64,000 bases of DNA, taken from assembly GCA_036169735.1 (NCBI GenBank), contig JAVHNX010000051.1, positions 8,569-72,568 of the forward strand. Reading direction: 5' to 3'. The translations under genes and the position numbers were made by a program. Every line of letters begins with the position of its first letter. Within the stretch, counting starts at the first letter, position 1. This document shows, piece after piece, positions 1-64,000 of the stretch. The stretch comes from Minisyncoccota bacterium. Lineage in GTDB: Bacteria; Patescibacteriota; Minisyncoccia; Phycocordibacterales; UBA9973. The notes below the pieces were generated by a model, which had not been told where the DNA came from, made no database searches, and saw nothing but the letters and a program-made list of their open reading frames with translations.

Positions 1-1674
1 GCTGGTAAAGCAGCCAACAGAACCAATGTTTGTGCTTACAACTGTTCCTTTATCGCTCCAAAGTCTTTCCAAGACTTTGCAGAAATAATGTACATCTCAA
101 TGTGTGGTACTGGTGCTGGTTGGTCTGTTGAAAGTGAGAATATTCAAGCTTTACCTCAGATTAAAAAACAAACAGGAAAGATGCTTCCATCTTATGTTAT
201 TCCTGACAATAAAGAAGGTTGGGCAGATGCTTTCAGTTTCGCTTTGAAAACATGGTTTGAAGGTGAGGATGTTATTTTTGATTATTCTCTTATCCGTCCA
301 GCTGGTGCTCGCCTGAAAACAATGGGAGGAAAGAGTTCTGGTCCTGAACCACTTCGTTCTTTAATTGATTTCACTCGTGAGAGAGTTACCCGCAAACAAG
401 GTAGACACTTAACAAACCTAGATGCTCACGATATTATCTGTAAGATTGGTGAGTGCGTCGTCGCTGGAGGTGTCCGACGTAGTGCGATGATTTCCCTTTC
501 TGACTTAGACGATGAATCTATTCGTGATTCCAAGAAAGGTGCTTTTTATGTAAACGAAGGACAAAGAATGCTTGCAAACAACTCCGCAGTTTACAATTCC
601 AAACCATCTACCCCAGAATTCTTAGATGAATGGACTGCTCTTGTAAAGAGTGGTAGTGGAGAAAGAGGTATTTTCAATCGTGGAGGACTCGCAAAGACTT
701 TGCCAAAGCGTCGCTTGGATCAATTCAAAGGTGGCATCTATCCATCTTGGGGAACGAACCCATGCGGAGAAATTATTTTGCAATCAAAACAATTCTGTAA
801 TTTGAGCGAAGTTGTCGCTCGAGCTGATGATACTGAAGAAACCCTATTAAAGAAAATACGTATTGCGACAATCATCGGAACTTATCAGTCATCTTTGACA
901 TACTTCCCTTACCTTTCCAAGGAGTGGAAAAAGAATTGTGAAAAAGAAAGATTGCTCGGAGTATCTGTCACCGGTCAATGGGATTCTAGTCTCGTTCGGG
1001 AACCAAAAGTTCTTGAAAAATTAAAAGCTGCGTCAATTGAAGTAAACAAAAAATATGCGAAACGTTTTGAGATTGGAGAATCCACATGTATTACTTGTGT
1101 GAAACCATCTGGAACAGTCTCTCAGACTGTGGACTGTTCTTCTGGTATGCATCCTCGTCATGCTCCGTATTATATTCGCCGCGTTCGTATTTCCGCGACC
1201 GACAACCTCTTTAAAATGTTAAAGGATCAAGGTATGCCTTTTTATCCAGAAGTCGGACAGACTTTAGAGAATGCTTCTACCTATGTCCTTGAGTTCCCTG
1301 TCAAAGCTCCCGAAGGTGCAATCTGCAAAGATGACATCAGTGCACTAAGACAGCTTGAACACTGGAAAGTTGTTAAGCAACACTACACTGAACACAATCC
1401 TTCTGTCACCATTTCTGTCGGTGAAGATGAATGGATTACTGTTGCCAACTGGGTTTATGAAAACTGGGATCTAGTCGGAGGACTTTCTTTCCTTCCTCGT
1501 TCCAACCATGTCTACCAGCTTGCTCCTTACGAATCTATCACCAAAGAAAAATACGAAGAAATGCTTATGAAAGTAGATTGTCTTGATTTCTCCAAGATTG
1601 TTACTTACGAAACTGTTGATGAAACAGAAATGAAAAAAGAACTTGCTTGCGTCGGTGGCGTCTGTGAAATATAG
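1..1674 (+). CDS. nrdJ: Ribonucleotide reductase, class II (adenosylcobalamin-dependent); 5'-partial, continues upstream of the window
   Basis: Frame 1 is open from nt 1. It has the active-site motif GTNPCGEI typical of class II RNR and a C-terminal Cys pair (CVGGVCEI). A PduO-type B12 adenosyltransferase gene sits immediately downstream. Confidence 0.8.
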   Translation, partial: AGKAANRTNVCAYNCSFIAPKSFQDFAEIMYISMCGTGAGWSVESENIQALPQIKKQTGKMLPSYVIPDNKEGWADAFSFALKTWFEGEDVIFDYSLIRPAGARLKTMGGKSSGPEPLRSLIDFTRERVTRKQGRHLTNLDAHDIICKIGECVVAGGVRRSAMISLSDLDDESIRDSKKGAFYVNEGQRMLANNSAVYNSKPSTPEFLDEWTALVKSGSGERGIFNRGGLAKTLPKRRLDQFKGGIYPSWGTNPCGEIILQSKQFCNLSEVVARADDTEETLLKKIRIATIIGTYQSSLTYFPYLSKEWKKNCEKERLLGVSVTGQWDSSLVREPKVLEKLKAASIEVNKKYAKRFEIGESTCITCVKPSGTVSQTVDCSSGMHPRHAPYYIRRVRISATDNLFKMLKDQGMPFYPEVGQTLENASTYVLEFPVKAPEGAICKDDISALRQLEHWKVVKQHYTEHNPSVTISVGEDEWITVANWVYENWDLVGGLSFLPRSNHVYQLAPYESITKEKYEEMLMKVDCLDFSKIVTYETVDETEMKKELACVGGVCEI

Positions 1675-1687
1675 AGAGAAATCTAAT

Positions 1688-2245
1688 ATGTTATATACAA
1701 GAAAAGGTGACGATGGCACAACTAAAACTTTTGGATGCAATCAACGTATTTCCAAAAGTTCTAGTGTCGCCGAAGCCCTTGGCTCTCTTGATGAGATTAA
1801 CTCTTTTCTAGGTTTAGTAAAAATAAAATCTGAAAAGGTTTCTTTTTCTCTACCCACTGGAGATATTTTACTCAGTGAAACTATCGGACGTATTCAACAA
1901 GACCTTTTTATTATCCAAGCGGAACTCGCAGGTGCAGAGAAAACTATTTCCGAAGAAAAAGTGAAATGTCTGGAAGAAATAGTAAATGGTATAGAAAAAA
2001 TACTTCCACCCATCAAGACATTTTTTGTTTCAGGGGGTACCGAACTCGCAGCCCTTTCCGACATTGCTCGAACTATTGCTCGCCGAGCAGAGAGAAGAGT
2101 TGTTGGAGTAGCCGAGGAACAAATACAGCCAGTCAGTAAGAATACTCTAGCGTATCTAAACCGCCTCTCAAGCGTCCTGTATGCTTTTGCTCGTGCAGCG
2201 AACCATGTTGCTGGAATTAATGAAGAATCACCAACTTATAATTAA
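1688..2245 (+). CDS. ATP:cob(I)alamin adenosyltransferase, PduO-type
   Basis: N-terminus MLYTRKGDDGTT matches the PduO/MMAB signature (TKTGDKGTT). Size is about 185 aa. Adjacent to nrdJ. Confidence 0.75.
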   Translation: MLYTRKGDDGTTKTFGCNQRISKSSSVAEALGSLDEINSFLGLVKIKSEKVSFSLPTGDILLSETIGRIQQDLFIIQAELAGAEKTISEEKVKCLEEIVNGIEKILPPIKTFFVSGGTELAALSDIARTIARRAERRVVGVAEEQIQPVSKNTLAYLNRLSSVLYAFARAANHVAGINEESPTYN

Positions 2246-2261
2246 ATAATGTTAAATAAAA

Positions 2262-2291
2262 ATTCCACATGACTACATGTGGAATTTTTAT
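2262..2291 (+). terminator. Rho-independent terminator hairpin after the adenosyltransferase gene
   Basis: Inverted repeat AATTCCACATG...CATGTGGAATT followed by a T-run. Confidence 0.6.
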
Positions 2292-2328
2292 TCGCATTTG
2301 GAGTGCGATTATTGTATAATTTGTTTAT

Positions 2329-2781
2329 ATGACTATTGAATGGCAAGCACTTGAACATGAGGAAGTAGAACACACTACTGATTGGTTCTGGGCTCTTGGT
2401 ATTATTGTTGTGGCTAGTTCTGTAACAGCAATTATTTTTAGCAATTACTTCTTTGCTTTTATTCTTATTTTAAGCGGAGTGATGCTTGGATTTTTTGCAA
2501 CAAAGAAACCAGACATGGTCACTTATGAACTAAATGACAAAGGACTAAAAATAAACAATCAGTTTTACCCTTACAAAAATATAAAATCCTTCTGGGTACA
2601 AACAGAACCAAAGCCCACTCTCTTCTTAAAACTAGACCGTTTCTATATGCCCATGATTTCTATCCCTATAGAAGAACAAGCGGCTGAAGAAATGAAGGAC
2701 TTATTACTCGAAAAGGAGGTTATTGAAGAAGAAATGAAAGAACATGTGTCTGAAAAAATAATGAACACTTTGGGTTTCTAA
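2329..2781 (+). CDS. Hypothetical small membrane protein (two predicted TM helices, acidic C-terminus)
   Basis: 150-aa ORF with hydrophobic stretches WFWALGIIVVASSVTAIIF and FAFILILSGVMLGFF. Followed by a strong hairpin terminator. Confidence 0.5.
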   Translation: MTIEWQALEHEEVEHTTDWFWALGIIVVASSVTAIIFSNYFFAFILILSGVMLGFFATKKPDMVTYELNDKGLKINNQFYPYKNIKSFWVQTEPKPTLFLKLDRFYMPMISIPIEEQAAEEMKDLLLEKEVIEEEMKEHVSEKIMNTLGF

Positions 2782-2791
2782 TTTTAATTAA

Positions 2792-2832
2792 AGTCCACCC
2801 TGTCACTCGCGAGCGACAGGGTGGACTTTTTC
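2792..2832 (+). terminator. Rho-independent terminator
   Basis: AAGTCCACCCTGTCACTCGCGAGCGACAGGGTGGACTTTTT, a long GC-rich stem plus T-run. Confidence 0.7.
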
Positions 2833-2863
2833 CCTAAAAATGTTAATCTGTAAGTGTTCGATT

Positions 2864-2935
2864 GCCCTCATAGTTTAATGGATAGAATACGAGCTTGCGG
2901 AGTTTGTGATGTAGGTTCGATTCCTACTGAGGGCA
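2864..2935 (+). tRNA. tRNA-Arg (anticodon GCG as read; cloverleaf folded by hand)
   Basis: Acceptor stem GCCCTCA/TGAGGGC. D-arm TAGTTTAATGGATAGAAT resembles the bacterial tRNA-Arg D-arm. Anticodon stem CGAGC/GTTTG has two G-U pairs and the loop is TTGCGGA. T-arm is GTAGG-TTCGATT-CCTAC. No encoded CCA. Confidence 0.6.
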
Positions 2936-3045
2936 CAATAAAAAAAGGCTTCGCTTTGCGAAGTCTTTTTTTATTGTGCCCGAATAGAGCCAACTGCTTG
3001 GCTCTATGTAGGAATCGAAAAGCTTTTCATTATTTAGCGTAGCTA

Positions 3046-3185
3046 AATTGAAAAGGTATACTGTCCTCGTAGAGGAAGATATCCTACTGCTTAAATTCTT
3101 AAGGTATACTGTTCCTGTAAGGAAAGGTTCCTACAATTTATTTGATACTGTCCTTGTAGAGAAAGATATCCTACTGATTAAATTT
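3046..3185. repeat. Three degenerate tandem repeats of about 45 bp (GGTATACTGTCCTCGTAGAGGAAGATATCCTACTG...), each with a small hairpin TCCTnGTAnAGGA
   Basis: Copies lie at about 3046, 3097 and 3141. The hairpin differs by compensatory changes between units (TCCTC/GAGGA versus TTCCT/AGGAA). The repeats lie between the tRNA and the pseudouridine synthase gene. Confidence 0.5.
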
Positions 3186-3232
3186 CCAAATTTTACTAAA
3201 CTAGCAAAAAGTGTGCTAATATAAAAAAACCA

Positions 3233-4015
3233 ATGCGAACCAACAAAAAACAAAAGAAAATAATAAGGAAGGTTGAAGCTGTAGTGGAAGAAGAAAAGGA
3301 ACCAACCTTCCCTATGCGTATTAACAAATACCTAGCATGGAAACAGATTTCCACTCGCCGAGGTGCTGACAAGCTAATTGAAGACAGGCAGGTTTTTGTA
3401 AATGGTAAACTAGCGAAACTAGGCAGTAAAGTTCTAGAAAAAGATAAAGTAGAAGTAAAAGGAAATAAAAGCCAAAAAGCTTATGTTTATTTTGCTTATA
3501 ACAAACCAGTTGATATCATTACTCACTCTCCACAAAGAGAAGAAAAAGATATCAAAGAAAGTATAAAAAAAACTGGTCTACCAGATGATGTCTTCCCTAT
3601 TGGCCGACTCGACAAAAATTCTCATGGACTAATGATTCTGACCAATGACGGCAGAATTACTGACCAATTATTGAACCCAAAATATACTCACGAAAAAGAA
3701 TACATCGTAAAAACTTCCAACAAGCTCCGTGCCAACTTCAAACAAAAAATGGAAGCTGGAGTAAATATTGAAGGCTACACAACCAAACCATGTAAAGTAT
3801 TAATCGTAAATGATTTCGCTTTCAAAGTCACTCTGACCGAAGGAAAGAAGCACCAGATCCGCAGAATGTGTTCAGCTCTCTTCCAAGAAATAGCAGATTT
3901 GAAACGTGTTCGATTTATGAATATCAAACTCGGTACTTTAAAACCAAACGCTTTCCGAAAACTTGAAGGTGAAGAACTCAAAGCTTTCCTAGATCCAATC
4001 TTAAAACAGAATTAA
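3233..4015 (+). CDS. Pseudouridine synthase, RsuA/RluB family, with N-terminal S4 domain
   Basis: S4-like segment RINKYLAWKQISTRRGADKLIEDRQVFVNGK. Catalytic region GRLDKNSHGLMILTNDG. Family motif KKHQIRRM. Confidence 0.8.
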   Translation: MRTNKKQKKIIRKVEAVVEEEKEPTFPMRINKYLAWKQISTRRGADKLIEDRQVFVNGKLAKLGSKVLEKDKVEVKGNKSQKAYVYFAYNKPVDIITHSPQREEKDIKESIKKTGLPDDVFPIGRLDKNSHGLMILTNDGRITDQLLNPKYTHEKEYIVKTSNKLRANFKQKMEAGVNIEGYTTKPCKVLIVNDFAFKVTLTEGKKHQIRRMCSALFQEIADLKRVRFMNIKLGTLKPNAFRKLEGEELKAFLDPILKQN

Positions 4016-4018
4016 AAA

Positions 4019-4052
4019 AGCCCCCTTTATTTTAAGGGGGCTTTTTGTTTTT
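4019..4052. terminator. Bidirectional hairpin terminator
   Basis: AAAAAGCCCCCTTTATTTTAAGGGGGCTTTTTG. Confidence 0.65.
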
Positions 4053-4062
4053 AGTAAAATGT

Positions 4063-4581
4063 TTATCGTCTTACTTGGTTTTTGGATTGTTCTTTGTACA
4101 TATCCTGAACATCATTCAAGGCTTCAGTAGGTTCTTCTTCCTTCTTTAACACCTTGAACTCTTCTTCAACTTTACAGTTTGGAACTGAACACACATACTT
4201 TCCATGAAAGAAATGTTTTCTCATTGCTTCAATAATATCAGCAAGTAGATTTATTTCTTCTTTGTTTTGTGCTGGAATTTTAGATAGGATTTCAAAGTAT
4301 CCACCATCATCCCAAACACTCAGGATTTTTAAAGACTGTATCCCAACATGGTTATGTACTGGAGCCTTATGGCAGCGGCAACATTTTTCTTTACCACTTA
4401 CTAGGTCATTAAAAATTAAATACTTAATTTTTAAATTTTTACCAAGACTGGTTTGATTTCTAATTTTGAAATCATCAGTATTAAAGTTAAATTCATAATT
4501 AGAATCTAACGTTAAATTTTTTCCAACAGAGATTAAACTGTTGGACAAGATTAAATTAACATTTTCTGTGTCTGTTTTCAT
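4063..4581 (-). CDS. Hypothetical protein with Cys cluster (possible zinc ribbon)
   Basis: 172-aa ORF with CCRCH...CSVPNC. No confident family match. Confidence 0.4.
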   Translation of the reverse strand: MKTDTENVNLILSNSLISVGKNLTLDSNYEFNFNTDDFKIRNQTSLGKNLKIKYLIFNDLVSGKEKCCRCHKAPVHNHVGIQSLKILSVWDDGGYFEILSKIPAQNKEEINLLADIIEAMRKHFFHGKYVCSVPNCKVEEEFKVLKKEEEPTEALNDVQDMYKEQSKNQVRR

Positions 4582-4760
4582 TTGTTTTAGATTTATTGAT
4601 TATCTATATTCCCATAAAGAAACAGAGATAATCAATAAATACAGACAAAAGTACTAACAAAGAACTACATCAATACGTGTTCGATAATATCGTATCAACC
4701 AAAGATTGTCAATGCAATACAAAATAAAATCCCCCGACCTAAGTCGAAGGATTTTTTGTT

Positions 4761-6281
4761 TTATTTTTCCAAATCTAGAATTTCATCAATCCTAATTTGT
4801 TTTACGAATTCTGGTACGTGAGAAACCAAGATCATCGCTCCTTGGTATTTATCCAGCGCTTCGGCAATTACCGGCAAGTGACGGAAGTTTATATGGTTTG
4901 TTGGCTCGTCTAAGATGAGCAAGCCTGGCTTTTGAAGTACTAGTCTAGCAAAAGATACTAGACCTTTTTGTCCTTCAGACAAGCTACCAATACGAGTACG
5001 GATAAATTCTCCAGTAATCAAGAATCCTGCAGCAATAGAACGCATTCTTTCTTCATCCAATTTTTCTCCACCATCAAGCATTGCACTCGCAAGAGATTGG
5101 TACACTGTGTCGTCAAAATTGAGTGTAGAGAAGTCTTGTCGGTAATACCCAATACGAATACCTTCTTTGACTGTCTCCCCTTCAGACTTGCCACTCGCAA
5201 GTTTTTCCAACAAAGTACTCTTGCCAATACCATTAGGGCCGGCCAAAAGTAAGTGCTGATTTTTCTTCAAAGAAATATTCGCTTTATGTTTTACTATTTT
5301 ATGTTTTTTAGGATCCATTATCGAAAAAGAATTGATACTAAATATCTCACCAACCATATCTGGCTGAGATGGAATAGTAAAAGGTCGAATGGTCCTGTCT
5401 TCTTTGCGAACCTCCACAATATCTTCTTCAAGTTCTTCCGCTTTCTCACGCATACGTCGCGCAACTAATCTTAGTCGTCCTCCTTTGTGCGCGAAGACAT
5501 TGGCCTGATCTTTCTTGGCTTGAATTTCTTTTGCGAGTTGAGCGTTCTTTGCATTTTCTCTCTCGACTCGAGCAGTAATATCTTTCACCACATTAAAATA
5601 GTTCCCGACGTATTGTTCAATCTTTCGAGTATAAACATCTAAATACAGGACACCTTCAGTAAAAGCATTCAAAAATTCCGCATCGTGGGAAATAACCAAA
5701 ACAGTTTTTGTATAACTCATCAAAAATTTTGTCAGGTGAGCAATACCGGCTTTGTCGAGATTGTTTGTCGGTTCATCGAGCAAAAGTAAATCTGGGTCCT
5801 GAATAAGAGCAGAAGCCAAGAGTAAACGAGCTTGTTGACCACCAGAAAAAGTTTTAATTATTCTGTCATGCACTTTATCGTGGCCTTTTAAATTTACTAC
5901 TTCTAAAATATCATTAATCTTTACATCAATGTTGTAAATCTTTTTTTGAACACCCTCACCCCGTTCCTCTCCCTTATGGAGAGGGGGTTCCATAAAACAT
6001 TTTTCAAAAAATTCTCGGACTGTTAGGTCAAGTTGATCACGAGGGATAACCTGTCGTGCGGAAGCGATAGTCAAACCTTTTACAACATTAATGATTCCGG
6101 ATTCCGGTTTGAAAGAACTAGAGATAAGTCCGAAGATAGTACTCTTTCCAGCACCATTCTGACCCATCAAAGTGAACTTTGCGCCACGGCGAATAGAAAA
6201 ACTAACCTCTTCTAAAATAGGTTTGTTTATTCCGAACTCAAACGAGACATCATCGAATCGAACTATAGTTTCTTGAGCCAT
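4761..6281 (-). CDS. ABC-F family ATPase (two tandem ABC domains, no TMD)
   Basis: Two Walker A motifs (GQNGAGKST, GPNGIGKST), two signature motifs (LSGGQ, LSEGQ) and two Walker B motifs (LLLDEPTN, LILDEPTNH). Contains an in-frame GC-rich palindromic element at 5951-5992. Confidence 0.85.
   Translation of the reverse strand: MAQETIVRFDDVSFEFGINKPILEEVSFSIRRGAKFTLMGQNGAGKSTIFGLISSSFKPESGIINVVKGLTIASARQVIPRDQLDLTVREFFEKCFMEPPLHKGEERGEGVQKKIYNIDVKINDILEVVNLKGHDKVHDRIIKTFSGGQQARLLLASALIQDPDLLLLDEPTNNLDKAGIAHLTKFLMSYTKTVLVISHDAEFLNAFTEGVLYLDVYTRKIEQYVGNYFNVVKDITARVERENAKNAQLAKEIQAKKDQANVFAHKGGRLRLVARRMREKAEELEEDIVEVRKEDRTIRPFTIPSQPDMVGEIFSINSFSIMDPKKHKIVKHKANISLKKNQHLLLAGPNGIGKSTLLEKLASGKSEGETVKEGIRIGYYRQDFSTLNFDDTVYQSLASAMLDGGEKLDEERMRSIAAGFLITGEFIRTRIGSLSEGQKGLVSFARLVLQKPGLLILDEPTNHINFRHLPVIAEALDKYQGAMILVSHVPEFVKQIRIDEILDLEK
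5951..5992. repeat. GC-rich palindromic element, family A, inserted in-frame in the ABC-F gene
   Basis: CACCCTCACCCCGTTCCTCTCCCTTATGGAGAGGGGGTT encodes an extra peptide EPPLHKGEERGEGV. Same family as the copies at 9431, 18688 and 51356. Confidence 0.6.
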
Positions 6282-6514
6282 TGATACAATCTATCCTATT
6301 TGAGCCAAAATTGAAAGCTTTTTATCTCAATTGGCACAAATGACCTACTGAGTGTGGATAATTCAAATAGACTCTTTGACAAATACCCTGCAATGTACTA
6401 CACTTGTAGGGCATAAATAAGTCCTGAGCCTAAGGGTGAAATACTCAAGGGGTTCGAAAAGAGTCGATTTCTCGAAATACTTATTTTGTAATTTAATCAT
6501 ATAACAAAAAAATC

Positions 6515-6712
6515 ATGACTGGTATAATCAAAAGATTAACTGATAAAGGTTTTGGCTTCATTACTGGAGAGGGTCTTTCAAAAGATTTATTCTTCCACAG
6601 TAATTCTCTTGTCGGAGTAAATTTCGATGAGTTACACGAAGGTGACGCTGTTTCTTTCGAAACAGAAGAATCTCCAAAAGGATTGAACGCTGTAAACGTA
6701 CAACGCGCATAG
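6515..6712 (+). CDS. Cold-shock protein (CspA family)
   Basis: MTGIIKRLTDKGFGFI... carries the RNP1-like motif KGFGFI. 65 aa. Strong terminator downstream at 6723-6757. Confidence 0.85.
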   Translation: MTGIIKRLTDKGFGFITGEGLSKDLFFHSNSLVGVNFDELHEGDAVSFETEESPKGLNAVNVQRA

Positions 6713-6722
6713 TATTCAATAA

Positions 6723-6757
6723 AAAACACCCCGACCTTGGTCGGGGTGTTTTTTATT
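6723..6757. terminator. Bidirectional hairpin terminator
   Basis: AAAAACACCCCGACCTTGGTCGGGGTGTTTTTT. Confidence 0.7.
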
Positions 6758-7016
6758 TGTCTTGAGCCCAATCTTTTAATTCTTGATAGTCAGCTTCTCC
6801 ACAGATCCATTTTCCAGTTTTTTCATTATAGAAAAAAGGAACACCTCCACAAAAGGTTTTATCTAATTCTTCAAGTCTTTTTGCATTTTCTTCATTATGC
6901 CAAACTTCCAAAGCTTCAACTTTAATTCCCTCTTCTTTTTCGAGCTTTATAACAAGCTCATGCATCTCCACACAATGTGGGCATTCAGTTCCATAAAATT
7001 CTAATAGGTGTGACAT
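6753..7016 (-). CDS. Glutaredoxin/thioredoxin-like small redox protein
   Basis: CPHC active-site motif near the N-terminus (YGTECPHC) and CGGVPFF motif. 87 aa. Confidence 0.7.
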   Translation of the reverse strand: MSHLLEFYGTECPHCVEMHELVIKLEKEEGIKVEALEVWHNEENAKRLEELDKTFCGGVPFFYNEKTGKWICGEADYQELKDWAQDK

Positions 7017-7145
7017 ATTTAAAGTTAAATTTTCAGCAAATAAAGAATTTTGTTTTTAGGGGGTTTTTCGTGCGTCGGCACGAAAACTTCAGAATTTTTA
7101 AAGCTTTAAAAATTCGTACCCTAGAAAACAAAGTTCTTTATGGTG

Positions 7146-7403
7146 CTACTTTACTAATCTAGTTAAACGAGATTTCTTGCGAGAAGCAGTATTCTTCTTG
7201 ATAGCACCGTTCTTTGCAGCTTTATCAATAGCTTGATAAGCTTCTGAAAGCATTTTCTGTGCTTCAGCTTTGTCTGACTTAGATGTTTTTTCAATCTTTT
7301 TAACTACTTCCTTCATTGTTCGCTTTCGACGGTCATTAATAGCCTTCTTTCGAAGTGAACCGCGGATCGCTTTTTTAGCTGATTGTGTTATAGGCATAAA
7401 CAC
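7146..7403 (-). CDS. rpsT: 30S ribosomal protein S20
   Basis: MPITQSAKKAIRGSLRKK...KNTASRKKSRLTRLVK is the typical Lys/Arg-rich S20 sequence. Start is ambiguous between 7403 and 7397. Confidence 0.8.
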   Translation of the reverse strand: MFMPITQSAKKAIRGSLRKKAINDRRKRTMKEVVKKIEKTSKSDKAEAQKMLSEAYQAIDKAAKNGAIKKNTASRKKSRLTRLVK

Positions 7404-7450
7404 ACAATACCAAAAATGCTTTAAAAAGGCAAATCTGATATGATAAAACC

Positions 7451-8014
7451 ATGATCGGTAGTATAAAAGGAAAAATAATCTTCAAAGCAGATAAATATCT
7501 GATAGTGGAAACAGGTGGCGTCGGATACAAAATAAATGTCTCCCCTGATGCTTCATTAATGGTTTTTAAAATTAATCAAGAAGTTTTTCTTTGGATTCAT
7601 ACTCATATAAGAGAAGATGCGATGGACCTTTATGGTTTCCTCGACATAAAAGAATTGGAATTTTTCGAAATGCTTATCAGCGTCTCAGGAATCGGACCTA
7701 GAAGTGGTCTCGCAATTTTAGGTATTGCTTCAATTGAAACTTTAAGAAAAGCTATCGGAACAAGTGATACTTCTTACCTCACAAAAATTTCTGGTATTGG
7801 TAGAAAAACAGCAGAAAAAATTGTTATCGAACTTCGAGACAAAATGGGTAAAGAAGAATCTGATGGTTCCCTTCAAGAAGAGATGGACACACTCGAAGCC
7901 TTGAAAGCTCTCGGCTACTCACAGTCTGAAGCGCGTGATGCCCTTAAACAAACCAAAGCAACAGATACTAATACAAAAATAAAAGAGGCTTTAAAGATTC
8001 TTGGGGGAAGATAA
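7451..8014 (+). CDS. ruvA: Holliday junction DNA helicase subunit RuvA
   Basis: MIGSIKGKI...LIVETGGVGYKINVS N-terminal OB domain, HhH region (ISGIGPRSGLAIL...ISGIGRKTAEKIV) and a C-terminal domain. Confidence 0.85.
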   Translation: MIGSIKGKIIFKADKYLIVETGGVGYKINVSPDASLMVFKINQEVFLWIHTHIREDAMDLYGFLDIKELEFFEMLISVSGIGPRSGLAILGIASIETLRKAIGTSDTSYLTKISGIGRKTAEKIVIELRDKMGKEESDGSLQEEMDTLEALKALGYSQSEARDALKQTKATDTNTKIKEALKILGGR

Positions 8015-8105
8015 AGCAAGATATCTTAAATTTTTTCCCACTACGCCCTCCTCGGAGTACCGAGCGGGACCCCTCATGGATAAAAAATTTAAGATATCTT
8101 GCTTT
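8014..8105. repeat. About 24-bp perfect inverted repeat (AAGCAAGATATCTTAAATTTTTT / AAAAAATTTAAGATATCTTGCTT) flanking a GC-rich hairpin (CTCGGAGTACCGAG)
   Basis: Seen directly. Begins at the ruvA stop codon. Could be a large terminator or a MITE-like insertion. Confidence 0.5.
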
Positions 8106-8130
8106 TAAAAAACTTTAAACTTGTGTTTTA

Positions 8131-8238
8131 AAAAGCATTGCACAGGCCGACGGGCCGAGCATAGCAAATTTTTGATTCTGCAGAATCATGCCGCGCAATG
8201 TCGATTGAAGCGCGGCCTCTTAATTATGTGCGGTTTTT
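8131..8238. repeat. GC-rich palindromic element, family B (intergenic, extended copy)
   Basis: AAAAGCATTGCACAGGCCGACGGGCCGAGCATAGCAAATTT...ATGTGCGGTTTTT. Shares both ends with copies at 34067, 51741(rc) and 53086(rc). This copy has an extra internal hairpin CCGCGCaatgtcgattgaaGCGCGG. Confidence 0.65.
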
Positions 8239-8273
8239 AAAATACAAGTTTGAGGTTTTTTAATTTTATATTT

Positions 8274-9125
8274 TTACGGAAAGAAATTATTTTTAATCCC
8301 CTTAACAGTCATGTCAGCCATTGTTTTATAAGCCTGATGACGTGTGGAACTCTTGCGAAATATTTTTTCGTAAACATACCCGTATTCAATAAGGATAGAG
8401 CGAACATTTGATGACAAAGTATTACTAGACCCAAGGGCTATTAGCTTTTGATCTGGAATCAATCCACCTTCTTCTTCTGGAAGTGTACTCGTTTTATATT
8501 TTTTAGAAAGTTGAGTAAAAACATTACCTGCTAACTTGGCACTCTTTAAAGAATTAGAGAACTGTCCATCTGGCATATAAATACTAAAACCTTTATAATC
8601 ACCTATTTTCCATTTTGTTGATCGTGGAATATCATTGAAATGAATATGAATTACAGCATCCATTTTATTTTCATTCGCCCATTTGTTTATCCCATACAAT
8701 TGGATAGAAGTATTTTTCGCGACTGAGTTGTGTACGACAACCACATTATTAACAAAAGCTCCACTGGAAACTTTTTTCTTCATCTCCTTTTTGGCGTTAT
8801 CTCTAAAAGAAATAATATCTGCTTCATGTAAGGACAAGTAACTAGTAAACTCTGTCGAGTAACCCTGACTGTTACGAGTAATATAAACCTTAAATCTTTT
8901 ATCCTTTTTAAGTAAGTTATATATTTGTGTTGCTAAAACTAGGTTCATGTCTGCTTCTTTTATGTTTCCATACTGTGCACCCCATATTTCATTGTCATGG
9001 CCTGGAACAAGTAATATTTTAATAGGCACCACTGGTTTTAGTATAGTTTTTACAACAGGTTTAGCTGCCTGTATAAAAAATACAGGAAATAAAAACATTA
9101 TTAGTATGAATAATACTTTCTTCAT
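8274..9125 (-). CDS. N-acetylmuramoyl-L-alanine amidase (Amidase_3-like), secreted
   Basis: Signal peptide MKKVLFILIMFLFPVFFIQA. Amidase_3-like motifs LVPGHD...E, ITRNS and AVIHIHFN. The ORF track extends to 9170 but the signal peptide is consistent with the start at 9125. Confidence 0.65.
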   Translation of the reverse strand: MKKVLFILIMFLFPVFFIQAAKPVVKTILKPVVPIKILLVPGHDNEIWGAQYGNIKEADMNLVLATQIYNLLKKDKRFKVYITRNSQGYSTEFTSYLSLHEADIISFRDNAKKEMKKKVSSGAFVNNVVVVHNSVAKNTSIQLYGINKWANENKMDAVIHIHFNDIPRSTKWKIGDYKGFSIYMPDGQFSNSLKSAKLAGNVFTQLSKKYKTSTLPEEEGGLIPDQKLIALGSSNTLSSNVRSILIEYGYVYEKIFRKSSTRHQAYKTMADMTVKGIKNNFFP

Positions 9126-9142
9126 TGTAGTACAATAATACC

Positions 9143-10085
9143 ATGCCTGAATTACCAGAAGTAGAGACAACCACTAGGGGCCTGAGAAAAGAGACTGTAG
9201 GCCTTAAAATAAAAGACGTTTGGACAGATTTAAATACCAAGGATAAACGTCAACATGATGCGGTCGCGAACCCGAAGTATTTTACTATTTTTAAAAAAGA
9301 AGTCGCGAACAAAAAAATAATATCAGTAGAAAGACAGGCAAAAAATATTTTGATAAATATGTCGGGTGGCAAAACTATTTTAATTCACCTAAAAATGACT
9401 GGTCATCTACTTTATGGAAAGTATAAATTTCACCCCTCCCCAACCCTCCCCTTAGCAAAGGGAGGGAGAAGTGTGGGGTCAATGGCTACCAGACGAACAG
9501 GGACCGCTACAAGACCCTTACAACAGGTTCATACATGTTATTTTTACTTTATCCAATAAAAAACATTTAGCTTTTTCAGATGCACGCAAATTTGGAAAGA
9601 TAACTTTGCTTGATACTAAAACAGCTCATGATTCAAGACATCTAAAAGATTTAGGACCAGATCCCCTATCTAAAGATTTTAGTTTAGAAAAATTTAAAGA
9701 AAGACTTTTTAAAAAACCAAATGGAAAAATAAAAACAATTCTAGTAGACCAGAGTGTACTCACTGGTATCGGAAATATTTATTCTGATGAAATACTTTGG
9801 TATGCAGGAATTCATCCAGAAAGAAGAGTGAAAGATATTAAGGAAAATGAATTCAAAAAAATGTTTCAAGTCACCAAAGAGACTTTAACTAAAGGTATAA
9901 ACTTTGGTGGAGACTCAATGTCAGATTACCGCAATATTTATGGTCTTCCAGGCAAATTTCAACTACACCACGAAGCTTATCATAGAACTGGGGAGAAATG
10001 CAGAAGAAAAGGATGCAAGGGTGTTATAATAAGAAAAGTTATTAATAGTCGGAGCGCACATTTTTGCTCCATTCATCAAATTTAA
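9143..10085 (+). pseudogene. fpg: Formamidopyrimidine-DNA glycosylase (Fpg/MutM), reading frame interrupted by a 49-bp GC-rich palindromic element (9431-9479)
   Basis: N-terminus MPELPEVE. C-terminal zinc finger CRRKGCKGV...CSIHQ. The two ORFs (9143-9559 and 9471-10085) are both Fpg segments in different frames. Removing nt 9431-9479 joins ...GKYKF to QWLPDEQGPLQDPYNRF... in frame. Confidence 0.75.
9431..9479. repeat. GC-rich palindromic element, family A (49 bp), disrupting fpg
   Basis: CACCCCTCCCCAACCCTCCCCTTAGCAAAGGGAGGGAGAAGTGTGGGGT. Its reverse complement matches the family A consensus CCTCCCCCTTnnnAAGGGGGAGGnTGGGAGGGGGT. Confidence 0.7.
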
Positions 10086-10100
10086 TTAAACAAAAAATAT

Positions 10101-10265
10101 ATGGCATGGGATCACTTAAAATGGTTAATCTTTGTTCTTATCGGACTTTGGTTTGTATGGTTTTTTACTGGTGGACCTCAAAGATATAGTAGCAATCAAG
10201 GACCTTTTCTTAGACCACCTGCTCCAATAGATACTGGGGAAATTTACGGACCTAAAGCTAAGTAG
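10101..10265 (+). CDS. Possible small membrane protein (54 aa)
   Basis: ATG-started ORF MAWDHLKWLIFVLIGLWFVWFFTGGPQRY... with one hydrophobic helix. Not in the supplied ORF track because it is under 60 aa. Support is weak. Confidence 0.25.
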   Translation: MAWDHLKWLIFVLIGLWFVWFFTGGPQRYSSNQGPFLRPPAPIDTGEIYGPKAK

Positions 10266-10282
10266 TGCAGTTTCTTTAAATT

Positions 10283-10783
10283 TTAAATACCTAGCATTCT
10301 AAAAAGTGCGATTCCTAAAGACACCGAAACATTCAATGACTCCTTCTTCCCTTTCATTGGAATCTCCGCAATAACATCACACTTCGATAAAATACTTTTT
10401 GGAATTCCAGAAACTTCCGTACCGACAATAAAAGCAGTCTTCTCTTTTGTTTTTACTTTTTTGTAATCAACAGAATTTTCTGACTGCTCTATGGCTATGA
10501 TTAAAAAACCTTCTTTCTTTAATTTTGTAATAAGTGGCAAAATACTTTTCTTTTGCTCCCATTGAACAAATTCTTCCGCACCGAGAGCAGACTTCGCTAT
10601 ATCTTTGCGCTTTATACCGAAACGATCCAAAGGTGCCGGAGTGTAACCAGTCAAATATATCTTGGAAATACCGGCTGCATCAGCCGTACGAAACATTGCT
10701 CCGACGTTCTCAGTACTACGAATATCAAGCAAAATTAAAACGTTTCCTTGATTTTGTTTGCCAATGGGTTGATTTTTTACCAT
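10283..10783 (-). CDS. SpoU/TrmH-family RNA 2'-O-methyltransferase
   Basis: SpoU-methylase motifs ILLDIRSTENVGAMFRTADAAG..., IVGTEVSGIP and NVSVSLGIALF. Start chosen at MVKNQPIG; the ORF track extends to 10864. Confidence 0.7.
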   Translation of the reverse strand: MVKNQPIGKQNQGNVLILLDIRSTENVGAMFRTADAAGISKIYLTGYTPAPLDRFGIKRKDIAKSALGAEEFVQWEQKKSILPLITKLKKEGFLIIAIEQSENSVDYKKVKTKEKTAFIVGTEVSGIPKSILSKCDVIAEIPMKGKKESLNVSVSLGIALFRMLGI

Positions 10784-10892
10784 ATTTCTTATACTATCAT
10801 AAGTACGCAATAGATTTGTGTTTGTGGTCTGTTGAAAAATAAATATATGCGCTGTGTGTAACATATAAGATAGGGTATATTTATATAATGAT

Positions 10893-10965
10893 GCGCTCGT
10901 AGCTCAGTCGGTAGAGCAGCTCCCTTTTAAGGAGATTGTCGTTGGTTCGATTCCAACCGAGCGCA
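10893..10965 (+). tRNA. tRNA-Lys (anticodon TTT)
   Basis: Acceptor GCGCTCG/CGAGCGC. D-arm TAGCTCAGTCGGTAGAGCA. Anticodon loop CTTTTAA. T-arm GTTGG-TTCGATT-CCAAC. Discriminator A; no encoded CCA. Confidence 0.8.
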
Positions 10966-10983
10966 CAAAACAAGAACCCAACA

Positions 10984-11007
10984 AAAGCACCCTGCGGTGC
11001 TTTTGTT
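10984..11007 (+). terminator. Hairpin terminator after tRNA-Lys
   Basis: AAAAGCACCCTGCGGTGCTTTTG. Confidence 0.5.
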
Positions 11008-11544
11008 TGTTTTGTGCGAGCCACAGGTATGTTTTGTTAGTAAACAAAACAACCGAGGCAGGGTCGTGAAAATTTTGTTTTGTCGAAAACAAAATTATTC
11101 CTGACCACAAACTAATTCGAGTTTCCGGAGATTTAAGATCCGGAAACAACCTAATTTTAATTAAAAAAAACTACAACGCAGAGAATTGTAGTTTTGTATT
11201 TTGCAGCTTATTTAAATATTTATTTTTTTGAACCGATAAATGCTTTCGCAAAGATAAACACACCATAATTCTGTCTATAATTTTCTATAATTTCCCCTCT
11301 AGGAGATGTAAACACAGCCTCAATAAAAATAGGTATTTTGATTGTTGTCTTATTGACGAATACTCTTAACAAGGTAAGTCTGATAAACGAGATTTTCTTT
11401 TTCATTTCTATAATTTTTAGGAACAGTTTAACTCAAATTTATTTACCCAAACAATATCACAAAAACATTGACGAGTCAAAGAATGTTTGGTAATGTGACG
11501 ATATATTTGTTGCTTGAAATAAACCAAACTTAATCCCTCACAAT

Positions 11545-12165
11545 ATGAAGCCTAACCTATTTTTTGATTTTGATAATACAAAATTCAACACCACCCCTGC
11601 TTTAATGTTATATATAAACCAAAGGTGGAATATAAACTCCATCGAATCTGATTACATAGGCAAAAACGATGATTTAGAATTAGTCGTGGGAAAATACAGA
11701 ACCGATATTGAAATTAATCGTGATGAAGTATACGAAGATCTTGGAAGAGATTACAATAAATCTATTCTACGACAAAAAGATGTTCCCTCTATAAAAAATA
11801 TGCGTAGGGTTATAAAGTTACTTTCAAAAAAATACACACTATGGACTGTAACAGCTCGACAAAAAGAAGGTATGCACGTCATTAAATACCTACTTGATAA
11901 ACACATTCCAGGATGTATCAGTGGTATCCACTGTGTATGGGAACGTAAAGCTAGTGGCATTTCCATAGAAACATCAAAAAAGGATTTTATTGAAAGCATT
12001 TCTGGAGAAAAAGTTGCATTCATTGATGATTCTCCAAAAGAGATATTAAAAATGCAATCAATTATTCCCTCTTACCTTTTTGACCCAAGTAAGTTACATG
12101 AAAATTTAACAGGAATAAATAACCGCATTTACAGTTGGAATGAAATCGGCAAAAAATTTCTTTAG
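11545..12165 (+). CDS. HAD-superfamily hydrolase, possibly 5'(3')-deoxyribonucleotidase-like
   Basis: HAD motif I FDFDNT (DxDxT), motif II WTVTAR and motif IV FIDDS. The product assignment is inferred. Confidence 0.5.
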   Translation: MKPNLFFDFDNTKFNTTPALMLYINQRWNINSIESDYIGKNDDLELVVGKYRTDIEINRDEVYEDLGRDYNKSILRQKDVPSIKNMRRVIKLLSKKYTLWTVTARQKEGMHVIKYLLDKHIPGCISGIHCVWERKASGISIETSKKDFIESISGEKVAFIDDSPKEILKMQSIIPSYLFDPSKLHENLTGINNRIYSWNEIGKKFL

Positions 12166-12175
12166 TTAAAAGCAA

Positions 12176-12207
12176 AACAGTATTACGTAAAAATAATACT
12201 GTTTTTT
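12176..12207. terminator. Bidirectional hairpin terminator
   Basis: AAACAGTATTACGTAAAAATAATACTGTTTTTTT. Confidence 0.6.
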
Positions 12208-12222
12208 TATTTCTATAAAAAA

Positions 12223-12681
12223 TTATCTCATCTGTTCCCCAACAGCTTCATCCTCTACATCTTTGTCTGCATCTGCCTTAGTAAGATGAATACGTCCATC
12301 AATATGATTTGGTGGAGCGTAAACTGTATAAATCTTTAGTGAACTCGTACCAGTATTTATAAAATTATGTTTTATACCAGGCGTAACAACCACAACATCA
12401 CCCGCAGCGATAGGACTTTCTTTTCCATCCAAGACTGCTTTACCGACACCACTCAAGAAGAACAGAGTCTGTTCAGTAAACTTATGTGTCTCTTCTCCAA
12501 CTTCCACACCAGGAGGAATATCCATCATAACGAGCTGACTTCTTGTACCAGTAAAAAGAACTTTTCTAAAATAAGTATTTGTTTCTGTTTCTTTAACGAT
12601 ATTTGTTATATATGGCATATGAGCTTTGCTATTTATTAAAAATAATTCATTACTCTGTTTATTTTGATAATAACGAAACAT
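12223..12681 (-). CDS. Cupin-domain protein with N-terminal membrane anchor
   Basis: Cupin-like core G(X)5HxH-like segment GEETHKF...GDVVVVTPGIKHNFINTG. Confidence 0.5.
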   Translation of the reverse strand: MFRYYQNKQSNELFLINSKAHMPYITNIVKETETNTYFRKVLFTGTRSQLVMMDIPPGVEVGEETHKFTEQTLFFLSGVGKAVLDGKESPIAAGDVVVVTPGIKHNFINTGTSSLKIYTVYAPPNHIDGRIHLTKADADKDVEDEAVGEQMR

Positions 12682-12782
12682 ACTGGCTAAAATAATAAAT
12701 AGGACTACTATAATTAAAACTAAATGCCATTTTTTTAATCTTTCTATAATATATTTATTATACTTATTTTTTAAAAACTATA

Positions 12783-13430
12783 CTAAAAAGCCTTAAGCAA
12801 AAACTGTTCAAAAGCAGATTCATCATCAAAACCAAACTTGCGGGACTCCGGTAAAAGATAAGAAATTTTTGATGCGAAGTTTTTTAACTCATCTTCTGAA
12901 AATTTCCTAAAACTCTTTTTCAAAATCATATCTTTCGCTTTCCAAAATAAGATTCCAATAAGTTCCTCCATCCCTACCCCTTTATCCATCGCTTGTCTGA
13001 AATGAACCCAAAGATTCAGTTTGTCTCTATCTTCAAAAGCGTAAGCCAAAAGAAAACTATTAAATTTTTCTTTTTTTTCTTTGGGTAGTTCAAAAATATT
13101 CAATTCTGCTCGAGCTTTTTTGAAACTATCCAGAACTGGTTTGTTTAGTTTACCTTCTAGAAAAATAAAATAATTTTTAGATCGCACCATAAACTCCAAC
13201 CTTTTCAAGATAAAATCCAAGGTCTCCTCACGCTCAAAAATATTTTCATAAACTACTGCACACTGCGTAAAAAAAAGACCAGCACCAGAATAAAAACTTT
13301 CTGTTTGCATTTGATTAAAATCATTTTTCCCAATAAAAAAAGTCTCCATATCTTTAGACAGAGACTTTATGAATTTCTTGTAAGTACTACGCTTGGTCTT
13401 AGTATCATCACCAGCAAAAAGATATATCAT
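12783..13430 (-). CDS. Probable DNA polymerase III delta subunit (HolA-like, short form)
   Basis: N-terminus MIYLFAGDD resembles the delta-subunit start (MIYLFYGED). Otherwise low-complexity. Moderate support. Confidence 0.45.
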   Translation of the reverse strand: MIYLFAGDDTKTKRSTYKKFIKSLSKDMETFFIGKNDFNQMQTESFYSGAGLFFTQCAVVYENIFEREETLDFILKRLEFMVRSKNYFIFLEGKLNKPVLDSFKKARAELNIFELPKEKKEKFNSFLLAYAFEDRDKLNLWVHFRQAMDKGVGMEELIGILFWKAKDMILKKSFRKFSEDELKNFASKISYLLPESRKFGFDDESAFEQFLLKAF

Positions 13431-13433
13431 ATA

Positions 13434-13934
13434 TTAAAATCTAAATAATTTTTTGTACTCGAGATATGGGGTACCGTATTTATCGACAAGGATTAATTCT
13501 TCTTTTCTTGAAAAGACAGACTTGGTTATAAAAAAAGAAATAACTGAAAATAAAATGACAAATGTAGCATTAACAATAAAACCAAAACTTAAAATCAAAA
13601 GGAAAAGACCGAAATATGTCGGTGTACGAGTAAAATAATAAGGACCATGACAAAAAGCTTCCTTGGTTACAGTTTCTTTTTTAAAATCTCTCAAAGTTCT
13701 TTGCGCCCAAAGAATTAGAACGGAAGACAAAACAAGCAGGACAAAACCAACAGGTGTCATGATAGACTGATCAAAAAATTTGTATGGAAAAATAAAATCA
13801 AAAAAGACTCCAAGCAAAAGAGCGGTAAAATAAAAAATATAAGAATACGCGAATATAATATGAATATTTTTGTTCGAGGAAGCCTTTGTATCCGGGCTAC
13901 ATATATTTGTTTGAGTTTTTTCTTCCAGACGCAT
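13434..13934 (-). CDS. Membrane methyltransferase-family protein (ICMT/PEMT-like)
   Basis: Multi-TM 166-aa protein. HGPYYFTRTPTYFG resembles the ICMT motif (G.Y...RHP.Y.G). Confidence 0.45.
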   Translation of the reverse strand: MRLEEKTQTNICSPDTKASSNKNIHIIFAYSYIFYFTALLLGVFFDFIFPYKFFDQSIMTPVGFVLLVLSSVLILWAQRTLRDFKKETVTKEAFCHGPYYFTRTPTYFGLFLLILSFGFIVNATFVILFSVISFFITKSVFSRKEELILVDKYGTPYLEYKKLFRF

Positions 13935-13972
13935 ACAGGATTAATTATACCACGAAAAATTGGTCAAGTATA

Positions 13973-16432
13973 TTATTTAACCTCTCCAAAATTATTTCCT
14001 GATCCAGAATGAACCTCTAGTGGGACGTCTGTTTTGAAGTGCAGATATGACCTTGAGAGTACTGTTTCCATTGCATTTAATATTATTTTTTCAGCTTTTG
14101 GCAGGACACTTTCCTCTATTTCGTAGACAATTTCATCATGAATTTGAAGTACCAAATGGGCCTTTTCCAATAAACCAGCCTCTTTTAGGTCTTCACAGCT
14201 GTAACGCATTGCTAGTTTGATAAGATCAGCCGCAGTTCCCTGCAAAGGTGCATTCGTAGCAGTACGTTCTGCCATTTTTTGTAAAAATGGAATTCTAGAT
14301 TTTATATTTGGAAAATATCTTTTTCTGCCAAACAAAGTCTCAGTGTAAGCATTTTTTGTTGCTGCAGCCTTGACCTCTTCTAAATAATCTCGCACACCTG
14401 AGAATTGATTAAAATAATTATCGTAAAAAGTTTGTGCTTCTGCTAGAGTACCTCCGAGATTTTTCTTTAGACTCGAAACTCCCATACCATAAATAATACC
14501 GAAGTTTATAACTTTCGCCCGACGACGCATTTCTTTGTCGATTTTATCCATTGGTACACCAAACACAAAAGAGGCTACCCCAGAGTGAATATCTTTTTTT
14601 TCTTTAAAAATCTGGGTCATTTTTTTATCACCCGAAAGTATCGCGGCAACACGAAGCTCAATCTGACTATAATCAAAAGCTGCGAGCTTGTAACCTTTCT
14701 CTGCTATGAACCCTCCACGGATTCTCCTACCGAGTTCTGATTTGATTGGTAAGTTTTGTAAATTTGGATCTTGAGATGAGAATCTTCCAGTCGTCGTGCC
14801 ATTCTGCAAAAACTTTGCGTGCAAGCGATTGTCTTCAGTCGTCATTTTTGGAATAACATCAATATAAGTAGAAAGTAATTTTTGTAATTCTCGGTAACTC
14901 ATTATTTCTTTTATGATTGGGTTCCCCTCTTCTAGTTCTTCGAGAACTGAAATCTTGGTTGAAAAAGAACCACTCGTACCTTTTTTCTTGGTAGTTTTAA
15001 TTCCCATTTTTTCAAAAAGAACTTCGGCAAGTTGTTTGGGAGAATTTATATTAAATTCTGTGCCAGCTATTTCATAAATCTTTTTGGTCAACTTATCCAA
15101 CTCAATATGATACTCAGCTGACAAACTTTCAAAATATTTTTTATCAATCAATATTCCATGATCTTGCATTTCTTTCACAATCGGCATTATCGGTTTTTCT
15201 ACTTCATCGAAAACAAGAGTGAGTTTTTCTTCATGAAGCTTTTTAAATACATATTCATAAGCAACCTTAAAAGACTCAGTCTTGGCATAAAATAAAATAT
15301 CATCCAAGCTTGGGTTCGTCATATCAGAATTGATAAGCCACAAAGCAATAGAGGCTTCCTGTAGCTCATTTGGATATATCTCTTCAATATTCTCTGCCAC
15401 AGAAGGCCCCTGTAAATTTAGAGGTTTTTCCGATGGTCTGGCCGAGCTTACTAGCGAAGGAGATCCGAGGACCTCGGTAAAATCTGCTAAATTTTCAGGG
15501 GCCTTCCCGTCACCTTTATTAAAAAAACCTCTTACTCTTGAGAGTAAACTCCTAAATTCAAACTCAGAAAAAACATGTTCAACTTTTTTCAAATCAGCAG
15601 CATCCCAAAAAGTCTTTTCTGGCATACTGAAATCTACCGGAGCATCAGTTCTTATTTTCGCTAATACTTTTGAAAACTCAGCTTCTTCTTCATTATTTTT
15701 TATCAGTTCGATGATTCTAGGTTTGATACCTGCTTTAATAAAAACTTCCGGGTCTTTCTTTATTTTTTTATAAATTTCCTCAATAGTTCCAAAATTAACA
15801 ATCAAATCTGTCGCAGTCTTTTCTCCAATACCTTTGATACCGATAATATTATCAGATGGGTCACCTCGTAGACCTTTGTAGTCCGGCAAGAGTCTTGGTT
15901 CGAAACCAAATCTTTCTTTCATTTTTTCTTCATCATATAAAATAGTGTCATTGATTCCCTTCTTCAAAGTAAAGACTTGGACTTTTTTACCATCTACGAG
16001 CTGCATTGTATCCATATCACCGGAAGCAATAATAATATTTATAGTTTTATCTTTTTTAAATTTTTCAACAATTGTACCCAAGACATCATCCGCTTCGAAA
16101 CCTGGGGCGTCATAAATCGGAATATTAAAAGCCTCAAAAATTTGTCGGGAACTTTTTAATTGTGAGATCAATCCTTCATCAGCTTTCGCTCGGCCTGCTT
16201 TGTATTTATCATAAGCTTCATGACGAAAAGTTTTCTGTGGCAAGTCATAACAAGCCACAATATAATCCGGCTTCAAATCAGTGATGATCTTCATTAACAT
16301 TGTTGAAAGACCATAGAGTGCACCAGTCGGCTCACCCTTGGACGACATAAATTCCGGCAAAGCATGATAAGCACGATGAATTATCGCATGTGAATCGAGC
16401 AACACTAATGTTTTAAGTTTATCATTTTTCAT
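13973..16432 (-). CDS. polA: DNA polymerase I (5'-3' exonuclease domain plus polymerase domain)
   Basis: FEN-like N-terminus LLDSHAIIHRAYHA. Pol A motifs DYSQIELRVAAILSGD, RRRAKVINFGIIYGMG and LQIHDEIVYE. Confidence 0.9.
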   Translation of the reverse strand: MKNDKLKTLVLLDSHAIIHRAYHALPEFMSSKGEPTGALYGLSTMLMKIITDLKPDYIVACYDLPQKTFRHEAYDKYKAGRAKADEGLISQLKSSRQIFEAFNIPIYDAPGFEADDVLGTIVEKFKKDKTINIIIASGDMDTMQLVDGKKVQVFTLKKGINDTILYDEEKMKERFGFEPRLLPDYKGLRGDPSDNIIGIKGIGEKTATDLIVNFGTIEEIYKKIKKDPEVFIKAGIKPRIIELIKNNEEEAEFSKVLAKIRTDAPVDFSMPEKTFWDAADLKKVEHVFSEFEFRSLLSRVRGFFNKGDGKAPENLADFTEVLGSPSLVSSARPSEKPLNLQGPSVAENIEEIYPNELQEASIALWLINSDMTNPSLDDILFYAKTESFKVAYEYVFKKLHEEKLTLVFDEVEKPIMPIVKEMQDHGILIDKKYFESLSAEYHIELDKLTKKIYEIAGTEFNINSPKQLAEVLFEKMGIKTTKKKGTSGSFSTKISVLEELEEGNPIIKEIMSYRELQKLLSTYIDVIPKMTTEDNRLHAKFLQNGTTTGRFSSQDPNLQNLPIKSELGRRIRGGFIAEKGYKLAAFDYSQIELRVAAILSGDKKMTQIFKEKKDIHSGVASFVFGVPMDKIDKEMRRRAKVINFGIIYGMGVSSLKKNLGGTLAEAQTFYDNYFNQFSGVRDYLEEVKAAATKNAYTETLFGRKRYFPNIKSRIPFLQKMAERTATNAPLQGTAADLIKLAMRYSCEDLKEAGLLEKAHLVLQIHDEIVYEIEESVLPKAEKIILNAMETVLSRSYLHFKTDVPLEVHSGSGNNFGEVK

Positions 16433-16556
16433 TAATGAAAATTATAGCATTTATAGTGATTTTATTTAAAAAACGGTAGGTCTTGCCTACAGCTTACATT
16501 ATTGTTCCAGTTCACGTTCACCTTACAAAGCTCGCCTTTTGCAATAAAACCATCTC

Positions 16557-16608
16557 TTCCGCTAGGTTTCCGCTAGGTCTTTCCGCTAGGTCTTGCCTAG
16601 CGGAAGAT
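16557..16608. repeat. REP-like hairpin cluster (left flank of RAYT): TTCCGCTAGGT tandemly repeated three times, then the inverted copy CCTAGCGGAAG
   Basis: Seen directly. Forms the hairpin CTTCCGCTAGG-tcttg-CCTAGCGGAAG. A partial related hairpin (GTAGGTCTTGCCTAC) lies at about 16470. Confidence 0.7.
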
Positions 16609-17257
16609 TATAATTGAACCAATCAAAAACTTCTTGCCAAAAAACATCTTCAGTTGGAAAATACTTCGGAAAAGATTTCCTATCTAAAATCTTTTCCTCT
16701 ACTCTTTTGAATCCGGAATAATCAAGGAAACTTGAGTATTGATAATTTTTAAGATAATTTAACGTAATATTTTTATTTTTAATACCCTTTTCTATCCATT
16801 CTTTATCTATTAGTTTAATGGGATTAAAATGAATATAAGAAAATACATATTTCAAATATTGATCAGTATTGAGATGTTGTGATTTAAACTTACCTTCGAA
16901 TAATCCACCTGTTCGCTTATATTTTTTATTATAATACATCACATAAGCAGTAGAAAGCTTTTGCATAAATTTACTTAGGTTCCCATCATCTCCTTGAGTA
17001 ATCAATAAATGAAAATGATTAGGCATCAAACAATATGCTCCGATACTAACTAATGGACTATTTCTATCTATATCAAATAAAGTATCTCCTTTCGACAAAT
17101 TATCAATTTTAAAGTTATCTTTCTGGTTACAAGCATACAAAAGACCAATAAAGTGAACATAATCTTCTTTACTATTAAAAATTTTTTGCTTACTGTTTCC
17201 CCTATTATAAATATGATAATACTCACCTAGAGCAAACGGCACTGTGCGTATAGACAT
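16586..17257 (-). mobile_element. REP-associated tyrosine transposase (RAYT; IS200/IS605-type Y1 HUH transposase TnpA)
   Basis: Conserved motifs YHIYNRGN.KQ.IF and LMPNHFHLLI (HUH). Flanked by inverted REP-like hairpins at 16557-16608 and 17277-17316. Start chosen at MSIRTVPF; the ORF track extends to 17329 through the REP. Confidence 0.75.
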
Positions 17258-17276
17258 AATATTATTATATACTTTC

Positions 17277-17316
17277 CTCTCCGCTAGGCAAGACCTAGCG
17301 GAAGACCTAGCGGAAC
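17277..17316. repeat. REP-like hairpins (right flank of RAYT): CCGCTAGGcaagacCTAGCGGAAGACCTAGCGGAA
   Basis: Same CCGCTAGG/CCTAGCGG palindrome as the left flank, in inverted orientation. Confidence 0.7.
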
Positions 17317-17605
17317 ACACGCGTCCCAAACCATGAAACGCTGTATATTATTTGGAAAATAAATTTCTCCAGATTATCTCACCAACAAATTATTTTTTAT
17401 TTTTTCACAATACCACAACTCTTTTGTTAGGCATTACCCAACAAAACTCTCTGTAATATTGCAAATATATCTTTTACCCTAAGCTTGTACTAGGACACAA
17501 CCAAAGATAACAAAAGAATACATACCTATTATACAAAATTACATAAAAAAATCCCCCTGAAAAATTTCAGAGGGATTAAGAGATTAAGAACTTAAGGGTT
17601 TAGTC

Positions 17606-18442
17606 TTAAGAATTTAAGCGAAATGTTGCAGGAACCACAAAACGATGCCGACCCGAAGCACACCAAACACTGTAGTACGACAACCTGTCGACATTGAGCA
17701 GCAAGCGACCATCGTCACTGAAGTACACGTCGGCAACGAAGAACTCTTTCTTTTTTTCAACTTCTTCTTCAAAAAGGAAGAAAGTTCCACAACCATCCGT
17801 GCGAAGCCATGAAGAGTTTTCAAGACAAAATTTTTCAATTTGTTCCTGTGAATCAAATTTCAATTTCTTAAGATCCACATTGAATGAATTAAAAATTTCT
17901 TTGAAAGTTCCATCTTTAGCATGCATTTCCCAAACTTCTGCTTCTGTTTCCAAAGTAGCCGGCTGAGCAGTATCAAGTTTCCAATTTTTAAAATCATTAT
18001 CTAAATGAGCAGGAAAACTTTTACTAGCATAAGCCAATGAAGCTCTCGGTCCACCAGTGCAAGCAGAAATTTTTGGATTTTTACCTCCTGAAATCAAGCG
18101 GAGGTGAGATGTTTCTTTTACTTCATTTGTTATTGCAGATTTAATTGTTTCAACTTTTGGGAAAATTTTACGGAACATTTCTTCCATAATTTTTGGAAGA
18201 TCTTTATTCCCAATAATTTCATTTTGCATATCCTCTTCGTAAACCCAAGATGGGATTGCTTTTAAGATTGCATTATTTGCTTCGGTAGTATGCTTTGCAA
18301 ACTTTCCGACATTCTCAATTAGTTTTGTCATGAGCATTTCGTATTTTATTGTAAAAGAAATATAGATTTTCGAGCGAAGCTCAGGCAGTCTTTTGACCTT
18401 AAAACTAGATAAAGTATAGCACAAAAAGTGGTCATTTGTCAA
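17606..18442 (-). CDS. Hypothetical protein
   Basis: Long ORF directly downstream of tsaE. No recognisable motifs. The true start is probably internal (MLMTKLIENVGKF). Confidence 0.4.
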   Translation of the reverse strand: MTNDHFLCYTLSSFKVKRLPELRSKIYISFTIKYEMLMTKLIENVGKFAKHTTEANNAILKAIPSWVYEEDMQNEIIGNKDLPKIMEEMFRKIFPKVETIKSAITNEVKETSHLRLISGGKNPKISACTGGPRASLAYASKSFPAHLDNDFKNWKLDTAQPATLETEAEVWEMHAKDGTFKEIFNSFNVDLKKLKFDSQEQIEKFCLENSSWLRTDGCGTFFLFEEEVEKKKEFFVADVYFSDDGRLLLNVDRLSYYSVWCASGRHRFVVPATFRLNS

Positions 18443-18462
18443 GCCATGAAAAATATCCTTAT

Positions 18463-18951
18463 TTATAGTCCTTTTATCTTGAAGCTTCTATGCCCTTCTT
18501 TGGTATGCGAGATTGAAATCTTGTGATGTTTTTTCGGCATAGCTTTTTTAACATTCTCCGGCCATTCAATAAAAACTAAATGTTCTGGGTTTGAAATTAT
18601 TTCTGCCCAGCCTAGATTTAAGAGTTCTTGTTCGTTTTTTAATCTGTATGCGTCTAAGTGAAAAAGATTCTTGAACCCGTTCTTTCTCCTCCCCCTTACC
18701 AAGGGGGAGGTTGGGAGGGGGTTCTTCAGTGGATACCGCCTCATAATCACATAAGTCGGACTATTCACCTTGCCCTTGATACCCAAAAGTTTCGCGACGG
18801 CTTGAGTGAAAGTAGTCTTCCCTGTTCCGAGTTCACCCGACAAACCAATAACGCACGCGTTTTTACATTCTTTATTTAAAACGGTATCGAGGAATTCTTC
18901 CGCTATCTTTTCTGTGTCTTTTTGATTTTTTGAAATTATCTTATTTGGCAT
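18463..18951 (-). CDS. tsaE: tRNA threonylcarbamoyladenosine biosynthesis ATPase TsaE (YjeE)
   Basis: P-loop LSGELGTGKTTFTQ and the ...SPTYVIMRRYPL...HLDAYRL pattern. Contains an in-frame family-A element adding about PLPTSPLVRGRR. Confidence 0.75.
   Translation of the reverse strand: MPNKIISKNQKDTEKIAEEFLDTVLNKECKNACVIGLSGELGTGKTTFTQAVAKLLGIKGKVNSPTYVIMRRYPLKNPLPTSPLVRGRRKNGFKNLFHLDAYRLKNEQELLNLGWAEIISNPEHLVFIEWPENVKKAMPKKHHKISISHTKEGHRSFKIKGL
18688..18723. repeat. GC-rich palindromic element, family A, in-frame in tsaE
   Basis: CCTCCCCCTTACCAAGGGGGAGGTTGGGAGGGGGTT. Confidence 0.65.
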
Positions 18952-19014
18952 ATATTTTACATTTTAGCATAAAAAAAAGACCCCAAATATTTGGGGTCTC
19001 ACTAAATAATTATA

Positions 19015-19860
19015 CTATCTTCTTCTTCCATAATACGAACCTCCACCATTGGAGTTGTTTGAATTATGGTGAATATTTCCACCACCATTTCCATAACCGT
19101 TAGAATTTTGATTGTGATGGTTTTGAACAACCATATTTCCACAACCATTGTTGTAACCAGTATTAAAACTAACACCTGCTTGGAAATTCATTCCGAAACC
19201 ATTTCCACAACTTGGCTCATTCCAAATTCTTCTTTGGAAAGGTCCTTCGTTGTAATAAACAGGTCCATAATAATACGGTCCGGTTGAAACTGTTGGATGT
19301 TCGATACAATCACCAAGATTTTTGTAGCAAGTACATTGATTTTGGTTTTGTGGTTGGTATCTTTGATATTGATTACCATCTTTCACAACAGGACTCGGTA
19401 CTGGAACAGGAGCAGTTTGTTGAATAATCACTGGAACTTCCAATAAATTCATACAAATCGTTTTGAAAATAATTAGCTCACACTTTCCATATTGGAAGAT
19501 GCCGACTGTTCCTTGAAAATTTTTGTCAGGATAAAATTGGATTGTATTTCCTTTTCTACCTGAATTAGTAAAACCTTCAAGTTTCATTTCAGAATATTGA
19601 ACATGATCCAATACCCAGAAAATATTATTCTCGTCAACTTTTACTGTCTCACCAGCGGCTACTAAACCAAAGTTTACGATTCGTAAAAACTCTTTACGGT
19701 AGTTCTTGGATAATTCCGAGGTTCCCATTAAGAAATTTTTTACTTGCTCGTTTGTGTAACCGTTTTCGTTATACGATTGGATTGGTTGTAAACGTTGTGC
19801 TTTGCTCGATCCTACGAATAGGAGAACAGCTAGGATAAAAAGAATTTTCTTAATTTTCAT
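19015..19860 (-). CDS. Secreted hypothetical protein with N/G/Q-rich C-terminus
   Basis: Signal peptide MKIKKILFILAVLLFVGSSKAQ. C-terminal low-complexity tail NHHNQNSNGYGNGGGN... Confidence 0.55.
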   Translation of the reverse strand: MKIKKILFILAVLLFVGSSKAQRLQPIQSYNENGYTNEQVKNFLMGTSELSKNYRKEFLRIVNFGLVAAGETVKVDENNIFWVLDHVQYSEMKLEGFTNSGRKGNTIQFYPDKNFQGTVGIFQYGKCELIIFKTICMNLLEVPVIIQQTAPVPVPSPVVKDGNQYQRYQPQNQNQCTCYKNLGDCIEHPTVSTGPYYYGPVYYNEGPFQRRIWNEPSCGNGFGMNFQAGVSFNTGYNNGCGNMVVQNHHNQNSNGYGNGGGNIHHNSNNSNGGGSYYGRRR

Positions 19861-20056
19861 TTGTTATTATTTTAAAGTTGGTTGCCGCAAACCCTATATA
19901 TTATGGATTTCTGGCAACCAACCAAAATATTTTTCGAACAACTTATCTATGTAACAAGTATAGCACCTTTTTGTACAAAAGTCAAGCCCTATAACCTATC
20001 TAAAATTAGTTAAGAACCCTTTGTTTTAAAGATAAAATGCGGTATGATTTCAGGTA

Positions 20057-21754
20057 ATGGCACCATTTGACGAAGAAAAACAAAACAAACAACTAGATGA
20101 TTTACACAAGCTAGAAGAAGAGCAGTTAATCGAAGTTCTAGCAGAATCAAAATATAATCTACCTTATATAGACTTATCTCGTTTGGGTATAGACAACGAA
20201 GCTCTTCGTGCGATATCCGAAACTGAAGCACGTGAAATGAAAGTCGCTCCTTTTAGACTTTCTGGCAAGAATATTTTCATCGCGGTCCGTTCCCCTTCAG
20301 AAGATCTTTTGGGAAAATTAAAAGATGCAATGGAAAGAAAAAATCTAGTCGCAACTTTTTATATGGTATCGATGGCGAGCCTAAACAAAGTTTGGGATAG
20401 ATATAAAGAAATTTCTTTGGCTGAGAATTCAAAAGTTGGTGGGTTAGATATTTCTGGAGAAATTTTGTCAGAAACTGCAAAAGATATTAAAAAAATGCAA
20501 GACATTGAAGTCCTAATTACAGGTGCAATGACAGGAAACCAGAAACATAAAATTTCTCATATTCTTGAAATAATACTAGCGGGTGCAATTTCAATCAAAG
20601 CTTCTGATATCCACATCGAACCAGAAGAAAATCGTGGAAGACTACGTCTTAGACTCGATGGTGTTCTCCAAGATGTTATGTTTTTTGGAATGGATATTTA
20701 TCGTCTATTAAATTCTCGTCTAAAACTTCTTTCCGGAATGAAACTAGCAACAAGAATTGCTCAAGACGGACGCTTTAGTATTGAAGAAGGAAACGAAGAA
20801 ATAAGTATTCGTGCTTCTATGATACCTGGTACTTATGGTGAATCAATTGTTATGCGTATCTTGGATCCAAAATCCATTCAAGTGAAACTAGAAGATATGG
20901 GTATTGAACCTTTTCTTTTTAGTACGATTCAAGAAGAGATAGCTAAACCAAACGGTCTTATTTTGGTTACTGGTCCGACAGGATCAGGAAAAACCACGAC
21001 TCTTTATGCCTTTTTAAGAAAAATATATTCTTCCGAAATAAAAATCATCACTATTGAAGACCCAGTAGAATATCACCTAACTGGAATAACTCAGACACAG
21101 ACAGACGCAAAAAAGGGTTACACCTTCCTGGAAGGTTTACGTTCCGCTCTCCGTCAGGACCCAGATGTGGTAATGGTTGGAGAAATACGAGATGCCGAGA
21201 CTGCAAAGATCGCAGTCGAATCTGCTTTGACAGGACACTTGGTTTTTTCAACACTCCACACAAATAATGCAGCGGGTGTTATCCCTCGTCTTATTGATCT
21301 GGATGTTAACCCAAAGATTATGGTATCAGCTTTGTCTCTTTCTATTGCTCAGCGTCTTGTCCGTAAGCTTTGCCAAGAATGTAAAAAGGAAGCATCCCCA
21401 ACTGCCGAAGAAGCAGCTAGTATCAAGCTAGTAGTAGATAGTATCAAAGCAGAAAACAAAGATCTTAAAAATTATAATATAAACCCTGATGCTCCTTTCA
21501 AAATATTTTCTGTTGTTGGTTGTGAAAAATGTAACATGACGGGATACAAAGGACGAATCGGTATTTTTGAAGCTATCAAAACCGATGAAGCTATTGAAAA
21601 AATAATTCCAGAAAATCCAAGTGAACGTGAAATTAAAAAAGTGGCTCGAACACAAGGAATACTTTCCATGCGCCAAGATGGTGTAGTAAAAATTTTGAAT
21701 GGTGTCACCTCTCTCGAGGAAGTACAGAGTGTCGTTGATTTAAAAGAAGAATAA
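20057..21754 (+). CDS. pilB: Type IV pilus assembly / type II secretion ATPase (PilB/GspE family)
   Basis: Walker A GPTGSGKTT, Asp box DPDVVMVGEIRD, His box GHLVFSTLHTN and C-terminal tetracysteine CQEC...CEKCNMTGYKGRIGIFE. Confidence 0.85.
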   Translation: MAPFDEEKQNKQLDDLHKLEEEQLIEVLAESKYNLPYIDLSRLGIDNEALRAISETEAREMKVAPFRLSGKNIFIAVRSPSEDLLGKLKDAMERKNLVATFYMVSMASLNKVWDRYKEISLAENSKVGGLDISGEILSETAKDIKKMQDIEVLITGAMTGNQKHKISHILEIILAGAISIKASDIHIEPEENRGRLRLRLDGVLQDVMFFGMDIYRLLNSRLKLLSGMKLATRIAQDGRFSIEEGNEEISIRASMIPGTYGESIVMRILDPKSIQVKLEDMGIEPFLFSTIQEEIAKPNGLILVTGPTGSGKTTTLYAFLRKIYSSEIKIITIEDPVEYHLTGITQTQTDAKKGYTFLEGLRSALRQDPDVVMVGEIRDAETAKIAVESALTGHLVFSTLHTNNAAGVIPRLIDLDVNPKIMVSALSLSIAQRLVRKLCQECKKEASPTAEEAASIKLVVDSIKAENKDLKNYNINPDAPFKIFSVVGCEKCNMTGYKGRIGIFEAIKTDEAIEKIIPENPSEREIKKVARTQGILSMRQDGVVKILNGVTSLEEVQSVVDLKEE

Positions 21755-21880
21755 AAAGTGATTAAAGAGACTTGGGAGCGCGACGGCGCGAGCACGAGGA
21801 ATTTTTTAGCAAAAAAATATCCGTGCTCTTTAATTACTATTTATTTTTATTTTTCTTTTTTAAATTAGCAATAAAAAAAA

Positions 21881-22021
21881 CACTAATCTCTAAACAATCC
21901 TTTCAAAGCTAAGCTTCGAAAGTAACAAATTCTTGAAGGATGGTCCCCGTGAACTAATAAAAGTACCGAGACGTCCTACGCAAAATTGTATAACCGGGGG
22001 CTGATTGCTTAGAGATTAGTG
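21881..22021 (+). ncRNA. Candidate structured small RNA (about 141 nt) closed by a 13-bp perfect stem
   Basis: CACTAATCTCTAA (21881-21893) pairs with TTAGAGATTAGTG (22009-22021). Internal nested hairpins are ATCCTTTCAAAGC-taa-GCTTCGAAAG...TTGAAGGAT and GTCCCCG...CGGGGGC. Intergenic between pilB and ruvB. Strand and identity are unknown. Confidence 0.3.
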
Positions 22022-22083
22022 CCTTCTTAACTTAATAGGGTCTTAACCTGTAAAACTATTATACTATATTCAAAACCAAGTAA

Positions 22084-23169
22084 ATGTTACAATGTGGATA
22101 CCAGAGTGGATACCGTGTTAACAAAGCAACAAAGAAAGTATATCATACTACTAAACCAATGTCAAGTGAATTAGACAAAGAAATAAAAAACACCCCCGAA
22201 GAGTCTTCCCTTGATAAGACCCTTCGTCCTTCGCGTTGGGAGGAGTATATTGGCCAAAAACACATAAAAGACAACGTTAAAATACTATTAAAGGCCGCTG
22301 AAGAACGTGGTCATACCCCTGAACATCTACTATTTTATGGTCCTCCGGGCTTGGGAAAAACAACTATTGCTCACCTGATTGCCAAGGAAACTGGTCGACA
22401 AATGAAGATAACTTCCGGCCCCGCCATCGAAAAAGTTGGGGATTTGGCTTCTATCCTGACAAACCTCGCCCCCGGAGATATTATCTTTATTGACGAGATT
22501 CACCGCCTAAATAAAATGGTGGAAGAGGTCCTTTACCCTGCGATGGAGTCTGGAGTTCTTGATATTATCATTGGTAAAGGTCCTTCGGCTCGTACTATCC
22601 AGCTCGATTTGCCTCCGTTTACTCTGATCGCTGCGACGACTCGTGTCGCGATGGTGTCTTCCCCTCTTCGTTCTCGTTTTTCGGGTGGAGTTTTTCGATT
22701 AGAATTTTATTCTAACGAAGAGATTGCCGAAATTGTCCGACGATCCAGTAAACTTTTAGAAACAGAACTCGAAGAAGAAGCATTACTAGAAATAGCCAAG
22801 AGAAGCAGATTTACTCCTCGTACTGCAAACTACTTTTTGAAAAGAGCACGCGACTATGCCCAAGTAAATAAAAAAAGTTTAGACAAAGACACAGTAAAGA
22901 GAGCTCTCTCTATGCTTTCGATTGATGAAATAGGATTGAATGCTTCCGACAGAAAATTCTTGGAAGTCTTGATTGAAAAATTTAGTGGTGGACCAGTCGG
23001 ATTGAAAACTATTGCTGCTGCACTCTCCGAAGAAGAAGCAACTGTCGAAGAAGTGATTGAACCATACCTTATTCAGCTCGGATTTCTTGAACGTACTGCG
23101 AAAGGCAGAGTCGCCAATAAGAAAGCATATGAACATATGGGTTTTGACTTTATAGAAAATAAAGATTAA
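22084..23169 (+). CDS. ruvB: Holliday junction DNA helicase RuvB
   Basis: LRPSRWEEYIGQ..., Walker A GPPGLGKTT, Walker B IFIDEIHRL and sensor motifs. The true start may be the Met at about 22159. Confidence 0.9.
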   Translation: MLQCGYQSGYRVNKATKKVYHTTKPMSSELDKEIKNTPEESSLDKTLRPSRWEEYIGQKHIKDNVKILLKAAEERGHTPEHLLFYGPPGLGKTTIAHLIAKETGRQMKITSGPAIEKVGDLASILTNLAPGDIIFIDEIHRLNKMVEEVLYPAMESGVLDIIIGKGPSARTIQLDLPPFTLIAATTRVAMVSSPLRSRFSGGVFRLEFYSNEEIAEIVRRSSKLLETELEEEALLEIAKRSRFTPRTANYFLKRARDYAQVNKKSLDKDTVKRALSMLSIDEIGLNASDRKFLEVLIEKFSGGPVGLKTIAAALSEEEATVEEVIEPYLIQLGFLERTAKGRVANKKAYEHMGFDFIENKD

Positions 23170-23181
23170 ATTTTAAATATT

Positions 23182-23718
23182 ATGAGTCACTCACAATGGG
23201 AAAAGAAAAAACTGAAAAAAGCAGCCAATGGCAAAGACACTCACAAAATCTTTACAAAGATGGTGCGTTTGATAATGTCTGAAGCGAAGAAATGCAATGG
23301 AGACAGAAATTCTGACGGGCTTAAAGCTGCTATAGCCAAAGCTAAAAGTGTGAGCTTACCATCCGAAAATATCGACCGAGCAATCAAGAAAGCGAGTGAG
23401 CCAGGAGAAAGTATGAGTTCTATTACTTACGAAGCCTACGGACCAGGAGGTGTCGGTATTATTATTGAAACCCTTACTGATAGTAAAAATAGAACTGCTC
23501 AAGATATAAAACATATTCTTACCAAAAATGAATGTACATTAGCTGGTATTGGTTCTGTCGCTTGGGCTTTTGAAAAAAAAATTTCTCCTGAAGGCCTCAA
23601 CTGGAGACCAACAACCACAGTCTCTCCTTCTAATGAAGATCTAGAACTTTTAGAAAAGCTTGTGGACGAACTGGAAGCAAATGACGATGTACAGGAAGTT
23701 TTTACTAATGCAGAATAA
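23182..23718 (+). CDS. YebC/PmpR-family probable transcriptional regulator (short form)
   Basis: N-terminus MSHSQWEKKKLKKAANGKDTHKIFTKMVRLI resembles YebC (MAGHSKWANIKHRKAA...KIFTKL). Lies between ruvB and ruvC as in many bacteria. Confidence 0.7.
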   Translation: MSHSQWEKKKLKKAANGKDTHKIFTKMVRLIMSEAKKCNGDRNSDGLKAAIAKAKSVSLPSENIDRAIKKASEPGESMSSITYEAYGPGGVGIIIETLTDSKNRTAQDIKHILTKNECTLAGIGSVAWAFEKKISPEGLNWRPTTTVSPSNEDLELLEKLVDELEANDDVQEVFTNAE

Positions 23719-23720
23719 AA

Positions 23721-23764
23721 CCCTACCCCGGAGATAGGGGATTTCCCCTATCCCCGGGGTAGGG
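23721..23764. repeat. GC-rich palindromic element, family C (near-perfect 21-bp arms around a TTT loop)
   Basis: CCCTACCCCGGAGATAGGGGATTTCCCCTATCCCCGGGGTAGGG. Shares the TAGGGGATTTCCCCTA core with the copy at 31853. Confidence 0.65.
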
Positions 23765-23783
23765 TGCGTGCTAAACTTTAACT

Positions 23784-24263
23784 ATGATAATTTTAGGAAT
23801 TGATCCAGGTTTTGAAAGACTTGGTGTCGCAGTGCTCGAAAAAAATAAAGGTGACAGAAAAGAAAAGGTACTTTTTTCTGAGTGTTTTAAAACTTCGGCT
23901 AAATTAGAATTTTCAGAAAGATTACTTTTGATTGGTAAAGAAGTCAGAAAAATAATAAAAGAATATAAACCGAAAGTTCTTTCGATTGAAACTTTGTTTC
24001 TAACTACCAACCATAAAACAGTTATGCACGTCGCAGAAGCACGCGGTGTTGTTATCTATGAAGCCTCTGATGCCGGTCTAAAAATATTTGAAGCTTCCCC
24101 TCCTCAAATAAAAATAGCTACTACAGGCTACGGTAAAGCTGACAAATCTCAAGTAATAAAAATGGTTAAGATGTTAGTTGATATAGATAATTCAAAAAAA
24201 CAAGACGACGAACTAGACGCAATAGCTATTGCTCTCACTGCTTTTGCACATCTAAAATTTTAA
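23784..24263 (+). CDS. ruvC: Holliday junction resolvase RuvC
   Basis: MIILGIDPG... catalytic acidic residues and RNase H-like fold motifs. 159 aa. Confidence 0.85.
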   Translation: MIILGIDPGFERLGVAVLEKNKGDRKEKVLFSECFKTSAKLEFSERLLLIGKEVRKIIKEYKPKVLSIETLFLTTNHKTVMHVAEARGVVIYEASDAGLKIFEASPPQIKIATTGYGKADKSQVIKMVKMLVDIDNSKKQDDELDAIAIALTAFAHLKF

Positions 24264-24414
24264 GGATTTTACCCCGCGAAGCCTTGGCGAAGTGGGGTTA
24301 TCCACAGTTTTATTTTTAAAGTATTGCGAAAGTTTTCTAGATTTGGTACAAAATATAAATTAAAAATAATTGTTGTTAATGGGTCGTTTTTAAAAGTTTA
24401 AAAAATAAAAAAAT

Positions 24415-24573
24415 ATGGACGAAGAAGAAGAATCAATCGAAGAAAAGAGTTTTAGTTCAAGTAGTATCGATGATGAAAATTTTAATGATGATCTAGGTGA
24501 TACATTAGATCCGTTAGAAGTATCTGACCTGGGTATTGAAGACGATGATGATATTGATAAACTAGAAGAATAA
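24415..24573 (+). CDS. Small highly acidic hypothetical protein (52 aa)
   Basis: ATG ORF MDEEEESIEEKSFSSSSIDDENFNDDLGDTLDPLEVSDLGIEDDDDIDKLEE. Followed by a strong hairpin terminator at 24581-24607. Not in the ORF track because it is under 60 aa. Confidence 0.35.
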   Translation: MDEEEESIEEKSFSSSSIDDENFNDDLGDTLDPLEVSDLGIEDDDDIDKLEE

Positions 24574-24580
24574 TAAAAAA

Positions 24581-24607
24581 TCCTCCGATCTAATCGGAGG
24601 ATTTTTT
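24581..24607. terminator. Bidirectional hairpin terminator
   Basis: TCCTCCGATCTAATCGGAGGATTTTTT. Confidence 0.65.
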
Positions 24608-24609
24608 AT

Positions 24610-25989
24610 TTATACGATTTTTATGAATCTTCTCTTTCCAATCTTGTAGACTCCAGGAGTAGCTAAAATTTTAAAATCAGTAATTTTTGTTTCCCCTTCT
24701 TCACTCAACATTTTAACAGCACCTTCTTCAACAAGTCTACGCCATTCACTTTTTGAGGCAAAAACTTTATTTTCAAAAAGAACATCGACTAACAAATCTC
24801 CATCTTTGTATTTTACTTCTTCAATATCATCTGGAATCTCTTTTTTCTGAAAAGTATTAATGAAATTTTCCTGAGCTTCGTCTGCTTTAGATTCTCCGTA
24901 GTAGATAACAACAACTTCTCTAGCTAGCCTCATTTTTAAATCTTTTGGATTAACTTCCCCTACTCCGAGTATTTTGCGTATTTCTTCAACTTCTTCTAAT
25001 GGGGTGAAGGTACACAACTCAAAGTAATTACAAATAGAAGAATCTGGAATAGACATTATTTTTCCATACATATCATTTGGTTCATCAGTGATAGCAACAT
25101 AATTATCAAGACTCTTGGACATCTTTGCATTGCCATCAGTTCCTTCTAAGAGCTTAAAAGACAATACTGCTTGAGGTTCTTTGTTGTTCATTTCCATAAC
25201 CTCACGTCCTACCAACATGTTGAAATGTTGATCAGTACCACCAACCTCTAAATCACATGAACCATAGATATCATAAATTGCATCGGAATCAATTCCTTGA
25301 ATAACTGGGTACATCATCTCATGCATAAAAATCGGCTCTCTGTTTTTTATACGATCTTGGAACATGTCTCTTTCAACTAATCTTCCATGGGAAACATGTC
25401 TAAGAATCGCTAGAAAATTTATCAGAGTGTAATTTTTTATAACATTCCTTTGTCTGCGTGTTTCTACCCAGTTTAATGACTTATTGTAAATATCATTTTC
25501 GGGCAAAGTTTCTGTTCCATATTGTTTTTGAGAATATTCTTTAAAAATATCAACTGATCGCACCGGAGCTATGATGTCATTGATAGAAACAAACCAATCT
25601 GAATTCATGGTCCATGAAAAAAGCTTTTCATCTTTGAGTAAAATTTTATCAACTTGATTTAAATAAGTCTCCATATTTTTTTGGATCTCATCAATATTTA
25701 TTTCAGGTCGTATTTTACTTTTACCAGTAGGATCTCCAATTTGAGCTGTTATGTCACCAATCAGAAAGACTACCTTACACCCCATGTTTTGAAATTGGCG
25801 TAGTTTACGTAGTACTACCGCGTGTCCTAGATGAATATCTGGACGTGTTGGGTCAACACCGAACTTTATAACTATTTTTTCAGGGTTATTTTCTAATTTT
25901 TTACGAAAAATGCCATCTGGATCAATAAATTGACCTACCCCGCGGGTAAACAACTCGTCCATCATTTCTTTATCCTTGCTTATTTTCAT
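24610..25989 (-). CDS. tyrS: Tyrosyl-tRNA synthetase
   Basis: Class I motifs HLGH (DIHLGHAV) and KMSKS (AKMSKSLDN). GVDPTRPDIHLGHAVVLRKLRQFQNMGCKVVFLIGDITAQIGDPTGK aligns with the TyrRS N-terminus. Confidence 0.8.
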   Translation of the reverse strand: MKISKDKEMMDELFTRGVGQFIDPDGIFRKKLENNPEKIVIKFGVDPTRPDIHLGHAVVLRKLRQFQNMGCKVVFLIGDITAQIGDPTGKSKIRPEINIDEIQKNMETYLNQVDKILLKDEKLFSWTMNSDWFVSINDIIAPVRSVDIFKEYSQKQYGTETLPENDIYNKSLNWVETRRQRNVIKNYTLINFLAILRHVSHGRLVERDMFQDRIKNREPIFMHEMMYPVIQGIDSDAIYDIYGSCDLEVGGTDQHFNMLVGREVMEMNNKEPQAVLSFKLLEGTDGNAKMSKSLDNYVAITDEPNDMYGKIMSIPDSSICNYFELCTFTPLEEVEEIRKILGVGEVNPKDLKMRLAREVVVIYYGESKADEAQENFINTFQKKEIPDDIEEVKYKDGDLLVDVLFENKVFASKSEWRRLVEEGAVKMLSEEGETKITDFKILATPGVYKIGKRRFIKIV

Positions 25990-25998
25990 ATTGTGGAT

Positions 25999-26134
25999 TA
26001 TAACAGCAAACGAGGAGCATAAACAAGTTCACTTGTTTAATGTCCGAGAGCAGCTGTTATATGGTAATCCATATAACAGCAAACGAGGAGCGTAGACAAG
26101 CTTGCTTGTATAACGTCCGAGTGCTGCTGTTATA
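25999..26134. repeat. Two tandem 63-bp imperfect palindromic units (period 73 bp) in the tyrS/PBP divergent intergenic region
   Basis: Unit 1 (25999-26061) and unit 2 (26072-26134) share the outer arms TATAACAGC...GCTGTTATA. The inner hairpin differs by compensatory changes (ACAAGTtcACTTGT versus ACAAGCttGCTTGT). Confidence 0.6.
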
Positions 26135-26150
26135 TAGTATTCTATATAAC

Positions 26151-28690
26151 ATGTTTTCTGATATGATAAAGAGGATGAATAAAAAACTAAAGAATAAACA
26201 ATTTTTGAAAAACTTAGTACTGTTTTGTACTGGGGGTCTTATTATTTTATTAGGTGCATTAATAATTTTAGTTTCTAGTATAAAAATACCTGACTTTCGT
26301 TCTTTTGAAGACAGAAAAGTTGCAAACTCTACCAAAATATACGATCGTACAGGTGAAATTCTTCTTTATAATATTCACCAAGACGTAAAAAGAACCAACA
26401 TTACTTTTTCAGAAATGGGTTCGAATATAAAAAATGCAACAGTCGCAGTGGAAGATTCGGATTTTTATAATCATAGTGGAATACGAGTAACCTCTATTGT
26501 TCGAGCTATTTATTCTAATTTATTTCATGTTGGGATAGGTGGGGGTGGGTCAACCATTACACAACAGTTGGTTAAAAATACACTTCTAACACGAAATAAA
26601 ACTTACATCAGAAAAATAAAGGAATGGGTATTGGCAATCAAGATTGACCGATCAATGCCAAAAGAAAAAATCTTGGAATATTATTTGAACGAAGTTCCTT
26701 ATGGTGGAGCTGTCTATGGTATACAAGAAGCAGCAAAAACATATTTTGGGAAAAATGCGAGTGATCTAACTTTGGCCGAAGCTGCATATTTGGCAGCAAT
26801 ACCTCAGTCCCCCACAACCCTATCTCCTTATGGAAAAAATAAAGATAAACTTGAAGAAAGAAAAAATTTCGTACTTTCTAGAATGAAAGATGTAAACTTC
26901 ATTACGGAAGATATCTATAATAAAGCAAAAAATGAAGTTGTAACTTTTCTTCCTCAAACAACTGGAGGTATCAAAGCTCCCCATTTTGTTTTTTTTATTA
27001 AAGATTATTTAGAAAATAAATATGGTGTGGATATGGTGGAACAAGGTGGATTGAAAGTAACTACAACTCTTAATTACGACCTACAACAAAAAGGAGAACA
27101 GATTGTAAAAGAAGGAGCACTCCAGAATGAAAAAGATTGGAACGGTAGTAACGCAGGACTTGTAGCAATTGACCCAAAAACCGGACAAATATTGACAATG
27201 GTTGGTTCCCGAGATTATTTTGATAAAAAAATTGATGGTAACTACAATATTGCGACAGCGACAAGACAACCTGGCTCTTCTTTTAAGCCTTTTATTTATG
27301 CTACAGCTTTTAACGAAGGTTTTACTCCAGATACAGTACTCTTTGATCTACCAACTGAATTTCAAACAACCTGTAATGCTTATGGTAAAGCGTTACCAGG
27401 ACATAATCAAAGTGACTGTTATATGCCCGATGACTATGATGGGAAATTCCGTGGACCTATGAGCTTACGTAATGCACTAGCTCAATCAGTAAACATCCCT
27501 GCGGTAAAACTTTTTTATTTAGTTGGACTTAAAGATGCACTGAAAACTGCAGAAGATATGGGAATTAGTACCCTGACTGATTCAAGTCGATATGGACTTA
27601 CGTTGGTTATCGGAGAGGAGAAGTAAAACTTCTTGATATTACTTCTGCTTATGGTGTTTTTGCCAATAACGGTATTAGAAACCCAGCTACTGGAATATTA
27701 AAAATAGAAGATGCTAGTGGTAAAATCTTAGAAGAATTTACACCAAGCCCTCGAGAGATTTTACCAAAAAATACAGCATTAACTATTTCAAATGTTCTTT
27801 CTGACAATACTGCACGTATTCCAACATTCGGGGCAAATTCTGTTCTTCAAATTCCTGGTAAAGACGTAGCAGTCAAAACAGGAACAACCAACAGTAACAA
27901 AGACGCTTGGACCGTCGGATACTCTCCTGTAATAGCTGTTGGTGTTTGGGCTGGTAATAATGATAACAAGCCAATGAAAAAAGGAGGCTCGGCTGTCGCG
28001 GGACCTATTTGGAATAAATTTATTATTGAAGCAATGAATATATTACCAGATGAAAAATTTGATAAACCGAATTTGGAAGTTGATATTGAAAAAGTAAAAC
28101 CAGTAATTCGTGGAATCTGGCAAGGAAACGAAAATTTCTTTATTGATAAAATTTCTGGAAAACTAGCCACAGTTAATACACCAAAAGAAACACTGAAAGA
28201 AAAAGTAGTAACCAATGTACACACAATCCTTTATTGGGTAAACAAAAATGATATTATGGGACCTTCCCCAACTAACCCTGAGAATGATTCTCAGTTTAGT
28301 CATTGGGAAATTCCAATTCAAAATTGGTGGGCAAACAATAGTTACAAATATGCAAAAACAACTTTAGCAGAGAAACCAAATGCACAAGACGATGCTCATA
28401 CTGATGCCAATAAACCTGTTGTTGGAATTGTTCAACCGAATACCACCACCGTTTATCCTAGTAATCAAAAAATACAATTAACACTCTCAAATTCTGGAAC
28501 ATACCCTCTTCAAAAAATAGATGTATTTATAAATGATGTTTATTTAGGAACTTCAAAATATCCTTTTAACTTTTCATTCACACCTTCAGATTTAGAAAAT
28601 CTAAAAGATATAAACGAAATAAAAATTATTTCATATGACACTGCATACAATAGTAGTGAGACCACTTCTATTTTTGGTGTGAGTCAATAA
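26151..28690 (+). CDS. Class A penicillin-binding protein (transglycosylase plus transpeptidase) with an apparent -1 frameshift near 27617
   Basis: GT51 motif EDSDFYNHSGI. Transpeptidase SxxK motif RQPGSSFKP. The frame ends at LVIGEEK* (27626) and the PBP sequence resumes in frame +2 (GEVKLLDITSAYGVFANNG...KTGTTN...). A single G inserted in GGAGAGGAGAAG restores GGGEVKLLD. Confidence 0.7.
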
Positions 28691-28701
28691 AAAAACAAAA
28701 A

Positions 28702-28722
28702 GCCCCCGACCGAAGTCGGGGG
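28702..28722. terminator. Hairpin terminator, followed by a second hairpin
   Basis: GCCCCCGACCGAAGTCGGGGGC plus T-run, then TACGGAGGCAACGCCTCCGTA. Confidence 0.65.
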
Positions 28723-28793
28723 CTTTTTGTTTATCTTCTACGGAGGCAACGCCTCCGTATTTAACAAAAATATCAAGGGTAGTCCTTGATATT

Positions 28794-29051
28794 TTATCTA
28801 AAACTCTGTGGAGATCTTTTACCAAGAGTTTCTTCTAATTTGGTAAATATTTTATCTCTCTTTAAAAATATCTCGTTTTTATAGACTGGTTTTATATTTA
28901 GGTATATCGTGCCGTTTTTTATTTTTATATCTTCTGATTTTATTTGTATTCCGATTGCTTCAGAAATAATACTTCTAATAGTTTCCTTTTGTGCCTCACC
29001 TGAGGTGAGAAGGTGACTAAATTTTAAAAGTAAGTCTTTTATTTCTATCAT
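28794..29051 (-). CDS. Small DUF721/DciA-like protein downstream of dnaN
   Basis: 85-aa protein. Its position (dnaA-dnaN-small ORF) and the segment IKNGTIYLNIKPVYKNEIF resemble DUF721. Weak support. Confidence 0.35.
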   Translation of the reverse strand: MIEIKDLLLKFSHLLTSGEAQKETIRSIISEAIGIQIKSEDIKIKNGTIYLNIKPVYKNEIFLKRDKIFTKLEETLGKRSPQSFR

Positions 29052-29062
29052 TCTAGTTTAAA

Positions 29063-30160
29063 CTATCGATTCATTGGCATTATCAAATAAGTGAAAGATG
29101 AATCTGATACTCCCGTGATTAATATCGGACTGGAAGCTTGATTAAACTTAATAGAAATACTATCTGTGGTGATTGATTGGAAACAATCAAGGAAGTATTT
29201 GTAATTAAAACCAAGTTCTATCTCCTCTCCGGATATTGCAGCATCGAGTAAAGTTTTGTTCTCTCCCACGTCGTTGTTTTGGGATGACAATTCAAAAATT
29301 TTCTCTTTTGGTCTGATACTCAGGTTCACTTGATTAAACTTGTCTGAGAAGATATTTGAGAGCTTCAGGGCATTCAGTAGGTCTTGTTTCAAGACAACTG
29401 CTTCAGTCTTAAATTCTTTTGGAAGAATCTGACGATAATCAGGAAACACTCCATCAATCACCCGAGAAGTTAAGTAAGTATTACCAGAAGAAAAAGAAAT
29501 CTGATTTTTATTAAAACAAACACTCATAGCACCAGTAAATTCTCCAAAGACTCGTAGAATTTCAGGAACATTTTTAAAAGGAATAAGAATACCAGGGATT
29601 TCTTCTAAACCTTTAATTTTTACTTTCTTTTCAGCTAAACGGAAAGAGTCAGTAGAAACAAAGACAAGATTATCTTCATTGGAATAAATATAAACACTAG
29701 ATATTTCGGGTTTAATATCAGAAACTGAGGAACTATAATAAACAGCTTTAATACCATCAATTAATTTTTTCGCATCTATTTCAAAGGTTGTTCCAGATAC
29801 TTGTGGAATAGTTGGAAAATCATCATGGAGCTGGCCTTTTAGTTTTATTTTACTTTTCTTTGTTTTAATTATAATATTTCCGTCTTCACCTTCGATTGAA
29901 ACATTTTCGTTTTGAATAATGTTTGAAAAAATACCAGACAAAACAGTTCCAGCAATCGCTGCTACTCCCTCTTCTTCTATCTTGGCTGGTATTTCAATTT
30001 CAATACCAAGACTTAGATTAGTTGCACGAAGTTTTAAAGATTTACCTGAAGCTGTAAAAAGAATTGAACTTAAAACAGGAAGAGTTAAATTCTTTCCAGT
30101 TATTCTTTCTACTTGGTTAATAGCATTTTTTATTTTTTCTATTTCGCATTCTAGTCTCAT
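29063..30160 (-). CDS. dnaN: DNA polymerase III beta subunit (sliding clamp)
   Basis: 365 aa with the three-domain clamp pattern. N-terminus MRLECEIEKIKNAINQVERITGKNLTLPVLSSILF. Classic dnaA-dnaN order. Confidence 0.85.
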   Translation of the reverse strand: MRLECEIEKIKNAINQVERITGKNLTLPVLSSILFTASGKSLKLRATNLSLGIEIEIPAKIEEEGVAAIAGTVLSGIFSNIIQNENVSIEGEDGNIIIKTKKSKIKLKGQLHDDFPTIPQVSGTTFEIDAKKLIDGIKAVYYSSSVSDIKPEISSVYIYSNEDNLVFVSTDSFRLAEKKVKIKGLEEIPGILIPFKNVPEILRVFGEFTGAMSVCFNKNQISFSSGNTYLTSRVIDGVFPDYRQILPKEFKTEAVVLKQDLLNALKLSNIFSDKFNQVNLSIRPKEKIFELSSQNNDVGENKTLLDAAISGEEIELGFNYKYFLDCFQSITTDSISIKFNQASSPILITGVSDSSFTYLIMPMNR

Positions 30161-30203
30161 ATGTTTATTTCTTATATATATAATCTATTAATAGTATTAG
30201 TAG

Positions 30204-30212
30204 TGTGGATAA
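30204..30212. promoter_or_regulatory. Perfect DnaA box (TTATCCACA, reverse orientation) in the AT-rich dnaN-dnaA intergenic region, a candidate oriC
   Basis: TGTGGATAA is seen directly. Two 1-mismatch boxes lie nearby (TTATCAACA at about 30292, TTATACACA at about 30405). Region 30161-30418 is strongly AT-rich. Confidence 0.55.
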
Positions 30213-30418
30213 GTGTATAACTCTATTTGATATTAATTTATATACTTATTTTAGTTATTTTAGTTTAATTTTACTCTAATAACTTTTTTACTTATCAACA
30301 CCCCCAATGAATATATTTTTTTAACCCAATATTTATTCTTTACTTATTCTTCATTTAATATTATTTGTTAACATGTTTTATTTTGTTTATTATTAGTTTT
30401 TCAACTACTTATACACAA

Positions 30419-31762
30419 CTATTTAAACATTATTCTTATCTGTTCCAACTCTTGAACCAACTGTTGATCATTCTTTAAATCCTCTTTGATTTTTAAATAT
30501 GAGTGAATAACTGTAGTATGATCCTTCCCTCCTAACTTCTGTCCTATCAAAGGATAAGATACATTGAAATCTTCTCTTAAAATATACATGACTACCTGTC
30601 TAGCTTTTACTATTTCTTTTCTTCTAGTCTTTTCATAGATAGATGACTCATCTAAATTGTAATGATCACTCACTATTTTAACAACATCTTTGATAGCTAC
30701 ATTTTTCTTGGGACGGATGTTGTTTTTAAGTAGGTTTTTAACCTCAGGTAGAGTTAAGGGTCGATTTTTTAACCGATAATGGCAAACAATTGTATTTAGA
30801 CTACCCTCAAGTTCTCGGATATTTCCTTGAATTGCTGATGAAATATATTCTAAAATGTCTTGATCTAAATCAATACCGAGCTCTCGAAGTTTTACTTTTA
30901 AAATGGCCATACGTGACTCGTATTCAGGTTCAGAGACGTCTACTATCATTCCCGCAGCAAAACGAGACTTGAGGCGGTCTGCGAGTTCAGGGATGTGGTT
31001 TGGATGTTTATCGGAAGAAAAAATAATTTGTTTATTACTTTCATAAAAAGTATTGAAGGTATGAAAAAGTTCTTCTTGAATTTTTTCCATTTTACCAATG
31101 AATTGAATATCATCGATGATTAATAAATCATATTTACGATATTTTTCTTTGAAAGAATTAGCTTTGTTTCCTTGAAGAGAATTTATAAAGTCAGTCGCAA
31201 ACTTTTCGAGTGTCATATAGTGAGCCTTCTTGTTTGGATATTTATCTTTAATAGAGTTTCCTACTGCTTGGATAAGGTGAGTCTTTCCAAGTCCTGTGTT
31301 TCCATAAACAAAGAAAGGATTATATTTTGTTCCAGGGTTTTCTATAATTGCTTGAGATGCAGCATAAGCTAATTCGTTGAAAGTACCTACAATAAAGGAA
31401 TCAAAGCGATAACGTGGGTTCAAATTGTCATCAGGACTGATATATAAATCCTTTAAAGGTAACTCCTTATTTACATAAGTTTCATTTGTCTTCGGTTGTT
31501 CTCTCTCCTCAGCTTCTGTCTTAGTAATAATATATTCAACAGCACGCATATTTTCAAAACCATCAGCAATAGTTTTTGAGATTAGTTTATGATATTTATT
31601 TTTTAACCAATCACGTACAAACTCATTTGGTACTCCAACATAAACTACACCACCATCTTCTTTTAAGATAGAAGTATTTTTGAACCATGTGCTAAAGTTT
31701 GCTTTTGAGACACCTGCCTCAATTTCTACTAAACAATTTTTCCAAAGTTGTTTTATTTCCAT
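30419..31762 (-). CDS. dnaA: Chromosomal replication initiator DnaA
   Basis: AAA+ Walker A GNTGLGKTHL, Walker B LLIIDDIQF, sensor and C-terminal DNA-binding domain (...VKARQVVMYILRE...). Confidence 0.9.
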   Translation of the reverse strand: MEIKQLWKNCLVEIEAGVSKANFSTWFKNTSILKEDGGVVYVGVPNEFVRDWLKNKYHKLISKTIADGFENMRAVEYIITKTEAEEREQPKTNETYVNKELPLKDLYISPDDNLNPRYRFDSFIVGTFNELAYAASQAIIENPGTKYNPFFVYGNTGLGKTHLIQAVGNSIKDKYPNKKAHYMTLEKFATDFINSLQGNKANSFKEKYRKYDLLIIDDIQFIGKMEKIQEELFHTFNTFYESNKQIIFSSDKHPNHIPELADRLKSRFAAGMIVDVSEPEYESRMAILKVKLRELGIDLDQDILEYISSAIQGNIRELEGSLNTIVCHYRLKNRPLTLPEVKNLLKNNIRPKKNVAIKDVVKIVSDHYNLDESSIYEKTRRKEIVKARQVVMYILREDFNVSYPLIGQKLGGKDHTTVIHSYLKIKEDLKNDQQLVQELEQIRIMFK

Positions 31763-31852
31763 TAGTTCCTATTATACTATCCCTTTCAACTTAAGGAACT
31801 TCCCAAAACTTATTAACTATGTTTATAAGCTGTTGATAACTTTTTTAATAAT

Positions 31853-31898
31853 CCCCTATGTCAGACTTAGGGGATTTCCCCTAAGTCTGACATAGGGG
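31853..31898. repeat. GC-rich palindromic element, family C (perfect 22-bp arms, TTT loop) in the dnaA-rpmH intergenic (origin) region
   Basis: CCCCTATGTCAGACTTAGGGGATTTCCCCTAAGTCTGACATAGGGG. Confidence 0.7.
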
Positions 31899-31954
31899 AA
31901 ATATGTGGTTAATCAAAATTTGATTTATTATAAATAATGTTATAGTATGTACTC

Positions 31955-32092
31955 ATGTCACAGACATACCAACCTAAAAAAAGAAAAAGAGCTAAAACTC
32001 ACGGATTTCTAGTTAGATCCAAGACAAGTACTGGCAAGAAGGTTATTCAGAGCCGAAGAAGAAAAGGACGCGCACAACTTTCAACAGTTTAA
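31955..32092 (+). CDS. rpmH: 50S ribosomal protein L34
   Basis: MSQTYQPKKRKRAKTHGFLVRSKTSTGKKVIQSRRRKGRAQLSTV. Not in the ORF track (45 aa). Canonical position upstream of rnpA. Confidence 0.85.
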   Translation: MSQTYQPKKRKRAKTHGFLVRSKTSTGKKVIQSRRRKGRAQLSTV

Positions 32093-32099
32093 TCTTTTT

Positions 32100-32492
32100 A
32101 TGCTTCCCAAAAAGAATAGAGCCGATAGAAAGTCAGTTGAAAAGATTTTTAAAGAAGGTAAATTTGTTAATTCTCAAAATTTAACACTTAAATTCATTAT
32201 TAATAAAGAGGCAAAACCTGAGTTATCAGGTTTTGCCTCTTTTGTTTCCCCACAGATTTCTTTTGTAGCACCTAAAACAGTCAGTAAAAAGGCTGTAGTA
32301 CGTAATCTCTTAAGACGACGTGGTTATACTGTTTTAAAGCCTTTTTTAAATGTCTTCCCTTCTAGTTTTACCGGTGTCTTTCTTTTTGGTAAGAAAAGTA
32401 AGGATATTTTCAGTGGAAGGAAGAATAAAACAAGAAATCCTATTAAAGACCTTGAAAATGAAATTAAAACTATACTTAATAAGCTTCATTAA
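32100..32492 (+). CDS. rnpA: Ribonuclease P protein component
   Basis: [20 protein letters not shown]..., basic, 130 aa. rpmH-rnpA synteny. Confidence 0.8.
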
Positions 32493-32673
32493 TTTTTATC
32501 AAAAACATTTAAGCCCTCTAAAACGGCCTAGTTGTGTTTTTTATCCTACTTGTTCTGAGTATACCAAAGAAGCTATTAATAAATATGGTATTTTAAAAGG
32601 TGTTTTTCTGGGAATTAGACGTATTTTGCGTTGCCATCCTTGGCAGAAAAATCATATTGATCCCGTTGTGTAA
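32458..32673 (+). CDS. yidD: Membrane protein insertion efficiency factor YidD
   Basis: [11 protein letters not shown] motif (CxFxPSCSxY). Overlaps the rnpA 3' end. Start chosen at MKLKLY. Confidence 0.75.
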
Positions 32674-32796
32674 AAACCTAGTTATCAAAAATTTTCTGGC
32701 GGCCAAGACGCAGCCAGTGTCCGCAGGCGAAAATCTTTAGTAATCGTTTTTTATTGTATATTTTGCATTTTACTTATTTTCATATAGAATGGACTA

Positions 32797-33549
32797 ATGC
32801 ATGAAATTTGGAACATTGTTTTATATAAACCTCTTGTTAATACTCTAGCTTTTTTGGTTTCTGTCGTCCCTGGTGGAAATGTTGGTGTAGCTATTATTGT
32901 CCTAACAATGCTGGTTAAAACAGCCCTTATCCCCCTTTCTCAGCGTTCTATTGAAAGCCAGGCCAAGATGAAACTCTTGGAACCTGAAATGAAGAGTATA
33001 AAAGCTAGTGGAGCGACCAAAGAAGAACAAGCGAAGCAAACAATGGAGCTTTACAAAAAGCATAAAACCAACCCTTTCTCTGGGTGTCTTTTAGTTTTGA
33101 TTCAAATACCAATAATTTTTGCTCTTTATTATGTATTTTATAAAGGTATAAAATTTGATGACAGTATTCTTTATTCTTTTGTTCACGTTCCAGAAAGAAT
33201 CAATATGTTTTTCCTTGGAATGGATCTTAGCCAAAAGAGTATGTTATTAGCCGTTCTTGCTGGTGTCTCTCAATTCTTACAGGCATACTACATGCTTAAA
33301 ACAGCACCTTCTAAATCTTCCGATAAAGCTTCTTTCCAAGAAAGTTTTGCTCAAAGCATGCAAATGCAGATGAAATATTTTTTACCAATTCTAATCGTGT
33401 TTATTGCTTATAGTATTTCCGGCGCAATAGCCTTGTATTGGATTACAAGTAATATGTTTACTGTAGTTCAACAAATATATGCTAATAAGAAAAAGATTAG
33501 TATTGTTGTTCATGGTTATAAGTTAGAAACATTAGGAGATAACAAATAA
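32797..33549 (+). CDS. yidC: Membrane protein insertase YidC (short form)
   Basis: Five-TM core with ...CLLVLIQIPIIFALYYV... and WITSNMFTVVQQ. Confidence 0.8.
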   Translation: MHEIWNIVLYKPLVNTLAFLVSVVPGGNVGVAIIVLTMLVKTALIPLSQRSIESQAKMKLLEPEMKSIKASGATKEEQAKQTMELYKKHKTNPFSGCLLVLIQIPIIFALYYVFYKGIKFDDSILYSFVHVPERINMFFLGMDLSQKSMLLAVLAGVSQFLQAYYMLKTAPSKSSDKASFQESFAQSMQMQMKYFLPILIVFIAYSISGAIALYWITSNMFTVVQQIYANKKKISIVVHGYKLETLGDNK

Positions 33550-33554
33550 AACAT

Positions 33555-34046
33555 ATGGATAAAACAGAAATACAAAACTTAATAAAAGAATTGATTGAAA
33601 ATATGGCAATTTCCGTTAAAGAAATTGTTGTTTCCCAAGAAGATGATTCTAAAACCGTTTGGTATTCAGTAAGTGTTTCTGAACCACATTTCTTTACTAC
33701 TCGCGAAGGAGAGGCTCTTGCTTCTCTTAATCACCTTGTTAGAAGGATTATTGAATCTAAAACCCCTATGTCAGACATAGGGGAAGCTAAAAATGCACAA
33801 TATAATCCTATCCTGATAGATATTGGTGATTTTCAAAAGAAAAGAGTAGCAAATATTAAAACAATCGCTCATATGATGGCTGAGAGAGCTCGTTATTTCA
33901 AATCAAATATAGAAGTTGACCCAATGTCTGCTTTTGACCGTCGTATTGTACACGAGCATCTTTCAAATGCTACAGACCTTAAGACAGAATCATCTGGTTT
34001 TGGTCCTACTCGCCGAGTTGTTATTAAATATATTGGAGAACTCTAA
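33555..34046 (+). CDS. Jag-like KH/R3H RNA-binding protein
   Basis: C-terminal R3H segment FDRRIVHEHLSN...GFGPTRRVVIKY. Position after yidC. Contains an in-frame family-C palindrome (33763-33783) adding about TPMSDIG. Confidence 0.7.
   Translation: MDKTEIQNLIKELIENMAISVKEIVVSQEDDSKTVWYSVSVSEPHFFTTREGEALASLNHLVRRIIESKTPMSDIGEAKNAQYNPILIDIGDFQKKRVANIKTIAHMMAERARYFKSNIEVDPMSAFDRRIVHEHLSNATDLKTESSGFGPTRRVVIKYIGEL
33763..33783. repeat. GC-rich palindrome, family C (short form CCCCTATGTCAGACATAGGGG), in-frame in the jag-like gene
   Basis: Same arms as the 31853 copy but lacks the inner TTAGGGGATTTCCCCTAA core. Confidence 0.6.
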
Positions 34047-34066
34047 AATAAAGATTTTTGTTTTAG

Positions 34067-34131
34067 AAAGCATTGCGCAGGCCGACGGGCCGAGCATAGC
34101 AAATTTTCAGCAGAAAATTATGTGCGGTTTA
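34067..34131. repeat. GC-rich palindromic element, family B (intergenic)
   Basis: AAAGCATTGCGCAGGCCGACGGGCCGAGCATAGCAAATTTTCAGCAGAAAATTATGTGCGGTTT. Confidence 0.65.
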
Positions 34132-34163
34132 TAAAATATAAATCTTTATTTTAGAGTTGGGTT

Positions 34164-35549
34164 CTATTTGAGGTTTAATTTCCAAAGATAAGAGTTATTT
34201 TTATTCACAAAAAATAGATAATTTTCTCCATCATCCAATGCTAGTTTTATTCCATCCATATCCTCCCCTCCTATGGTTGAAGCAGGATCGAGAATCAATG
34301 ATGCATTGTTATTGGTAACATTTATTTTCCATATTTGATCTGAGAAAGAAACTTGTCCTTGATACCAAACATCTGGGTATGCCAATTGATCAACAAATTT
34401 CGGCACTGAACAATAAAGCGAATCACTATTTTTACCCCAAACGCATTTTTCTGGAAGAGTCTTTAATCCAAGAGGATTTGAACTTCTTGAATCTAAACTA
34501 TAAATACTAAGTGCTAGATTGTTGTTGCTATAAAGAACAAGTTTACCATTTGGACTAGTTAGAGTAGTAAGTCCGTTTATATTTCCTAGTATTTTATTAA
34601 AATCTTTCTTATTTGGATCGACTGCATACATATAACCTGGAACAGTAGCTGATGGTTTTGTTGTTAAAGTAATCATTTTTGTATTAGGCCATTGAGATAA
34701 CCATTCTGTGAAAGGAGAATTAAACACTTGAGATTTTTTATCACCAAGTGAACCAGAAGTTATACCTACAGTGCCATCTCCGATATTAAAAAAATAAAAT
34801 AGTTTTAAAGTGTCAGCTGACATACTCAAATCTGAAATATTTTCTGGAAAGAAAGATCCTTTAATTTGATTTTCCCCTGTTGTATCTGCTCCCAATACTT
34901 CTTTTGGTAAACTACCAGTGAAAGTCTCGATAGTTCTGTCATCTGTTTTTAAATATCGCATGATTACAGACTCACCTTTGTTTCCAAAATGAGCTTCATA
35001 TATAATTGGAATTATTGTTGTGGTAAATTTACGCTCTTCTATTTTATCTGCGAAAGTTTGGTAGATATTTCCTGTTGCACGTTCTACATATCTTACTGCT
35101 GGCACAAATTCAGTTGGTGGGGATGTTGGTTTAACTGGAGTTTTAGTTTTTGTAGTAGTTTTTTTTGTTGTACTGGTTGTTGTTGTGACAACTGGTACTG
35201 TTATATCGACTGGTGCTACGACAGGTACTACTACTGGTAATTCTTTGAATCTCTCTTTCATAAATATTCCAAATCCTGCAATAGGCATGCTTGATACTTT
35301 GGTCAACTTAAGTTTAGGTGCTTCTACTACAGGTGCGGGCTGAAATCCTGAAACATCAGCTGGTGCAGTAGGTTCGACTGGTGCTGGTGTGCTTTTAAAG
35401 AAAGGAAAAAATTTGGAGACAAAGTTTGATCCAGGTGAGCCAGCTGTTGTTGCTATTTGATTAGTATTATAAAAATAGAAAAAACCTAAACCAACAGCCA
35501 ATATGGCTATTAGAATAATTATTAAAAGTGTAAAGTTTCTTTTTTGCAT
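34164..35549 (-). CDS. Membrane-anchored hypothetical protein with Pro/Thr-rich linker (last gene of the T4SS-like operon)
   Basis: N-terminal TM (LLIIILIAILAVGLGFFYF), PT-rich linker (TTTSTTKKTTTKTKTPVKPTSPP), then a large extracytoplasmic domain. Confidence 0.5.
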   Translation of the reverse strand: MQKRNFTLLIIILIAILAVGLGFFYFYNTNQIATTAGSPGSNFVSKFFPFFKSTPAPVEPTAPADVSGFQPAPVVEAPKLKLTKVSSMPIAGFGIFMKERFKELPVVVPVVAPVDITVPVVTTTTSTTKKTTTKTKTPVKPTSPPTEFVPAVRYVERATGNIYQTFADKIEERKFTTTIIPIIYEAHFGNKGESVIMRYLKTDDRTIETFTGSLPKEVLGADTTGENQIKGSFFPENISDLSMSADTLKLFYFFNIGDGTVGITSGSLGDKKSQVFNSPFTEWLSQWPNTKMITLTTKPSATVPGYMYAVDPNKKDFNKILGNINGLTTLTSPNGKLVLYSNNNLALSIYSLDSRSSNPLGLKTLPEKCVWGKNSDSLYCSVPKFVDQLAYPDVWYQGQVSFSDQIWKINVTNNNASLILDPASTIGGEDMDGIKLALDDGENYLFFVNKNNSYLWKLNLK

Positions 35550-35566
35550 ATTATAATTATTTTTTT

Positions 35567-36700
35567 TTATTTTCCATCAAAAGACCAGTGCCAAGGCTCT
35601 TTTGAAAAATTAATAAGACCATAACTCCCTGCGTTAGCTTTTAACCAAATAAAGCATTTGTTGTCTTGTGTCTGGATTAAAACTCCTTCACATGTGAAAT
35701 CAAAAGCTAGACCACTTTCATGTCTTGATGTGCCTGGTACAGCAGTCGGAGGGTGGCATGTTGCTTTTGCATCATAAATACTCTGACTACCTCCACAATT
35801 TTGTGCCCTAAGATTTTCTTGAGATTGTTTTGATCTAAAGGAACCACCAGCCAGTTTGATTTGTATGCTTTGTGACCATGCTGAGTTAATCAAACTTTTT
35901 GCACCATTTGAAATTCTTTTACAGACCAAAAAATCTCCACCGGTAGTAGTTATTTTTTCAAATCCTTCTGTACATAAAGCATAAGGACCGCTCGGTGGTA
36001 TATTGCTAGTAGGGCCCACTGCCATAGCCGGTGTTTCCTCTTCTTGGATCGTTGCCTGCGGAATACCACTCAGACTCACATCCAAGAGTTGCGGGTTGAT
36101 TGTGAAAAGTAATGCATAAGCACCCAATGCGATTATAAGACCAAATATGGCATTAGTGATTCTCTCCTTCCCTTCTTCTTTGTGTCCTGAAATTTCACTA
36201 GTCATGTATTCGATACCACCGATGACTATCATTATCATTGCCAACACAGCACATATACCAATAAATAATCTAATTAATATATTTAAGTAGTCCCCAAAAG
36301 AATTAGCTTTTGCAGAGTCAAAAGTTGTTTGTAAGCCTCCTGATCCATTAGGTAGTGGAGCAAGTGGTGTATATGTTGTGTCTGTATTAACAGATCCACT
36401 GGCACCAGGTATTGGCACCGGTTTGTAAACATTTAAGGCAGTGGTACAACTATCAAAGGTATCATATGGACCTTTCCATACAATACCTGGATATCCGCCC
36501 TCAAGTGGCAAAAACCAATATTTTTGTACTGGCATTATAGTATTTGTATTTTTATCTATTGGATAACTTTTGCAAACTAACGTAGATTCAGCAACTGGTG
36601 GTTCAGTGACTTGGGCTTTTGAAAAAGAAAAAAAAGAAAAAACACCTAAAAATAAAATTATGATAACTAATATTTTATTTTTTAAATTTAACTTTTTCAT
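35567..36700 (-). CDS. Secreted protein with VirB2/TrbC-like pilin hairpin fused to a C-terminal M15 (VanY-like) peptidase domain
   Basis: Signal peptide. Central two-TM hairpin with charged loop (NILIRLFIGICAVLAMIMIVIGGIEYMTSEISGHKEEGKERITNAIFGLIIALGAYALLF), typical of T4SS pilins. C-terminal SRHESGLAFDF and EPWHW match the M15 zinc-ligand motifs SxHxxGxAxD and ExWH. Confidence 0.5.
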   Translation of the reverse strand: MKKLNLKNKILVIIILFLGVFSFFSFSKAQVTEPPVAESTLVCKSYPIDKNTNTIMPVQKYWFLPLEGGYPGIVWKGPYDTFDSCTTALNVYKPVPIPGASGSVNTDTTYTPLAPLPNGSGGLQTTFDSAKANSFGDYLNILIRLFIGICAVLAMIMIVIGGIEYMTSEISGHKEEGKERITNAIFGLIIALGAYALLFTINPQLLDVSLSGIPQATIQEEETPAMAVGPTSNIPPSGPYALCTEGFEKITTTGGDFLVCKRISNGAKSLINSAWSQSIQIKLAGGSFRSKQSQENLRAQNCGGSQSIYDAKATCHPPTAVPGTSRHESGLAFDFTCEGVLIQTQDNKCFIWLKANAGSYGLINFSKEPWHWSFDGK

Positions 36701-36703
36701 ATA

Positions 36704-37690
36704 TTAAAAATTTATAATGAGTTCTTTTTCCTTACTTTGGAAAAGAGTTAAGGTATTATTAATCGCTACTTTGATTCTAGCTGATCCTGTTTGTCCGCTG
36801 ACTGGCTTGATTGCTAGTATGTTTTTAGGATCAGGTGTTTGTGTTGGTTGACCATTAAAAGACCAGTCAAAAGTTAGGTCTGGTGACTGAATATTTTTTG
36901 GTGAAAAGAAATATGGTTCTACAACAAGGATTTCCCCGTTTGCATTTATTTGTAAACCATTAGTTAACGCTTTTTCCCATTGTGTACCAAGGGATAGATT
37001 TTTTTTGTAAAAAATTATTTGAGGCTTTACTGTATTTAAGGTAATAGTGCCTGAAGTATTTGTAGTTCCAGAGATGTCTGATGCAGTTACTTGTACAACA
37101 TTATTTTCATCTAAATAACTGTTTTTGAAAATAAAATAACTTTTACCCCATCCAGAATAGTCTGGCTGACTAGTAGAATCCTTGGACCAAGAATAAGAAA
37201 GATTGCTAGCATTTGATTTACCTGTTGATGTTATTAGATTTGGTATTGCTACTACTTTAAAAATTCCTTGACTAGGAGCCAATGCCTTGCCTTTATAAAA
37301 AGGCGGAGTATATGAATCATAAGCCTCCCACAACATGTCCATTTCTGTAGGTGTTAGAGTTATATTCTTTATTATGCTTTGCCCGTCGATAGTGTTCATT
37401 CTTGCCTCTAGTATTAAAGAAGATCCCATATTTCCAGTATTAAAAGAAAATGATTTTTTACCAACACCTGAGATTATTTCTTTACCATTTACTGACCAAG
37501 AAATATTTGCTTTATTAAGATCTAAAACATAACTACCCAAAGTGGCGTTTATGTTTTGGTTTGGAGCTGGATATGTTGGATTGATATTCAAAGTAACATC
37601 AGTATTTTGAACCTGAGCAAAGACTGTTCCTAAAAAAGAACAAAATAAAATAATGGCAACGAATATTGATTTTTTAATCAAACTTATCAT
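36704..37690 (-). CDS. Secreted hypothetical protein (T4SS-like operon)
   Basis: Signal peptide MISLIKKSIFVAIILFCSFLGTVFAQ. No family motifs. Confidence 0.5.
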   Translation of the reverse strand: MISLIKKSIFVAIILFCSFLGTVFAQVQNTDVTLNINPTYPAPNQNINATLGSYVLDLNKANISWSVNGKEIISGVGKKSFSFNTGNMGSSLILEARMNTIDGQSIIKNITLTPTEMDMLWEAYDSYTPPFYKGKALAPSQGIFKVVAIPNLITSTGKSNASNLSYSWSKDSTSQPDYSGWGKSYFIFKNSYLDENNVVQVTASDISGTTNTSGTITLNTVKPQIIFYKKNLSLGTQWEKALTNGLQINANGEILVVEPYFFSPKNIQSPDLTFDWSFNGQPTQTPDPKNILAIKPVSGQTGSARIKVAINNTLTLFQSKEKELIINF

Positions 37691-37766
37691 ATTATTGTTC
37701 TATTATACTCCCATTTGCTTGAATGGCATACCCCATTTACCGAAAATGTATCACTATTTTTAGATA

Positions 37767-39608
37767 TTAATGCGGTGCTTCTGCCTCTGTTTGCAAGTCT
37801 TCTTTTGCTTTTTTGATAGATAGAATTTGGGATGGATCGGAAGTGATTATTTGGTCTTCGGTATAAGAAGCGATTATTTTAATCGCCACGTGTTTTAGTC
37901 CCGCAAAGAAGATACCCTCCCCCACTCCAGATTCTAAAAGAAGATATTTTTCTTCGTCTGTTAGGTTGAATGTTTTTTGTAGGATATCAATTGTTGTTGG
38001 AGATTGTTTTAGAAGAAGTTGAATAGATGAGTTGGAAACAATAGGAACACCATAAGGTGATTTCATAAAGTCAGCTGCGTCTTGAGTGATAGTAGAAAGT
38101 CCAAGATAGTATTTTCTGCCTCTTTTTGCAATAGAATATAAGAATGAAGCAGTATCTTCTGATTTCATCATCCACCATGCCTCATCAACGACAAGTAAAC
38201 GCTTTTTTAAATTTTTACGAATAGCATTCCAGATATAATGCATAACGATGTACATTGCAATCGGTTTTAGTTCATCTTCCATATCACGCACAGAGAAAAC
38301 CACAAATTTTTTATTTATGTCCACATTTGATGGTCTGTTCAAGAACGTTGCCCAAGAACCTCGAGTGTATTTGATAAGTCTTTGCACTACTGAGTCACTA
38401 CCTTCCATTCCTGAAAGAACCATTTCAAAATCGGAAAGAAGCGGTGGTTCGATATTTGAGAAATCTGATTCTGGGGTAATATCTTTTATTGCATAAGTCT
38501 CAGAAATAGCACGGTCAACCATAGAATCTTCTTCTGGAGTAAGACCACCGAGCATTAGACGGAAAAGACCGACAAGATTAATCGTGTTTGAACGTAATAC
38601 ATCCTCTGCTGTCTCGTCTTCACGAGGCATCGGCAAATCAAAAGGATTGATGTGGTGATCAGAAGAAAGAGAAATATTAAAATATCTTCCACCAACAGCT
38701 TCAGCCAAGAATTCATATTCTCGTTCTGGGTCGATAACAATAACATCTACATCAAACATCAATGATCTTAAAATTTCGAGCTTGATGGCATAAGATTTTC
38801 CTGAACCAGATTTTGCGAAGGTTACTGAGTTGTAATTTTCCAATGAAAATCGGTCGAAAATAACTAGACTGGAATTGTGTCGGTTGATACCATAAAGTAT
38901 TCCCTTATCTGAAGTTAAGTCGAAAGAAACGAATGGAAAAATACTAGAAAGTGGTTCCGAATTAAGCTTTTGGTGAATATTTAATAGGTCGTTCCCTATT
39001 GGGATGACACTCTTGAATCCTTCTTCTTGTTGGAATAGTGCTGGTTTAATATAAATAAGTTTTGATTCTAGAATTGATTTTATTTCATTCTCAACTTTGT
39101 AAAGTTCTAGTTCATTGTCGGCGTAAACTGTGATATACACACCTACATCAAACATCTTTTCTTGTGCTTGCATTAAATTATCTCGAAGACTTTCAAGATC
39201 TTGAAACGCAATATCCAACATCGGATCGCGTACCATTCCTTTGGATTCTCGAGTAGAAATCTGACTTTGTACTTCCGCTACTTTTTTCTGAAATTCACGG
39301 AGTGCGATTGAAGTGTCTATTGGGTGGATAAAAATAGAAACATCAAAGATCTTATCCAAGTTAATAATAGGAGAAAACCAATTGTCTGTCAGGAATCTTG
39401 GGTAAGATATGATAAAAAATGTTCGCGCGATTTTGTCTCCCAGGTTTATTGATTTTGGTTCTATTTTTAGGGCTGACGGTGCGATAACATCTTGGAGTTC
39501 GAGTGTTGCTGATTCGTATATTTCTTCAGGTAGTACGGATAAAATAGAAGCACTAGCATTGCTTCCTTGATTTTTCTTTTTTCCAAATAATGAATCAAAA
39601 ATACCCAT
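37767..39608 (-). CDS. virB4: Type IV secretion system ATPase VirB4/TraC/TrbE family
   Basis: N-terminal VirB4-type region (...LGDKIARTFFIISYPRFL...), Walker A FAKSGSGKSY, and Walker B/D-E box LLVVDEAWWMM. 613 aa. Confidence 0.8.
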   Translation of the reverse strand: MGIFDSLFGKKKNQGSNASASILSVLPEEIYESATLELQDVIAPSALKIEPKSINLGDKIARTFFIISYPRFLTDNWFSPIINLDKIFDVSIFIHPIDTSIALREFQKKVAEVQSQISTRESKGMVRDPMLDIAFQDLESLRDNLMQAQEKMFDVGVYITVYADNELELYKVENEIKSILESKLIYIKPALFQQEEGFKSVIPIGNDLLNIHQKLNSEPLSSIFPFVSFDLTSDKGILYGINRHNSSLVIFDRFSLENYNSVTFAKSGSGKSYAIKLEILRSLMFDVDVIVIDPEREYEFLAEAVGGRYFNISLSSDHHINPFDLPMPREDETAEDVLRSNTINLVGLFRLMLGGLTPEEDSMVDRAISETYAIKDITPESDFSNIEPPLLSDFEMVLSGMEGSDSVVQRLIKYTRGSWATFLNRPSNVDINKKFVVFSVRDMEDELKPIAMYIVMHYIWNAIRKNLKKRLLVVDEAWWMMKSEDTASFLYSIAKRGRKYYLGLSTITQDAADFMKSPYGVPIVSNSSIQLLLKQSPTTIDILQKTFNLTDEEKYLLLESGVGEGIFFAGLKHVAIKIIASYTEDQIITSDPSQILSIKKAKEDLQTEAEAPH

Positions 39609-39664
39609 ATTTATTAGTATATTATAACTTAAAAACTTAAAAGCTGAAAGCCAAAAAATTCTTA

Positions 39665-40309
39665 CTACTTTGTTTCTAGTTCTATTTTACCTTCAATTTC
39701 TCCTGGGTTGAATACTTTGTAGAATACTTCTACTACTTCTTCTGTTCCTAGTTGAGCAGATTTTACACCACAACGAGCAAGACCTTGCTGAATAACACTC
39801 ACTCTTTGTTCGAGCTGAGACCTCTTTTCTTCAAAATCGATTTGTTCTGCGGCTCTTGCTTCTTCTTTGTTTTTTCTTGAAAAAATACCTGAAAAAAATC
39901 CCGCATCAGCTTTAAAAGCTGTCGCAGTATAAGGCACAACAACAAAAAAGCTTTTAGTCATTATACTCACAGTCTCTGTAAAATTTTTAATGAATTCAAT
40001 ATATTCTCTTGTTTGTAGTTTTAACAATGGTTCATTTTGAACTTTCATTCTGTTTTCTAAAAGTAAAAGGTAAGGCCTAATATCAAGTTTTCTTGATTGG
40101 ATTGATATTTGAACAGAAAAGTCTATGGTATTCAAGAAGTTTTGAAACTGAAGAATCGTCGCTCTTTGTTCGTCAAATGATTTCAAAGACAGGTTCGTGG
40201 AATTAGCCAGAACAATAGCTCGAAGTCCCCCGTCTTTTAGAACGATCATACCATCTCGGACTTCTTTGATGGGGACAAACTCTTGAGTTGCTTTTGCTGA
40301 TAATGCCAT
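39665..40309 (-). CDS. Hypothetical T4SS-associated protein (weak resemblance to VirB4 N-terminal domain pattern)
   Basis: Lies between the PrgI-like and VirB4 genes. FVPIKEVRDGMIVLKDGGLRAIVLANSTNLSLKS... loosely mirrors the VirB4 N-terminus. Low confidence. Confidence 0.35.
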   Translation of the reverse strand: MALSAKATQEFVPIKEVRDGMIVLKDGGLRAIVLANSTNLSLKSFDEQRATILQFQNFLNTIDFSVQISIQSRKLDIRPYLLLLENRMKVQNEPLLKLQTREYIEFIKNFTETVSIMTKSFFVVVPYTATAFKADAGFFSGIFSRKNKEEARAAEQIDFEEKRSQLEQRVSVIQQGLARCGVKSAQLGTEEVVEVFYKVFNPGEIEGKIELETK

Positions 40310-40341
40310 ATACTAATTATAAATTAAAATTAAAAATTGTC

Positions 40342-40791
40342 TTATTTTTCTTCTTTTTTTGTATCTAAAACATCCAGACTCCAAGCTAAATCTTTTAATT
40401 TACTCCCACCCAATCTTGGTTCAGTTATACCAGGATAATTTGTTCCTTGTTTCAACATTTGTGTTTTTGTTTCTGCGGCCATTCTTTCTTGTGCTTTAGT
40501 TTCTGTACTTTTTCTTCTTCTTTTCCAAATATAAAGTTTGTCTTGGAAAGCATATTTGAAACCGGCTTCTAGCATATATATAAAAGGTTTATTGTTTGGT
40601 CGGTAGAATGTGAGCATACCGGCAAACCCTCCTACTAAAATTATCGGGATTATACCCCAAAGAAGTCCGATTAGTTTATAAATAACAAAACACAAACCTC
40701 CCCCACCCACAAGGTAAACGAATTCCCTAAAAGTGAATGGTCCAAAGATTTTGTCCTCTATATCTAAAAATTGTGGGACTTTGAATTGCAT
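40342..40791 (-). CDS. PrgI/TcpE-family small membrane protein (VirB3-like)
   Basis: MQFKVPQFLDIEDKIFGPFTFREFVYLVGGGGL... followed by two TM helices. This is the signature start of PrgI-family conjugation proteins. Located immediately upstream of VirB4 as in Gram-positive T4SSs. Confidence 0.6.
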   Translation of the reverse strand: MQFKVPQFLDIEDKIFGPFTFREFVYLVGGGGLCFVIYKLIGLLWGIIPIILVGGFAGMLTFYRPNNKPFIYMLEAGFKYAFQDKLYIWKRRRKSTETKAQERMAAETKTQMLKQGTNYPGITEPRLGGSKLKDLAWSLDVLDTKKEEK

Positions 40792-40803
40792 ATTGATTAG
40801 TTT

Positions 40804-41553
40804 TTATTCTGCGGCCTCTCTATAAGGGTCTACTTTGATTGTTCTTGGAGTTGTGGGTAATTGTGAAGTTGGTATTGATGGTAATGGTGCAGGAGTAGGT
40901 GTCGTAGGTAATCCTGTTTTAGAAATATTTTGCAGAGAATATTCTGTTGTTTTGCTTGGTATTTGGAAAGAACCAGATAGTTTCGATAGAATCACAGCAG
41001 GTACTACTTCTTTTTGGACCTCAGTTAGATTTGGGATTTTAGTTGGAGTGTTTGCAAAATTTGGTTTTTCTAGTTTGGCTAGGATGTCTTCTATTTTTTC
41101 AGCTGGTTTCTCAATGTTGTATCGTATTTCTTCTTTTGGTTCTACAGTTTTTATTTCAGCTGGTTTTGATATTGGCATACTTTCTATTTTTTTTGTTTCT
41201 ACTTCAGTTTCAATCACAGGCTGTTCACCGAGTGGTGTATTCATCAATTTTAGTAACTCACGAATAGCCAAAAATACTTTTTCATTTATTTCTCCAACGA
41301 TAGCTGCACCTTTTACAGGGTCTATTTTAAGTTCGCTAATGAGTTCTGTTTCAAAGTTTTTTGTTTGAGTCAGACCCATCATCACAAGGGTTGTTTCTTG
41401 TTCAAGAATACCCATTTGTTCAACAGTTAACTGGTACCTTTTTCCAATTTCAAATAGAGTTTCTTGATAGTTGGAAGAAAGGATAACCTCTTGAATAGTT
41501 TTAGGTAAAGAATCAAACTTTTCTTTTATTATTTTTTGTGTGTTGTCGTCCAT
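40804..41553 (-). CDS. Hypothetical protein with Pro/Thr-rich C-terminus (T4SS-like operon)
   Basis: 249-aa ORF. C-terminus GLPTTPTPAPLPSIPTSQLPTTP. Confidence 0.45.
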   Translation of the reverse strand: MDDNTQKIIKEKFDSLPKTIQEVILSSNYQETLFEIGKRYQLTVEQMGILEQETTLVMMGLTQTKNFETELISELKIDPVKGAAIVGEINEKVFLAIRELLKLMNTPLGEQPVIETEVETKKIESMPISKPAEIKTVEPKEEIRYNIEKPAEKIEDILAKLEKPNFANTPTKIPNLTEVQKEVVPAVILSKLSGSFQIPSKTTEYSLQNISKTGLPTTPTPAPLPSIPTSQLPTTPRTIKVDPYREAAE

Positions 41554-41587
41554 GTTTTTATTTTATTATTAATAATCGACTTTAATT

Positions 41588-44461
41588 TTAATGTGCGTGT
41601 CCTCCTCCACCTCCCGCTGGTGCTGCGTGTGTATCTGCAGTGTGTGTGGCAGCATGTGAATCATTTACTTTTACATCTACTTCCACATGTTTTGTAAGAT
41701 CTTCTACTTTATGTTTATCTTCTTTACTCATCTTCTTCAGTGCATCTAGAAGAGATTTATCTTTACTAATTCCTTTTCGTACAGCTGCTACAACTTCAGG
41801 ATTTGTTTTGTGAATTTCACTGAGTGAATAACCTCCGATTTCCACATGAGAAACAGCTTTCTTTAGAGCACTCAAGAATCCTCCACCCACAACTGCACCA
41901 ACGATTAATGGAGCTGCCATTCCTCCTGATCCGACTATTGCTGCACCAGCTAATGTCTTATTGGTTTTTGTATCCATTTTCTTCATACTGTCATTCCAAT
42001 CAGCCCAAAAGCCTTTTATTGCAGATTTATCATGATCCTTTTTTGCTTGATCTTCCAAACTAACGGCATACGATTCTCTTCGTTCTGCATTTATTTTCTT
42101 AGAATCTTTTTCTTCCACTGCCCCCTTAATGTCTTTGGCTTTTGCTCCTTCTTCATTTCCTTCTGTTAGACCATAACTACCAAGGTCTTTCCCTTCTTCA
42201 TGATAATCTTTTTTAAATTTCTTTTTGAACCCTTCTTCATCAAATGACACAAGAGGTGGAGGAGGTGGAGTTCCTGCTTCATATTCTTCTTTAAACTTCT
42301 TTTCATCAAAAGCCTGTTTAACTTCAAAAGGCTTTGTTGGTTTAGCTGCTTCGGCTGCTTTTGCTGCAGTCATTTGTTTAGTATATTCATTTTTCCATTT
42401 CTCATTGTCTCCTGCGAGTGCTGCAGTTGCTGTAGTCTTGGCATTTTCTACTGCTTGTTTTTCATCACCTGTATAAGCAGCTTTTTGGTCACTAGCTTTT
42501 TTATCTTGTTTTTGTGCAGCAGCTCCGGAGATTTCATAAGTTGCCATTGTCTTTTGCGCTTCTTCTTTTTCGTGTTCAAGCTGAGCCTTCATACCACCCT
42601 TGAGGTTTGCAGTACCGACTCCCATTGTGCCAGTTCCCTTATCAAGATTTAAACCAGTTGCTCCACCGAATTGTTTTCCTATATCAGTCTGTCGGAAATC
42701 AAAACTCTTACTTGCTGTCTTGTTTGCTGCAGCTAGTTTCTTTTGTGCGTCGGCTTGTGCTTTTTTCTGACCAGCAATATCGTCTTCTTTTATTCCTGCT
42801 CGGGCAAATGCTGCTTTGTCTCCAGATGCCATTGATTTTAGATTGTCGTCATTGGCAACTCCTAAAGCTTTCTTACCTACAGTGTTACGCATAGCCATCG
42901 CTGCTCCTCCTGTCGCCACACCTAATGCAAGTCCTGTAACAGCTGATCCTGCTTTAGTTATCGCCTCTCCAATATCACCTGAGTATTCTACTGCGAGTTT
43001 CTTTGCCTTTTGTAGAAGAAGGAAAATAATTAGGAAAGGAACAACAACTCTCATCATTTTGTCTAATACACCATCATTGGTTGCAACATTATAAGCAATA
43101 AGATTAAATGACTTACCAAGTAAAAGTATTACATAAAGGAAAAAAATAAAAAGTGGTGCCATGAAAGCTTGTTTCAAAAGATCATCCCACCATTTTTTGT
43201 GTCCTACACCAGGAATATCAAACGGTAATGTGTAAGAGGCGAAGGCTATCGGTGCCATAATCATTGCGACCCAAAGCCCTGCGACTCGTCCGACAAACAA
43301 AAGAGCCACTGACATAAAAATATATATCATGTATACCATCAGTATGATTGATATCAGGATTATTATAAGTGTCATTCCAGGTTGACTTGCTTTGTCTGCT
43401 ATTACGGTTTGTGGGTCAAAAGTATTAACCAAGAGCACTGTGATGGATTTTTGCCCAGCTCCACCAGCTGGTAATATCTCTCCGTTGGCTCCTTTGGAAT
43501 CGATATGATTATAAAAAACTTTTGCCAGGATATTTGATCCATCGATTATTACTTGAGTAAAAAACATACTGAAATTTATTAGAAGAGCGACGATGACTAT
43601 CGTTGCTATCATTTTCTTTCCCCCATGCCCTCCTAACCCTAAAATAGTTTGTATTGCGACATAGAGCAAAGCAATAATAAAAAATATATTAGCAATATCT
43701 CGTACTGTCGCCCAAGCTGAACCGATAAAACTTCCAGAATAAGAAGTACTAAGAGTCGAGTAGTAAATAAAGAAATCAAGAATTGAAGCAGCGAATTTTG
43801 TTACCCAAGAAATAGGTGTCCAAATTAAATAATAAATTGCTCCAACAATACACTGCTTAAACCAAGTGAACATGCTTAAGCCACAGCCAAAACTATCGTC
43901 TATTGTTGCACCAGTACTTCCTCCGGAGTTTACTGGGTTGTTATCTACTGAAGTTGGTGTTGTTGTACTGGCTGTATGAAATGTTGTATTTAGTATTTCT
44001 AAACCACCTTTGTATTTTATTTTTAACCAATACTGTGTATCTGGTAATAGATCAACATCATTACTATTACTAAAATTCTTACCAAAAAATAAAACAACAT
44101 CTCGCATAGTACCTCCCTGGACACCTGCTTCTGCTGAAGTGATCATTTGTGTAGGGTCATTTTGAGTTCCATTTAAATACAACTCACCTAATATTGTTTT
44201 AGTATTCTCTGTATCAAGATTGTTGAAAGCCGAAAGATGAACTTTGGCCATATTTAAATTTTTTTCTATTACACCTAAAATAAAACATGGTGTTGCTGAG
44301 CCTATATCACATGCAGCTGGTGTCTGTGCTAAAGCTGTATTTACTTTTGGAACGATAGCTAAATTACCTTCATTATTTTTTTGAAAACTAGCACTGACAG
44401 GCGCTAGAAAAATAGCGACCATCACTGCTGATAAAATAATTTTTGTGAAAATATTCTTCAT
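41588..44461 (-). CDS. VirB6/TrbL-like polytopic membrane protein with large N-terminal extracytoplasmic and C-terminal K/A/E-rich domains
   Basis: Signal peptide, about 190-aa exported domain, at least 6 TM helices (e.g. IIALLYVAIQTILGL, IATIVIVALLINFSMFFTQVII, LIIILISIILMVYMIYIFMSVALLFVG), then a long hydrophilic tail. This architecture matches T4SS VirB6-type proteins. Confidence 0.5.
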   Translation of the reverse strand: MKNIFTKIILSAVMVAIFLAPVSASFQKNNEGNLAIVPKVNTALAQTPAACDIGSATPCFILGVIEKNLNMAKVHLSAFNNLDTENTKTILGELYLNGTQNDPTQMITSAEAGVQGGTMRDVVLFFGKNFSNSNDVDLLPDTQYWLKIKYKGGLEILNTTFHTASTTTPTSVDNNPVNSGGSTGATIDDSFGCGLSMFTWFKQCIVGAIYYLIWTPISWVTKFAASILDFFIYYSTLSTSYSGSFIGSAWATVRDIANIFFIIALLYVAIQTILGLGGHGGKKMIATIVIVALLINFSMFFTQVIIDGSNILAKVFYNHIDSKGANGEILPAGGAGQKSITVLLVNTFDPQTVIADKASQPGMTLIIILISIILMVYMIYIFMSVALLFVGRVAGLWVAMIMAPIAFASYTLPFDIPGVGHKKWWDDLLKQAFMAPLFIFFLYVILLLGKSFNLIAYNVATNDGVLDKMMRVVVPFLIIFLLLQKAKKLAVEYSGDIGEAITKAGSAVTGLALGVATGGAAMAMRNTVGKKALGVANDDNLKSMASGDKAAFARAGIKEDDIAGQKKAQADAQKKLAAANKTASKSFDFRQTDIGKQFGGATGLNLDKGTGTMGVGTANLKGGMKAQLEHEKEEAQKTMATYEISGAAAQKQDKKASDQKAAYTGDEKQAVENAKTTATAALAGDNEKWKNEYTKQMTAAKAAEAAKPTKPFEVKQAFDEKKFKEEYEAGTPPPPPLVSFDEEGFKKKFKKDYHEEGKDLGSYGLTEGNEEGAKAKDIKGAVEEKDSKKINAERRESYAVSLEDQAKKDHDKSAIKGFWADWNDSMKKMDTKTNKTLAGAAIVGSGGMAAPLIVGAVVGGGFLSALKKAVSHVEIGGYSLSEIHKTNPEVVAAVRKGISKDKSLLDALKKMSKEDKHKVEDLTKHVEVDVKVNDSHAATHTADTHAAPAGGGGGHAH

Positions 44462-44517
44462 TAGATGTTATAAATAATTATAACATTGTTTTTAACAAAA
44501 AGCCTTTAATAACTTTT

Positions 44518-46185
44518 TTATTTTTTGAAATAATACTCATACCCACTGGTGTTTTTCAAGCCAGAAGTTAAATTTTGGATATTTATGATTCTTGAGTTGT
44601 AATATTCATAAACGGTAATCTTATTGGCAACAACTTTGATTTGATAAGCAGCAATATCGGGTTGACTGACGCGTACTTCTTTACCACTTGCACTGACATA
44701 ACCGAATACTTTTGCGAAAAAGTCCGCGAGTGTCCAAGCAAAAGATGTAAGGTTCTCCCCTTCTTGATAACCGTATAGTTTTGCTAGATTTTTGTCAGCG
44801 ATTATTTGTCGAGCGAAAACTGTCTCGATACCTTCATGATAATGTACAGTGGCGTCTCCTGGTGGAGTTGCGATTGTACCTATTGTTAAAGTTGTTGTCG
44901 TTGTTGTGGTTGTTCCAGTACCAGTTCCAGTGCCTCCACCACCATTTGGATCTACACAATTAGGATAAGTACCTTCCCATCCACTCGGACAAACACCATT
45001 GTTATTATTTGGACCAACACAGTTAGGATAAGTACCAGTCCATCCACTTGGACAAATGTTACCGCCACCACCATTTGGATCTACACAATTAGGATAAGTA
45101 CCTTCCCATCCACTCGGACAGTTGGTGGTATCAATCAAACCATCTCCCCCATCAGTTGCTCTAGTTTTAAAACTTAAAATTCCTCCGTCAAAAGTTTGAA
45201 CACCATCAGCTGTCTCTGCCTTGAATACATAATTATATTTTGTGTTTGGTGTTAATCCAGTTAAAGGGAAAGTCATAGTTCCAAAAGTATTAGCTGCATG
45301 AGTTTCATCGCCTACTCTCGTCCATGGTGACGCAGGATGTGCTTCACCTATTGTATTTACGTTTGATAAAGTTCCATAAGTATAAGAGTTATTTTGTGCA
45401 TTAAGCAATGCAGATAATGCTTGGGAATTCATACCTATTGTTCCTTGATTAACAGTGTTTATTGTGTTGGTGTTGTATTGTGTATTGAGTATAGAGGGTT
45501 CTAGTTGAGAATTCATACTTACTGGGTTCATATTTAAAGGATTAGTATTGTTTTGTGTATTAAGTAACGTTGCTACTTGAGCATTAACACTAGCCGTTGC
45601 TTCGCTGATAGCTGCGTTGGGATTAAAAACAAAACTAGTGTCTTTTTTATACTCGAAATAAGTATTAACAGAATCTACAGATCTGTACGATCCTCTTATA
45701 TCGGTTGATGTTGTGTCTATATTTGATGCATTGATTGTCGTTGCGACAGTTTGGGCACAAGTTGGACATGGATCGGTTGTAAAACTTTTAACTTCTCCGT
45801 ATACAATTGATTTCTTGTTTGAAACAATACTGCAGTAATGATAAGTTGTGCTTGGTTCTAAATCGGTTATATGTTGACTAAAAGATTGTGCTCCACCATA
45901 TTCATTAAAATTTTTAATATCTTTGGTTGATACCATATTATTTCCATAAATTTCATTACAAAAAACAGGAGCTATCTCTGTATCAGAATATCTGAAATAT
46001 GCAGTTGTTGTTAGTCTTGGATTTAAACTTAAATCTGGTGACACTGTTCCGTGAAGTGTAGCTTCTGTGTCAGTGACAATATCCGCACCACCAGTAGTGA
46101 CAGCGAGAGCAGCGAGAGAAATACCCGGCTTGAAAAATACAAGGGATAATATGATTATAAGTAATATTGTTTTTATGTTTTTCAT
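44518..46185 (-). CDS. Secreted protein with three tandem Cys-containing repeats CPSGW(E/T)GTYPNCV(D/G)PN and a poly-Thr tract
   Basis: Signal peptide MKNIKTILLIIILSLVFFKPGISLA. At DNA level there are about 60-bp tandem repeats at about 44935-45125. Confidence 0.55.
   Translation of the reverse strand: MKNIKTILLIIILSLVFFKPGISLAALAVTTGGADIVTDTEATLHGTVSPDLSLNPRLTTTAYFRYSDTEIAPVFCNEIYGNNMVSTKDIKNFNEYGGAQSFSQHITDLEPSTTYHYCSIVSNKKSIVYGEVKSFTTDPCPTCAQTVATTINASNIDTTSTDIRGSYRSVDSVNTYFEYKKDTSFVFNPNAAISEATASVNAQVATLLNTQNNTNPLNMNPVSMNSQLEPSILNTQYNTNTINTVNQGTIGMNSQALSALLNAQNNSYTYGTLSNVNTIGEAHPASPWTRVGDETHAANTFGTMTFPLTGLTPNTKYNYVFKAETADGVQTFDGGILSFKTRATDGGDGLIDTTNCPSGWEGTYPNCVDPNGGGGNICPSGWTGTYPNCVGPNNNNGVCPSGWEGTYPNCVDPNGGGGTGTGTGTTTTTTTTLTIGTIATPPGDATVHYHEGIETVFARQIIADKNLAKLYGYQEGENLTSFAWTLADFFAKVFGYVSASGKEVRVSQPDIAAYQIKVVANKITVYEYYNSRIINIQNLTSGLKNTSGYEYYFKK
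44935..45125. repeat. Three tandem 60-bp coding repeats (copies 1 and 3 nearly identical)
   Basis: CCACCACCATTTGGATCTACACAATTAGGATAAGTACCTTCCCATCCACTCGGACA appears twice and a diverged copy lies between. Confidence 0.7.
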
Positions 46186-46188
46186 ATT

Positions 46189-48663
46189 TTAGTAAATTTT
46201 TATGCCTTTGCTTTCAAATGTTGGTGGGTCCATATAGGCACCACTTCTGCAAGTCATTACACTTATACCTCTACAAAGAAAATTGTCTGGAACGACGTTA
46301 GTATAGGCAGCCGTTACATTGAAAACACCAGTAAGAAATGAAGGTAATGACTGGTTAGTAAATGCCTGTTTGTTTGTTTGCGAATAAGGAAGGTTTGTGT
46401 CAGGAGAGATTGTTGAAAATTGTATACCAGGTATCTCTGGAATAGGGTGATCTGGAATTTCTATATCAACACCCATATTGTAATCATATAAATGAGGTTC
46501 TTGATAAGAAGGCCTTGTTAGAACCCAAAATCTCCAGTCAGTCCTGGCTCTCCATGTGGTCTGTAGTTCTTGCTCACAACCACTTGGCCCCTTTAGGAGA
46601 TTATCCCAAACGTAATTTCTTTCTGCTTTTGCTTGTTCATACAAACCATTAATGTTGGCTATGTCATCCCCGGTTTTTAAGTTCTGTGAGATTCTCGCAA
46701 ATTGTTTTATTACAAAACTGGTCGGGGAAAAATCAGTATAAGTACCATTGTCGATGCCTTTTTTTAATGTTTGAAGTTTTGTAATATTTTCGTTTTGAAA
46801 AATAATTTCTGATTTATTGTCTTCTATCAATTGTTGATAGCCTATAACTTTATTAAATTTTTCAACTGATTCTCTCCAAGTAAATGGCATAAAATTACCG
46901 TCTTTATAATATTTGTCAATTGTTGTTTTGTAGGCATTAAATGTTCCATCTAAAAAGCTAATTCCTGCTTCTTTTGTAATTTTACTAGTATCAGCACCAA
47001 ACCCAAATATCATATTAGTAACCCTTTGAAATGAAATTTGTACAACAGTTGAGATTACATCGTCTGCATACTCAGAAGGTGTATCTGAACGGGTAAGAAA
47101 ATCCTCAACATCTGTAATTTCAGCTAAGATTGAATCTTCGGTTGTCTGAAGGCTTTCTCTTGAATCACTCTCCCATCCTGGATGGGGTCCAGGCATACAA
47201 TAATCTAATTGATAAATTGTTCTATTTAAGGCATCTAATTCCTTGTCATACCATTCTAACTTAGATACATAAGTCCTCTGTTGGTCTACTAGAGCTTGGG
47301 TAACATCAGTATGAATATTGAAATCAGGATTTTCAGAAAGCCAGAATGTATTTCCACTTCCGAGTGGAAAATCTTGTTCTACTTGAGTTTGCCCGTCGAT
47401 TCCACTAGTACCACTATAATCAAATTGATCATTTGGGTTTGATGGAGACATACTAGCCAAACCTTGATTCATAAGCTCTCCTCCCCATTTGCTTATTGCT
47501 GCATCCAATATAGCTGCGATAGCATCATTGAGATCTGTTACAGAAAGAAGTTGATCTTTTTTGTCGTCCATTAATTTCGTAGCAGCTTGCGCTATCATTC
47601 CTCCTGGTGTGACATACTCCCATTTCGCACAGATATTATCCTTATTCCACTTGTCGTAATCAGAAGTGCCTGGTACTAAATTCCGATTACCTTCAGATAC
47701 AAGAGCTTGTTTTTCTGTTTGTCTAGTTATTTCATGATTACTAGCACACTGTTCTTGCCCCAAGAAACCCCCAGCTTCTTTTAATGCATCACGAACATTT
47801 TGCGCAGCTGTTTGTACAGTACCTTCTAGCCTTGCTTGTAGTTCATTTGAGGCTTGTAAATTGAAACCAATTGGATTATTGGCCGGTACTTGTGTTAATG
47901 CACTCCAGGCGTTCCATCCTCCGGCAGAGAAATCTGTAGTAAAGCTAAGGCTTGTGTATTCTGGTGTGGTATCTTGAATAACTTTATTTAAAGAGTATTG
48001 AGCATTTTGTGCAAAATGATTCTTTAGAGATAGAGCTTGATTTTGCATAAATGCTCGTCCAAAAGGATACAGTGTTGTGTTGCTTATTTCTGAGTTGAAT
48101 TTTAATATTTCATTTTTAGCTATATCTTGGAAGTAAGTTTGTCTGTCTTTGGGCCAGAATGATTCTCCAAAGTTTCCGGTGTTGATCCAGTTCACGGTGC
48201 TTTCAGTTAATGTCTTGATTAACATTTTAGCAATCATTTTACCAACGCTGTCTAAACAAAGTTTATTACTTGCAACAGTATCTGTTGTTTTTTTAGTTCC
48301 CGCTGTACTTATTTCTGTTTTAATTGTTGCTTTATCAACAATCTTATTATTTATTGATACTGACAATGCCATATTCCCTGCTGTTTCCCCTGCTGAGGTT
48401 AAGGTACTACCACTACCAACGCTACTAGAAAATAAACCCTTTATTGCATTTATGCCTTTACCTATTCCGTCTTTTAATACTTGTTTACATCCTTGTAACT
48501 TTGGTATCATTGGGGTCGCTAGTTCCATATAGTAACTGAGATCTTGTTGTCCTGAATTAAATTGGGCGTAAGCATTTTGGGCTGTACCGAAATATGGCAC
48601 TAAAATTGCTCCTACTAAAAGAAATGAAATTATAGATTTTTTGAAATATTGTTTATGTTTCAT
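46189..48663 (-). CDS. Large secreted hypothetical protein (824 aa)
   Basis: Signal peptide ...FLLVGAILVPYFGTAQNAYAQ. No family motifs recognised. Confidence 0.5.
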   Translation of the reverse strand: MKHKQYFKKSIISFLLVGAILVPYFGTAQNAYAQFNSGQQDLSYYMELATPMIPKLQGCKQVLKDGIGKGINAIKGLFSSSVGSGSTLTSAGETAGNMALSVSINNKIVDKATIKTEISTAGTKKTTDTVASNKLCLDSVGKMIAKMLIKTLTESTVNWINTGNFGESFWPKDRQTYFQDIAKNEILKFNSEISNTTLYPFGRAFMQNQALSLKNHFAQNAQYSLNKVIQDTTPEYTSLSFTTDFSAGGWNAWSALTQVPANNPIGFNLQASNELQARLEGTVQTAAQNVRDALKEAGGFLGQEQCASNHEITRQTEKQALVSEGNRNLVPGTSDYDKWNKDNICAKWEYVTPGGMIAQAATKLMDDKKDQLLSVTDLNDAIAAILDAAISKWGGELMNQGLASMSPSNPNDQFDYSGTSGIDGQTQVEQDFPLGSGNTFWLSENPDFNIHTDVTQALVDQQRTYVSKLEWYDKELDALNRTIYQLDYCMPGPHPGWESDSRESLQTTEDSILAEITDVEDFLTRSDTPSEYADDVISTVVQISFQRVTNMIFGFGADTSKITKEAGISFLDGTFNAYKTTIDKYYKDGNFMPFTWRESVEKFNKVIGYQQLIEDNKSEIIFQNENITKLQTLKKGIDNGTYTDFSPTSFVIKQFARISQNLKTGDDIANINGLYEQAKAERNYVWDNLLKGPSGCEQELQTTWRARTDWRFWVLTRPSYQEPHLYDYNMGVDIEIPDHPIPEIPGIQFSTISPDTNLPYSQTNKQAFTNQSLPSFLTGVFNVTAAYTNVVPDNFLCRGISVMTCRSGAYMDPPTFESKGIKIY

Positions 48664-48742
48664 TTTTTTTGTTTATGACTTAGCCATAAATTTATTAATT
48701 AGAATCATACTTGGTTCATCTAGCCCGCTTATTATATCACTT

Positions 48743-49675
48743 TTATTGCATGACTGCTTCCATATCTGAAACTGCTGCGATAAATTCTTCACTATACTTT
48801 TGATATTGAGAAAGACCTGAGAGTCCGACGACTGGGTCAGCTATTGTTTTCGCCATATTGCGTACACTGATACCTGTGTTGTTAGCACTATTGGCTATTT
48901 TCAAATGATATTGCGCCAAACTTTCTGGTACGGCTATTTTCATAGCCTCATTTGCAAAATCTTGATAAGCATCAGCTATAGTTTGAAGTTCTGCTGATTG
49001 AGTTCCTGTACCGAGTGTCGAATATATTGAAAGATCATTGCCCACGATGTCTAATTCGTCCCCTAAACCTGTAGAAGCATAACCCTCAAATAATGTTTTC
49101 ATCGCAGCGTAGTATTTGTTTTGATTTTTTGATGAATTATCGGTACTTACTCTCACTTCATCTTGAACATAACGATCAATCAGTGTAGGGTCTATCATTT
49201 TTTGACCTAAAGCACTAGAAAAGTTGTTTATAGTATTACTGTCCACCTGACCTGATTGTTTCATAGACATAAATGCAGCAAAAAACTCCCTTGAGAATTT
49301 ATCTGTTTCGGTCAAGTTTTCATCATTTGGAGTTTGTTCTGTCCCAAGCTCAATTTTTTTATTCTGTATATAAGTAGCGTCTGGTGTGTTGTTGAAAGTT
49401 ACTTTATTATTTTTGTCAGTACCCCAAAGAGCCTCTTCCCAGTCAGGGATCCCATCACTGTCAGAGTCTTTTAATACAAGTTCGTTTATAGTTAGTTTTC
49501 CTGTTTCCTGTATCAGGGCATTTTTCTCAGCTTGAGATATAAATTTTTCTTTTGCAGATATCCTAAAAAATATAAAAAGACCAATAGCCACAACGAGACA
49601 AGTAAGACCTATTTTAATAAACCTTTTGCTTGGGATATATTTTGAATATTTTTCTAAAACATGTTTTTTTTTCAT
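48743..49675 (-). CDS. Membrane-anchored hypothetical protein (N-terminal TM)
   Basis: TM LTCLVVAIGLFIFF, then a hydrophilic domain. Confidence 0.45.
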   Translation of the reverse strand: MKKKHVLEKYSKYIPSKRFIKIGLTCLVVAIGLFIFFRISAKEKFISQAEKNALIQETGKLTINELVLKDSDSDGIPDWEEALWGTDKNNKVTFNNTPDATYIQNKKIELGTEQTPNDENLTETDKFSREFFAAFMSMKQSGQVDSNTINNFSSALGQKMIDPTLIDRYVQDEVRVSTDNSSKNQNKYYAAMKTLFEGYASTGLGDELDIVGNDLSIYSTLGTGTQSAELQTIADAYQDFANEAMKIAVPESLAQYHLKIANSANNTGISVRNMAKTIADPVVGLSGLSQYQKYSEEFIAAVSDMEAVMQ

Positions 49676-49687
49676 CTGATATTTAAT

Positions 49688-50098
49688 TTACTTTTTAGAG
49701 GTCCCAAAGAGAACCATCGTTGCAAGATTAACTACGGTTGTCACTGGTGGATCTCCCTTCAAAATGCAGGTAATCGGGGTTGTTGTTGGACTATAGAGCC
49801 CAAGAATTGATTGCCCTGGTGATAATGGTAATTTTGTTTTGCTAACAACAGCGGCTGGTATAAAATATCCTGTTGGGGCTTTATTTACTGGTTTAATTGT
49901 TATAGTCTGACCAGGAATTACGCAAGTATAGCCAGTAGTTTGCAAAGATTTTATCTTTGTGTTCGTTGTATATAATATTTTTCCACCAAAAGATTTAGTT
50001 GAAGCAGCTGCAAAAGCAATCTTTATTGTAACTAGTACAAAAAATAACACCAATATAGTTCGTGCAAAAATCTTTATCATTCTATTATTATACTCCAA
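49688..50098 (-). CDS. Small secreted hypothetical protein (first gene of the T4SS-like operon)
   Basis: N-terminal anchor/signal IFARTILVLFFVLVTIKIAFAAAS. Confidence 0.45.
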   Translation of the reverse strand: MEYNNRMIKIFARTILVLFFVLVTIKIAFAAASTKSFGGKILYTTNTKIKSLQTTGYTCVIPGQTITIKPVNKAPTGYFIPAAVVSKTKLPLSPGQSILGLYSPTTTPITCILKGDPPVTTVVNLATMVLFGTSKK

Positions 50099-50162
50099 TT
50101 TTTCTTGGTTTCAAGGGAAAGTCTTGTCTAACGCAAGATTATACCCATTAATTATAAATTAA

Positions 50163-51104
50163 CTATTTTTTCTTACTTTTCCTAATTAAATTCATTTCAT
50201 ACCTTTGTATTGCATCAAGCGACGTTTTCCAATTTCTACCCTCTTTTACCCCCGCAACTTTACCAGTACGGACAAGAAGTCCAAGGTATTCCGCATCATA
50301 TTTTGTTTGCGGAGCTATTTTTGATAGGGATAATAAGGTATTTTCTTTAGTAGAATTTTTTATTGCTTTTATATATAAATCCAAGGAACGTTCAACTGCT
50401 TGAGAAATAAAAAGAACTAAATCTTCTATTTGGTTTTTATCAGCTTTCTGTAAAGCTTTATAATATTTTGTCCTGTCATTTTTAAGAATCACAACAATTG
50501 GATAACCTTGTTTCATTAAAATGATATTTAAAATCAATCTGCTCACCCGTCCATTACCATCACCAAAAGGATGAATAAAAACAAAACGATGTTTAAATTC
50601 TGTTGCTAAAGTAACAATGTCCAACTTGTTTTTATTTTCCTTATACCAATCTAGCAAATCCTTCATTTTATGAGGTACTTCAAATGCAGGTGATGGAGTA
50701 TGTTTGCTCCCAGTTATACGCACATCATAAGTGCGATATGAGCCAGCTTCCACCCCATCAATATTCTGCACCACCAAACTATGCAAATTTCTTATGAGCA
50801 TTTCAGAAAGCGGAATATCTTTTTTACTATCTACTACATCATATAAATATTCAATCGCTTTCGCTTGGTTTTTTACTTCCAAATGATCCTTGAATGATTT
50901 CCCTTTGACTGTAATACCTTGTTGTAAGACAAGCATTGTCTCTCGTAGGGTAAGAGTATTCCCTTCTATTGCATTTGAATTGTAATTCATCTCAATAGAA
51001 AATTGTTCACGCAGTTTATTTACTAGGTAAGGAGGAAAAGGCCGTACTTTTTTTAGTATAACTAATTTATCTTCTATTCTTTTTAAAATAAACGTATTTC
51101 TCAT
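50163..51104 (-). CDS. Fic-family protein (class II, with intrinsic inhibitory motif)
   Basis: Fic motif HPFGDGNGRVSRL. The N-terminal SNAIEGN matches the (S/T)xxxE(G/N) inhibitory helix motif. Confidence 0.8.
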   Translation of the reverse strand: MRNTFILKRIEDKLVILKKVRPFPPYLVNKLREQFSIEMNYNSNAIEGNTLTLRETMLVLQQGITVKGKSFKDHLEVKNQAKAIEYLYDVVDSKKDIPLSEMLIRNLHSLVVQNIDGVEAGSYRTYDVRITGSKHTPSPAFEVPHKMKDLLDWYKENKNKLDIVTLATEFKHRFVFIHPFGDGNGRVSRLILNIILMKQGYPIVVILKNDRTKYYKALQKADKNQIEDLVLFISQAVERSLDLYIKAIKNSTKENTLLSLSKIAPQTKYDAEYLGLLVRTGKVAGVKEGRNWKTSLDAIQRYEMNLIRKSKKK

Positions 51105-51176
51105 ATTATTTTATAATATCATTAATATCGGATAACTTCATTTAGTATACTATCCGATGTTAAGAAAAGCAAGTAG

Positions 51177-52160
51177 CTACTGAGCTAGCGAAATCCAATC
51201 TTCTAGTTTCAGTTCTTCGGCTCGTTTGTTTCCTAGCTCGGTTTTTTTGTATTGGACACCTGCATCTGCAAGGTTTTTTGAAAGTTTCTTTCTTTTGTGA
51301 GCAAAACCAGCTTTTACTATTTCCCAGAATTTCTCTTCGTCTGTATTTTTGTTCTCCTCCCCCTTAATAAGGGGGAGGCTGGGAGGGGGTGAATTTAAGA
51401 ACCTCACCCCAACCCCCTCCTCAACAAGGAGGGGGGTAAAAAAATTCTTCCTAGAAATATTTTTGATAGCTATCACAGCTGAATCCACTTTAGGTGCTGG
51501 TGAAAAATATCTTGCTGGTACTTTCATTATTATTTTTGGTTCTCCGTAAGCCTTTACTGATATAGATAAAATACTTTCTTTGCCGTCTCGTGCGACTATT
51601 CTTTTTGCTACTTCGTGTTGAACCATCAAGACCATTGTTTCAGGCTGATGTGCGTCTGTTAGGAATTTTTTTAATATTGCGCCGGTTATGTTGTATGGGA
51701 TGTTTGCGATTATTTTATAATCTTGAAGGATATTACTTTGAAAACCGCACATATTTCCCTGCTGGGAAATTGCTATGCTCGGCCCGTCGGCCTCCGCAAT
51801 GCTTTTCAAAACAATATTCTTCAAGATTATTTCGAGGTTTAACTCCAAAATATCTCCCCTAATTAAAACTAATTTTTTGGTAGCTATTTCTTCACTAAAT
51901 TTTTCGGTAAGTGTCTCAATAAGGTCACGATCTTTTTCTACAGCTATTACTACCCCTGCTTTTTCTAGAAGCTTTTCAGTAAGAGCTCCTTTGCCTGGGC
52001 CAATTTCTAAAATGACATCAGTAGGTGTTATATCCCCCGCTTCTACTATAGCCCGTAAGGCTGGTTCTGATTTTAGGAAGTTTTGTCCTAAAGCCTTTTT
52101 GGCTCGGACGAACCCGTGTACGGGTTTTAGTTCTAATGATTTTTTTGCTTTATGTATCAT
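51177..52160 (-). CDS. ksgA: 16S rRNA (adenine1518/1519-N6)-dimethyltransferase RsmA/KsgA, carrying two in-frame palindromic-element insertions
   Basis: KKALGQNFL...ILEIGPGKGALT SAM motif. At 327 aa it is long for KsgA. The extra segments TPLLVEEGVGVRFLNSPPPSLPLIKGEE (family A) and SIAEADGPSIAISQQGNMCGF (family B) account for the excess. Confidence 0.8.
   Translation of the reverse strand: MIHKAKKSLELKPVHGFVRAKKALGQNFLKSEPALRAIVEAGDITPTDVILEIGPGKGALTEKLLEKAGVVIAVEKDRDLIETLTEKFSEEIATKKLVLIRGDILELNLEIILKNIVLKSIAEADGPSIAISQQGNMCGFQSNILQDYKIIANIPYNITGAILKKFLTDAHQPETMVLMVQHEVAKRIVARDGKESILSISVKAYGEPKIIMKVPARYFSPAPKVDSAVIAIKNISRKNFFTPLLVEEGVGVRFLNSPPPSLPLIKGEENKNTDEEKFWEIVKAGFAHKRKKLSKNLADAGVQYKKTELGNKRAEELKLEDWISLAQ
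51356..51437. repeat. GC-rich palindromic element, family A, two head-to-head copies in-frame in ksgA
   Basis: CCTCCCCCTTAATAAGGGGGAGGCTGGGAGGGGGTG...CTCACCCCAACCCCCTCCTCAACAAGGAGGGGGGT. Confidence 0.65.
51741..51806. repeat. GC-rich palindromic element, family B (reverse orientation), in-frame in ksgA
   Basis: AAAACCGCACATATTTCCCTGCTGGGAAATTGCTATGCTCGGCCCGTCGGCCTCCGCAATGCTTTT. Confidence 0.65.
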
Positions 52161-52179
52161 GAATTTATTAATTACAAGT

Positions 52180-54213
52180 TTACAGATAGATTGTTTTCAC
52201 TCCACTTTCTTCGCCTTCTTTTTCTAGTATATCATCTGGAATATTGGAAATAAATTCTGACGGAGTATTGATTTGTCGTGAACCGAAAATAGTTCGGTAG
52301 TTTGCATATGATAAAAACAATTTTTCTTTCGCACGAGTAAGAGCAACATAAAAAAGTCTTCTTTCTTCTTCAGAATCCTCTCCTGATCTTGTCTCACCAA
52401 ATTTTCGATGAGGAAAGAGTCCGTCTTCGAGTCCAGTTATAAAAACATATTTAAATTCAAGACCTTTTGATGCATGGACAGTCATTAATTTTACCCCAGT
52501 CTTGACCTCCTTCTTCTTATCATCATTAATCATAATACTGTCTTGGTCTGATGCGAGTGACGCATCTTCTAAAAGTTTTTCTACACCTGAACCATTTTCT
52601 AGTGCGTCATATTTAAGAGCTAAGGTCACCAATTCTTTTATATTTTCTAATCTTTCAGTATCTTCTTCTGTTCCAGTCATGAGTTCATTTTCTATACCAG
52701 ATTTTTTTACTGCGAATTTTATAACATCGGAGACTTTTGAATTTTCTATTTTTTCTTTTATTTCTTCCAATGTTTTATAAAAGTTATCCACTTTTATTTT
52801 TACTTTAATTGGTAGGGTTTCTTTTTCACCACTAAATATTTTTGCCATTGTGACTTTCCCAATCCCTCTGACCGGGAAGTTTATAATACGTCTGATGTCC
52901 GATAGACTTTCTGGGTTGAGTGCGGCGCGAAGATATGAGAGAGTGTCCTTTATCTCTTTTCTTTCAAAGAATTTAACACCCAGAACTTGATAAGGGACAT
53001 TGTATCTAAGTAACGCTTCTTCGAGTGCACGGGATTGGAAATTAGCCCTATATAATATGGCTACTTCGGACAGGATACTATTATTAAAACCGCACATATT
53101 TCCCTGCTGGGAAATTGCTATGCTCGGCCCGTCGGCCTGCGCAATGCTTTTAATAACAGTGTCCTGTCCTTTGTTTGAGCTGTTATCTAATATCTCTAAA
53201 ATTTTTGTCGCGACAAAATCAGCTTCGTCATTTTCTGCTAATCCTTCATATAAAGTTATTTTTTCACCAGCTGAATTTTGAGTAAATAGATTTTTGTCGG
53301 GTCGATATTTGTTTTTTTTAATAACTTCATTGGCGGCTTCTAAGATATTTTTAGTGGATCGGTAATTTTCTTCTAATAAAACTATTTTTGCATTTGGGTA
53401 ATCTTTTTCAAAATTTAATATATTTTTTAAATTTGCACCACGCCAAGAATAAATATTTTGATCAGCATCTCCGACGACACAGATATTTTTATTATTTTCT
53501 GAAAGTATTTTTGACATCAAGTACTGCACTTCGTTTGTATCTTGGTACTCATCGATGTGTATATACTCCCATTTTTCTTGATAACTTTTTCTTATCTGTT
53601 CGTTTTCTTTTAATAACTTAACTGCCTTTAAAAGTAAATCATCAAAGTCTAAAGAATTTTCTTTGTTTTTTTTGTTTTCGTATAAAGACCAAACTTGTGC
53701 AACAATCTTACTAAGATAGTCACTGGCATTTTCTGAGTAATCTGATAGATGCGTAAATTTACCTTTTTCTCTGCTGATAATACCTTTTATTTTTTTTGGT
53801 TCGTACTGTTTAGGATCTAAACTTATTTCTAGTATTGCTTCTTTTACCAGTGCGACAGAACTTGATTCGTCTAAAATAGTGAAATACTTTGTAAGCCCTA
53901 GAATTCTCGCATTTTCTTTGATTATAAAGACCCCTAGAGAGTGGAAAGTACTAACAAAAGGAATAGTATCATGCCCTTTAGCATTTTTTTCTATTTCTAA
54001 TATTACACGTTCCCTCATTTCTTTTGCTGCTTTGTTTGTGAAAGTAACAGCCAGGATCTTTTCTGGAGCAGTTCCTTGTTTAATTAAATTAACGATTCGG
54101 TGTGTAATCGTCTTTGTTTTTCCAGCTCCTGCGCCAGCCACAATAAGAAGCGGCCCATTCATGTGAATAGCCGCTTCTTTTTGTGCATTATTAAGTCCTT
54201 TCAAATGTTCCAT
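52180..54213 (-). CDS. pcrA: ATP-dependent DNA helicase, UvrD/PcrA/Rep family
   Basis: LNNAQKEAAIH..GPLLIVAGAGAGKTKTITHRI (motifs Q and I), plus ...VGDADQNIYSWRGA... and the later helicase motifs. Contains the in-frame family-B element (SIAQADGPSIAISQQGNMCGF). Confidence 0.85.
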   Translation of the reverse strand: MEHLKGLNNAQKEAAIHMNGPLLIVAGAGAGKTKTITHRIVNLIKQGTAPEKILAVTFTNKAAKEMRERVILEIEKNAKGHDTIPFVSTFHSLGVFIIKENARILGLTKYFTILDESSSVALVKEAILEISLDPKQYEPKKIKGIISREKGKFTHLSDYSENASDYLSKIVAQVWSLYENKKNKENSLDFDDLLLKAVKLLKENEQIRKSYQEKWEYIHIDEYQDTNEVQYLMSKILSENNKNICVVGDADQNIYSWRGANLKNILNFEKDYPNAKIVLLEENYRSTKNILEAANEVIKKNKYRPDKNLFTQNSAGEKITLYEGLAENDEADFVATKILEILDNSSNKGQDTVIKSIAQADGPSIAISQQGNMCGFNNSILSEVAILYRANFQSRALEEALLRYNVPYQVLGVKFFERKEIKDTLSYLRAALNPESLSDIRRIINFPVRGIGKVTMAKIFSGEKETLPIKVKIKVDNFYKTLEEIKEKIENSKVSDVIKFAVKKSGIENELMTGTEEDTERLENIKELVTLALKYDALENGSGVEKLLEDASLASDQDSIMINDDKKKEVKTGVKLMTVHASKGLEFKYVFITGLEDGLFPHRKFGETRSGEDSEEERRLFYVALTRAKEKLFLSYANYRTIFGSRQINTPSEFISNIPDDILEKEGEESGVKTIYL
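53086..53152. repeat. GC-rich palindromic element, family B (reverse orientation), in-frame in the helicase gene
   Basis: Nearly identical to 51741-51806 (CCTGCGCAATG versus CCTCCGCAATG). Confidence 0.65.
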
Positions 54214-54233
54214 CCCCTATAATATAGCACAGT

Positions 54234-54539
54234 TTAGTTTCCGATTTGATTCATTATGTTTGAAGTTTTATTTTTGAATTTTTCTGTTTCTTCGATTATG
54301 ATTTTTTCGAAATCCACTACTTTATCTTTTAGAAAACTGAAAATTTCTTCAGGTTTTGCTTCATTATCTAGCATTTTTTCAAAATCATCTTGATCTTTGT
54401 CTGTCATTTTCTCAACTGCGCGCATTAAAACATTTTGATAAATCAAAGTTCCAGTTCGAATCAATATTTCTTCAGCTTCTTCTTTGGGAAGATTATCAAG
54501 TTCAAGTATGTCAATTATATTATTTTGTATTGGATTCAT
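54234..54539 (-). CDS. Hypothetical acidic protein (101 aa)
   Basis: ORF only. Confidence 0.35.
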   Translation of the reverse strand: MNPIQNNIIDILELDNLPKEEAEEILIRTGTLIYQNVLMRAVEKMTDKDQDDFEKMLDNEAKPEEIFSFLKDKVVDFEKIIIEETEKFKNKTSNIMNQIGN

Positions 54540-54553
54540 AAATTTTTTGTTAA

Positions 54554-57163
54554 TTATAATTTAACTTCGTCTAATACTTCCATTTCCGCTGCCTTTTCTA
54601 GACTTCGTGTAATAAATTCATCATTTGTTTCAGCTGCAGAAACCAAAGTCTCCTCTAGAGGACTGAGTCCTGTAACATCGTGCAGCTTGTTAAGATATGA
54701 GACCAGTTTTTTTGTATCTTCAGTCATACCTTCAGTTTTCAAATGCATAATTTTGTCTGCTGTTAGACTTGGTGAGTGTGAATTTTTCACATTGTCCCAT
54801 AAGGTAGTGTTTTTACCAAAAAGGTGATTAATATTTTCTGTTCGTACTAGTTGAGCCTGCTCTAAGTGTTGTTTTAGAAGACTTTGAAGTATTTCTCCAG
54901 TTGGTTCTATTGGATTTTCTGGTATACGTTTACCAGATGCGTCATACTGACCTTTAGTTTCTGTTGGATTTACTTGATTTTGTTTAAGATGTTCATCGAT
55001 TGCGGGAGTTTCTGTTGGATTCACTTGGTTTTGTTCTAGCTGTTGATCTATTTCTCCGTCTTCAGGAGTTGCGTGTGCTGAACCTTCTTGGGGTGCAACA
55101 TGCTGACCTTGATGATTTGAATCAAACATGTCACCTTTAAATTGTTCAACATCAGCACCTTTAATTAGAACCTGATCATGTTCAATACCTTTCATATCAA
55201 TATAATGTGTTTTTAAAGTTCCATTTTCAAAAGAAAGTGTTCCTTTCTGAACAATCATACTTTCCGCTGGGGAATTTGGATTATACATACCCAGTTTGAT
55301 CGCCTCCTGTGTCGAATCTGTCTTCATGAATTCCTGTATATTTGCTGGAGCTTTCGTGATATCAGGATAATCATGACTAATCTGTGTTTTTAAGTCATGA
55401 ATAGTTTGTATTGCTCCTCTTGAACTATAGTCTACACTTTCTGTTTTTAATTCTATTTTTACTGTTCCATGACCGTCAGCTCCAGGCTTTTGTAAATCAC
55501 CATTAGCCAGTGCTTGTTCGGGTGAGATATTATGCAAAATATTTCCCATTTCATAAGACGCGATTCCACCAGCTGCAACTGTAATCAAAGCCTTGGTAAT
55601 CAATCTTTCTCTTTTTGCTTTTCGTTCTTTTTCTGATATTTCATCAAATTCTTTTTTGTTTTTTGCAAAACTTGTATCAAAAGTTTCCTCAGAAAATCTT
55701 TTAGCCAAGTTTCTTTCTTCCATTTCTCTATTTTCTGCAGATTTTGATTTAAACAACCAGTCATAAGCTTGAGCGGCACTTTGTCCAACGAAACTTCCTG
55801 TTAATCCTCTTACGTATTTAGTACCTAAATACGTAGCTGTTACTCCCCCTGCCGCGATAGAACTAGGTAGGAATGTAGCGATTGCTGCAGTAGATAATGC
55901 GGTAGAAATTGCAATTTTTTTCCATCTAGGTTGTTTCAAGTACCAATCCATACCTTGTTTCCAAAGAGCTTTTTCTTTCAAAGGAAGGTTCTCTGCCTTA
56001 AGAGCATTCAATCTTGTTTGTTCTTCGGCTATTACTTTTGTGAAAATCTCGTTACCTTTGTATCTCTTTAGTTCTATTTTTTGTTGTTCTGAAGTTAGTT
56101 TGGAATTTTTTAATTTTGCCTCTTTTTCAGAATACATGTTTTTACCATATTCGATTGTAGTTTTCTCGTATTCTTTTTCTAGGTCTTTTAAATATTGTGG
56201 AGTTTCAGATTCTGTCACTTTTGATCCAAAGATTTTTCTACCAAGATTTTTATACCAGCTAGAATCTTTCTTTCTGTCTGCAAGAAACTTTTTATAACCA
56301 TCCGCATATTGTACTCTAGCATTATTTAATTGTGCTAGAAGTACTTGTTCGGATGCTTTTTCAATAACTTTTTCTTCTGATTTTTTTTCTGAAATTTTTG
56401 TATCCTCAACTTTTCCTGCAGGATTTTTTAATTTTTCTTTTTCAGTCTCAAGTTCTATTTTTAATGCTTTAATTTTTTCTATTTCATTTAGTTCTACGTT
56501 CACGTGGGTATTTTCTTTTTTCTCTGTTGGTGCAGCCACTGTTTCTTTGGTTGTTTCTTTTTTGACTGCTACAGCATCATCTTTTGTGTTCTTAAAACCA
56601 TTAGCAATAGTATTTCTTATCTCTTCCATTTTTTTATCAGATTTTTCTTTCGCTTCTGTGATCATCTTTTCTGATTTTTCATGAATATTTTTTATGTTTT
56701 CTTCAAACTTTGTATTATCTTCTACTATTACTCGTTCTGAATTTTCAGTTATTTTTTTCATTATGTCTTCGTTTTCTTCAGCTTCTGTTTTTTCAACTTT
56801 TTCTATTGGTGTAGCTATTGTTTCTACTACTGGGTTTACAGTATCCTTTGTCTCTACTACGTTTTCAGCACCCATAGTTTTTTTCTCTCCTTTTTCTGCA
56901 AGAAGCTCTCCTAGTCTTATGGTATTTTCAGACAAGACATCGTCTTTTTTAAATAACTCTGCTTCTTTTTCTTCATCCTTTAAAGAAGGGTCATTTGCAG
57001 TGGCTTCTCTGCGGGCTTTGGTTGCCATAATAACAAACTCAACATCTGCTATTTTTGCAGCAGTTTCTTTGGTATATCCACCTTCAACTAACTCTAAAAC
57101 TCTTTTATCAATTTTTTCTTTGTTTCTTTTGAAGTCTTTGTTTTTAGGTGGTATATCTTTCAT
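54554..57163 (-). CDS. Large K/E-rich hypothetical protein with central hydrophobic segments
   Basis: 869 aa, coiled-coil-like low-complexity. TM-like ISTALSTAAIATFLPSSIAAGG. Confidence 0.4.
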   Translation of the reverse strand: MKDIPPKNKDFKRNKEKIDKRVLELVEGGYTKETAAKIADVEFVIMATKARREATANDPSLKDEEKEAELFKKDDVLSENTIRLGELLAEKGEKKTMGAENVVETKDTVNPVVETIATPIEKVEKTEAEENEDIMKKITENSERVIVEDNTKFEENIKNIHEKSEKMITEAKEKSDKKMEEIRNTIANGFKNTKDDAVAVKKETTKETVAAPTEKKENTHVNVELNEIEKIKALKIELETEKEKLKNPAGKVEDTKISEKKSEEKVIEKASEQVLLAQLNNARVQYADGYKKFLADRKKDSSWYKNLGRKIFGSKVTESETPQYLKDLEKEYEKTTIEYGKNMYSEKEAKLKNSKLTSEQQKIELKRYKGNEIFTKVIAEEQTRLNALKAENLPLKEKALWKQGMDWYLKQPRWKKIAISTALSTAAIATFLPSSIAAGGVTATYLGTKYVRGLTGSFVGQSAAQAYDWLFKSKSAENREMEERNLAKRFSEETFDTSFAKNKKEFDEISEKERKAKRERLITKALITVAAGGIASYEMGNILHNISPEQALANGDLQKPGADGHGTVKIELKTESVDYSSRGAIQTIHDLKTQISHDYPDITKAPANIQEFMKTDSTQEAIKLGMYNPNSPAESMIVQKGTLSFENGTLKTHYIDMKGIEHDQVLIKGADVEQFKGDMFDSNHQGQHVAPQEGSAHATPEDGEIDQQLEQNQVNPTETPAIDEHLKQNQVNPTETKGQYDASGKRIPENPIEPTGEILQSLLKQHLEQAQLVRTENINHLFGKNTTLWDNVKNSHSPSLTADKIMHLKTEGMTEDTKKLVSYLNKLHDVTGLSPLEETLVSAAETNDEFITRSLEKAAEMEVLDEVKL

Positions 57164-57179
57164 AAATTTGTTTATTATA

Positions 57180-58628
57180 TTAACCTTGTAATTTTGTATT
57201 AATGTTTTTTGTTTGTTGTGTTTGGGCTATACTTTTGTTTTCAACTTTTCCTGTTTTAGGGTTTACTGCATATTGATGAACCAGTGTTTGTTTTCCAATC
57301 TTTCCTGTTTGTGGGTTTAAGGACAAATTCGGGTCATCTGTGGTTATAAACAATGTAGTATTTTCTGGAAGATTATCGAGATACTTGAAGTTTTCTTTGT
57401 CTGCGTTAACACACCCGAAGGTTGCTTTGTTATCATCAGAAGTAGGAGTATTGAGTGCTTTTGTTCTTTTTGCATATTCTCCAGGGTAAGTCATGTGGAT
57501 ACCTAAATCATCACTTCCATAGATACTAAATATTTTTCCTTGGTATTCTACATAGTCACTTCTGTTTATTTCTTTACGTCCTATTTTGTATTTACCGGCT
57601 GGTGTCGTTGCGTGTGGTCCAGCTAAATCACTATCTACATCAGATCTGTTTGGCGCTTCTCCTTTTGTTTTTCCGACGAGTACAGGGAATGAACCAATTA
57701 AATTTTTGTCTTTTCCAATTACGTACATAGTTGCTGTTGGTTTATCAAGAATAAGAAAACTTGAGTCAACTATATTTTTGAAAGAGTAAAGATAAATTTC
57801 TTGAGCACTTGGTGAAAGTTTGTAATAAAATGATGCGTCAATAGTCTTTTTATCTTGTTCTAAAGCCACCTTTGCTACTTTTTCATGGCTGATTGTTGTT
57901 ACCTTTCCATTTACATTTTCTGGCAATACAGTCTTTCCTTCTTTGCCTAGAGCTGAAGGCCAAAGAACAAGTATTCCCGTGCCCAACAAAACCCCTCGTC
58001 TCATTTTTAGAGAGATGGCTTTCATTTTTTCTGAAACTTTGAATCCTGATGCAAGTTTTACTACTTGGTTGCGCAAAAATAAACCAAGGTTAGTTTTTAC
58101 TTGTTCTGGTTCGAACTTTTCTAGAGTTGATGTTTTTATTTCTTCTTGAACAGTCTTTATTTCTTCTTTTGAAAGACTTTCTACCAATTTTTCTTCTTGT
58201 TTTTGTTCGACAACTTCCTGTGTTTCAAGTATTTCTGTTGATTTTATTACTTCTGTTTCGGTAGTTATTTTTTCTGTCTCTTTTGGTATTTCCTCTTTAG
58301 TAAGTAATACTTCTTCTTTTTCAATATTAATAACTTCATCTGGGGCTACCTGCTCACCTACAGCTTCAGTCTTTATTTCTGTAGATTGTTCTATTACTTC
58401 TTGAACTGTTTCTTTTCTAGAAAGTGAATTTTCTTTTTCTTGAATTAAACCCAGAAGGTTTTGAGCTCTATTCCTTAAATATTCGGATTCTGATTTTAAG
58501 TCTTCTGTAAATAATTTTTTCCAATGGTCTATATTGGCTTTTGATGGATCAGAAAAAATCTTTTCGATTCTTTTTGTTTCAAAAGTTTCTTTTTTATTAT
58601 CTATTGTATTTTCTTTTGATTTTTCCAT
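57180..58628 (-). CDS. Hypothetical protein with possible C-terminal L,D-transpeptidase (YkuD)-like domain
   Basis: C-terminal ...GIHMTYPGE...ATFGCVNA loosely fits the His...(S/T)xGC(V/I) catalytic pattern. N-terminal K/E-rich region with one TM. Confidence 0.35.
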   Translation of the reverse strand: MEKSKENTIDNKKETFETKRIEKIFSDPSKANIDHWKKLFTEDLKSESEYLRNRAQNLLGLIQEKENSLSRKETVQEVIEQSTEIKTEAVGEQVAPDEVINIEKEEVLLTKEEIPKETEKITTETEVIKSTEILETQEVVEQKQEEKLVESLSKEEIKTVQEEIKTSTLEKFEPEQVKTNLGLFLRNQVVKLASGFKVSEKMKAISLKMRRGVLLGTGILVLWPSALGKEGKTVLPENVNGKVTTISHEKVAKVALEQDKKTIDASFYYKLSPSAQEIYLYSFKNIVDSSFLILDKPTATMYVIGKDKNLIGSFPVLVGKTKGEAPNRSDVDSDLAGPHATTPAGKYKIGRKEINRSDYVEYQGKIFSIYGSDDLGIHMTYPGEYAKRTKALNTPTSDDNKATFGCVNADKENFKYLDNLPENTTLFITTDDPNLSLNPQTGKIGKQTLVHQYAVNPKTGKVENKSIAQTQQTKNINTKLQG

Positions 58629-58805
58629 TTTATTTATTTCTACAAAATGTTTTCAACAAATTTATTTTTTTTATTGTAATTTGATTATACCAATTAAATC
58701 TCTATTTGTTGTATATTATACCTAAAGTATATCATACTTTGACCAAATAGTCAAGCTAAATGTGTCCACAATATCCTATGATTTATTGCTATTTTCGGTC
58801 TGAAA

Positions 58806-58832
58806 AATAAAAAAACCGCCTTTTTGGGGCGG
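58806..58832. terminator. Hairpin terminator
   Basis: AAAAAACCGCCTTTTTGGGGCGGTTTGG. Confidence 0.55.
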
Positions 58833-58854
58833 TTTGGATTTTAAGTGAAATTCT

Positions 58855-59358
58855 TTATTTTCTTTTGCACTTATGTGATTTTTTTTCAGGGGCAGGTGCA
58901 GCCGCGGTTGGTTCTGTGTGCGTTGGGCTGGGAGCCTGGGTTTGTGTTTCCTTCTCTTCTGTTTTTGATCCATATTTTGATGCATACAATTGTTTAGCCA
59001 TCGAATCGGCTTCTACTTTGTTTGCATTAGCTATGGCTTGCAGGCGCAGATTTTCTGCATTTTTTTCAGAAAGTTGTTTTTGAAGTTCCGCAATTTTTGG
59101 ATCTTCTTTTTTTTCAGCAACTATAGGAACTACAGGTGCTGAACTTTCTGTTTTTTTAACTTCAGCAGTAGCTACCGGTTTTTTTGCAGCAGTTTTAGTG
59201 TTAGTCGATTTTTTTGCTGTTGCGTCACTTTTTGTGAGATTTTGTATTTTCTCTTTTAAAGTTGGTTTTTTTTCAGGTGCTTTTTGTGCATTACACATTG
59301 TGCTCGATCCAAAAAGGAGAGCAATTGCCATAAAGGCAGAAAAAAATGATTTTTTCAT
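58855..59358 (-). CDS. Secreted K/A-rich hypothetical protein
   Basis: Signal peptide MKKSFFSAFMAIALLFGSSTMCNAQ. Low-complexity mature region. Confidence 0.5.
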   Translation of the reverse strand: MKKSFFSAFMAIALLFGSSTMCNAQKAPEKKPTLKEKIQNLTKSDATAKKSTNTKTAAKKPVATAEVKKTESSAPVVPIVAEKKEDPKIAELQKQLSEKNAENLRLQAIANANKVEADSMAKQLYASKYGSKTEEKETQTQAPSPTHTEPTAAAPAPEKKSHKCKRK

Positions 59359-59562
59359 TTGAACGGTTTTTTATGTTAGTTGATTATTTATAGAAACTCC
59401 TTACCTATTATGGTTTTGGGGCTTCATTTAAATAACCAATAACCTTTTTTAAAGATCTATAGTACTACATCAAGTATAACATATTATTGAGTAATTTGTC
59501 AAGCACTAACATAAAACACCCTATATATTAGGGTGTTTTATGTTTTTCTGTATTTTTATAGA

Positions 59563-61887
59563 CTATCTTGTTTTTGTTGGTGCAAATTCACTTTCTTCGT
59601 ACATTTTTTTCAATAAATCCTTTTTCTTATCCAGGTTCCCTGTTTTAATAGCTTCCACAATCTCTGGGTTTTCTGGTTTATTCTTTATGTCTGTAAAGAA
59701 CTTTTCAAAATTATCTAACTCATCTATGTTTTGATTTGGCATCCCTTTCATAAGCGCCGCTATTTTGTCTTCTAAATCTTTTATTTTCTTTTCTGTTTCA
59801 GACATCTCCTGTTTTGGTAGTTCTTCTATCTCTTCTTTTTTTATTGGTTCGTTTGTTTTTGATTCTTCCTTTGTTTGTATTTCGAGTTCCTTTTCTTTCG
59901 TGTTTTTAGAGGAAGAGTAAGGTTCTTTTGCTTCCACTGAAGCATCAGGGTTTTTTATGATATCCAAAAATTGTTTCTCGGTTAGATTTTTTATTTTTCC
60001 AAAAACCATCACACCTCTTATTTCTGATGCACAACCAGGATCAACTTCATTTAATTTTTCAATAACCTTACCTAGATTGGGATGTTTTGAATTTATGAAA
60101 AATGTTTTATTGCTCTTGTTTTTGCTCCAACTTACAAAAGTATCATAACCAAGAGCTTTGGTTCCAATAAAAGCTCGGTTGTTTGGAATTTGGTTTGGTT
60201 TATAGCTATTTCCATCTTTTTCTTTTATTGGTCGGAAGTCATGATATACAACTTTTCCTAAAGAAGTATTTTCTATCTTTTTTGCATTTTTAATACCGGT
60301 AATTGTCTGTTCCACATCTTCTGTTCGTGATTTTTTACATAATTCTGCAATACTAAATTCCCCTACTTTGGTTTTTCCAAGTTCACCCTCCAATTCTTCT
60401 TGAGTAAATGGAACAGAAGGATCTTTTATCTTTCCAGATTTTATCAATTCAAGTAAGGTATTGTAAGGGATTTTCTCAGCCATAGAGTAAAGAGAATCAG
60501 GCCATTTATTTCTGAAATAGTTCTCGTTAAAAGTTCTTGGTTTTTTTGCATCTTCATTTTCTAGGTAAGATAAATTATCAAAATCATTAACGAAATTAAC
60601 AAATTTATTTAACCATTCTGGTTTTTCTTTCAATAAGCCTGCTTTTTCCAATATTCGATACATCATCTTTGTTCCTGAGGTTGGTTTCCTTTGTCCTGTT
60701 CCATGATGATCAATACGAAGTGTGGTTGTCTTTCCATCTTCTTCGAGCTTCAACCAGCTACCTCCAGTATCAAGAAAAACTCTGACGCCTTCTACTTTTT
60801 CTTTTGGTTCCATTTCTCCTTTTCGAATATCAACTATTGTAGATTTGGCACCTTCATTATAAATTTCTTCAGGTTTATTTTTATTGAAATCATTTAAAAG
60901 CAATAAAGAGGTTTGTGAATCTAGGTCTTGATTAAAAGTTGCTATAGGGTCGCCTATTTTTCCACCAAGAAGTTTAGCTTGTTTTTCATTTTTAATTCTT
61001 TTGTTTCCAGCACTAACAATGACTTCACTGATCTTGTTGTTTTTTAGTATCTCAACAATTCTCTCTTCTGTCTCTTCTTCGGTTTCTATTTTACTTTCTG
61101 GTTTTAAATCGACTGAATTTTCTATAACAATAGGAGTCTCCTCTTTGTTGTTGTCCATAAGTGGCTCATTTGTTGCAGTTTCAACCTCAACCTTGTCTTC
61201 TCCCTTGGTTATTATTGTTTTTTTTGAATTTTCTTTCTCAAATTTATTTAATGCTTCCTGTCTTTTGTCTGATGCTGTGAATAAGATACCGTCTTTTTTA
61301 AAGTATTGCTCAAATTGAGCTCGAGTCAGCTCTAAAGGCTTCTCGTTTTTGTCGTTCGCATTTTTTTTAGATTGAATTAAAAGAATATTGTCTTTGGCAG
61401 TAGTTCTGGTTCCGACAATCATATAACTACCACTACGCACTTTTTCTTTATTATGGCCTACTGTTCCTCTTAATGTGAATTTACTTCCAATACCGATTTT
61501 CTTCTTTTCACCATCTTTTAAAGTAAGCTCTAATAGCTCTTTTCTGGGTATTCCTTTTTCCTCATCTGGTCTTTTTGTATATTCTCCAAAAAAAGCTCGT
61601 ACTACCTTGTCTACGGATCCTTTTTGAGGATTTATATTCCCTATTTTGTCTTCATTTTGTTTTGGTTTTATACCCCCTTTCTCTTTTCTTTCTTTAAAAG
61701 AGATTTCCTGTGCCTTTGTTCGACTTATTCTTTCTTTGATTGCTTCGGGTGTTGTCTCAACAGTAATTTTTATAGATGTATCTTCTTCTGCATCTTCTTC
61801 ATTTTGTTGTAGCATTGGTTGACTGTATTGAGGTACAGCCCCTTCTTTCTTGTATACTTTTTTAGATTGTTTATTATTTTCTAACAT
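59563..61887 (-). CDS. Large hypothetical protein (774 aa) with a weak DHH-like motif
   Basis: K/E-rich. The segment VFLDTGGSW...LRIDHHGTG resembles DHH phosphoesterase motifs II and III, but motif I is not evident. Confidence 0.4.
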   Translation of the reverse strand: MLENNKQSKKVYKKEGAVPQYSQPMLQQNEEDAEEDTSIKITVETTPEAIKERISRTKAQEISFKERKEKGGIKPKQNEDKIGNINPQKGSVDKVVRAFFGEYTKRPDEEKGIPRKELLELTLKDGEKKKIGIGSKFTLRGTVGHNKEKVRSGSYMIVGTRTTAKDNILLIQSKKNANDKNEKPLELTRAQFEQYFKKDGILFTASDKRQEALNKFEKENSKKTIITKGEDKVEVETATNEPLMDNNKEETPIVIENSVDLKPESKIETEEETEERIVEILKNNKISEVIVSAGNKRIKNEKQAKLLGGKIGDPIATFNQDLDSQTSLLLLNDFNKNKPEEIYNEGAKSTIVDIRKGEMEPKEKVEGVRVFLDTGGSWLKLEEDGKTTTLRIDHHGTGQRKPTSGTKMMYRILEKAGLLKEKPEWLNKFVNFVNDFDNLSYLENEDAKKPRTFNENYFRNKWPDSLYSMAEKIPYNTLLELIKSGKIKDPSVPFTQEELEGELGKTKVGEFSIAELCKKSRTEDVEQTITGIKNAKKIENTSLGKVVYHDFRPIKEKDGNSYKPNQIPNNRAFIGTKALGYDTFVSWSKNKSNKTFFINSKHPNLGKVIEKLNEVDPGCASEIRGVMVFGKIKNLTEKQFLDIIKNPDASVEAKEPYSSSKNTKEKELEIQTKEESKTNEPIKKEEIEELPKQEMSETEKKIKDLEDKIAALMKGMPNQNIDELDNFEKFFTDIKNKPENPEIVEAIKTGNLDKKKDLLKKMYEESEFAPTKTR

Positions 61888-61974
61888 AATTTTATTATAA
61901 AGTCTTTGCTCTTTTTTAACTAATTTTGATAAAAAATTGCTCTTTAACTCCCTAAATTGTATGTATTTTTGAGT

Positions 61975-62125
61975 ATTTTGTCAATAGGAGTTTTCCACAA
62001 ATGGGTTGACTTTTGACCCCCATCACGCTACCATTTAGGTATAGCTCTGAATAGAAGCGGGAAATAAATTGACCGAACCCAGATAAAAGACAGTAACCAT
62101 CGTGAGAACCTTTGTTTGCAGTACT
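61975..62125 (+). ncRNA. Candidate cyclic-di-AMP (ydaO-type) riboswitch upstream of the LysM-M23 peptidase gene
   Basis: The 3' half CCGAACCCAGAUAAAAGACAGUAACCAUCGUGAGAACC resembles the conserved ydaO segment (C)CGAACCC...UAACC.UCG...UGAG. Upstream are GGGUUGAC...GACCCCCA and AGAAGCGGGAAAU. Context (cell-wall hydrolase gene) is typical. Recalled consensus only; not computed. Confidence 0.4.
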
Positions 62126-62232
62126 ATTGGTCGTCCTGTAATTTCTACCCTTACTTTAAAAGGCTAGAAAAGAAATTCTTGCGGTAATTAGTTTATCTCA
62201 TAAAACCTCAAATAAAAATCTATAGCCTGTTT

Positions 62233-63327
62233 TTGGCGTTTTCCCTTGTGTTTGGGGCCTTTTCTGTGCCAGTCCAAGCGCAAGCGGGTTTTTTGTCTGC
62301 AATCTTTGGGACCAATGCTTCAGCTGAAGATAATGCTCCGGATCCTGCTAAAATAAATAATTCTCAAAATATGGTCCTCCTGCAAGCCAATGCTTCCTCT
62401 GCTTTAGATTTTCATGTCAAAACAAGTAAGGATGATGAAATAAAAGACAACGCCAATGTTAACATTCTTTCTGATAGTGCTCTTGTTCCTTCAACAGGGT
62501 TAATGGGTGTTTCTGACGGTACTGATTCTGCTGACATTTCTTCTGAGGATACAAGTGTTTATGTTGTTAGAAAAGGAGATACTGTAGCAGCTGTAGCGAA
62601 AATGTTTGATGTTTCAATAAATACTATTCTTTGGGCGAATGATATGAAAAAGGGTGAAAAGCTTGTGGAGGGTGATATTCTTTTGATTTTACCAATAGAT
62701 GGAGTTAATCATGTTGTTGTTAAAGGAGATACTTTAAAAAAGATTGCTAAAAAATATAATGCAGATGTGTCAGATATTATTGCTGTGAATGATGTAACTT
62801 TAGACTCAGATATAATTATTGGACAAGAACTTATCATTCCTGATGCTCAAATGAATGATGAAGGTGGTGATAAACCAGTCTCAAATATAGAAGTAACTAC
62901 AAAGAAAGACCAGGATTATTATATTAAAAACCCTATAAAGAATGCTTCTGGATATTATATAAACCCAGTACCAACAGGTCATAAAACTCAGGGAATTCAT
63001 GACAAAGGTAGAGCTATTGATATAGGAGCATCAACAGGCACACCTATTTACGCTGCAGCTTCCGGTACTGTTATCTTTGCAAAAGCAGGTACAAAAAGTA
63101 GATATTCAAATGGAGGTTTTGGAGGTTTAGTTATTTTAAAACACGCAAACGGAACAGAAACTTATTATGCGCACCAGTCAAAAATTGGAACTTCTGTAGG
63201 ACAAAATATTATACAAGGACAAGTAATTGGTTATGTCGGTTCAACCGGTCATTCTACTGGTCCACACCTTCACTTCGAGGTTCGTGGTGCAAGAAACCCT
63301 GGAGCTGACTGGTCTTGGAAAAAGTAA
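62233..63327 (+). CDS. LysM-domain M23-family peptidoglycan peptidase
   Basis: Two LysM repeats (YVVRKGDTVAAVAKMF..., HVVVKGDTLKKIAKKY...). M23 motifs HKTQGIHDKGRAIDIG and GSTGHSTGPHLHFEV. Confidence 0.85.
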   Translation: MAFSLVFGAFSVPVQAQAGFLSAIFGTNASAEDNAPDPAKINNSQNMVLLQANASSALDFHVKTSKDDEIKDNANVNILSDSALVPSTGLMGVSDGTDSADISSEDTSVYVVRKGDTVAAVAKMFDVSINTILWANDMKKGEKLVEGDILLILPIDGVNHVVVKGDTLKKIAKKYNADVSDIIAVNDVTLDSDIIIGQELIIPDAQMNDEGGDKPVSNIEVTTKKDQDYYIKNPIKNASGYYINPVPTGHKTQGIHDKGRAIDIGASTGTPIYAAASGTVIFAKAGTKSRYSNGGFGGLVILKHANGTETYYAHQSKIGTSVGQNIIQGQVIGYVGSTGHSTGPHLHFEVRGARNPGADWSWKK

Positions 63328-63345
63328 ATTTAAATAAAAGAAAAA

Positions 63346-63369
63346 GCCCCCGACCTAGGTCGGGGGCTT
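63346..63369. terminator. Bidirectional hairpin terminator
   Basis: AGCCCCCGACCTAGGTCGGGGGCT flanked by A/T runs. Confidence 0.7.
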
Positions 63370-63382
63370 TTTCTTTTATTGT

Positions 63383-64000
63383 TTATAAAAACAAAGTAAC
63401 AATAGCAGCAATTCCTGAAACAGCCATAAGTCCAACAGTCATCCATCCTATTGCTGATGCAGTTTTATTGTTTTTGTAATGACCCATTATTTCTTTGTTA
63501 TTACTAATCCTTATGATGAAAAACAAAATAAATGGTGCGATAACTCCATTGGCTACAGCTGAGTAAATAAGAGTTTTGATGGGATCTAGACCGATGAAAT
63601 TTAATCCAATTCCAATTATTACTGATACTATTATGACGCCGTAAAAAGAATAAGCTTCCTTTAGTTTGCGATATAAACCATGTTTCCATCCGAAACTTTC
63701 AGAAATAGCATAAGAAGTAGAGCCAGCAAGTACTGGTATCGAGAGCATTCCTGTTCCTATAATACCGATAGCGAAAAGGAAGAAAGCAAAATCCCCTGCT
63801 AGCGGGCGTAGTGCTAGTGCAGCATCAGCCGCTGAGGTTATGTTTGTTATTCCGTTTGAGAATAATGTACTTGCACAAGCTGCTATTATAAAAAACATAA
63901 CTAGGTTTGAAAAAAACATTCCACTCCAAACATCTGAACGGATATGTCGGATTTCTTTTTTGAAAACAGGTTGATGCCAATTAGCTTCATTCTCTCTTCC
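63383..64000 (-). CDS. mntH: Nramp-family divalent metal transporter (MntH-like); 5'-partial, continues beyond the window end
   Basis: C-terminal Nramp segments ALALRPLAGDFAFFLFAIGIIGTGMLSIPVLAGSTSY. The frame stays open on the minus strand past nt 63919 to the window end. Confidence 0.7.
   Translation of the reverse strand, partial: GRENEANWHQPVFKKEIRHIRSDVWSGMFFSNLVMFFIIAACASTLFSNGITNITSAADAALALRPLAGDFAFFLFAIGIIGTGMLSIPVLAGSTSYAISESFGWKHGLYRKLKEAYSFYGVIIVSVIIGIGLNFIGLDPIKTLIYSAVANGVIAPFILFFIIRISNNKEIMGHYKNNKTASAIGWMTVGLMAVSGIAAIVTLFL

Follow-up and report, generated by a model that had tools for sequence, protein, structure and literature searches.

GC-rich hairpin repeats within and between housekeeping genes of a Patescibacteria (CPR) genome

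Short GC-rich repeats of several hairpin-forming families are scattered over a 64,000-nt stretch of DNA from a Minisyncoccota bacterium (the window), and they are probably mobile, structure-dependent elements tolerated within genes as translated loop insertions, as are Rickettsia palindromic elements (RPEs) and intragenic REPs. The host genome is that of a small, gene-dense, AT-rich member of the Patescibacteria (CPR), Minisyncoccia/Nomurabacteria-like, and the elements contain 48-64% GC, compared with 34.8% for the whole window. All 11 copies that the original prediction had placed in three GC-rich families are present at their positions, in numbers far above chance: the family B 32-mer (at most three mismatches) matches three times with 0 expected, the family C 14-mer (at most two) six times with 0.09 expected, and the family A 10-mer (at most one) seven times with 1.9 expected, a count reached in none of 100 shuffles. 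The window additionally holds two relatives of family B, a fourth family and a RAYT-like unit. The proposed RPE-like behaviour is supported, in that the elements are lineage-specific, repeated and hairpin-forming and six of the seven in-gene copies keep the reading frame; this likeness is one of behaviour. We infer that the elements are selfish and that the in-gene copies are translated. Since intragenic REP-type repeats are known outside Rickettsia (PMC3733652), novelty is limited to the lineage and anatomy and does not extend to the type of element; as for the lineage, no paper describing such elements in CPR/Patescibacteria was found in the literature, in line with the earlier remark.

Element families in the window

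The family A copies are located in the following genes:

5946..5993, minus strand: ABC-F gene (4761-6281, minus), encoding MEPPLHKGEERGEGVQ
9431..9482, plus strand: fpg, with the frame broken within or just 3' of the copy
18684..18722, minus strand: tsaE (18463-18951), encoding NPLPTSPLVRGRRK
51341..51441, minus strand: doublet in ksgA, two head-to-head units forming one long hairpin, encoding FFTPLLVEEGVGVRFLNSPPPSLPLIKGEENKNTD

Family A pairs a pyrimidine-only arm with a purine-only arm, which keeps both arms free of stop codons on either strand; judged by composition, the family is compatible with coding, stops being possible only in loops and linkers. Five of six frames are open in the TsaE copy, four of six in the ABC-F copy and two of six in the KsgA doublet. 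Because about 89% of the window (0.89, a mechanical estimate) lies in ORFs of at least 80 aa, many surviving copies would be expected to be intragenic, and the share of A-like hairpins in long ORFs (10/12) is close to this fraction.

Family B, which had been described as palindromic, is not a simple palindrome of 64 nt but a 64-nt core of two hairpins set on a locus-specific, AT-rich stem (~27 bp), each copy lying within a hairpin of 102-159 nt. The copies and their diverged relatives are:

51717..51830, minus strand: ksgA, core 51742-51805 (64 nt), 28-bp stem, encoding a segment that includes NIVLKSIAEADGPSIAISQQGNMCGFQSNIL
53068..53169, minus strand: pcrA, core 53087-53150 (64 nt), 22-bp stem, encoding GQDTVIKSIAQADGPSIAISQQGNMCGFNNSILS
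34039..34158, plus strand: intergenic, overlapping the last codons of jag, 31-bp stem, 101.5 bits
8105..8263, plus strand: intergenic, in the gap between ruvA and an amidase gene, 48 bits (covariance model)
21754..21841, plus strand: diverged B superfamily member and GC island just 3' of ORF 20057-21754, 50.5 bits, E 4.5e-10 (covariance model R1)
7047..7134, plus strand: diverged, AT-richer B superfamily member, intergenic, upstream of ruvA, 33.3 bits, E 1e-5 (covariance model R1)

The ksgA element folds with -49.3 kcal/mol (z -7.2) and scores 104 bits with the covariance model, the pcrA element 103 bits, and z-scores for the family range from -7 to -8. The copy at 8131 is indeed a complete B element, in which the hairpin-2 position spans 51 nt, as opposed to 10 in the model, and its match to the B core in self-BLAST is confined to the first ~44-49 nt. 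In the AT-richer relative, the palindrome 7092-7115 corresponds to hairpin 2. B and its relatives B2 and G each have a 64-nt core with two covarying hairpins and a long closing stem, which in B has a median length of 27 bp (2240 Watson-Crick pairs, 118 G.T and 20 A.C) and of which the outer 15-25 bp are unique to each locus.

The remaining elements are:

23720..23765, unstranded: family C palindrome, intergenic, 3' of yebC; centre TAGGGGATTTCCCCTA common to the 31852 copy, outer arms different
31852..31899, unstranded: perfect nested palindrome of family C, upstream of dnaA (30419-31762)
33763..33783, plus strand: palindrome CCCCTATGTCAGACATAGGGG in jag, 21 nt, 14 of them common with the 31852 copy, encoding TPMSDIGE
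8013..8105, unstranded: fourth family (D), 47-nt GC-rich core with perfect 23-bp AT-rich arms
16557..17315, minus strand: REPtron-like unit, RAYT-like Y1/HUH transposase gene (16589-17257) with inverted hairpins TTCCGCTAGG-TCTTG-CCTAGCGGAA

The RAYT-like gene matches Pfam PF01797 with 36.7 bits (cut-off 23) and the NCBIfam model of REP-associated tyrosine transposases with 48.9 bits, under the cut-off of 80. Its homologues in related loci have flanking hairpins of their own; the flanking hairpins in the window differ from families A-D, and no link to these families was found. The enzyme represents a candidate class for moving hairpin DNA.

Insertions in host proteins and turnover between genomes

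Six in-gene copies had been assigned to ABC-F, TsaE, KsgA (two), PcrA and Jag with the frame kept, and these assignments as well as the quoted peptides are correct; segments encoded by the inserts include KSIAQADGPSIA and PLPLIKGEE. The inserts are missing from insert-free CPR orthologues and from solved homologues, and are thus lineage-specific insertions. In ABC-F, 48 nt of the window face 3 nt in the relative L041, an in-frame gain of 45 nt, while the additional 17 aa of TsaE face a 17-residue gap in the alignment with T. maritima TsaE (6n9a_E), and the ksgA doublet occupies 101 nt, 75 nt more than in L001 (16 nt and 59 nt, in separate gaps). In all three genes the length added by family A is an exact multiple of 3 nt. 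The PcrA insert adds 32 aa (34 residues opposite 2 residues of PcrA 1pjr), its slot being empty in L141. The excess length of KsgA, 327 aa compared with 252-256 aa in insert-free orthologues, was confirmed, but it comprises three insertions rather than the two proposed, the third being an N-terminal duplicated unit of 45 nt. AlphaFold2 models the KsgA core with pLDDT above 93, the B insert as a helical hairpin (residues 109-144; pLDDT 59-85) and the A insert as coil (~50-63), and both inserts are predicted to protrude from the confidently predicted core. The Jag copy is in frame as proposed but comprises merely a 21-nt palindrome, making it the weakest member; it is present in L006 with one mismatch, and no empty allele of it was seen. 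Copies outside the six sites had been called intergenic, which does not hold for 9431-9482. This copy sits in fpg, which is split into ORFs 9143-9559 and 9471-10085 with the N-terminal and H2TH halves out of frame with each other; in L041 the site holds 30 nt of unrelated sequence, and Fpg is intact (306 aa).

Over the 32 kb aligned with the closest relative (89-92% nucleotide identity), the latter lacks the ABC-F and KsgA site 2 inserts, and the fpg, ruvA-amidase, 10280 and dnaA-upstream loci differ as well. In L041, the ruvA-amidase locus is occupied by another B variant in opposite orientation, and upstream of dnaA L006 carries the other C variant, together with an orthologous copy of the B element at 34039..34158. 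The PcrA arms have changed relative to the closest relative, yet are still complementary. The D element is present in the window and not in L041, the 90-nt indel taking in both arms, and had no further copy among 141 fetched loci. No direct target-site duplications were seen at the filled/empty pairs, nor did the elements show shared terminal inverted repeats. The worry that the motifs are assembly chimeras can be dismissed, since the elements recur at the same loci in independent NCBI, JGI and ENA assemblies.

Across genomes, 44 matches to family B were found in ~20 species genomes, nearly all labelled as Patescibacteria-type (Nomurabacteria, Paceibacterota, Minisyncoccia); two contigs of a single Burkholderiales-labelled MAG, taken as mis-binned, and a few matches labelled merely "bacterium" are the exceptions. 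A further 94 metagenome stretches carry family B, and 109 non-redundant copies were collected in total, all of them on contigs of Patescibacteria type. Among 121 CPR orthologues of KsgA, 72 have an insert at site 1 (14 B, 30 B2, 28 other) and 74 at site 2. The PcrA slot is occupied by B, B2, G or inverted G, and this site and the two KsgA sites hold different element families in different genomes.

Constraint on the hairpins and competing explanations

The elements thus probably act as mobile DNA, with gain, loss, variant swap and flip between ~90%-identical genomes, several families having presumably colonised this CPR genome. In-gene copies would survive only where the frame is kept and the site is a permissive surface loop, and for this reason would be carried as extra peptide loops, the peptides themselves probably having no function. 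Spread would require a Y1/HUH (RAYT/IS200-like) enzyme that recognises the DNA as a folded single strand, or template switching during replication, and copying from one arm to the other, by fold-back or template switch, may give rise to the locus-specific arms or maintain them. Coding and non-coding copies show one and the same pattern of variability, with no concentration at codon position 3, which places the constraint on the nucleic acid and not on the peptide.

A rather unlikely alternative, though the strongest, is that purifying selection keeps the B-superfamily hairpins at each locus as functional modules of nucleic acid, either structured RNAs or single-stranded-DNA/cruciform sites bound by a host protein, acting for example in mRNA processing or stability, replication or chromosome organisation, with genic location a side effect of scarce intergenic space. 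Orthologous B cores in KsgA have an identity of 0.90, above the ~0.66 of the flanking coding DNA of this essential host gene, and of 0.84 at columns outside the search pattern, although these values are biased upwards by collection with a fixed 22-nt pattern; diverged B-like inserts were also found in the KsgA survey. Compensatory double changes affect 17 of the 32 predicted pairs, the arms of orthologues co-vary while host residues change, and conservation is highest at the unpaired junction nucleotides. Non-coding copies have more G.T than A.C pairs on one strand of their outer stems (26 vs 8, p 0.003), and folding is 5-10 kcal/mol better for the sense strand, hinting at strand-specific folding, which could be of RNA. 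Simple decaying junk would not have kept the cores 84-90% identical, and their stems intact by compensatory change, across that divergence; such conservation calls for a function, or else for ongoing homogenisation together with re-insertion. Selection for a module at each locus is, however, difficult to reconcile with presence/absence and variant swaps at ~90% nucleotide identity, with the absence of an insert from ~40% of the surveyed KsgA orthologues at each site, with unrelated-looking and inverted cores in the same slot, or with intergenic copies whose orientation shows no preference relative to neighbouring genes. Furthermore, the host genes are functionally unrelated and the elements have no match in Rfam.

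It is very improbable that the in-gene copies are removed or skipped instead of translated, whether by RNase III-like cutting at the long stem and religation or by a bypass like that of the Magnusiomyces mitochondrial "byps". Perfect stems of 22-31 bp, if formed in mRNA, would make good RNase III substrates, and the copy in fpg breaks the frame of an otherwise well conserved gene. Bypass of palindromic inserts in yeast mitochondria, as cited in PMC6649704, provides a precedent. By contrast, removal would free the inserts from constraints on frame and stops, yet all eight independent coding slots of B are open, six of them in one same frame, which points to selection for compatibility with translation, and the A copies in ABC-F, TsaE and KsgA keep to multiples of three. 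There is no match to a ribozyme or intron family, and a pseudogene, or a 1-nt assembly error within a G/C run, would account equally well for the fpg frameshift. It is hardly credible that the segments represent ordinary protein loops, lineage-specific and inherited vertically, or artefacts of assembly, with incidental nucleotide repeats: B in KsgA and PcrA is common to several species and apparently vertical there, and for the short palindrome in Jag no empty allele was seen, but this reading is contradicted by the empty alleles in close and distant relatives and by one 64-nt sequence (at least ~90% identical) recurring in KsgA, PcrA, an Fmt-like gene and other proteins, with ~70 copies not spanned by any open frame of at least 100 codons, by cores that use GC-rich codons against the AT bias of the genome, and, for artefacts, by recurrence in independent assemblies from different projects.

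Comparison with known systems

Mobile insertion with tolerated translation, the preferred reading, has a close parallel in the RPEs, which as outlined in PMC10969869 (Ogata 2000, 2002) are palindromic repeats in frame in unrelated housekeeping genes, ~100-150 bp long and with family-wide sequence along the whole length. The elements described here likewise occur as several families in a reduced genome and add peptides where the fold tolerates them. They belong to another phylum, however, family B combines a conserved 64-nt core with locus-specific arms, and insertion slots are shared between families. According to the discussion in PMC6649704, RPEs lose repeat identity over time, and B therefore differs from them in that its cores stay 84-90% identical. 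REPs and REPINs with their RAYTs (PMC3733652; PMC3116915) are also short GC-rich stem-loops, single or as head-to-head dimers, which the KsgA doublet of family A resembles, and some intragenic REP-type copies, located in genes for replication and repair, encode 20-30 aa (PMC3733652). The window, too, has a RAYT-like gene between inverted hairpins, but these differ from families A-D, which lack a terminal GTAG or CGTC tag; family A is mostly intragenic (10/12, plus the fpg copy) instead of extragenic, and B has a three-way structure instead of a single stem-loop.

Mitochondria harbour similar mobile hairpins, the double-hairpin elements (DHE) of fungi, and yeast mitochondrial var1 carries an optional in-frame GC cluster. 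Yeast GC clusters (GC42; PMC4478555), with which the repetitive hairpin-forming elements from mitochondria of fungi and sponges (PMC2800124) can be grouped, are GC-rich hairpins in a compact, very AT-rich genome, with structurally constrained stems, fast turnover, merging and shuffling, and some coding copies. Unlike the present elements, they reside in organelle genomes, have no long locus-specific AT-rich stem and show a putative short direct target duplication. MITEs such as Correia, ERIC and BOX (PMC10969869) are small non-autonomous repeats at times fused in frame to ORFs, but have terminal inverted repeats common to all copies, whereas the B arms differ per locus, and direct target-site duplications, of which none was seen at the filled/empty pairs. 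The coding palindromes of Nematomorpha mitochondria (PMC6649704) are long, near-perfect inverted repeats in functional coding sequence, with both arms translated and arm identity apparently actively maintained, for which template switching was proposed; they are built from native coding sequence without a shared mobile core, whereas the elements described here carry a conserved multi-copy core at the hairpin tip.

Hairpin repeats and their host genes

The motifs that define the three GC-rich hairpin families A, B and C lie at the coordinates claimed in the original prediction and exceed chance, as judged from window counts against expectation or shuffles. The family A 10-mer (at most one mismatch) has seven matches against 1.9 expected, a number that none of 100 shuffles reached, the family B 32-mer (at most three mismatches) has three against 0 expected, and the family C 14-mer (at most two mismatches) has six against 0.09. 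The predicted consensus agrees with the sequence at each site, and the same pairs are recovered by self-BLAST. The GC content of the elements is 48–64%, compared with 34.8% for the window. A further family, D (8013–8105), follows a plan like that of B, with a GC-rich core flanked by perfect AT-rich arms. Overall, at least 15 elements of at least four families of multi-copy, hairpin-forming repeats are found within 64 kb of one genome. Among 141 fetched loci, the D core has no second copy, and the centre of family C is present in only one.

The six copies predicted to lie in frame within conserved genes do so, and the peptides quoted for them are correct. The host genes, assigned by Pfam, are:

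4761–6281, ABC-F, with an A copy at 5946–5993
18463–18951, TsaE, with an A copy at 18684–18722
33555–34046, Jag/R3H, with one copy
51177–52160, KsgA, with an A doublet at 51341–51441 and a B copy at 51717–51830
52180–54213, PcrA, with a B copy at 53068–53169

By contrast, the A copy at 9431–9482, which had been called intergenic, sits in fpg (9143–10085) and does not keep the frame. The gene is split at this copy into two overlapping ORFs in different frames, matching the N-terminal and H2TH parts of Fpg, respectively. In the related locus L041 Fpg is a single 306-aa ORF, with 30 unrelated nucleotides at the same point. Either fpg is a pseudogene here, or the assembly is off by 1 nt in a G/C run.

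Among genomes on record, GCA_049287045.1 is the closest. Its loci L001, L041 and L006 share synteny with the window over 32 kb, with an identity of 89–92% when aligned by MAFFT and of about 93% in the top BLAST blocks. No exact protein match to the window KsgA is on record, and the proteins closest to it come from MAGs and bear the labels Minisyncoccia, Candidatus Nomurabacteria, Paceibacteria or Patescibacteria. The class Minisyncoccia belongs to the phylum Minisyncoccota, which we take to be the CPR/Patescibacteria group.

As anticipated, the in-gene segments other than the Jag copy are lineage-specific, being absent from orthologues or solved homologues. The ABC-F copy occupies 48 nt in the window and 3 nt in L041, and the KsgA doublet lies within a stretch of 101 nt, 75 nt more than in its L001 counterpart. 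When compared with solved structures, KsgA residues 114–146 and 233–273 stand opposite 8 and about 11 residues of Bacillus subtilis KsgA, respectively, PcrA residues 349–382 are opposite 2 residues of Geobacillus stearothermophilus PcrA, and a 17-residue segment of TsaE faces a gap; in all three proteins the gaps sit between aligned blocks. Empty sites do exist in related genomes, both in L041 and L001 and in CPR orthologues: insert-free KsgA proteins are 252–256 aa long and non-palindromic at the first insertion site (site 1), and one PcrA orthologue has an empty slot.

The excess length of KsgA had been attributed to two inserts. Both the B copy and the A doublet contribute, but the 71 extra residues comprise three insertions, the third being a duplicated 45-nt unit at the N-terminus. 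This unit, LELKPVHGFVRAKKA (window about 52092–52136), includes a small hairpin, AACCCGT-AC-ACGGGTT, and is present in one to four units in orthologues. In an AlphaFold2 model based on a 121-sequence alignment, the pLDDT of the KsgA core is above 93; the B insert is predicted to form a helical hairpin (pLDDT 59–85) and the A insert a coil (pLDDT about 50–63). Of the 121 best matches to KsgA, 49 have a short site 1 and 72 an insert there (B in 14, the related B2, ‘ERTLG..KFSAENF’, in 30, and other, unclassified inserts in 28), while 47 have a short site 2 and 74 a filled one, in many cases with A-like PLLxxEGVG...PPxxKGE variants. Since the query itself has inserts, this survey is biased toward insert-bearing proteins, and the roughly 60% per site among these closest orthologues is an upper estimate.

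Architecture and turnover of family B

The pattern used to search for family B was built on the core junctions and fixes 22 of the 64 core positions. It retrieved 44 matches from the genomes of about 20 GTDB species, almost all with Patescibacteria-type labels; those that differ are two contigs from a single Burkholderiales-labelled MAG, which are taken as mis-binned, and a few labelled ‘bacterium’ only. With 94 metagenomic stretches, the non-redundant set comprises 109 copies. No copy was found in IMG/VR viral contigs, and there is therefore no sign of a phage vector. A doubled B-peptide profile matched only 15 tiny ORFs in the protein database, which are probably spurious calls on intergenic copies and yield no census of host proteins.

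All copies have a common build, namely a 64-nt core with two covarying hairpins. In hairpin 1, GGCC-GACG-GGCC covaries with GGCT..AGCC, and hairpin 2 is found as ATTTCCC/GGGAAAT, AATTTTC/GAAAATT, ATCCGCC/GGCGGAT and other variants; RNAalifold assigns 32 pairs to the core, 17 of them with compensatory double changes. The core stands on a stem with about 10 conserved proximal base pairs, while the sequence of the outer stem is unique to each locus. By ungapped extension, the median length of the whole stem is 27 bp (range 9–45), and the stem pairs comprise 2240 Watson-Crick, 118 G.T, 20 A.C and 52 other pairs. A longer sub-family, whose moving unit measures about 120 nt, has a further inverted repeat of 7–15 bp around this unit, unique to each locus. 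The folding energies of whole B hairpins are –45 to –51 kcal/mol (z –7 to –8), and the sense strand folds better than the antisense strand by 5–10 kcal/mol. A covariance model made from the 44 copies detects two diverged members in the window (21754–21841, 50.5 bits; 7047–7134, 33.3 bits) and also recognises B2, ‘G’ and ‘H’, the last being G on the opposite strand.

The variability of the B core is not enriched at third codon positions, and coding and non-coding copies are alike in that changes in paired columns are compensated and junctions stay conserved, which places the constraint on the nucleic acid. The idea that intergenic copies, such as those at 34039–34158 and 8105–8263, act as co-oriented terminators or regulators was rejected, as their orientation relative to neighbouring genes is about even.

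Most of the larger indels between the window and its relative of about 90% identity are element-associated.

Element-associated differences between the window and its closest relative
ABC-F: indel, A copy
Family D: indel of 90 nt, both arms included
ruvA-amidase spacer: another B variant, in opposite orientation
fpg: indel, A copy
Window about 10280: indel, 147-nt B hairpin present in the relative only
KsgA: indel, A doublet
Upstream of dnaA: another C variant
PcrA arms: many positions changed, complementarity kept

The PcrA slot varies across species and may hold B, B2, G or inverted G, or be empty. Between orthologous B cores in KsgA, identity is 90%, compared with 66% for the flanking coding DNA (2 x 240 nt); at the 42 columns free of the search pattern core identity is 84%, and conservation is overestimated because the pattern fixes the remaining positions and diverged B-like inserts exist. 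The arms of orthologous copies shift in step with the host codons, with arm pairs that are exact or near-exact reverse complements (for example those encoding KIMRN/IPHYF, EKIIKN/IFNNF and KFIED/ILNKF). Hypermutability of the arms was considered and rejected: the KsgA and 34-kb arms differ from those of the relative at about the genome-wide rate, and heavy change is confined to the PcrA arms. Taken together, turnover and conservation point to ongoing homogenisation or re-insertion, or else function, and speak against one-off junk.

A less likely alternative, in which the folded RNA or DNA serves the host, draws support from the conservation, the covariation and a strand-biased excess of G.T over A.C. 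This excess stays significant (26 vs 8, p 0.003) in the outer stems of non-coding copies alone, and codon use accounts for part of it (GTT facing AAT at two stem positions that recur). Against a host function stand the polymorphism between close relatives, the orthologues that are empty, the absence of orientation rules and the fact that slots are occupied by different elements.

Several other features of the window vary or repeat. A Fic/DOC-domain gene (50163–51104, within about 50100–51175) lies between ksgA and the next gene and is absent from L001, which has gaps of 703 and 348 nt in this region. Downstream of tRNA-Arg, a direct repeat with an 87-nt period (3058–3184) lacks one unit (86 nt) in L041. 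A 56-nt exact repeat at 44936–45120 (copies at 44936 and 45065, 129 nt apart) and a tandem repeat with a 51-nt period at 54956–55052, close to a 42-nt indel in L001, are each at least partly in a long ORF, and a tandem repeat with a 73-nt period (25999–26151) spans the start of the ORF at 26040–27626. Near-perfect long palindromes consisting of an A-run, a GC-rich stem and a T-run (6718–6757, 24572–24610, 28692–28732 and 63333–63380) look, from their sequence, like bidirectional intrinsic terminators; those at 28692 and 63333 have the stem GCCCCCGACC in common. Between the ORF at 32350–32673 and yidC (32797–33549) lies a GC-rich conserved segment (32696–32729), also found in L006 and the related locus L029, which is inverted in L006 relative to the window (reciprocal gaps of 16–17 nt) and may be a small invertible or palindromic segment.

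Elements in open reading frames

In open frames of at least 200 codons, 30 of the 109 B copies are found. Twenty-six share one orientation and frame (KSIAQA...), one is in the +1 frame and three are antisense, one of which probably lies 5′ of a gene. The 30 copies represent eight independent slots, all of them open and frame-preserving: six use the common frame (KsgA, PcrA, an Fmt-like gene, a 390–430-aa protein, a protein of about 800 aa and locus L085), one the +1 frame (L025) and one is antisense (L122/L128).

In family A, one hairpin arm consists of pyrimidines only and the other of purines only, and a G-rich tail comes after them, TGGGAGGGGGT or TGGGGTGAGG. Because of this composition, the arms can contain no TAA, TAG or TGA on either strand, so that stops are possible only in loops and linkers. 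In six-frame tables five of six frames are open for the TsaE copy, four for the ABC-F copy and two for the KsgA doublet, and copies are read in various frames and both orientations. Long ORFs contain 10 of the 12 A-like hairpins of the window plus fetched loci, with one more in the broken fpg, a fraction resembling the 0.89 of the window that is in ORFs of at least 80 aa.

Removal of the inserts at the RNA level, or their bypass in translation, as for introns, intervening sequences or bypass elements, would leave such openness unexpected: all eight B slots are open, and among the coding copies, which are open and frame-preserving, that in fpg is the single exception. Native protein loops and assembly artefacts, including the chimeras named in the original prediction as an alternative, are excluded by nucleotide identity across multiple loci, by empty alleles and by the recurrence of the same elements in independent assemblies.

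Mobility and comparison with known systems

The elements are repeated, structured, polymorphic between close relatives, absent from orthologues and frame-preserving in genes. We infer that they are mobile DNA whose propagation depends on a folded single strand, and that copies within genes would survive where the added loop is tolerated. In PcrA and KsgA, what a filled allele has beyond an empty one is the core, the proximal stem and a single distal arm. This fits the idea that one arm is always an inverted copy of the native flank, but the idea fails for two recent indels in which both arms come or go with the core. No direct target-site duplication is evident at filled/empty pairs, and the empty alleles may be secondary deletions of whole hairpins. 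Candidate explanations for the arms are hairpin-tip or palindromic targets, fold-back synthesis during insertion, or a template-switch ‘correction’ between arms, as discussed for coding palindromes of Nematomorpha (PMC6649704).

It is conceivable, if rather improbable, that the B superfamily represents an undescribed kind of element, in which an exchangeable two-hairpin ‘cassette’ of conserved structure sits on the tips of persistent, locus-specific hairpin ‘slots’, some of them in essential genes, and either spreads by creating or targeting inverted flank repeats (hairpin-tip insertion or fold-back synthesis) or is kept for a role of the folded RNA or DNA in CPR cells. We know of no described bacterial transposon that uses hairpin-tip insertion or fold-back synthesis.

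The window also contains a RAYT-like (REP-associated tyrosine transposase) Y1/HUH gene (16589–17257) within a REPtron-like unit (16557–17315), and a degenerate GGTAGGTCTTGCCTAC hairpin at about 16477–16492. The gene is flanked by inverted TTCCGCTAGG-TCTTG-CCTAGCGGAA hairpins, and homologues with flanking hairpins of their own are present in L128, L029/L067, L056 and L091/L050; these genomes therefore encode enzymes that act on hairpin DNA. The flanking repeats are of the TTCCGCTAGG type and not of families A–D. In the loci examined, this is the only transposase-like gene seen. A 995-nt gap beside the B slot of L076 was considered as the site of another transposase, but holds a gene read from its sequence as a methyltransferase, which itself carries an in-frame GC-rich hairpin, GTTAGAGATCGCGAGGGCTCGCAACGGGCCTCTATCTCTAAC (L076 6840–6900).

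CPR/Patescibacteria proteins often have odd lengths and poorly alignable segments. Inserts explain all of the extra residues of this KsgA, and inserts of this kind can mislead sequence alignment, phylogeny, structure prediction and gene calling, the last effect being shown by the split fpg. The phenomenon of hairpin DNA inside essential proteins, known from Rickettsia palindromic elements (RPEs), is extended to free-living or episymbiotic ultra-small bacteria. The puzzle is sharpened by a core on locus-specific arms, the re-use of slots and conservation of the core above that of the host gene, so that the means by which REP/RPE-like hairpins move and whether they have any function, questions of long standing, become testable by comparative genomics of abundant metagenomic populations.

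At gathering score, Rfam 15 finds two tRNAs only in the window, and a permissive search (E up to 10) over the A and B copies gave nothing credible, with chance microRNA-like hairpin matches on the A doublet and none on B. A full-text literature search, whose incomplete coverage means that absence is not proven, found no such elements described in CPR/Patescibacteria.

The likeness to RPEs that had been proposed is borne out at the level of behaviour: multi-copy hairpins lie in frame within unrelated conserved genes (ABC-F, TsaE, KsgA twice, PcrA and Jag), as RPEs do (PMC10969869). Intragenic REP-type repeats are likewise known from several bacteria, often in replication or repair genes (PMC3733652), the head-to-head KsgA doublet, which forms one long hairpin, resembles a REP dimer, and the mobile GC clusters found in AT-rich yeast mitochondria behave in a similar way (PMC4478555). 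However, REPs and REPINs are imperfect palindromes of 20–40 nt with a GTAG or CGTC end tag, whereas A–D copies have no terminal tag, and CGTC occurs in B only in the loop of hairpin 1 on the antisense strand. In REPtrons the same repeats flank the RAYT gene, which A–D do not do here, and REPs are mostly extragenic, in contrast to the long-ORF locations of most A-like hairpins and of 30 of the 109 B copies. MITE copies all share terminal inverted repeats, unlike the outer arms of B. RPE and intragenic REP behaviour is already known; what is new is the lineage, the density (at least 15 elements in 64 kb, of which seven lie in genes), the three-way form of a core carried by locus-specific arms, slots that are used again by other families and in other orientations, and a core that is conserved better than the essential gene that hosts it.

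Follow-up and report, generated by a model that had tools for sequence, protein, structure and literature searches.

A broken fpg reading frame at the junction of an RPE-like palindromic coding repeat in a Minisyncoccota bacterium

Described palindromic repeats and the family-A element

The Rickettsia palindromic elements (RPEs) comprise several families of repeats that are found in frame in unrelated housekeeping genes, at positions that are compatible with the fold of the protein (Ogata et al. 2000, summarised in PMC10969869). A similar element was observed in the window, as we call the whole stretch of 64,000 nucleotides that was analysed here. With a covariance model built from the aligned copies, four clear copies of a GC-rich palindromic coding repeat, termed family A, were detected in the window:

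9431–9480, plus strand: family-A GC-rich palindromic coding repeat in fpg, covariance-model match of 72 bits
18674–18723, minus strand: family-A copy within TsaE, in frame, NPLPTSPLVRGRRKNG (covariance model, Pfam)
51342–51391, minus strand: family-A copy within KsgA/RsmA, in frame (covariance model, Pfam)
51400–51449, plus strand: shorter family-A copy within KsgA/RsmA, in frame and in the opposite orientation (covariance model)

The copies in TsaE and KsgA sit in intact open reading frames (ORFs) and the Pfam matches reach or cross them. The fpg copy, with the sequence CACCCCTCCCCAACCCTCCCCTTAGCAAAGGGAGGGAGAAGTGTGGGGTC and the translation HPSPTLPLAKGGRSVG(S) in the upstream frame, is the only one in the window that breaks its frame, as an earlier note on this DNA had pointed out. 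Family-A copies were also found in relatives, namely in the syntenic sister locus L001 (GCA_049287045.1, about 92% identity to the window), in L002, L083 and L088–L096, and in L089 the copy lies within a gene other than fpg. The Rfam search gave no match over window 9000–10300. The family-A consensus folds as an imperfect hairpin of 16 bp with −34.3 kcal/mol. Three window-specific substitutions in the fpg copy each weaken the hairpin, in total to −21.8 kcal/mol. When this energy was compared to dinucleotide shuffles it was not significant (z-score −0.85), because any sequence with such a C-arm/G-arm composition pairs. The resident copies in TsaE and KsgA have an AGAA state in common with the fpg copy, and the source copy of the fpg element may already have been different from the consensus.

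Family A is likened to the RPEs by its behaviour and not by sequence homology. In both cases the genome is reduced and AT-rich, and repeated palindromes of several families lie in frame in housekeeping genes that are unrelated to each other. Their translation adds peptide segments to the proteins at fold-compatible positions, and orthologues are polymorphic for their presence and absence. Family A itself is palindromic, is repeated in this genome and in its relatives and is present or absent between orthologues. In TsaE, in KsgA (two copies), in L089 and, within Fpg, in at least eight relatives its copies are in frame and free of stops, and only the window's own fpg copy departs from this. Size and host are different, since the RPEs are about 100–150 bp long and belong to Alphaproteobacteria, whereas the family-A type of about 45–60 nt forms strongly GC-rich hairpins and belongs to Patescibacteria. 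A description of coding palindromic repeats in CPR/Patescibacteria was not found in the literature searched.

The REP/BIME-RAYT systems are likewise composed of short GC-rich imperfect palindromes in many copies, and the window does encode an IS200-like transposase of the Y1/HUH type. REPs, however, are extragenic by definition and all four A copies of the window are intragenic. Family A as a REP/RAYT system is ruled out by these intragenic copies, and the Y1_Tnp gene is flanked by TTCCGCTAGGT, which is unrelated to A. The transposase ORF (16586–17329, minus strand) is located in an insertion of about 2 kb (16502–18471) that is absent from L001. It matched Pfam Y1_Tnp above the cut-off and the NCBIfam REP-associated tyrosine transposase below the cut-off. 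Arrays of TTCCGCTAGGT were observed on both sides of the transposase (16557–16605 and 17293–17315) and nowhere else in the window. We class the ORF as RAYT-like, with REP-like repeats of its own.

Inserts of GC-rich hairpins in AT-rich coding sequence, 27–55 nt in length, are also known from yeast mitochondria as mobile GC clusters and byp elements, and the coding gap of T4 gene 60 is 50 nt long. These inserts are skipped by the ribosome and are under no frame constraint. In contrast, the A copies in all intact genes keep the frame and contain no stop, and the fpg copy is without a usable pair of take-off and landing sites. The fpg locus also resembles the ordinary frameshift pseudogenes of DNA-repair genes in reduced genomes, in which an indel of one base cuts short a repair gene that is not essential. 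Here, however, the lesion coincides exactly with a mobile-repeat junction and is too young to show decay or a mutator footprint. The broken fpg is an ordinary kind of event, and the RPE-like context of the repeat merits more attention.

Other repeats and insertions were observed elsewhere in the window. Between ruvA and the amidase gene lies a MITE-like intergenic insertion of 90 nt compared to L001 (8015–8104), which is bounded by terminal inverted repeats of 22 nt (AGCAAGATATCTTAAATTTTTT ... AAAAAATTTAAGATATCTTGCT). A palindromic insertion of 45 nt at 5948–5992 (GAACACCCTCACCCCGTTCCTCTCCCTTATGGAGAGGGGGTTCCA) is in frame in an ABC-F ATPase gene (4761–6281, minus strand); L001 lacks it, and its relation to family A is only marginal (12 bits). 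Another repeat family is about 94 nt long, with the core GCATTGCGCAGGCCGACGGGCCGAGCATAGCAA and with copies at 8110–8172, 34045–34138, 51727–51820 and 53072–53165, and L001 has copies of this family at other places. One of the copies is in frame within KsgA, which brings the number of repeat insertions in KsgA to three. Palindromes consisting of an A-run, a GC-hairpin and a T-run were found at 4007–4050, 4717–4760, 6714–6757, 24568–24611, 28689–28732 and 63333–63376. They look like bidirectional intrinsic terminators, for example AAAAAGCCCCCGACCTAGGTCGGGGGCTTTTT, with the common core CCCCGACC...GGTCGGGG.

The two parts of fpg and the surplus base

The fpg region is AT-rich (about 35% GC) and contains one Fpg gene in two parts with the following features:

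9143–9430, plus strand: N-terminal coding part of fpg in the upstream frame, 96 codons (MPELPEVE...GKYKF)
9453–9455, plus strand: TAG of the downstream frame in the hairpin loop, the upstream limit of any frame switch, after which ORF2 opens
9460–9473, plus strand: candidate restart with a putative function, SD-like GGGAGGG (9460–9466) and GTG (9471–9473)
9481–9482, plus strand: lesion, one surplus A (either base) between the element and the conserved TGG (Trp), from the comparison with relatives
9482–9559, plus strand: out-of-frame tail of ORF1, MATRRTGTATRPLQQVHTCYFYFIQ followed by a stop, from the ORF list
9483–10085, plus strand: C-terminal coding part of fpg in the downstream frame, 200 codons (WLPDE...HQI and stop), encoding the remaining N-domain, the H2TH domain and the zinc finger

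The two overlapping ORFs, ORF1 (9143–9559, 138 aa) and ORF2 (9471–10085, 204 aa), are on the plus strand in different frames. That both are Fpg was confirmed by the ORF list and by the Pfam matches of their fusion. When corrected by one base, the fusion is a protein of 313 aa with full-length matches to Fapy_DNA_glyco (1–153) and H2TH (170–261), and a search of the protein databases with the corrected Fpg found thousands of homologues from Minisyncoccia, Paceibacteria and Nomurabacteria MAGs. The exact product of ORF1 was absent from the protein records in a database look-up, because the gene caller drops ORF1 on account of its overlap with ORF2. The frame switch is confined to the interval between the TAG at 9453–9455 and the ORF1 stop at 9557–9559, and the surplus A is the only length anomaly in this interval. 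The earlier note had described a 49-bp element whose deletion (9431–9479) restores the frame. The deletion of these 49 nt indeed refits the frame and joins TTT (F) to CAA TGG (QW), but the homologous in-frame insert is 51 nt long when orthologues are compared. It comprises the 17 codons HPSPTLPLAKGGRSVGS (9431–9481), with the conserved TGG directly after them.

The corrected Fpg protein was aligned with its 30 best relatives and the loop was classified across the 120 matches listed. In at least eight relatives the same element of about 50 nt was found in the same loop and in frame, which reads KYKF-HPSPTLPLARGGRRVGS-W. About 10 full-length Fpg proteins among the 120 matches listed had HPSPTLPLARGGRRVGS or a near variant at this loop. 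Intact orthologues with the in-frame element were P0005, P0007, P0008, P0013, P0019, P0034 and P0052 at the protein level, and at the DNA level the element was in frame at the fpg site of L002, L083, L088, L090, L093, L094, L095 and L096. The carrier loci were the orthologous L002 and L083 and seven metagenome contigs that were retrieved by the junction pattern.

The junction of the window reads GGGGTCAATGG, whereas L002, L083, L088, L090, L093 and L094 have GGGGTCATGG and L095 and L096 have GGGGTCTTGG. The window has GGGGTC-AA-TGG compared to A-TGG or T-TGG after the 50-nt elements of the carriers, and the element-free relatives read AAATGG at the 9481/9482 site. The window element could be aligned without gaps with the in-frame Fpg copies of L002, L083, L090, L093, L094 and L096. 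The fpg flanks were likewise free of gaps, and the window differed in length by one A only. On this comparison, it is not the element that constitutes the lesion but one surplus A at its 3' junction. The break of the frame at the element, which had been noted, is real, and the orthologues are in frame at the same site. The insertion of the element as the inactivating cause was not borne out, since at least eight relatives carry it in frame at the same codon. Intact fpg genes with the same element, which the earlier note had named as a refuting condition, were found in related genomes, but the insert there is one base shorter.

The surplus A could be a target base that was retained in an imprecise insertion, with insertion and inactivation in one event, because the AA before the TGG of the window matches the AAATGG of the element-free relatives. 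Alternatively, the element may first have been in frame and one base was later duplicated beside the hairpin. The three substitutions compared to the nearly invariant consensus fit such a two-step history.

Inserts in the Fpg loop

In this group of Fpg proteins the loop after GKYKF is usually short (NKNK, LKKENK and similar). The five closest relatives (P0001–P0004 and P0024, 79–92% identity) are without the A element. Four of the five have a homologous short loop (ILKENK, LPKDNK, LSKENK, LKKENK), as in the next clade. L001 has a different sequence of 30 nt in the loop with a small palindrome, AAGGTCGGACCTT, encoding 10 aa, which looks like the remnant of another insert family. The nearest carriers of the A element are 70–77% identical to the window Fpg. 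With the closest relatives free of it, the element is a recent arrival in the window lineage, in agreement with the earlier proposal. The native loop codons were replaced and not split, as is seen from TATAAAT(ACTTATCAAAAGAAAACA)AATGG in L097 compared to TATAAAT(TTCACC...GGGGTC)AATGG in the window. When we checked for the import of a foreign patch, the 5' flank of fpg kept the states of its own clade and only the first codon after TGG was unusual.

In a neighbour-joining tree with the loop masked, the A carriers were scattered, each beside element-free sisters. The same scatter among element-free sisters was observed for the carriers of three other insert types at this loop, B (PSPRPDLKNSKRSGLLLGS), C (TSPLAPLLNKERGLRRGS) and D (GIFKDGPWGNSLKNRPF). 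At least four insert families are found in this one loop of one protein in different lineages, which is a further difference to the RPEs, and the three that were read as DNA are unrelated palindromes. B and D were read in L099 and L100 as unrelated hairpins of −26.6 and −20.9 kcal/mol, and family C is known from its peptide only. Also different from the RPEs, the same A element is 90–98% identical between lineages, whereas the flanking codons are 72–77% identical overall and 53–59% at third positions, with the pairs among the window, L002 and L083 found by protein homology and not by a DNA pattern. This conservation can mean that a conserved master sequence has recently spread horizontally into the site, that selection at the nucleotide level is very strong or that a permissive-loop filter acts on frequent insertions.

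At the loop position, 36 residues of the window protein correspond to 8 residues in the Fpg of L. lactis. In an AlphaFold model (mean pLDDT 76) the insert residues 102–110 had a pLDDT below 50 and lay between the strands 94–97 and 113–116. The site is structurally permissive. Possibly, the hairpin elements of about 50 nt are horizontally spreading, site-directed mini-elements that time and again overwrite the same surface-loop codons of Fpg and of other housekeeping proteins in divergent Patescibacteria, and the window fpg would be a fresh imprecise, out-of-frame junction that selection has not yet purged. The contrast between the element and flank identities, the scattered carriers, the replacement of the loop and the unrelated palindromes in the same loop allow such a reading, which we regard as tentative and rather doubtful.

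No evidence was obtained for a phage vector of family A. The full A consensus was absent from the viral contigs (IMG/VR), and the inner hairpin alone matched six viral contigs of high or intermediate GC content that are apparently unrelated. These contigs (L101–L106, 42–70% GC) are not Patescibacteria-like and contain the inner hairpin CCCTCCCCTT...AAGGGGAGGG with AACCCCACCCC before it. Such hairpins may occur far beyond this clade. In L095, a second GC-rich palindrome (HPSPTPARPSHSGRLPLPRGGRRVGS) is nested in the loop of the A element at the fpg site (106–182), and the element is still in frame.

Lesions in fpg were also observed in relatives. The locus L097 (2482–3385; ENA WOOD18 scaffold_121806; P0024) is a close element-free relative with 81–88% nucleotide identity to the window. 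Its fpg has a lesion of its own, a 32-nt deletion near the 3' end that results in a product of 265 aa and removes the zinc finger. In the fpg of L090 (Ga0172379_10225769) an in-frame TAA takes the place of the conserved Lys of GKY (GGT TAA TAC), about 40 nt upstream of the A element. This is the third independent fpg lesion among about 20 loci that were read as DNA; the TAA may mark a pseudogene or be an error on the 1.3-kb contig.

Age of the break and readings of the broken gene

We consider it probable that the window contains a recent null allele of fpg at the junction of an RPE-like coding repeat. The host genome is that of an AT-rich Patescibacteria of the Minisyncoccia/Paceibacteria type, with short GC-rich palindromic repeats in its housekeeping genes. 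Like the RPEs, these repeats are translated and presumably form extra surface loops. After the window lineage had split from its sequenced sisters, a family-A repeat of about 50 nt would have taken the place of the short loop in the Fpg N-domain between two beta-strands (KYKF and W.P). The 3' junction is one base too long (A at 9481/9482), at the codon where the element is in frame in other lineages. Translation from 9143 would then produce 96 native codons, the element peptide of 17 codons and 25 out-of-frame codons before a stop is reached. The frame would be lost after ...RSVGS and the last two thirds of the enzyme, with the remaining beta-sandwich, the H2TH domain and the zinc finger, would not be made from the fpg start. 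As judged from the sequence, the break is most probably inactivating and the allele would be a null and a nascent pseudogene.

The age of the break was estimated from the codon changes. Compared to L001, the dN/dS was 0.058 for the 96 upstream codons and 0.075 for the 200 downstream codons, at a dS of about 0.33. When the changes were polarised with the outgroups L097 and L098, the window lineage had 14 synonymous and 4 nonsynonymous changes (L>M, I>L, V>I, R>H) and the L001 lineage had 11 and 7, respectively. A dN/dS of 0.06–0.075 and just 4 nonsynonymous changes that are specific to the window lineage give no sign that selection on fpg was relaxed or that the gene decayed further, and a pseudogene with such values could only be a very young one. 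As a rough bound, about 110 nonsynonymous changes would be expected under neutrality on the window branch, and because only 4 were observed, selection on fpg would have been absent for no more than a few percent of the branch. The purifying selection downstream of the break fits a still-functional gene as well as a very young pseudogene.

The loss of Fpg is expected to lead to an excess of G:C>T:A changes. No excess was observed in the unpolarised comparison (85 versus 96, in 1151 differences) nor in the polarised one (5 versus 10), and the suggested effect of the fpg loss on the mutation bias is so far not borne out. Since there is no mutator footprint yet, the loss of fpg is not the cause of the AT bias. 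The break is very young, because neither relaxed selection nor a mutational footprint was seen. The view of a recent, not yet purged insertion in the earlier note was correct in part: the element is recent and the break young, but the break is the surplus A and not the length of the element.

The reality of the extra base was assessed with Logan per-run assemblies, which were reached via a small recorded gene adjoining fpg (10101–10265). Contig L085 (SRR25490536), which recurs in three samples, was 100% identical to window 8143–10923 and contig L086 (SRR25490545) to window 9459–10923, and both contain GGGGTCAATGG with the extra A. The exact 204-aa product of ORF2, which is callable only if the frame is broken, was present in four Logan contigs. 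The runs with the extra A are probably from one study or site and represent independent assemblies, not necessarily independent populations. GC-rich hairpins in AT-rich genomes are hard to sequence and to assemble, contig L086 breaks inside the element and fpg otherwise looks fully functional, which would agree with an error in the sequencing or assembly, a true sequence of GGGGTCATGG and an intact fpg with the element in frame. Such an error is very improbable. The same extra A is in the Logan assemblies of several runs, with 100% identity over up to 2.8 kb, and the site is AA and no long homopolymer. In the alignment of about 19 kb to L001, the surplus A was the only frame-breaking indel inside a coding region; the other one-base indels were all intergenic and the other coding indels were multiples of three. 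An intact Fpg of the same species was not on record among 5.8 billion proteins, where the best intact one was 91% identical. An assembler artefact is unlikely as the source of the extra A, because the per-run Logan assemblies agree and the assembly is otherwise clean. Taken together, the per-run assemblies show that the sampled population truly has the surplus base.

With the base accepted as real, fpg could be expressed as a split gene, with the 204-aa C-terminal part made from GTG 9471, GGGAGGG as the ribosome-binding site and the pieces forming an active Fpg. Possibly, ribosomes on ORF1 would melt the hairpin and the restart would be coupled to their passage. In the Logan contigs, this GTG is the called start of the 204-aa product. 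No other start codon occurs from the frame-0 stop (9453) to the conserved Trp, and a restart at the GTG would keep the whole C-terminal part. The GTG was made by a window-specific G>T at 9472 that is absent from seven other copies, and the hairpin, which would mask the SD sequence and the start, is weakened by each of the three window-specific substitutions. In addition, the cut falls in a surface loop and the downstream part is under strong purifying selection. The cut is, however, inside the N-terminal beta-sandwich, ORF1 bears an out-of-frame tail of 25 aa, and a second lineage with such a split was not seen. By our own enumeration, about 4/72 single substitutions in the nine frame-0 codons from the stop to the Trp create a start, and three substitutions give a chance of about 16% for an accidental start codon. 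The low dN/dS is explained equally well by the youth of the break. We take the restart at GTG 9471 as a lead, not as evidence, and a functional split gene as improbable. Extremely unlikely is a recoding event, where a +1 shift (e.g. GGG to GGU, 9476–9479) or a hop over the hairpin yields the full-length Fpg. The stable hairpin with an internal SD-like tract is just upstream of the required shift window (9456–9556), a GGA...GGA pair is spaced by 49 nt (9416, 9465) and the downstream frame is conserved. Yet the relatives with the element are all in frame and hence have no conserved shift site. The upstream frame reads GUG GGG UCA AUG GCU, with no stop or rare/hungry codon at the site and no stop for 26 codons, and the SD-like tract is about 13 nt upstream of the candidate +1 shift site. 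A bypass with the GGA pair, the only one with the 49-nt spacing, would delete the invariant KYKF, and no stop follows the take-off site. The remaining copies of the family are in frame and stop-free, and therefore the elements are translated and not skipped.

In conclusion, a recent null allele is our preferred reading of the window fpg. It would mean that a natural population of a reduced-genome bacterium has a fresh knock-out, or at best a two-piece form, of the 8-oxoguanine glycosylase. For the annotation of such genomes, gene callers retain the 204-aa piece only and domain searches would score fpg as present and intact-like. The Fpg loop is a natural series of gains, replacements and remnants in which the insertion mechanism and the site choice can be studied. 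If the site-directed mini-elements were true, they would represent a homing-like behaviour for a coding palindromic repeat without an enzyme of its own. The phenomenon known from the RPEs, selfish palindromes inside proteins, appears in Patescibacteria, where in-frame palindromic inserts lengthen many proteins with low-confidence loops.

Follow-up and report, generated by a model that had tools for sequence, protein, structure and literature searches.

The window, the whole 64-kb stretch of DNA analysed here, carries on its minus strand a gene for a RAYT-type (REP-associated tyrosine transposase) Y1 HUH enzyme. The gene is assigned by ORF call, profile, alignment and fold evidence, is matched once in the window, and is accompanied by the following hairpins and candidate signals.

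16586..17257, minus strand: RAYT-type Y1 HUH enzyme gene
17264..17291, minus strand: promoter-like signal, with -35 TTGCCT (17291-17286), a 16-nt spacer and -10 TATAAT (17269-17264), 6 nt from the ATG
17280..17302, minus strand: upstream cognate hairpin, TCCGCTAGG-TCTTG-CCTAGCGGA on the gene strand (TCCGCTAGG-CAAGA-CCTAGCGGA on the plus strand), with a 9-bp stem and a 5-nt loop
17303..17315, minus strand: extra tandem arm copy with part of the loop, TTCCGCTAGGTCT (plus strand, AGACCTAGCGGAA), gene-distal of the upstream hairpin
16581..16605, minus strand: downstream cognate hairpin, TTCCGCTAGG-CAAGA-CCTAGCGGAA on the gene strand (TTCCGCTAGG-TCTTG-CCTAGCGGAA on the plus strand), with a 10-bp stem that contains the stop codon
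16557..16580, minus strand: two extra tandem arm copies, gene-distal of the downstream hairpin (on the plus strand, TTCCGCTAGGT at 16557-16567 and TTCCGCTAGGTCT at 16568-16580)
16468..16490, minus strand: degenerate hairpin copy, GTAGG-CAAGA-CCTAC on the gene strand, followed by CG and six T (GTAGG-TCTTG-CCTAC on the plus strand, 16476-16490)

The ORF runs from an ATG at 17257 to a TAG at 16586-16588, which lies within the left (gene-downstream) hairpin together with the final six codons, and its 223-aa product is full length and intact. A sequence-only reading of this DNA had credited the ORF with Y1 HUH transposase motifs, and we can confirm this: residues 70-143 match Pfam Y1_Tnp (PF01797) at 37.2 bits (cut-off 23), the HUH motif is H81-F-H83 (17009-17017), the catalytic-type tyrosine is Y141, in YIHFNP (16820-16837), and YHIYNRGN is a conserved N-terminal motif of the protein. 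The profile check that it had proposed gave a divided answer, as Y1_Tnp was passed but the NCBIfam RAYT equivalog, NF047646, was matched at 48.9 bits, below its cut-off of 80. NHFH and Y141-x-H-x-N-P are invariant across 31 homologs (62-73% identity over all 220 aa), whose consensus reads NHFH and YIHLNP, and the family comprises 272 clusters at 50% identity (E <= 1e-30). Of more than 7,900 homologs that received a score, the best 120 are 62-75% identical along the whole protein, the closest from other genomes being 75% identical, and this, with the full length of the ORF, excludes a degraded IS200 fragment, a possibility that the earlier reading had raised.

An AlphaFold model of the protein (pLDDT 82.9) predicts that the C-terminal 80 residues are helical. 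The top match of the model in the PDB by Foldseek is 4er8, a complex of E. coli RayT with a REP hairpin (E 7.5e-6, target TM 0.66); IS608, ISDra2 and IS200 TnpA give weaker matches (E 1.6e-3 and above), with human Thg1 chains placed between the two in the ranking. Moreover, hhalign with E. coli RayT pairs NHFH with EHMH and YIHFNPIK with YIYINPVK. A PDB sequence search, whether the query was the protein alone or a profile of 31 sequences, returned no RayT, its sole relevant match being ISDra2 TnpA at E 0.77, so that the kinship with RayT is visible only via the predicted fold and hhalign. Pfam detected no HTH domain in the protein (E up to 0.1). Judged from its sequence and from the model, the ORF is predicted to encode an intact Y1 HUH enzyme with a RayT/IS200 fold.

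The two copies of TCCGCTAGG-TCTTG-CCTAGCGGA type that bracket the gene are true inverted repeats, loop included, with the tandem arm copies added to them. Folded as single-stranded DNA both hairpins have z of about -4, the upstream one, centred 34 nt before the ATG, folding at -10.7 kcal/mol (z = -4.1), and the arm copies at 16557-16580 permit alternative, register-shifted pairings. The bracketing by inverted palindrome clusters that was noted earlier is thus borne out by counts: CCGCTAGG has seven matches in the 64-kb window, all within 16559-16603 and 17281-17313 (one of them, at 17306-17313, inside the arm copy at 17303-17315), against a chance expectation of 0.32, and a count of seven was reached in 0 of 100 shuffles. 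No further copy of the cognate hairpin occurs in the rest of the window, and the suggestion that the system is active does not find backing here; given a density of roughly one copy per 40-70 kb elsewhere, the absence is unsurprising. The same reading had linked the gene to the abundant palindromes of the window while remarking that the flanking repeat differs from its families A-C. The difference is real and the link is not supported: the other palindromes (CCTCCCCC... and TCCCCTA...) are separate families that do not have the AGG-N5-CCT apex of the cognate hairpin. An Rfam search found nothing (best E 0.96), and no tRNA lies nearby. Duplication of an arm has taken place in a similar way in at least 10 independent loci, the break points falling between TCT and TG, between TCTT and G, directly after AGG, or so as to include the whole loop. 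Because the break points differ among loci, replication slippage at the palindrome is a more likely source of the tandem copies than a fixed nick site in the loop, which we reject.

Promoter-like and terminator-like signals

The -35 hexamer upstream of the gene is composed of the loop and the descending arm of the upstream hairpin, and the promoter-like signal matches the consensus at 10 of 12 positions in a consensus scan. Seventeen close homolog loci share the layout, TTGCCT-16/17-TATAAT-6/7-ATG, with the upstream hairpin centred at -35 (-34 to -36 from the ATG) and about 90% conservation of the -10 positions. As read from the sequence, this layout implies a putative leaderless or near-leaderless mRNA. 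In close relatives the hairpin may therefore double as a promoter element, and if it provides the -35 hexamer, binding of the enzyme or extrusion of the hairpin would autoregulate the gene. The upstream hairpin of more distant homologs is found at any position between -22 and -88, so that the promoter role would be clade-specific and secondary.

On the other side, the downstream hairpin would close the ORF, and the decayed copy with its T-run would end transcription. The decayed copy carries two mutually compensating mismatches and accounts for the position, 16470, at which the element had earlier been made to begin. It folds weakly alone (z = -1.35); with the T-run that follows it, however, it looks like a candidate intrinsic terminator (16490..16476 in the scan) between the RAYT gene and a promoter-like site for polA (16470-16441).

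Conservation of the hairpin across the family

In a survey of 80 metagenomic homolog loci, the upstream hairpin is present in 61 of 77 (79%) and the downstream hairpin in 56 of 72 (78%), against a background of 5.5% of 125-nt windows. The REP-RAYT-REP arrangement proposed for this locus is therefore a property of the family, in a variant form without a GT[AG]G foot. E. coli RayT reads a GT[AG]G guide tetranucleotide, which defines canonical REPs; here, the foot reads YTCC and only the decayed copy at 16476 begins with GTAGG. The apex AGG-N5-CCT is invariant, its G-C, G-C and A-T pairs being retained in 53-58 of 58 hairpins. Changes in the lower stem are compensatory: in all 58 hairpins positions 6-8 form pairs, with all four types of Watson-Crick pair, and the variants usually agree between the flanks of a locus (the variable 5-mer is the same on both flanks in 35 of 47 loci, as against 31 of 2162 comparisons between loci).

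Distant homologs have a third copy of the hairpin in frame within the ORF; the gene in the window has no internal copy. One contig, L130, codes for two RAYT paralogs with separate hairpin types, and the second paralog has a hairpin copy directly after the HUH motif. Tight specificity of enzyme for stem was also considered and is rejected, because enzyme identity and stem type are only loosely related: pairs of RAYTs with the same stem type are 47-85% identical, and pairs with different types reach 73%.

Dispersed copies and the nature of the unit

Hairpin copies also occur away from the gene, a point that the sequence-only reading had left to a search. Species-representative Patescibacteria genomes contain the exact 19-mer of the hairpin in 51 stretches; the scan favours perfectly conserved copies and so overstates by ascertainment the conservation across species. 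Cognate copies also occur near the 80 homologous loci. No RAYT gene lies close to about 46 of the 51 stretches, and the exact 19-mer is present on two to four contigs in several genomes. Some copies are intergenic; about 26 of the roughly 46 RAYT-distant ones lie in frame inside genes, such as those for RNase HI, LigA and TruB, where they add eight codons (24 nt) in protein loops, read as SARQDLAE, the reading xARQDLAx being near-exclusive. Within the RAYT loci themselves (about 0.6 Mb), 16 extra hairpins share the stem type of their own RAYT. Around 46 solitary copies, a search for a target-site motif found only the 25-nt element itself to be conserved (Y-T-C ... G-A-R). The 5' side of the solitary copies is mildly T-rich.

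We consider it likely that the unit is a REPtron-like system in Patescibacteria (Paceibacterota/Nomurabacteria-type), in which a single-copy Y1 HUH enzyme of the RAYT type goes with inverted cognate hairpins of 23-25 nt and mobilises them. By analogy with the systems that have been studied, the protein would bind the hairpin on single-stranded DNA via the apex and the loop, and the DNA would be cut and rejoined through Y141 and an HUH-bound metal, as with E. coli RayT and IS608 TnpA. At low frequency, the enzyme may copy or move hairpins to new sites. Since copies within one genome have a common stem, and this stem changes from lineage to lineage, turnover from a master copy or homogenisation is probable. 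Several observations count against this reading, namely the lack of dispersed hairpins in the window, the loose link between RAYT and stem type, the NCBIfam score under the cut-off and the absence of GT[AG]G.

Does the enzyme still mobilise hairpins? In RNase HI, LigA, TruB, HolB, RNase HII and DapF, the loop that holds the hairpin is the same from species to species, many of the host genes function in replication, repair or RNA metabolism, much as many hosts of intragenic REPs are replication or repair genes (PMC3733652), and strong conservation of the enzyme family is seen in genomes that are very small. These facts would suit a domesticated protein that no longer moves hairpins but cuts or binds them specifically on single-stranded DNA in the service of the host, perhaps at replication forks or as a regulator of replication and repair genes; the hairpins would then be old sites, passed on vertically and maintained by selection. 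This seems unlikely to us. At an RNase HI site that is both orthologous and syntenic, two compensatory pairs distinguish the stems of the genomes, and both versions equal RAYT-flank variants, which requires replacement or homogenisation beyond retention; the point of insertion in the loop of RNase HI is offset by a few residues from one genome to another; and in the KsgA loop the palindrome family varies from genome to genome, which suggests that permissive loops have been colonised repeatedly.

The surroundings of the gene bear on a second alternative, in which gene and terminal hairpins move together as an autonomous IS200/IS605-like insertion sequence and solitary hairpins are remnants of its ends or miniature versions of it. 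The ends are inverted repeats, loop included, and the neighbourhood differs even in the closest relatives (73-75% identity): the gene adjoins polA and TsaE here, and guaB with purine genes or EamA with SecDF there, whereas such genomes are syntenic around RecJ-RNase HI. Neither polA, TsaE nor the 278-aa neighbour was found beside a RAYT homolog in the homolog loci searched. The varied surroundings fit a moving cassette better than a strictly vertically fixed, domesticated gene, and to that extent they count against the reading that we prefer. An insertion sequence is nevertheless quite improbable. The window has one copy of the gene, and the nearest homologs from other genomes, among the best 120 of more than 7,900, are 73-75% identical, with none of the near-identical copies expected of an active element; the tyrosine motif is Y-x-x-x-N-P (class 2) and not the Y-x-x-x-Q of IS200 (PMC6006769); the protein has 223 aa, as against about 150 aa in IS200 transposases; IS200/IS605 ends are dissimilar one-strand hairpins, not identical inverted ones; a tnpB partner is absent; and there is no copy in 2.9 million viral contigs. 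In one of the loci searched (L020) polA adjoins a T2SS ATPase gene, which does not provide a clean empty site, and the neighbouring ORF at 17606-18442 matched no Pfam family. Carriage by phage is rejected, as the viral contigs hold no RAYT homolog and a single hairpin match, in a contig of 4.7 kb.

That the hairpins are only cis-regulatory parts (operator or -35 upstream, stop and terminator downstream), with the copies elsewhere representing an unrelated host use of the motif, is hardly credible: although the fixed hairpin centre and conserved TATAAT in 17 loci, the low copy number, the terminator-like decayed copy with its T-run and a solitary copy (L018) bordered in terminator-like fashion by A and T runs would agree with it, the same lineage-specific stem recurs at unlinked sites of the same contigs in 16 cases, in-frame copies in about 26 housekeeping ORFs cannot serve as promoter or terminator, and the upstream hairpin wanders from -22 to -88 in distant homologs.

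Returning to the REPtron-like reading, we put forward tentatively, and as a possibility that we would not favour, that the low-copy hairpin family and the Y1 enzyme form a long-lived partnership in Patescibacteria, in which translated eight-codon hairpins in the same permissive loops of essential genes across species are kept in step with the enzyme-flanking master copies by enzyme-driven replacement or gene conversion. If so, a REP population would evolve in concert at coding sites that are orthologous, in genomes about 1 Mb in size, and strand-specific insertion would account for the near-exclusive xARQDLAx reading.

Comparison with known systems

Most of the REP/RAYT systems that have been characterised come from Proteobacteria, and some from Cyanobacteria and Bacteroidetes. 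In the literature that we searched, no paper was found that describes such systems in Patescibacteria, although public annotations already name some homologs RAYT. We regard the REPtron-like system as new for the phylum and as atypical, on account of the missing GTAG foot, the low copy number and the score below the NCBIfam RAYT cut-off. Throughout a large clade of Patescibacteria with ultra-small genomes, the plan of one Y1 gene, flanking cognate hairpins and dispersed copies is maintained. The hairpin is simple, with an invariant apex and a freely covarying stem, which should make the recognition determinants directly predictable, and the element is small enough to be translated, sits in essential genes and bears a promoter-like element of the enzyme gene itself. 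The family thus offers a compact natural data set on the co-evolution of hairpin and enzyme, on concerted repeat evolution and on the tolerance of proteins for inserted palindromes.

As in the E. coli REPtron, a single-copy gene has inverted cognate palindromes alongside and, in related genomes, dispersed copies, and its product shares with E. coli RayT (TnpA-REP, YafM; 4er8) the Y1 HUH fold and the aligned HUH and Y-x-x-x-N-P motifs. The two proteins are, however, only about 12% identical in the structural alignment (21% over 72 columns of the profile alignment), and that of the window has about 60 extra C-terminal residues. The repeats differ as well: the Patescibacteria hairpin has no GTAG foot, its invariant part being the apex AGG/CCT and the loop; its stem, of 9-11 bp, is perfectly paired and has no bulge; there are tens of copies per genome at most, not hundreds; and an identical hairpin is common to many species.

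Among TnpA-Y1 proteins, subclass 2.1 (Quentin et al. 2018), which corresponds to group 1 of Bertels and to the "TIRYT" of Di Nocera et al. 2013, resembles the present enzyme in length (about 220-240 aa), C-terminal extension and low copy number, and its NH[YF]H with Y[IV]HLNP fits the family consensus of NHFH and YIHLNP (PMC6006769). The flanking repeats of group 1 are only moderately abundant, at about 12 occurrences per replicon (PMC5581495). Subclass 2.1 is reported to be without REP-like hairpins and to have terminal inverted repeats of the GGGGWSAS type and HTH-like C-terminal domains (PMC6006769), whereas the flanks in the window are perfect hairpins without GGGGWSAS; the match with the subclass is one by motifs. 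Of the C-terminal domains of that subclass, Bac_DnaA_C, HTH_23 and HTH_28 gave no Pfam match in the protein (E up to 0.1). In subclass 2.4 (Cyanobacteria, Bacteroidetes), REPs lie in frame inside the transposase gene and inside unrelated genes (PMC6006769), which recalls the in-frame hairpin inside the ORF of the distant homologs and of the second paralog of L130; those REPs are, however, long or "double foot" with GT[AG]G, and the gene in the window is free of such an insert.

With IS200/IS605 TnpA (IS608, ISDra2), the enzyme shares the predicted catalytic fold and would share the recognition of a hairpin on single-stranded DNA; of the traits typical of that group, Y-x-x-x-Q, a length of about 130-155 aa, multiple copies, dissimilar one-strand ends and a frequent tnpB, none is seen here. 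The in-gene copies resemble Rickettsia palindromic elements (RPE), which are likewise palindromes translated in frame in conserved genes and tolerated in loops. RPE, however, are about 100-150 bp long and have no linked, flanked Y1 gene, whereas the Patescibacteria insert measures 24 nt, and annotators may bear in mind that odd short peptides such as SARQDLAE in conserved proteins are derived from this repeat.

Placement of the RAYT-type unit

The unit formed by the minus-strand ORF 16586-17257 and the palindrome on its flanks, its cognate hairpin, probably works like a REPtron, the pairing of a RAYT gene and a cognate REP. It shares with REPtrons the superfamily's defining features, the class-2 tyrosine motif and the flanked arrangement, and in related genomes its flanking repeat is dispersed. 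The REP-RAYT interpretation of the sequence-only reading is supported, its activity in this genome being putative. It departs from RAYTs in its score against the NCBIfam RAYT equivalog (48.9 bits, under the cut-off of 80), and its hairpin lacks the GT[AG]G foot that marks canonical REPs. The catalytic motifs are those of subclass 2.1/TIRYT, but Pfam detects no HTH domain in the protein and the flanks lack the GGGGWSAS repeats of that subclass. We therefore file the unit as RAYT-like, with an apex-conserved, low-copy hairpin family that is translated when intragenic. Our literature search found no published description of such a system in Patescibacteria. The observations are of value chiefly for the co-variation seen across the family and for the in-frame copies within essential genes of minimal genomes.

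The enzyme and its locus

The protein scores 37.2 bits against Pfam Y1_Tnp (cut-off 23). More than 7,900 relatives were scored in a database search; the best 120 of them are full length (about 220 aa), 62-75% identical and derived from Patescibacteria, Paceibacterota and Nomurabacteria, and a few carry the source labels 'REP-associated tyrosine transposase' or 'RayT'. An exhaustive library search gave 272 clusters (50% identity) at E <=1e-30 and 7,086 at E <=1e-10, and no homolog was present in 2.9 million viral contigs. In an alignment of 31 of the best 120 relatives, N80-H-F-H83, Y141, H143 and N145 are invariant, as are many C-terminal positions, and P146 is nearly so. The protein's sequence marks it as an intact enzyme kept by purifying selection and not as a decaying remnant. 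The PDB, searched by sequence, gave nothing informative. The AlphaFold model (pLDDT 82.9) has as its closest structure 4er8, E. coli RayT with bound REP hairpin (E 7.5e-6); several human Thg1 chains rank next, above the IS608, ISDra2 and IS200 TnpA structures, which match more weakly (E 1.6e-3 and weaker). In hhalign, NHFH and YIHFNPIK align with EHMH and YIYINPVK of E. coli RayT; Y-x-x-x-N-P is the class-2 (RAYT-like) signature, and NH[YF]H with Y[IV]HLNP that of subclass 2.1 (Quentin et al. 2018; PMC6006769).

The window is AT-rich (G+C 30-40%) and holds one RAYT-type gene copy, with polA on one side and, on the other, a 278-aa ORF without family followed by tsaE.

Features of the locus (hairpins and arm copies read on the gene strand)
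17315-17303, extra arm copy TTCCGCTAGGTCT
17302-17280, upstream hairpin TCCGCTAGG-TCTTG-CCTAGCGGA
16586-17257, minus strand, RAYT-type ORF, ATG at 17257, 223 aa
16605-16581, downstream hairpin TTCCGCTAGG-CAAGA-CCTAGCGGAA
16580-16557, two further arm copies beyond the downstream hairpin
16490-16476, decayed hairpin copy GTAGG-CAAGA-CCTAC, about 90 nt past the downstream hairpin
13973-16432, minus strand, polA

The upstream hairpin ends 22 nt from the ATG, and the downstream hairpin holds the final six codons and the TAG stop. This layout on both sides of the ORF makes the ends true inverted repeats, loop included. The earlier observation of a RAYT gene between inverted hairpins is confirmed. 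As single-stranded DNA the flank hairpins have folding z-scores near -4. CCGCTAGG occurs seven times in 64 kb, every copy inside 16559-16603 or 17281-17313 (0.32 expected by chance; seven reached in 0/100 shuffles). The decayed copy differs at one compensated pair and is followed by CG and six T, and is thus terminator-like; a polA promoter-like site lies just past it. A search of the 64 kb with the 15-nt core and up to 3 mismatches found no other cognate copy, the lone extra match (60921, 3 mismatches) being at chance level.

Tandem duplications of an arm plus part of the loop are seen in the window (16557-16580, 17303-17315), at the compared loci L055, L058, L070, L072, L074, L089, L095, L104 and L112, and in protein P0132; one RNase HI carries such a duplication in frame (CVRQDLTQDLTQ). 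The adjoining hairpins differ in sequence and the break points are non-uniform. Slippage or enzyme action may be the cause.

On the gene strand, TTGCCT (17291-17286) is followed after 16 nt by TATAAT (17269-17264) and, 6 nt later, by the ATG. Seventeen close loci have the centre of the hairpin 34-36 nt upstream of the ATG and the consensus AGGTCTTGCCT, 16-17 nt, TATAAT, 6-7 nt, ATG; their -10 positions are conserved at about 90%, and the spacing leaves no place for a Shine-Dalgarno sequence. Given this conserved layout, the -35 hexamer would come from the upstream hairpin, namely from its loop and descending arm, and the whole looks like a leaderless-mRNA promoter. Binding of the enzyme at this hairpin could then result in autoregulation. 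In distant homologs the hairpin-to-ATG spacing varies from -22 to -88, and the putative promoter role of the hairpin is thus clade-specific.

Co-variation of the hairpins and relocation of the cassette

Among 80 metagenomic homolog loci (47-71% identity; stem of at least 7 bp required), a hairpin lies within 120 nt upstream in 61/77 and at the stop or just past it in 56/72, whereas 5.5% of 125-nt windows on the same contigs hold such a hairpin. Aligned on the loop centre, the apical pairs are G-C (57-58/58), G-C (53/58) and A-T (56-57/58), giving AGG-N5-CCT; positions 6-8 are paired in 58/58, with all four Watson-Crick pair types used, and positions 9-10 in about 85-98%, although percent paired is partly circular because the hairpins were picked for being hairpins. 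What is informative in the survey is how far the hairpins exceed background and how well the two flanks agree: 35 of the 47 loci have the same variable 5-mer on both flanks, whereas comparisons between loci match in 31 of 2162 cases. Stem types include CCGCTAGG, TAGCTAGG, CCTGCAAGG, TGCGTTAGG, CTTGCTAGG and TGTGCTAGG and, in distant homologs, xxAAGGT-tcg-ACCTTxx and CATAGGG-gta-CCCTATG. Contig L130 carries two RAYT paralogs 5 kb apart with separate hairpin types; the second (L130:9337-10069) is flanked by CCACAGG-TCCGA-CCTGTGG and has an in-frame copy right behind the HUH motif, NHFHIILI[SHRSDLW]T.

A third copy of the cognate hairpin, in frame within the ORF, is frequent in distant homologs, as known from subclass 2.4 (PMC6006769). 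It was seen at L084, L088, L089, L091, L097, L098, L100, L102, L104, L119, L120, L123 and L134-L136 (47-53% identity), about 150 or 270 nt past the start; the equivalent stretch of the window protein, aa 44-68, shows the lowest conservation in the family.

The closest relatives (73-75% identity, among the best 120 listed) have unrelated neighbourhoods, and the window gene's neighbours recur in 0/80 homolog loci. Such genomes nevertheless keep their housekeeping synteny. Taken together, this means that the cassette relocates on evolutionary time scales. This relocation is the main support for an IS200/IS605-type insertion sequence, in which the gene and two terminal hairpins would move together. 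Against it, the window has a single copy of the gene, no near-identical copy is among the relatives listed, the motifs are of class 2, and the two ends are identical and inverted.

Solitary, in-frame and unrelated palindromes

Across species-representative genomes, the exact 19-mer CGCTAGGTCTTGCCTAGCG was found in 51 stretches, nearly all of Patescibacteria, and on 2-4 contigs in several genomes; as only exact matches were scanned, this is no measure of hairpin conservation between species. Only four stretches flank a RAYT homolog (64-73% protein identity, hairpin identical), a fifth, L026, appearing to be the overlapping end of one of these four, L030. The other copies, about 46, are solitary and share a 25-nt unit, Y-T-C-CGCTAGG-TCTTG-CCTAGCG-G-A-R, outside which their flanks show no clear target motif. 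In the homolog loci, 16 extra hairpins off the RAYT flanks share the stem type of their own RAYT, and same-class non-cognate hairpins are also present. Hairpin density there is roughly one per 40-70 kb, so that zero copies in the other 63 kb of the window is uninformative. By eye, solitary hairpins at L013, L041 and L057 lie between or adjoin tRNA-like genes. L031 and L056 (JAMPXW010000001.1, 276 kb) belong to a MAG labelled Burkholderiales, whose TruB-like and RNase HI-like genes contain the hairpin in frame, just like those of Patescibacteria MAGs; mis-binning may explain the label.

About 26 solitary copies (L014 counted solely via its ortholog L037) lie within long ORFs, always in a single open frame: all translate as x-A-R-Q-D-L-A-x, with coding-strand loop CAAGA.

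Host genes of in-frame hairpins
RNase HI, five genomes
LigA, three genomes
RNase HII, DapF, HolB and TruB, two genomes each
ArgRS, KsgA, RsmI, GatC, MurB, helicase and others

In 120 RNase HI orthologs, the loop behind the 'ALKY' helix has short insert-free forms and many palindrome-derived peptides (SARQDLAE, LARQDLAK, CVRQDLTQ, SARQGLAE, PARVVLAG; once, in the opposite reading, SARSCLAE), with few-residue shifts of the insertion point among genomes. At the syntenic RecJ-RNase HI loci L144 and L142 the same site holds CCGCTAGG-CAAGA-CCTAGCGG and TGCGTTAGG-CAAGA-CCTAACGCA, two compensated pairs apart, each a RAYT-flank type found elsewhere. In KsgA, the same loop holds one palindrome family in the window and another in L039. 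We read this pattern as repeated colonisation or replacement of permissive loops; in-situ concerted change is a possible alternative. Intragenic in-frame REPs, many in replication and repair genes, are known from other phyla (PMC3733652), and the phenomenon itself is thus not new. Near RecJ-RNase HI, one Patescibacteria contig carries a reverse-transcriptase gene (RVT_1; L144:3564-4586, L145:141-1560), adjoined in L145 by a weak bAvd match; this is possibly a diversity-generating retroelement.

The sequence-only reading had also tied the unit to neighbouring palindrome families, which proved unrelated. G+C-rich in-frame palindromes (CCTCCCCC...GGGGGAGG and CCCCTATG...CATAGGGG) occur in long ORFs at 5966-5984, 9444-9466, 18688-18710 (tsaE) and 33763-33783, and within ksgA/rsmA at 51356-51378 and 51413-51435, encoding peptides such as TSPLVRGR, SLPLIKGEE and TPMSDIGE; in-frame inserts thus seem genome-general, beyond the RAYT-linked hairpin. 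Long near-perfect, apparently intergenic palindromes at 31852-31899 and 23720-23765 (TCCCCTA.../...TAGGGGA units, arms 22-23 nt) have units in common with the 33763 element and probably belong to the other repeat families of that reading. Symmetrical hairpins with A-run, GCCCCCGAC stem and T-run (6718-6757, 28693-28732, 63333-63380) look like bidirectional intrinsic terminators. Right behind a terminator-like hairpin, amid convergent ORFs, two adjacent hairpins, TACGGAGG-CAACG-CCTCCGTA (28739-28759) and AAAATATCAAGG-GTAGT-CCTTGATATTTT (28767-28795), have the AGG-N5-CCT apex with other stems and loops (0.025 such hairpins expected by chance in the window). The first is the type flanking the RAYT homolog of L132; the pair points to another hairpin family, perhaps with another RAYT of its own in some other part of the genome.
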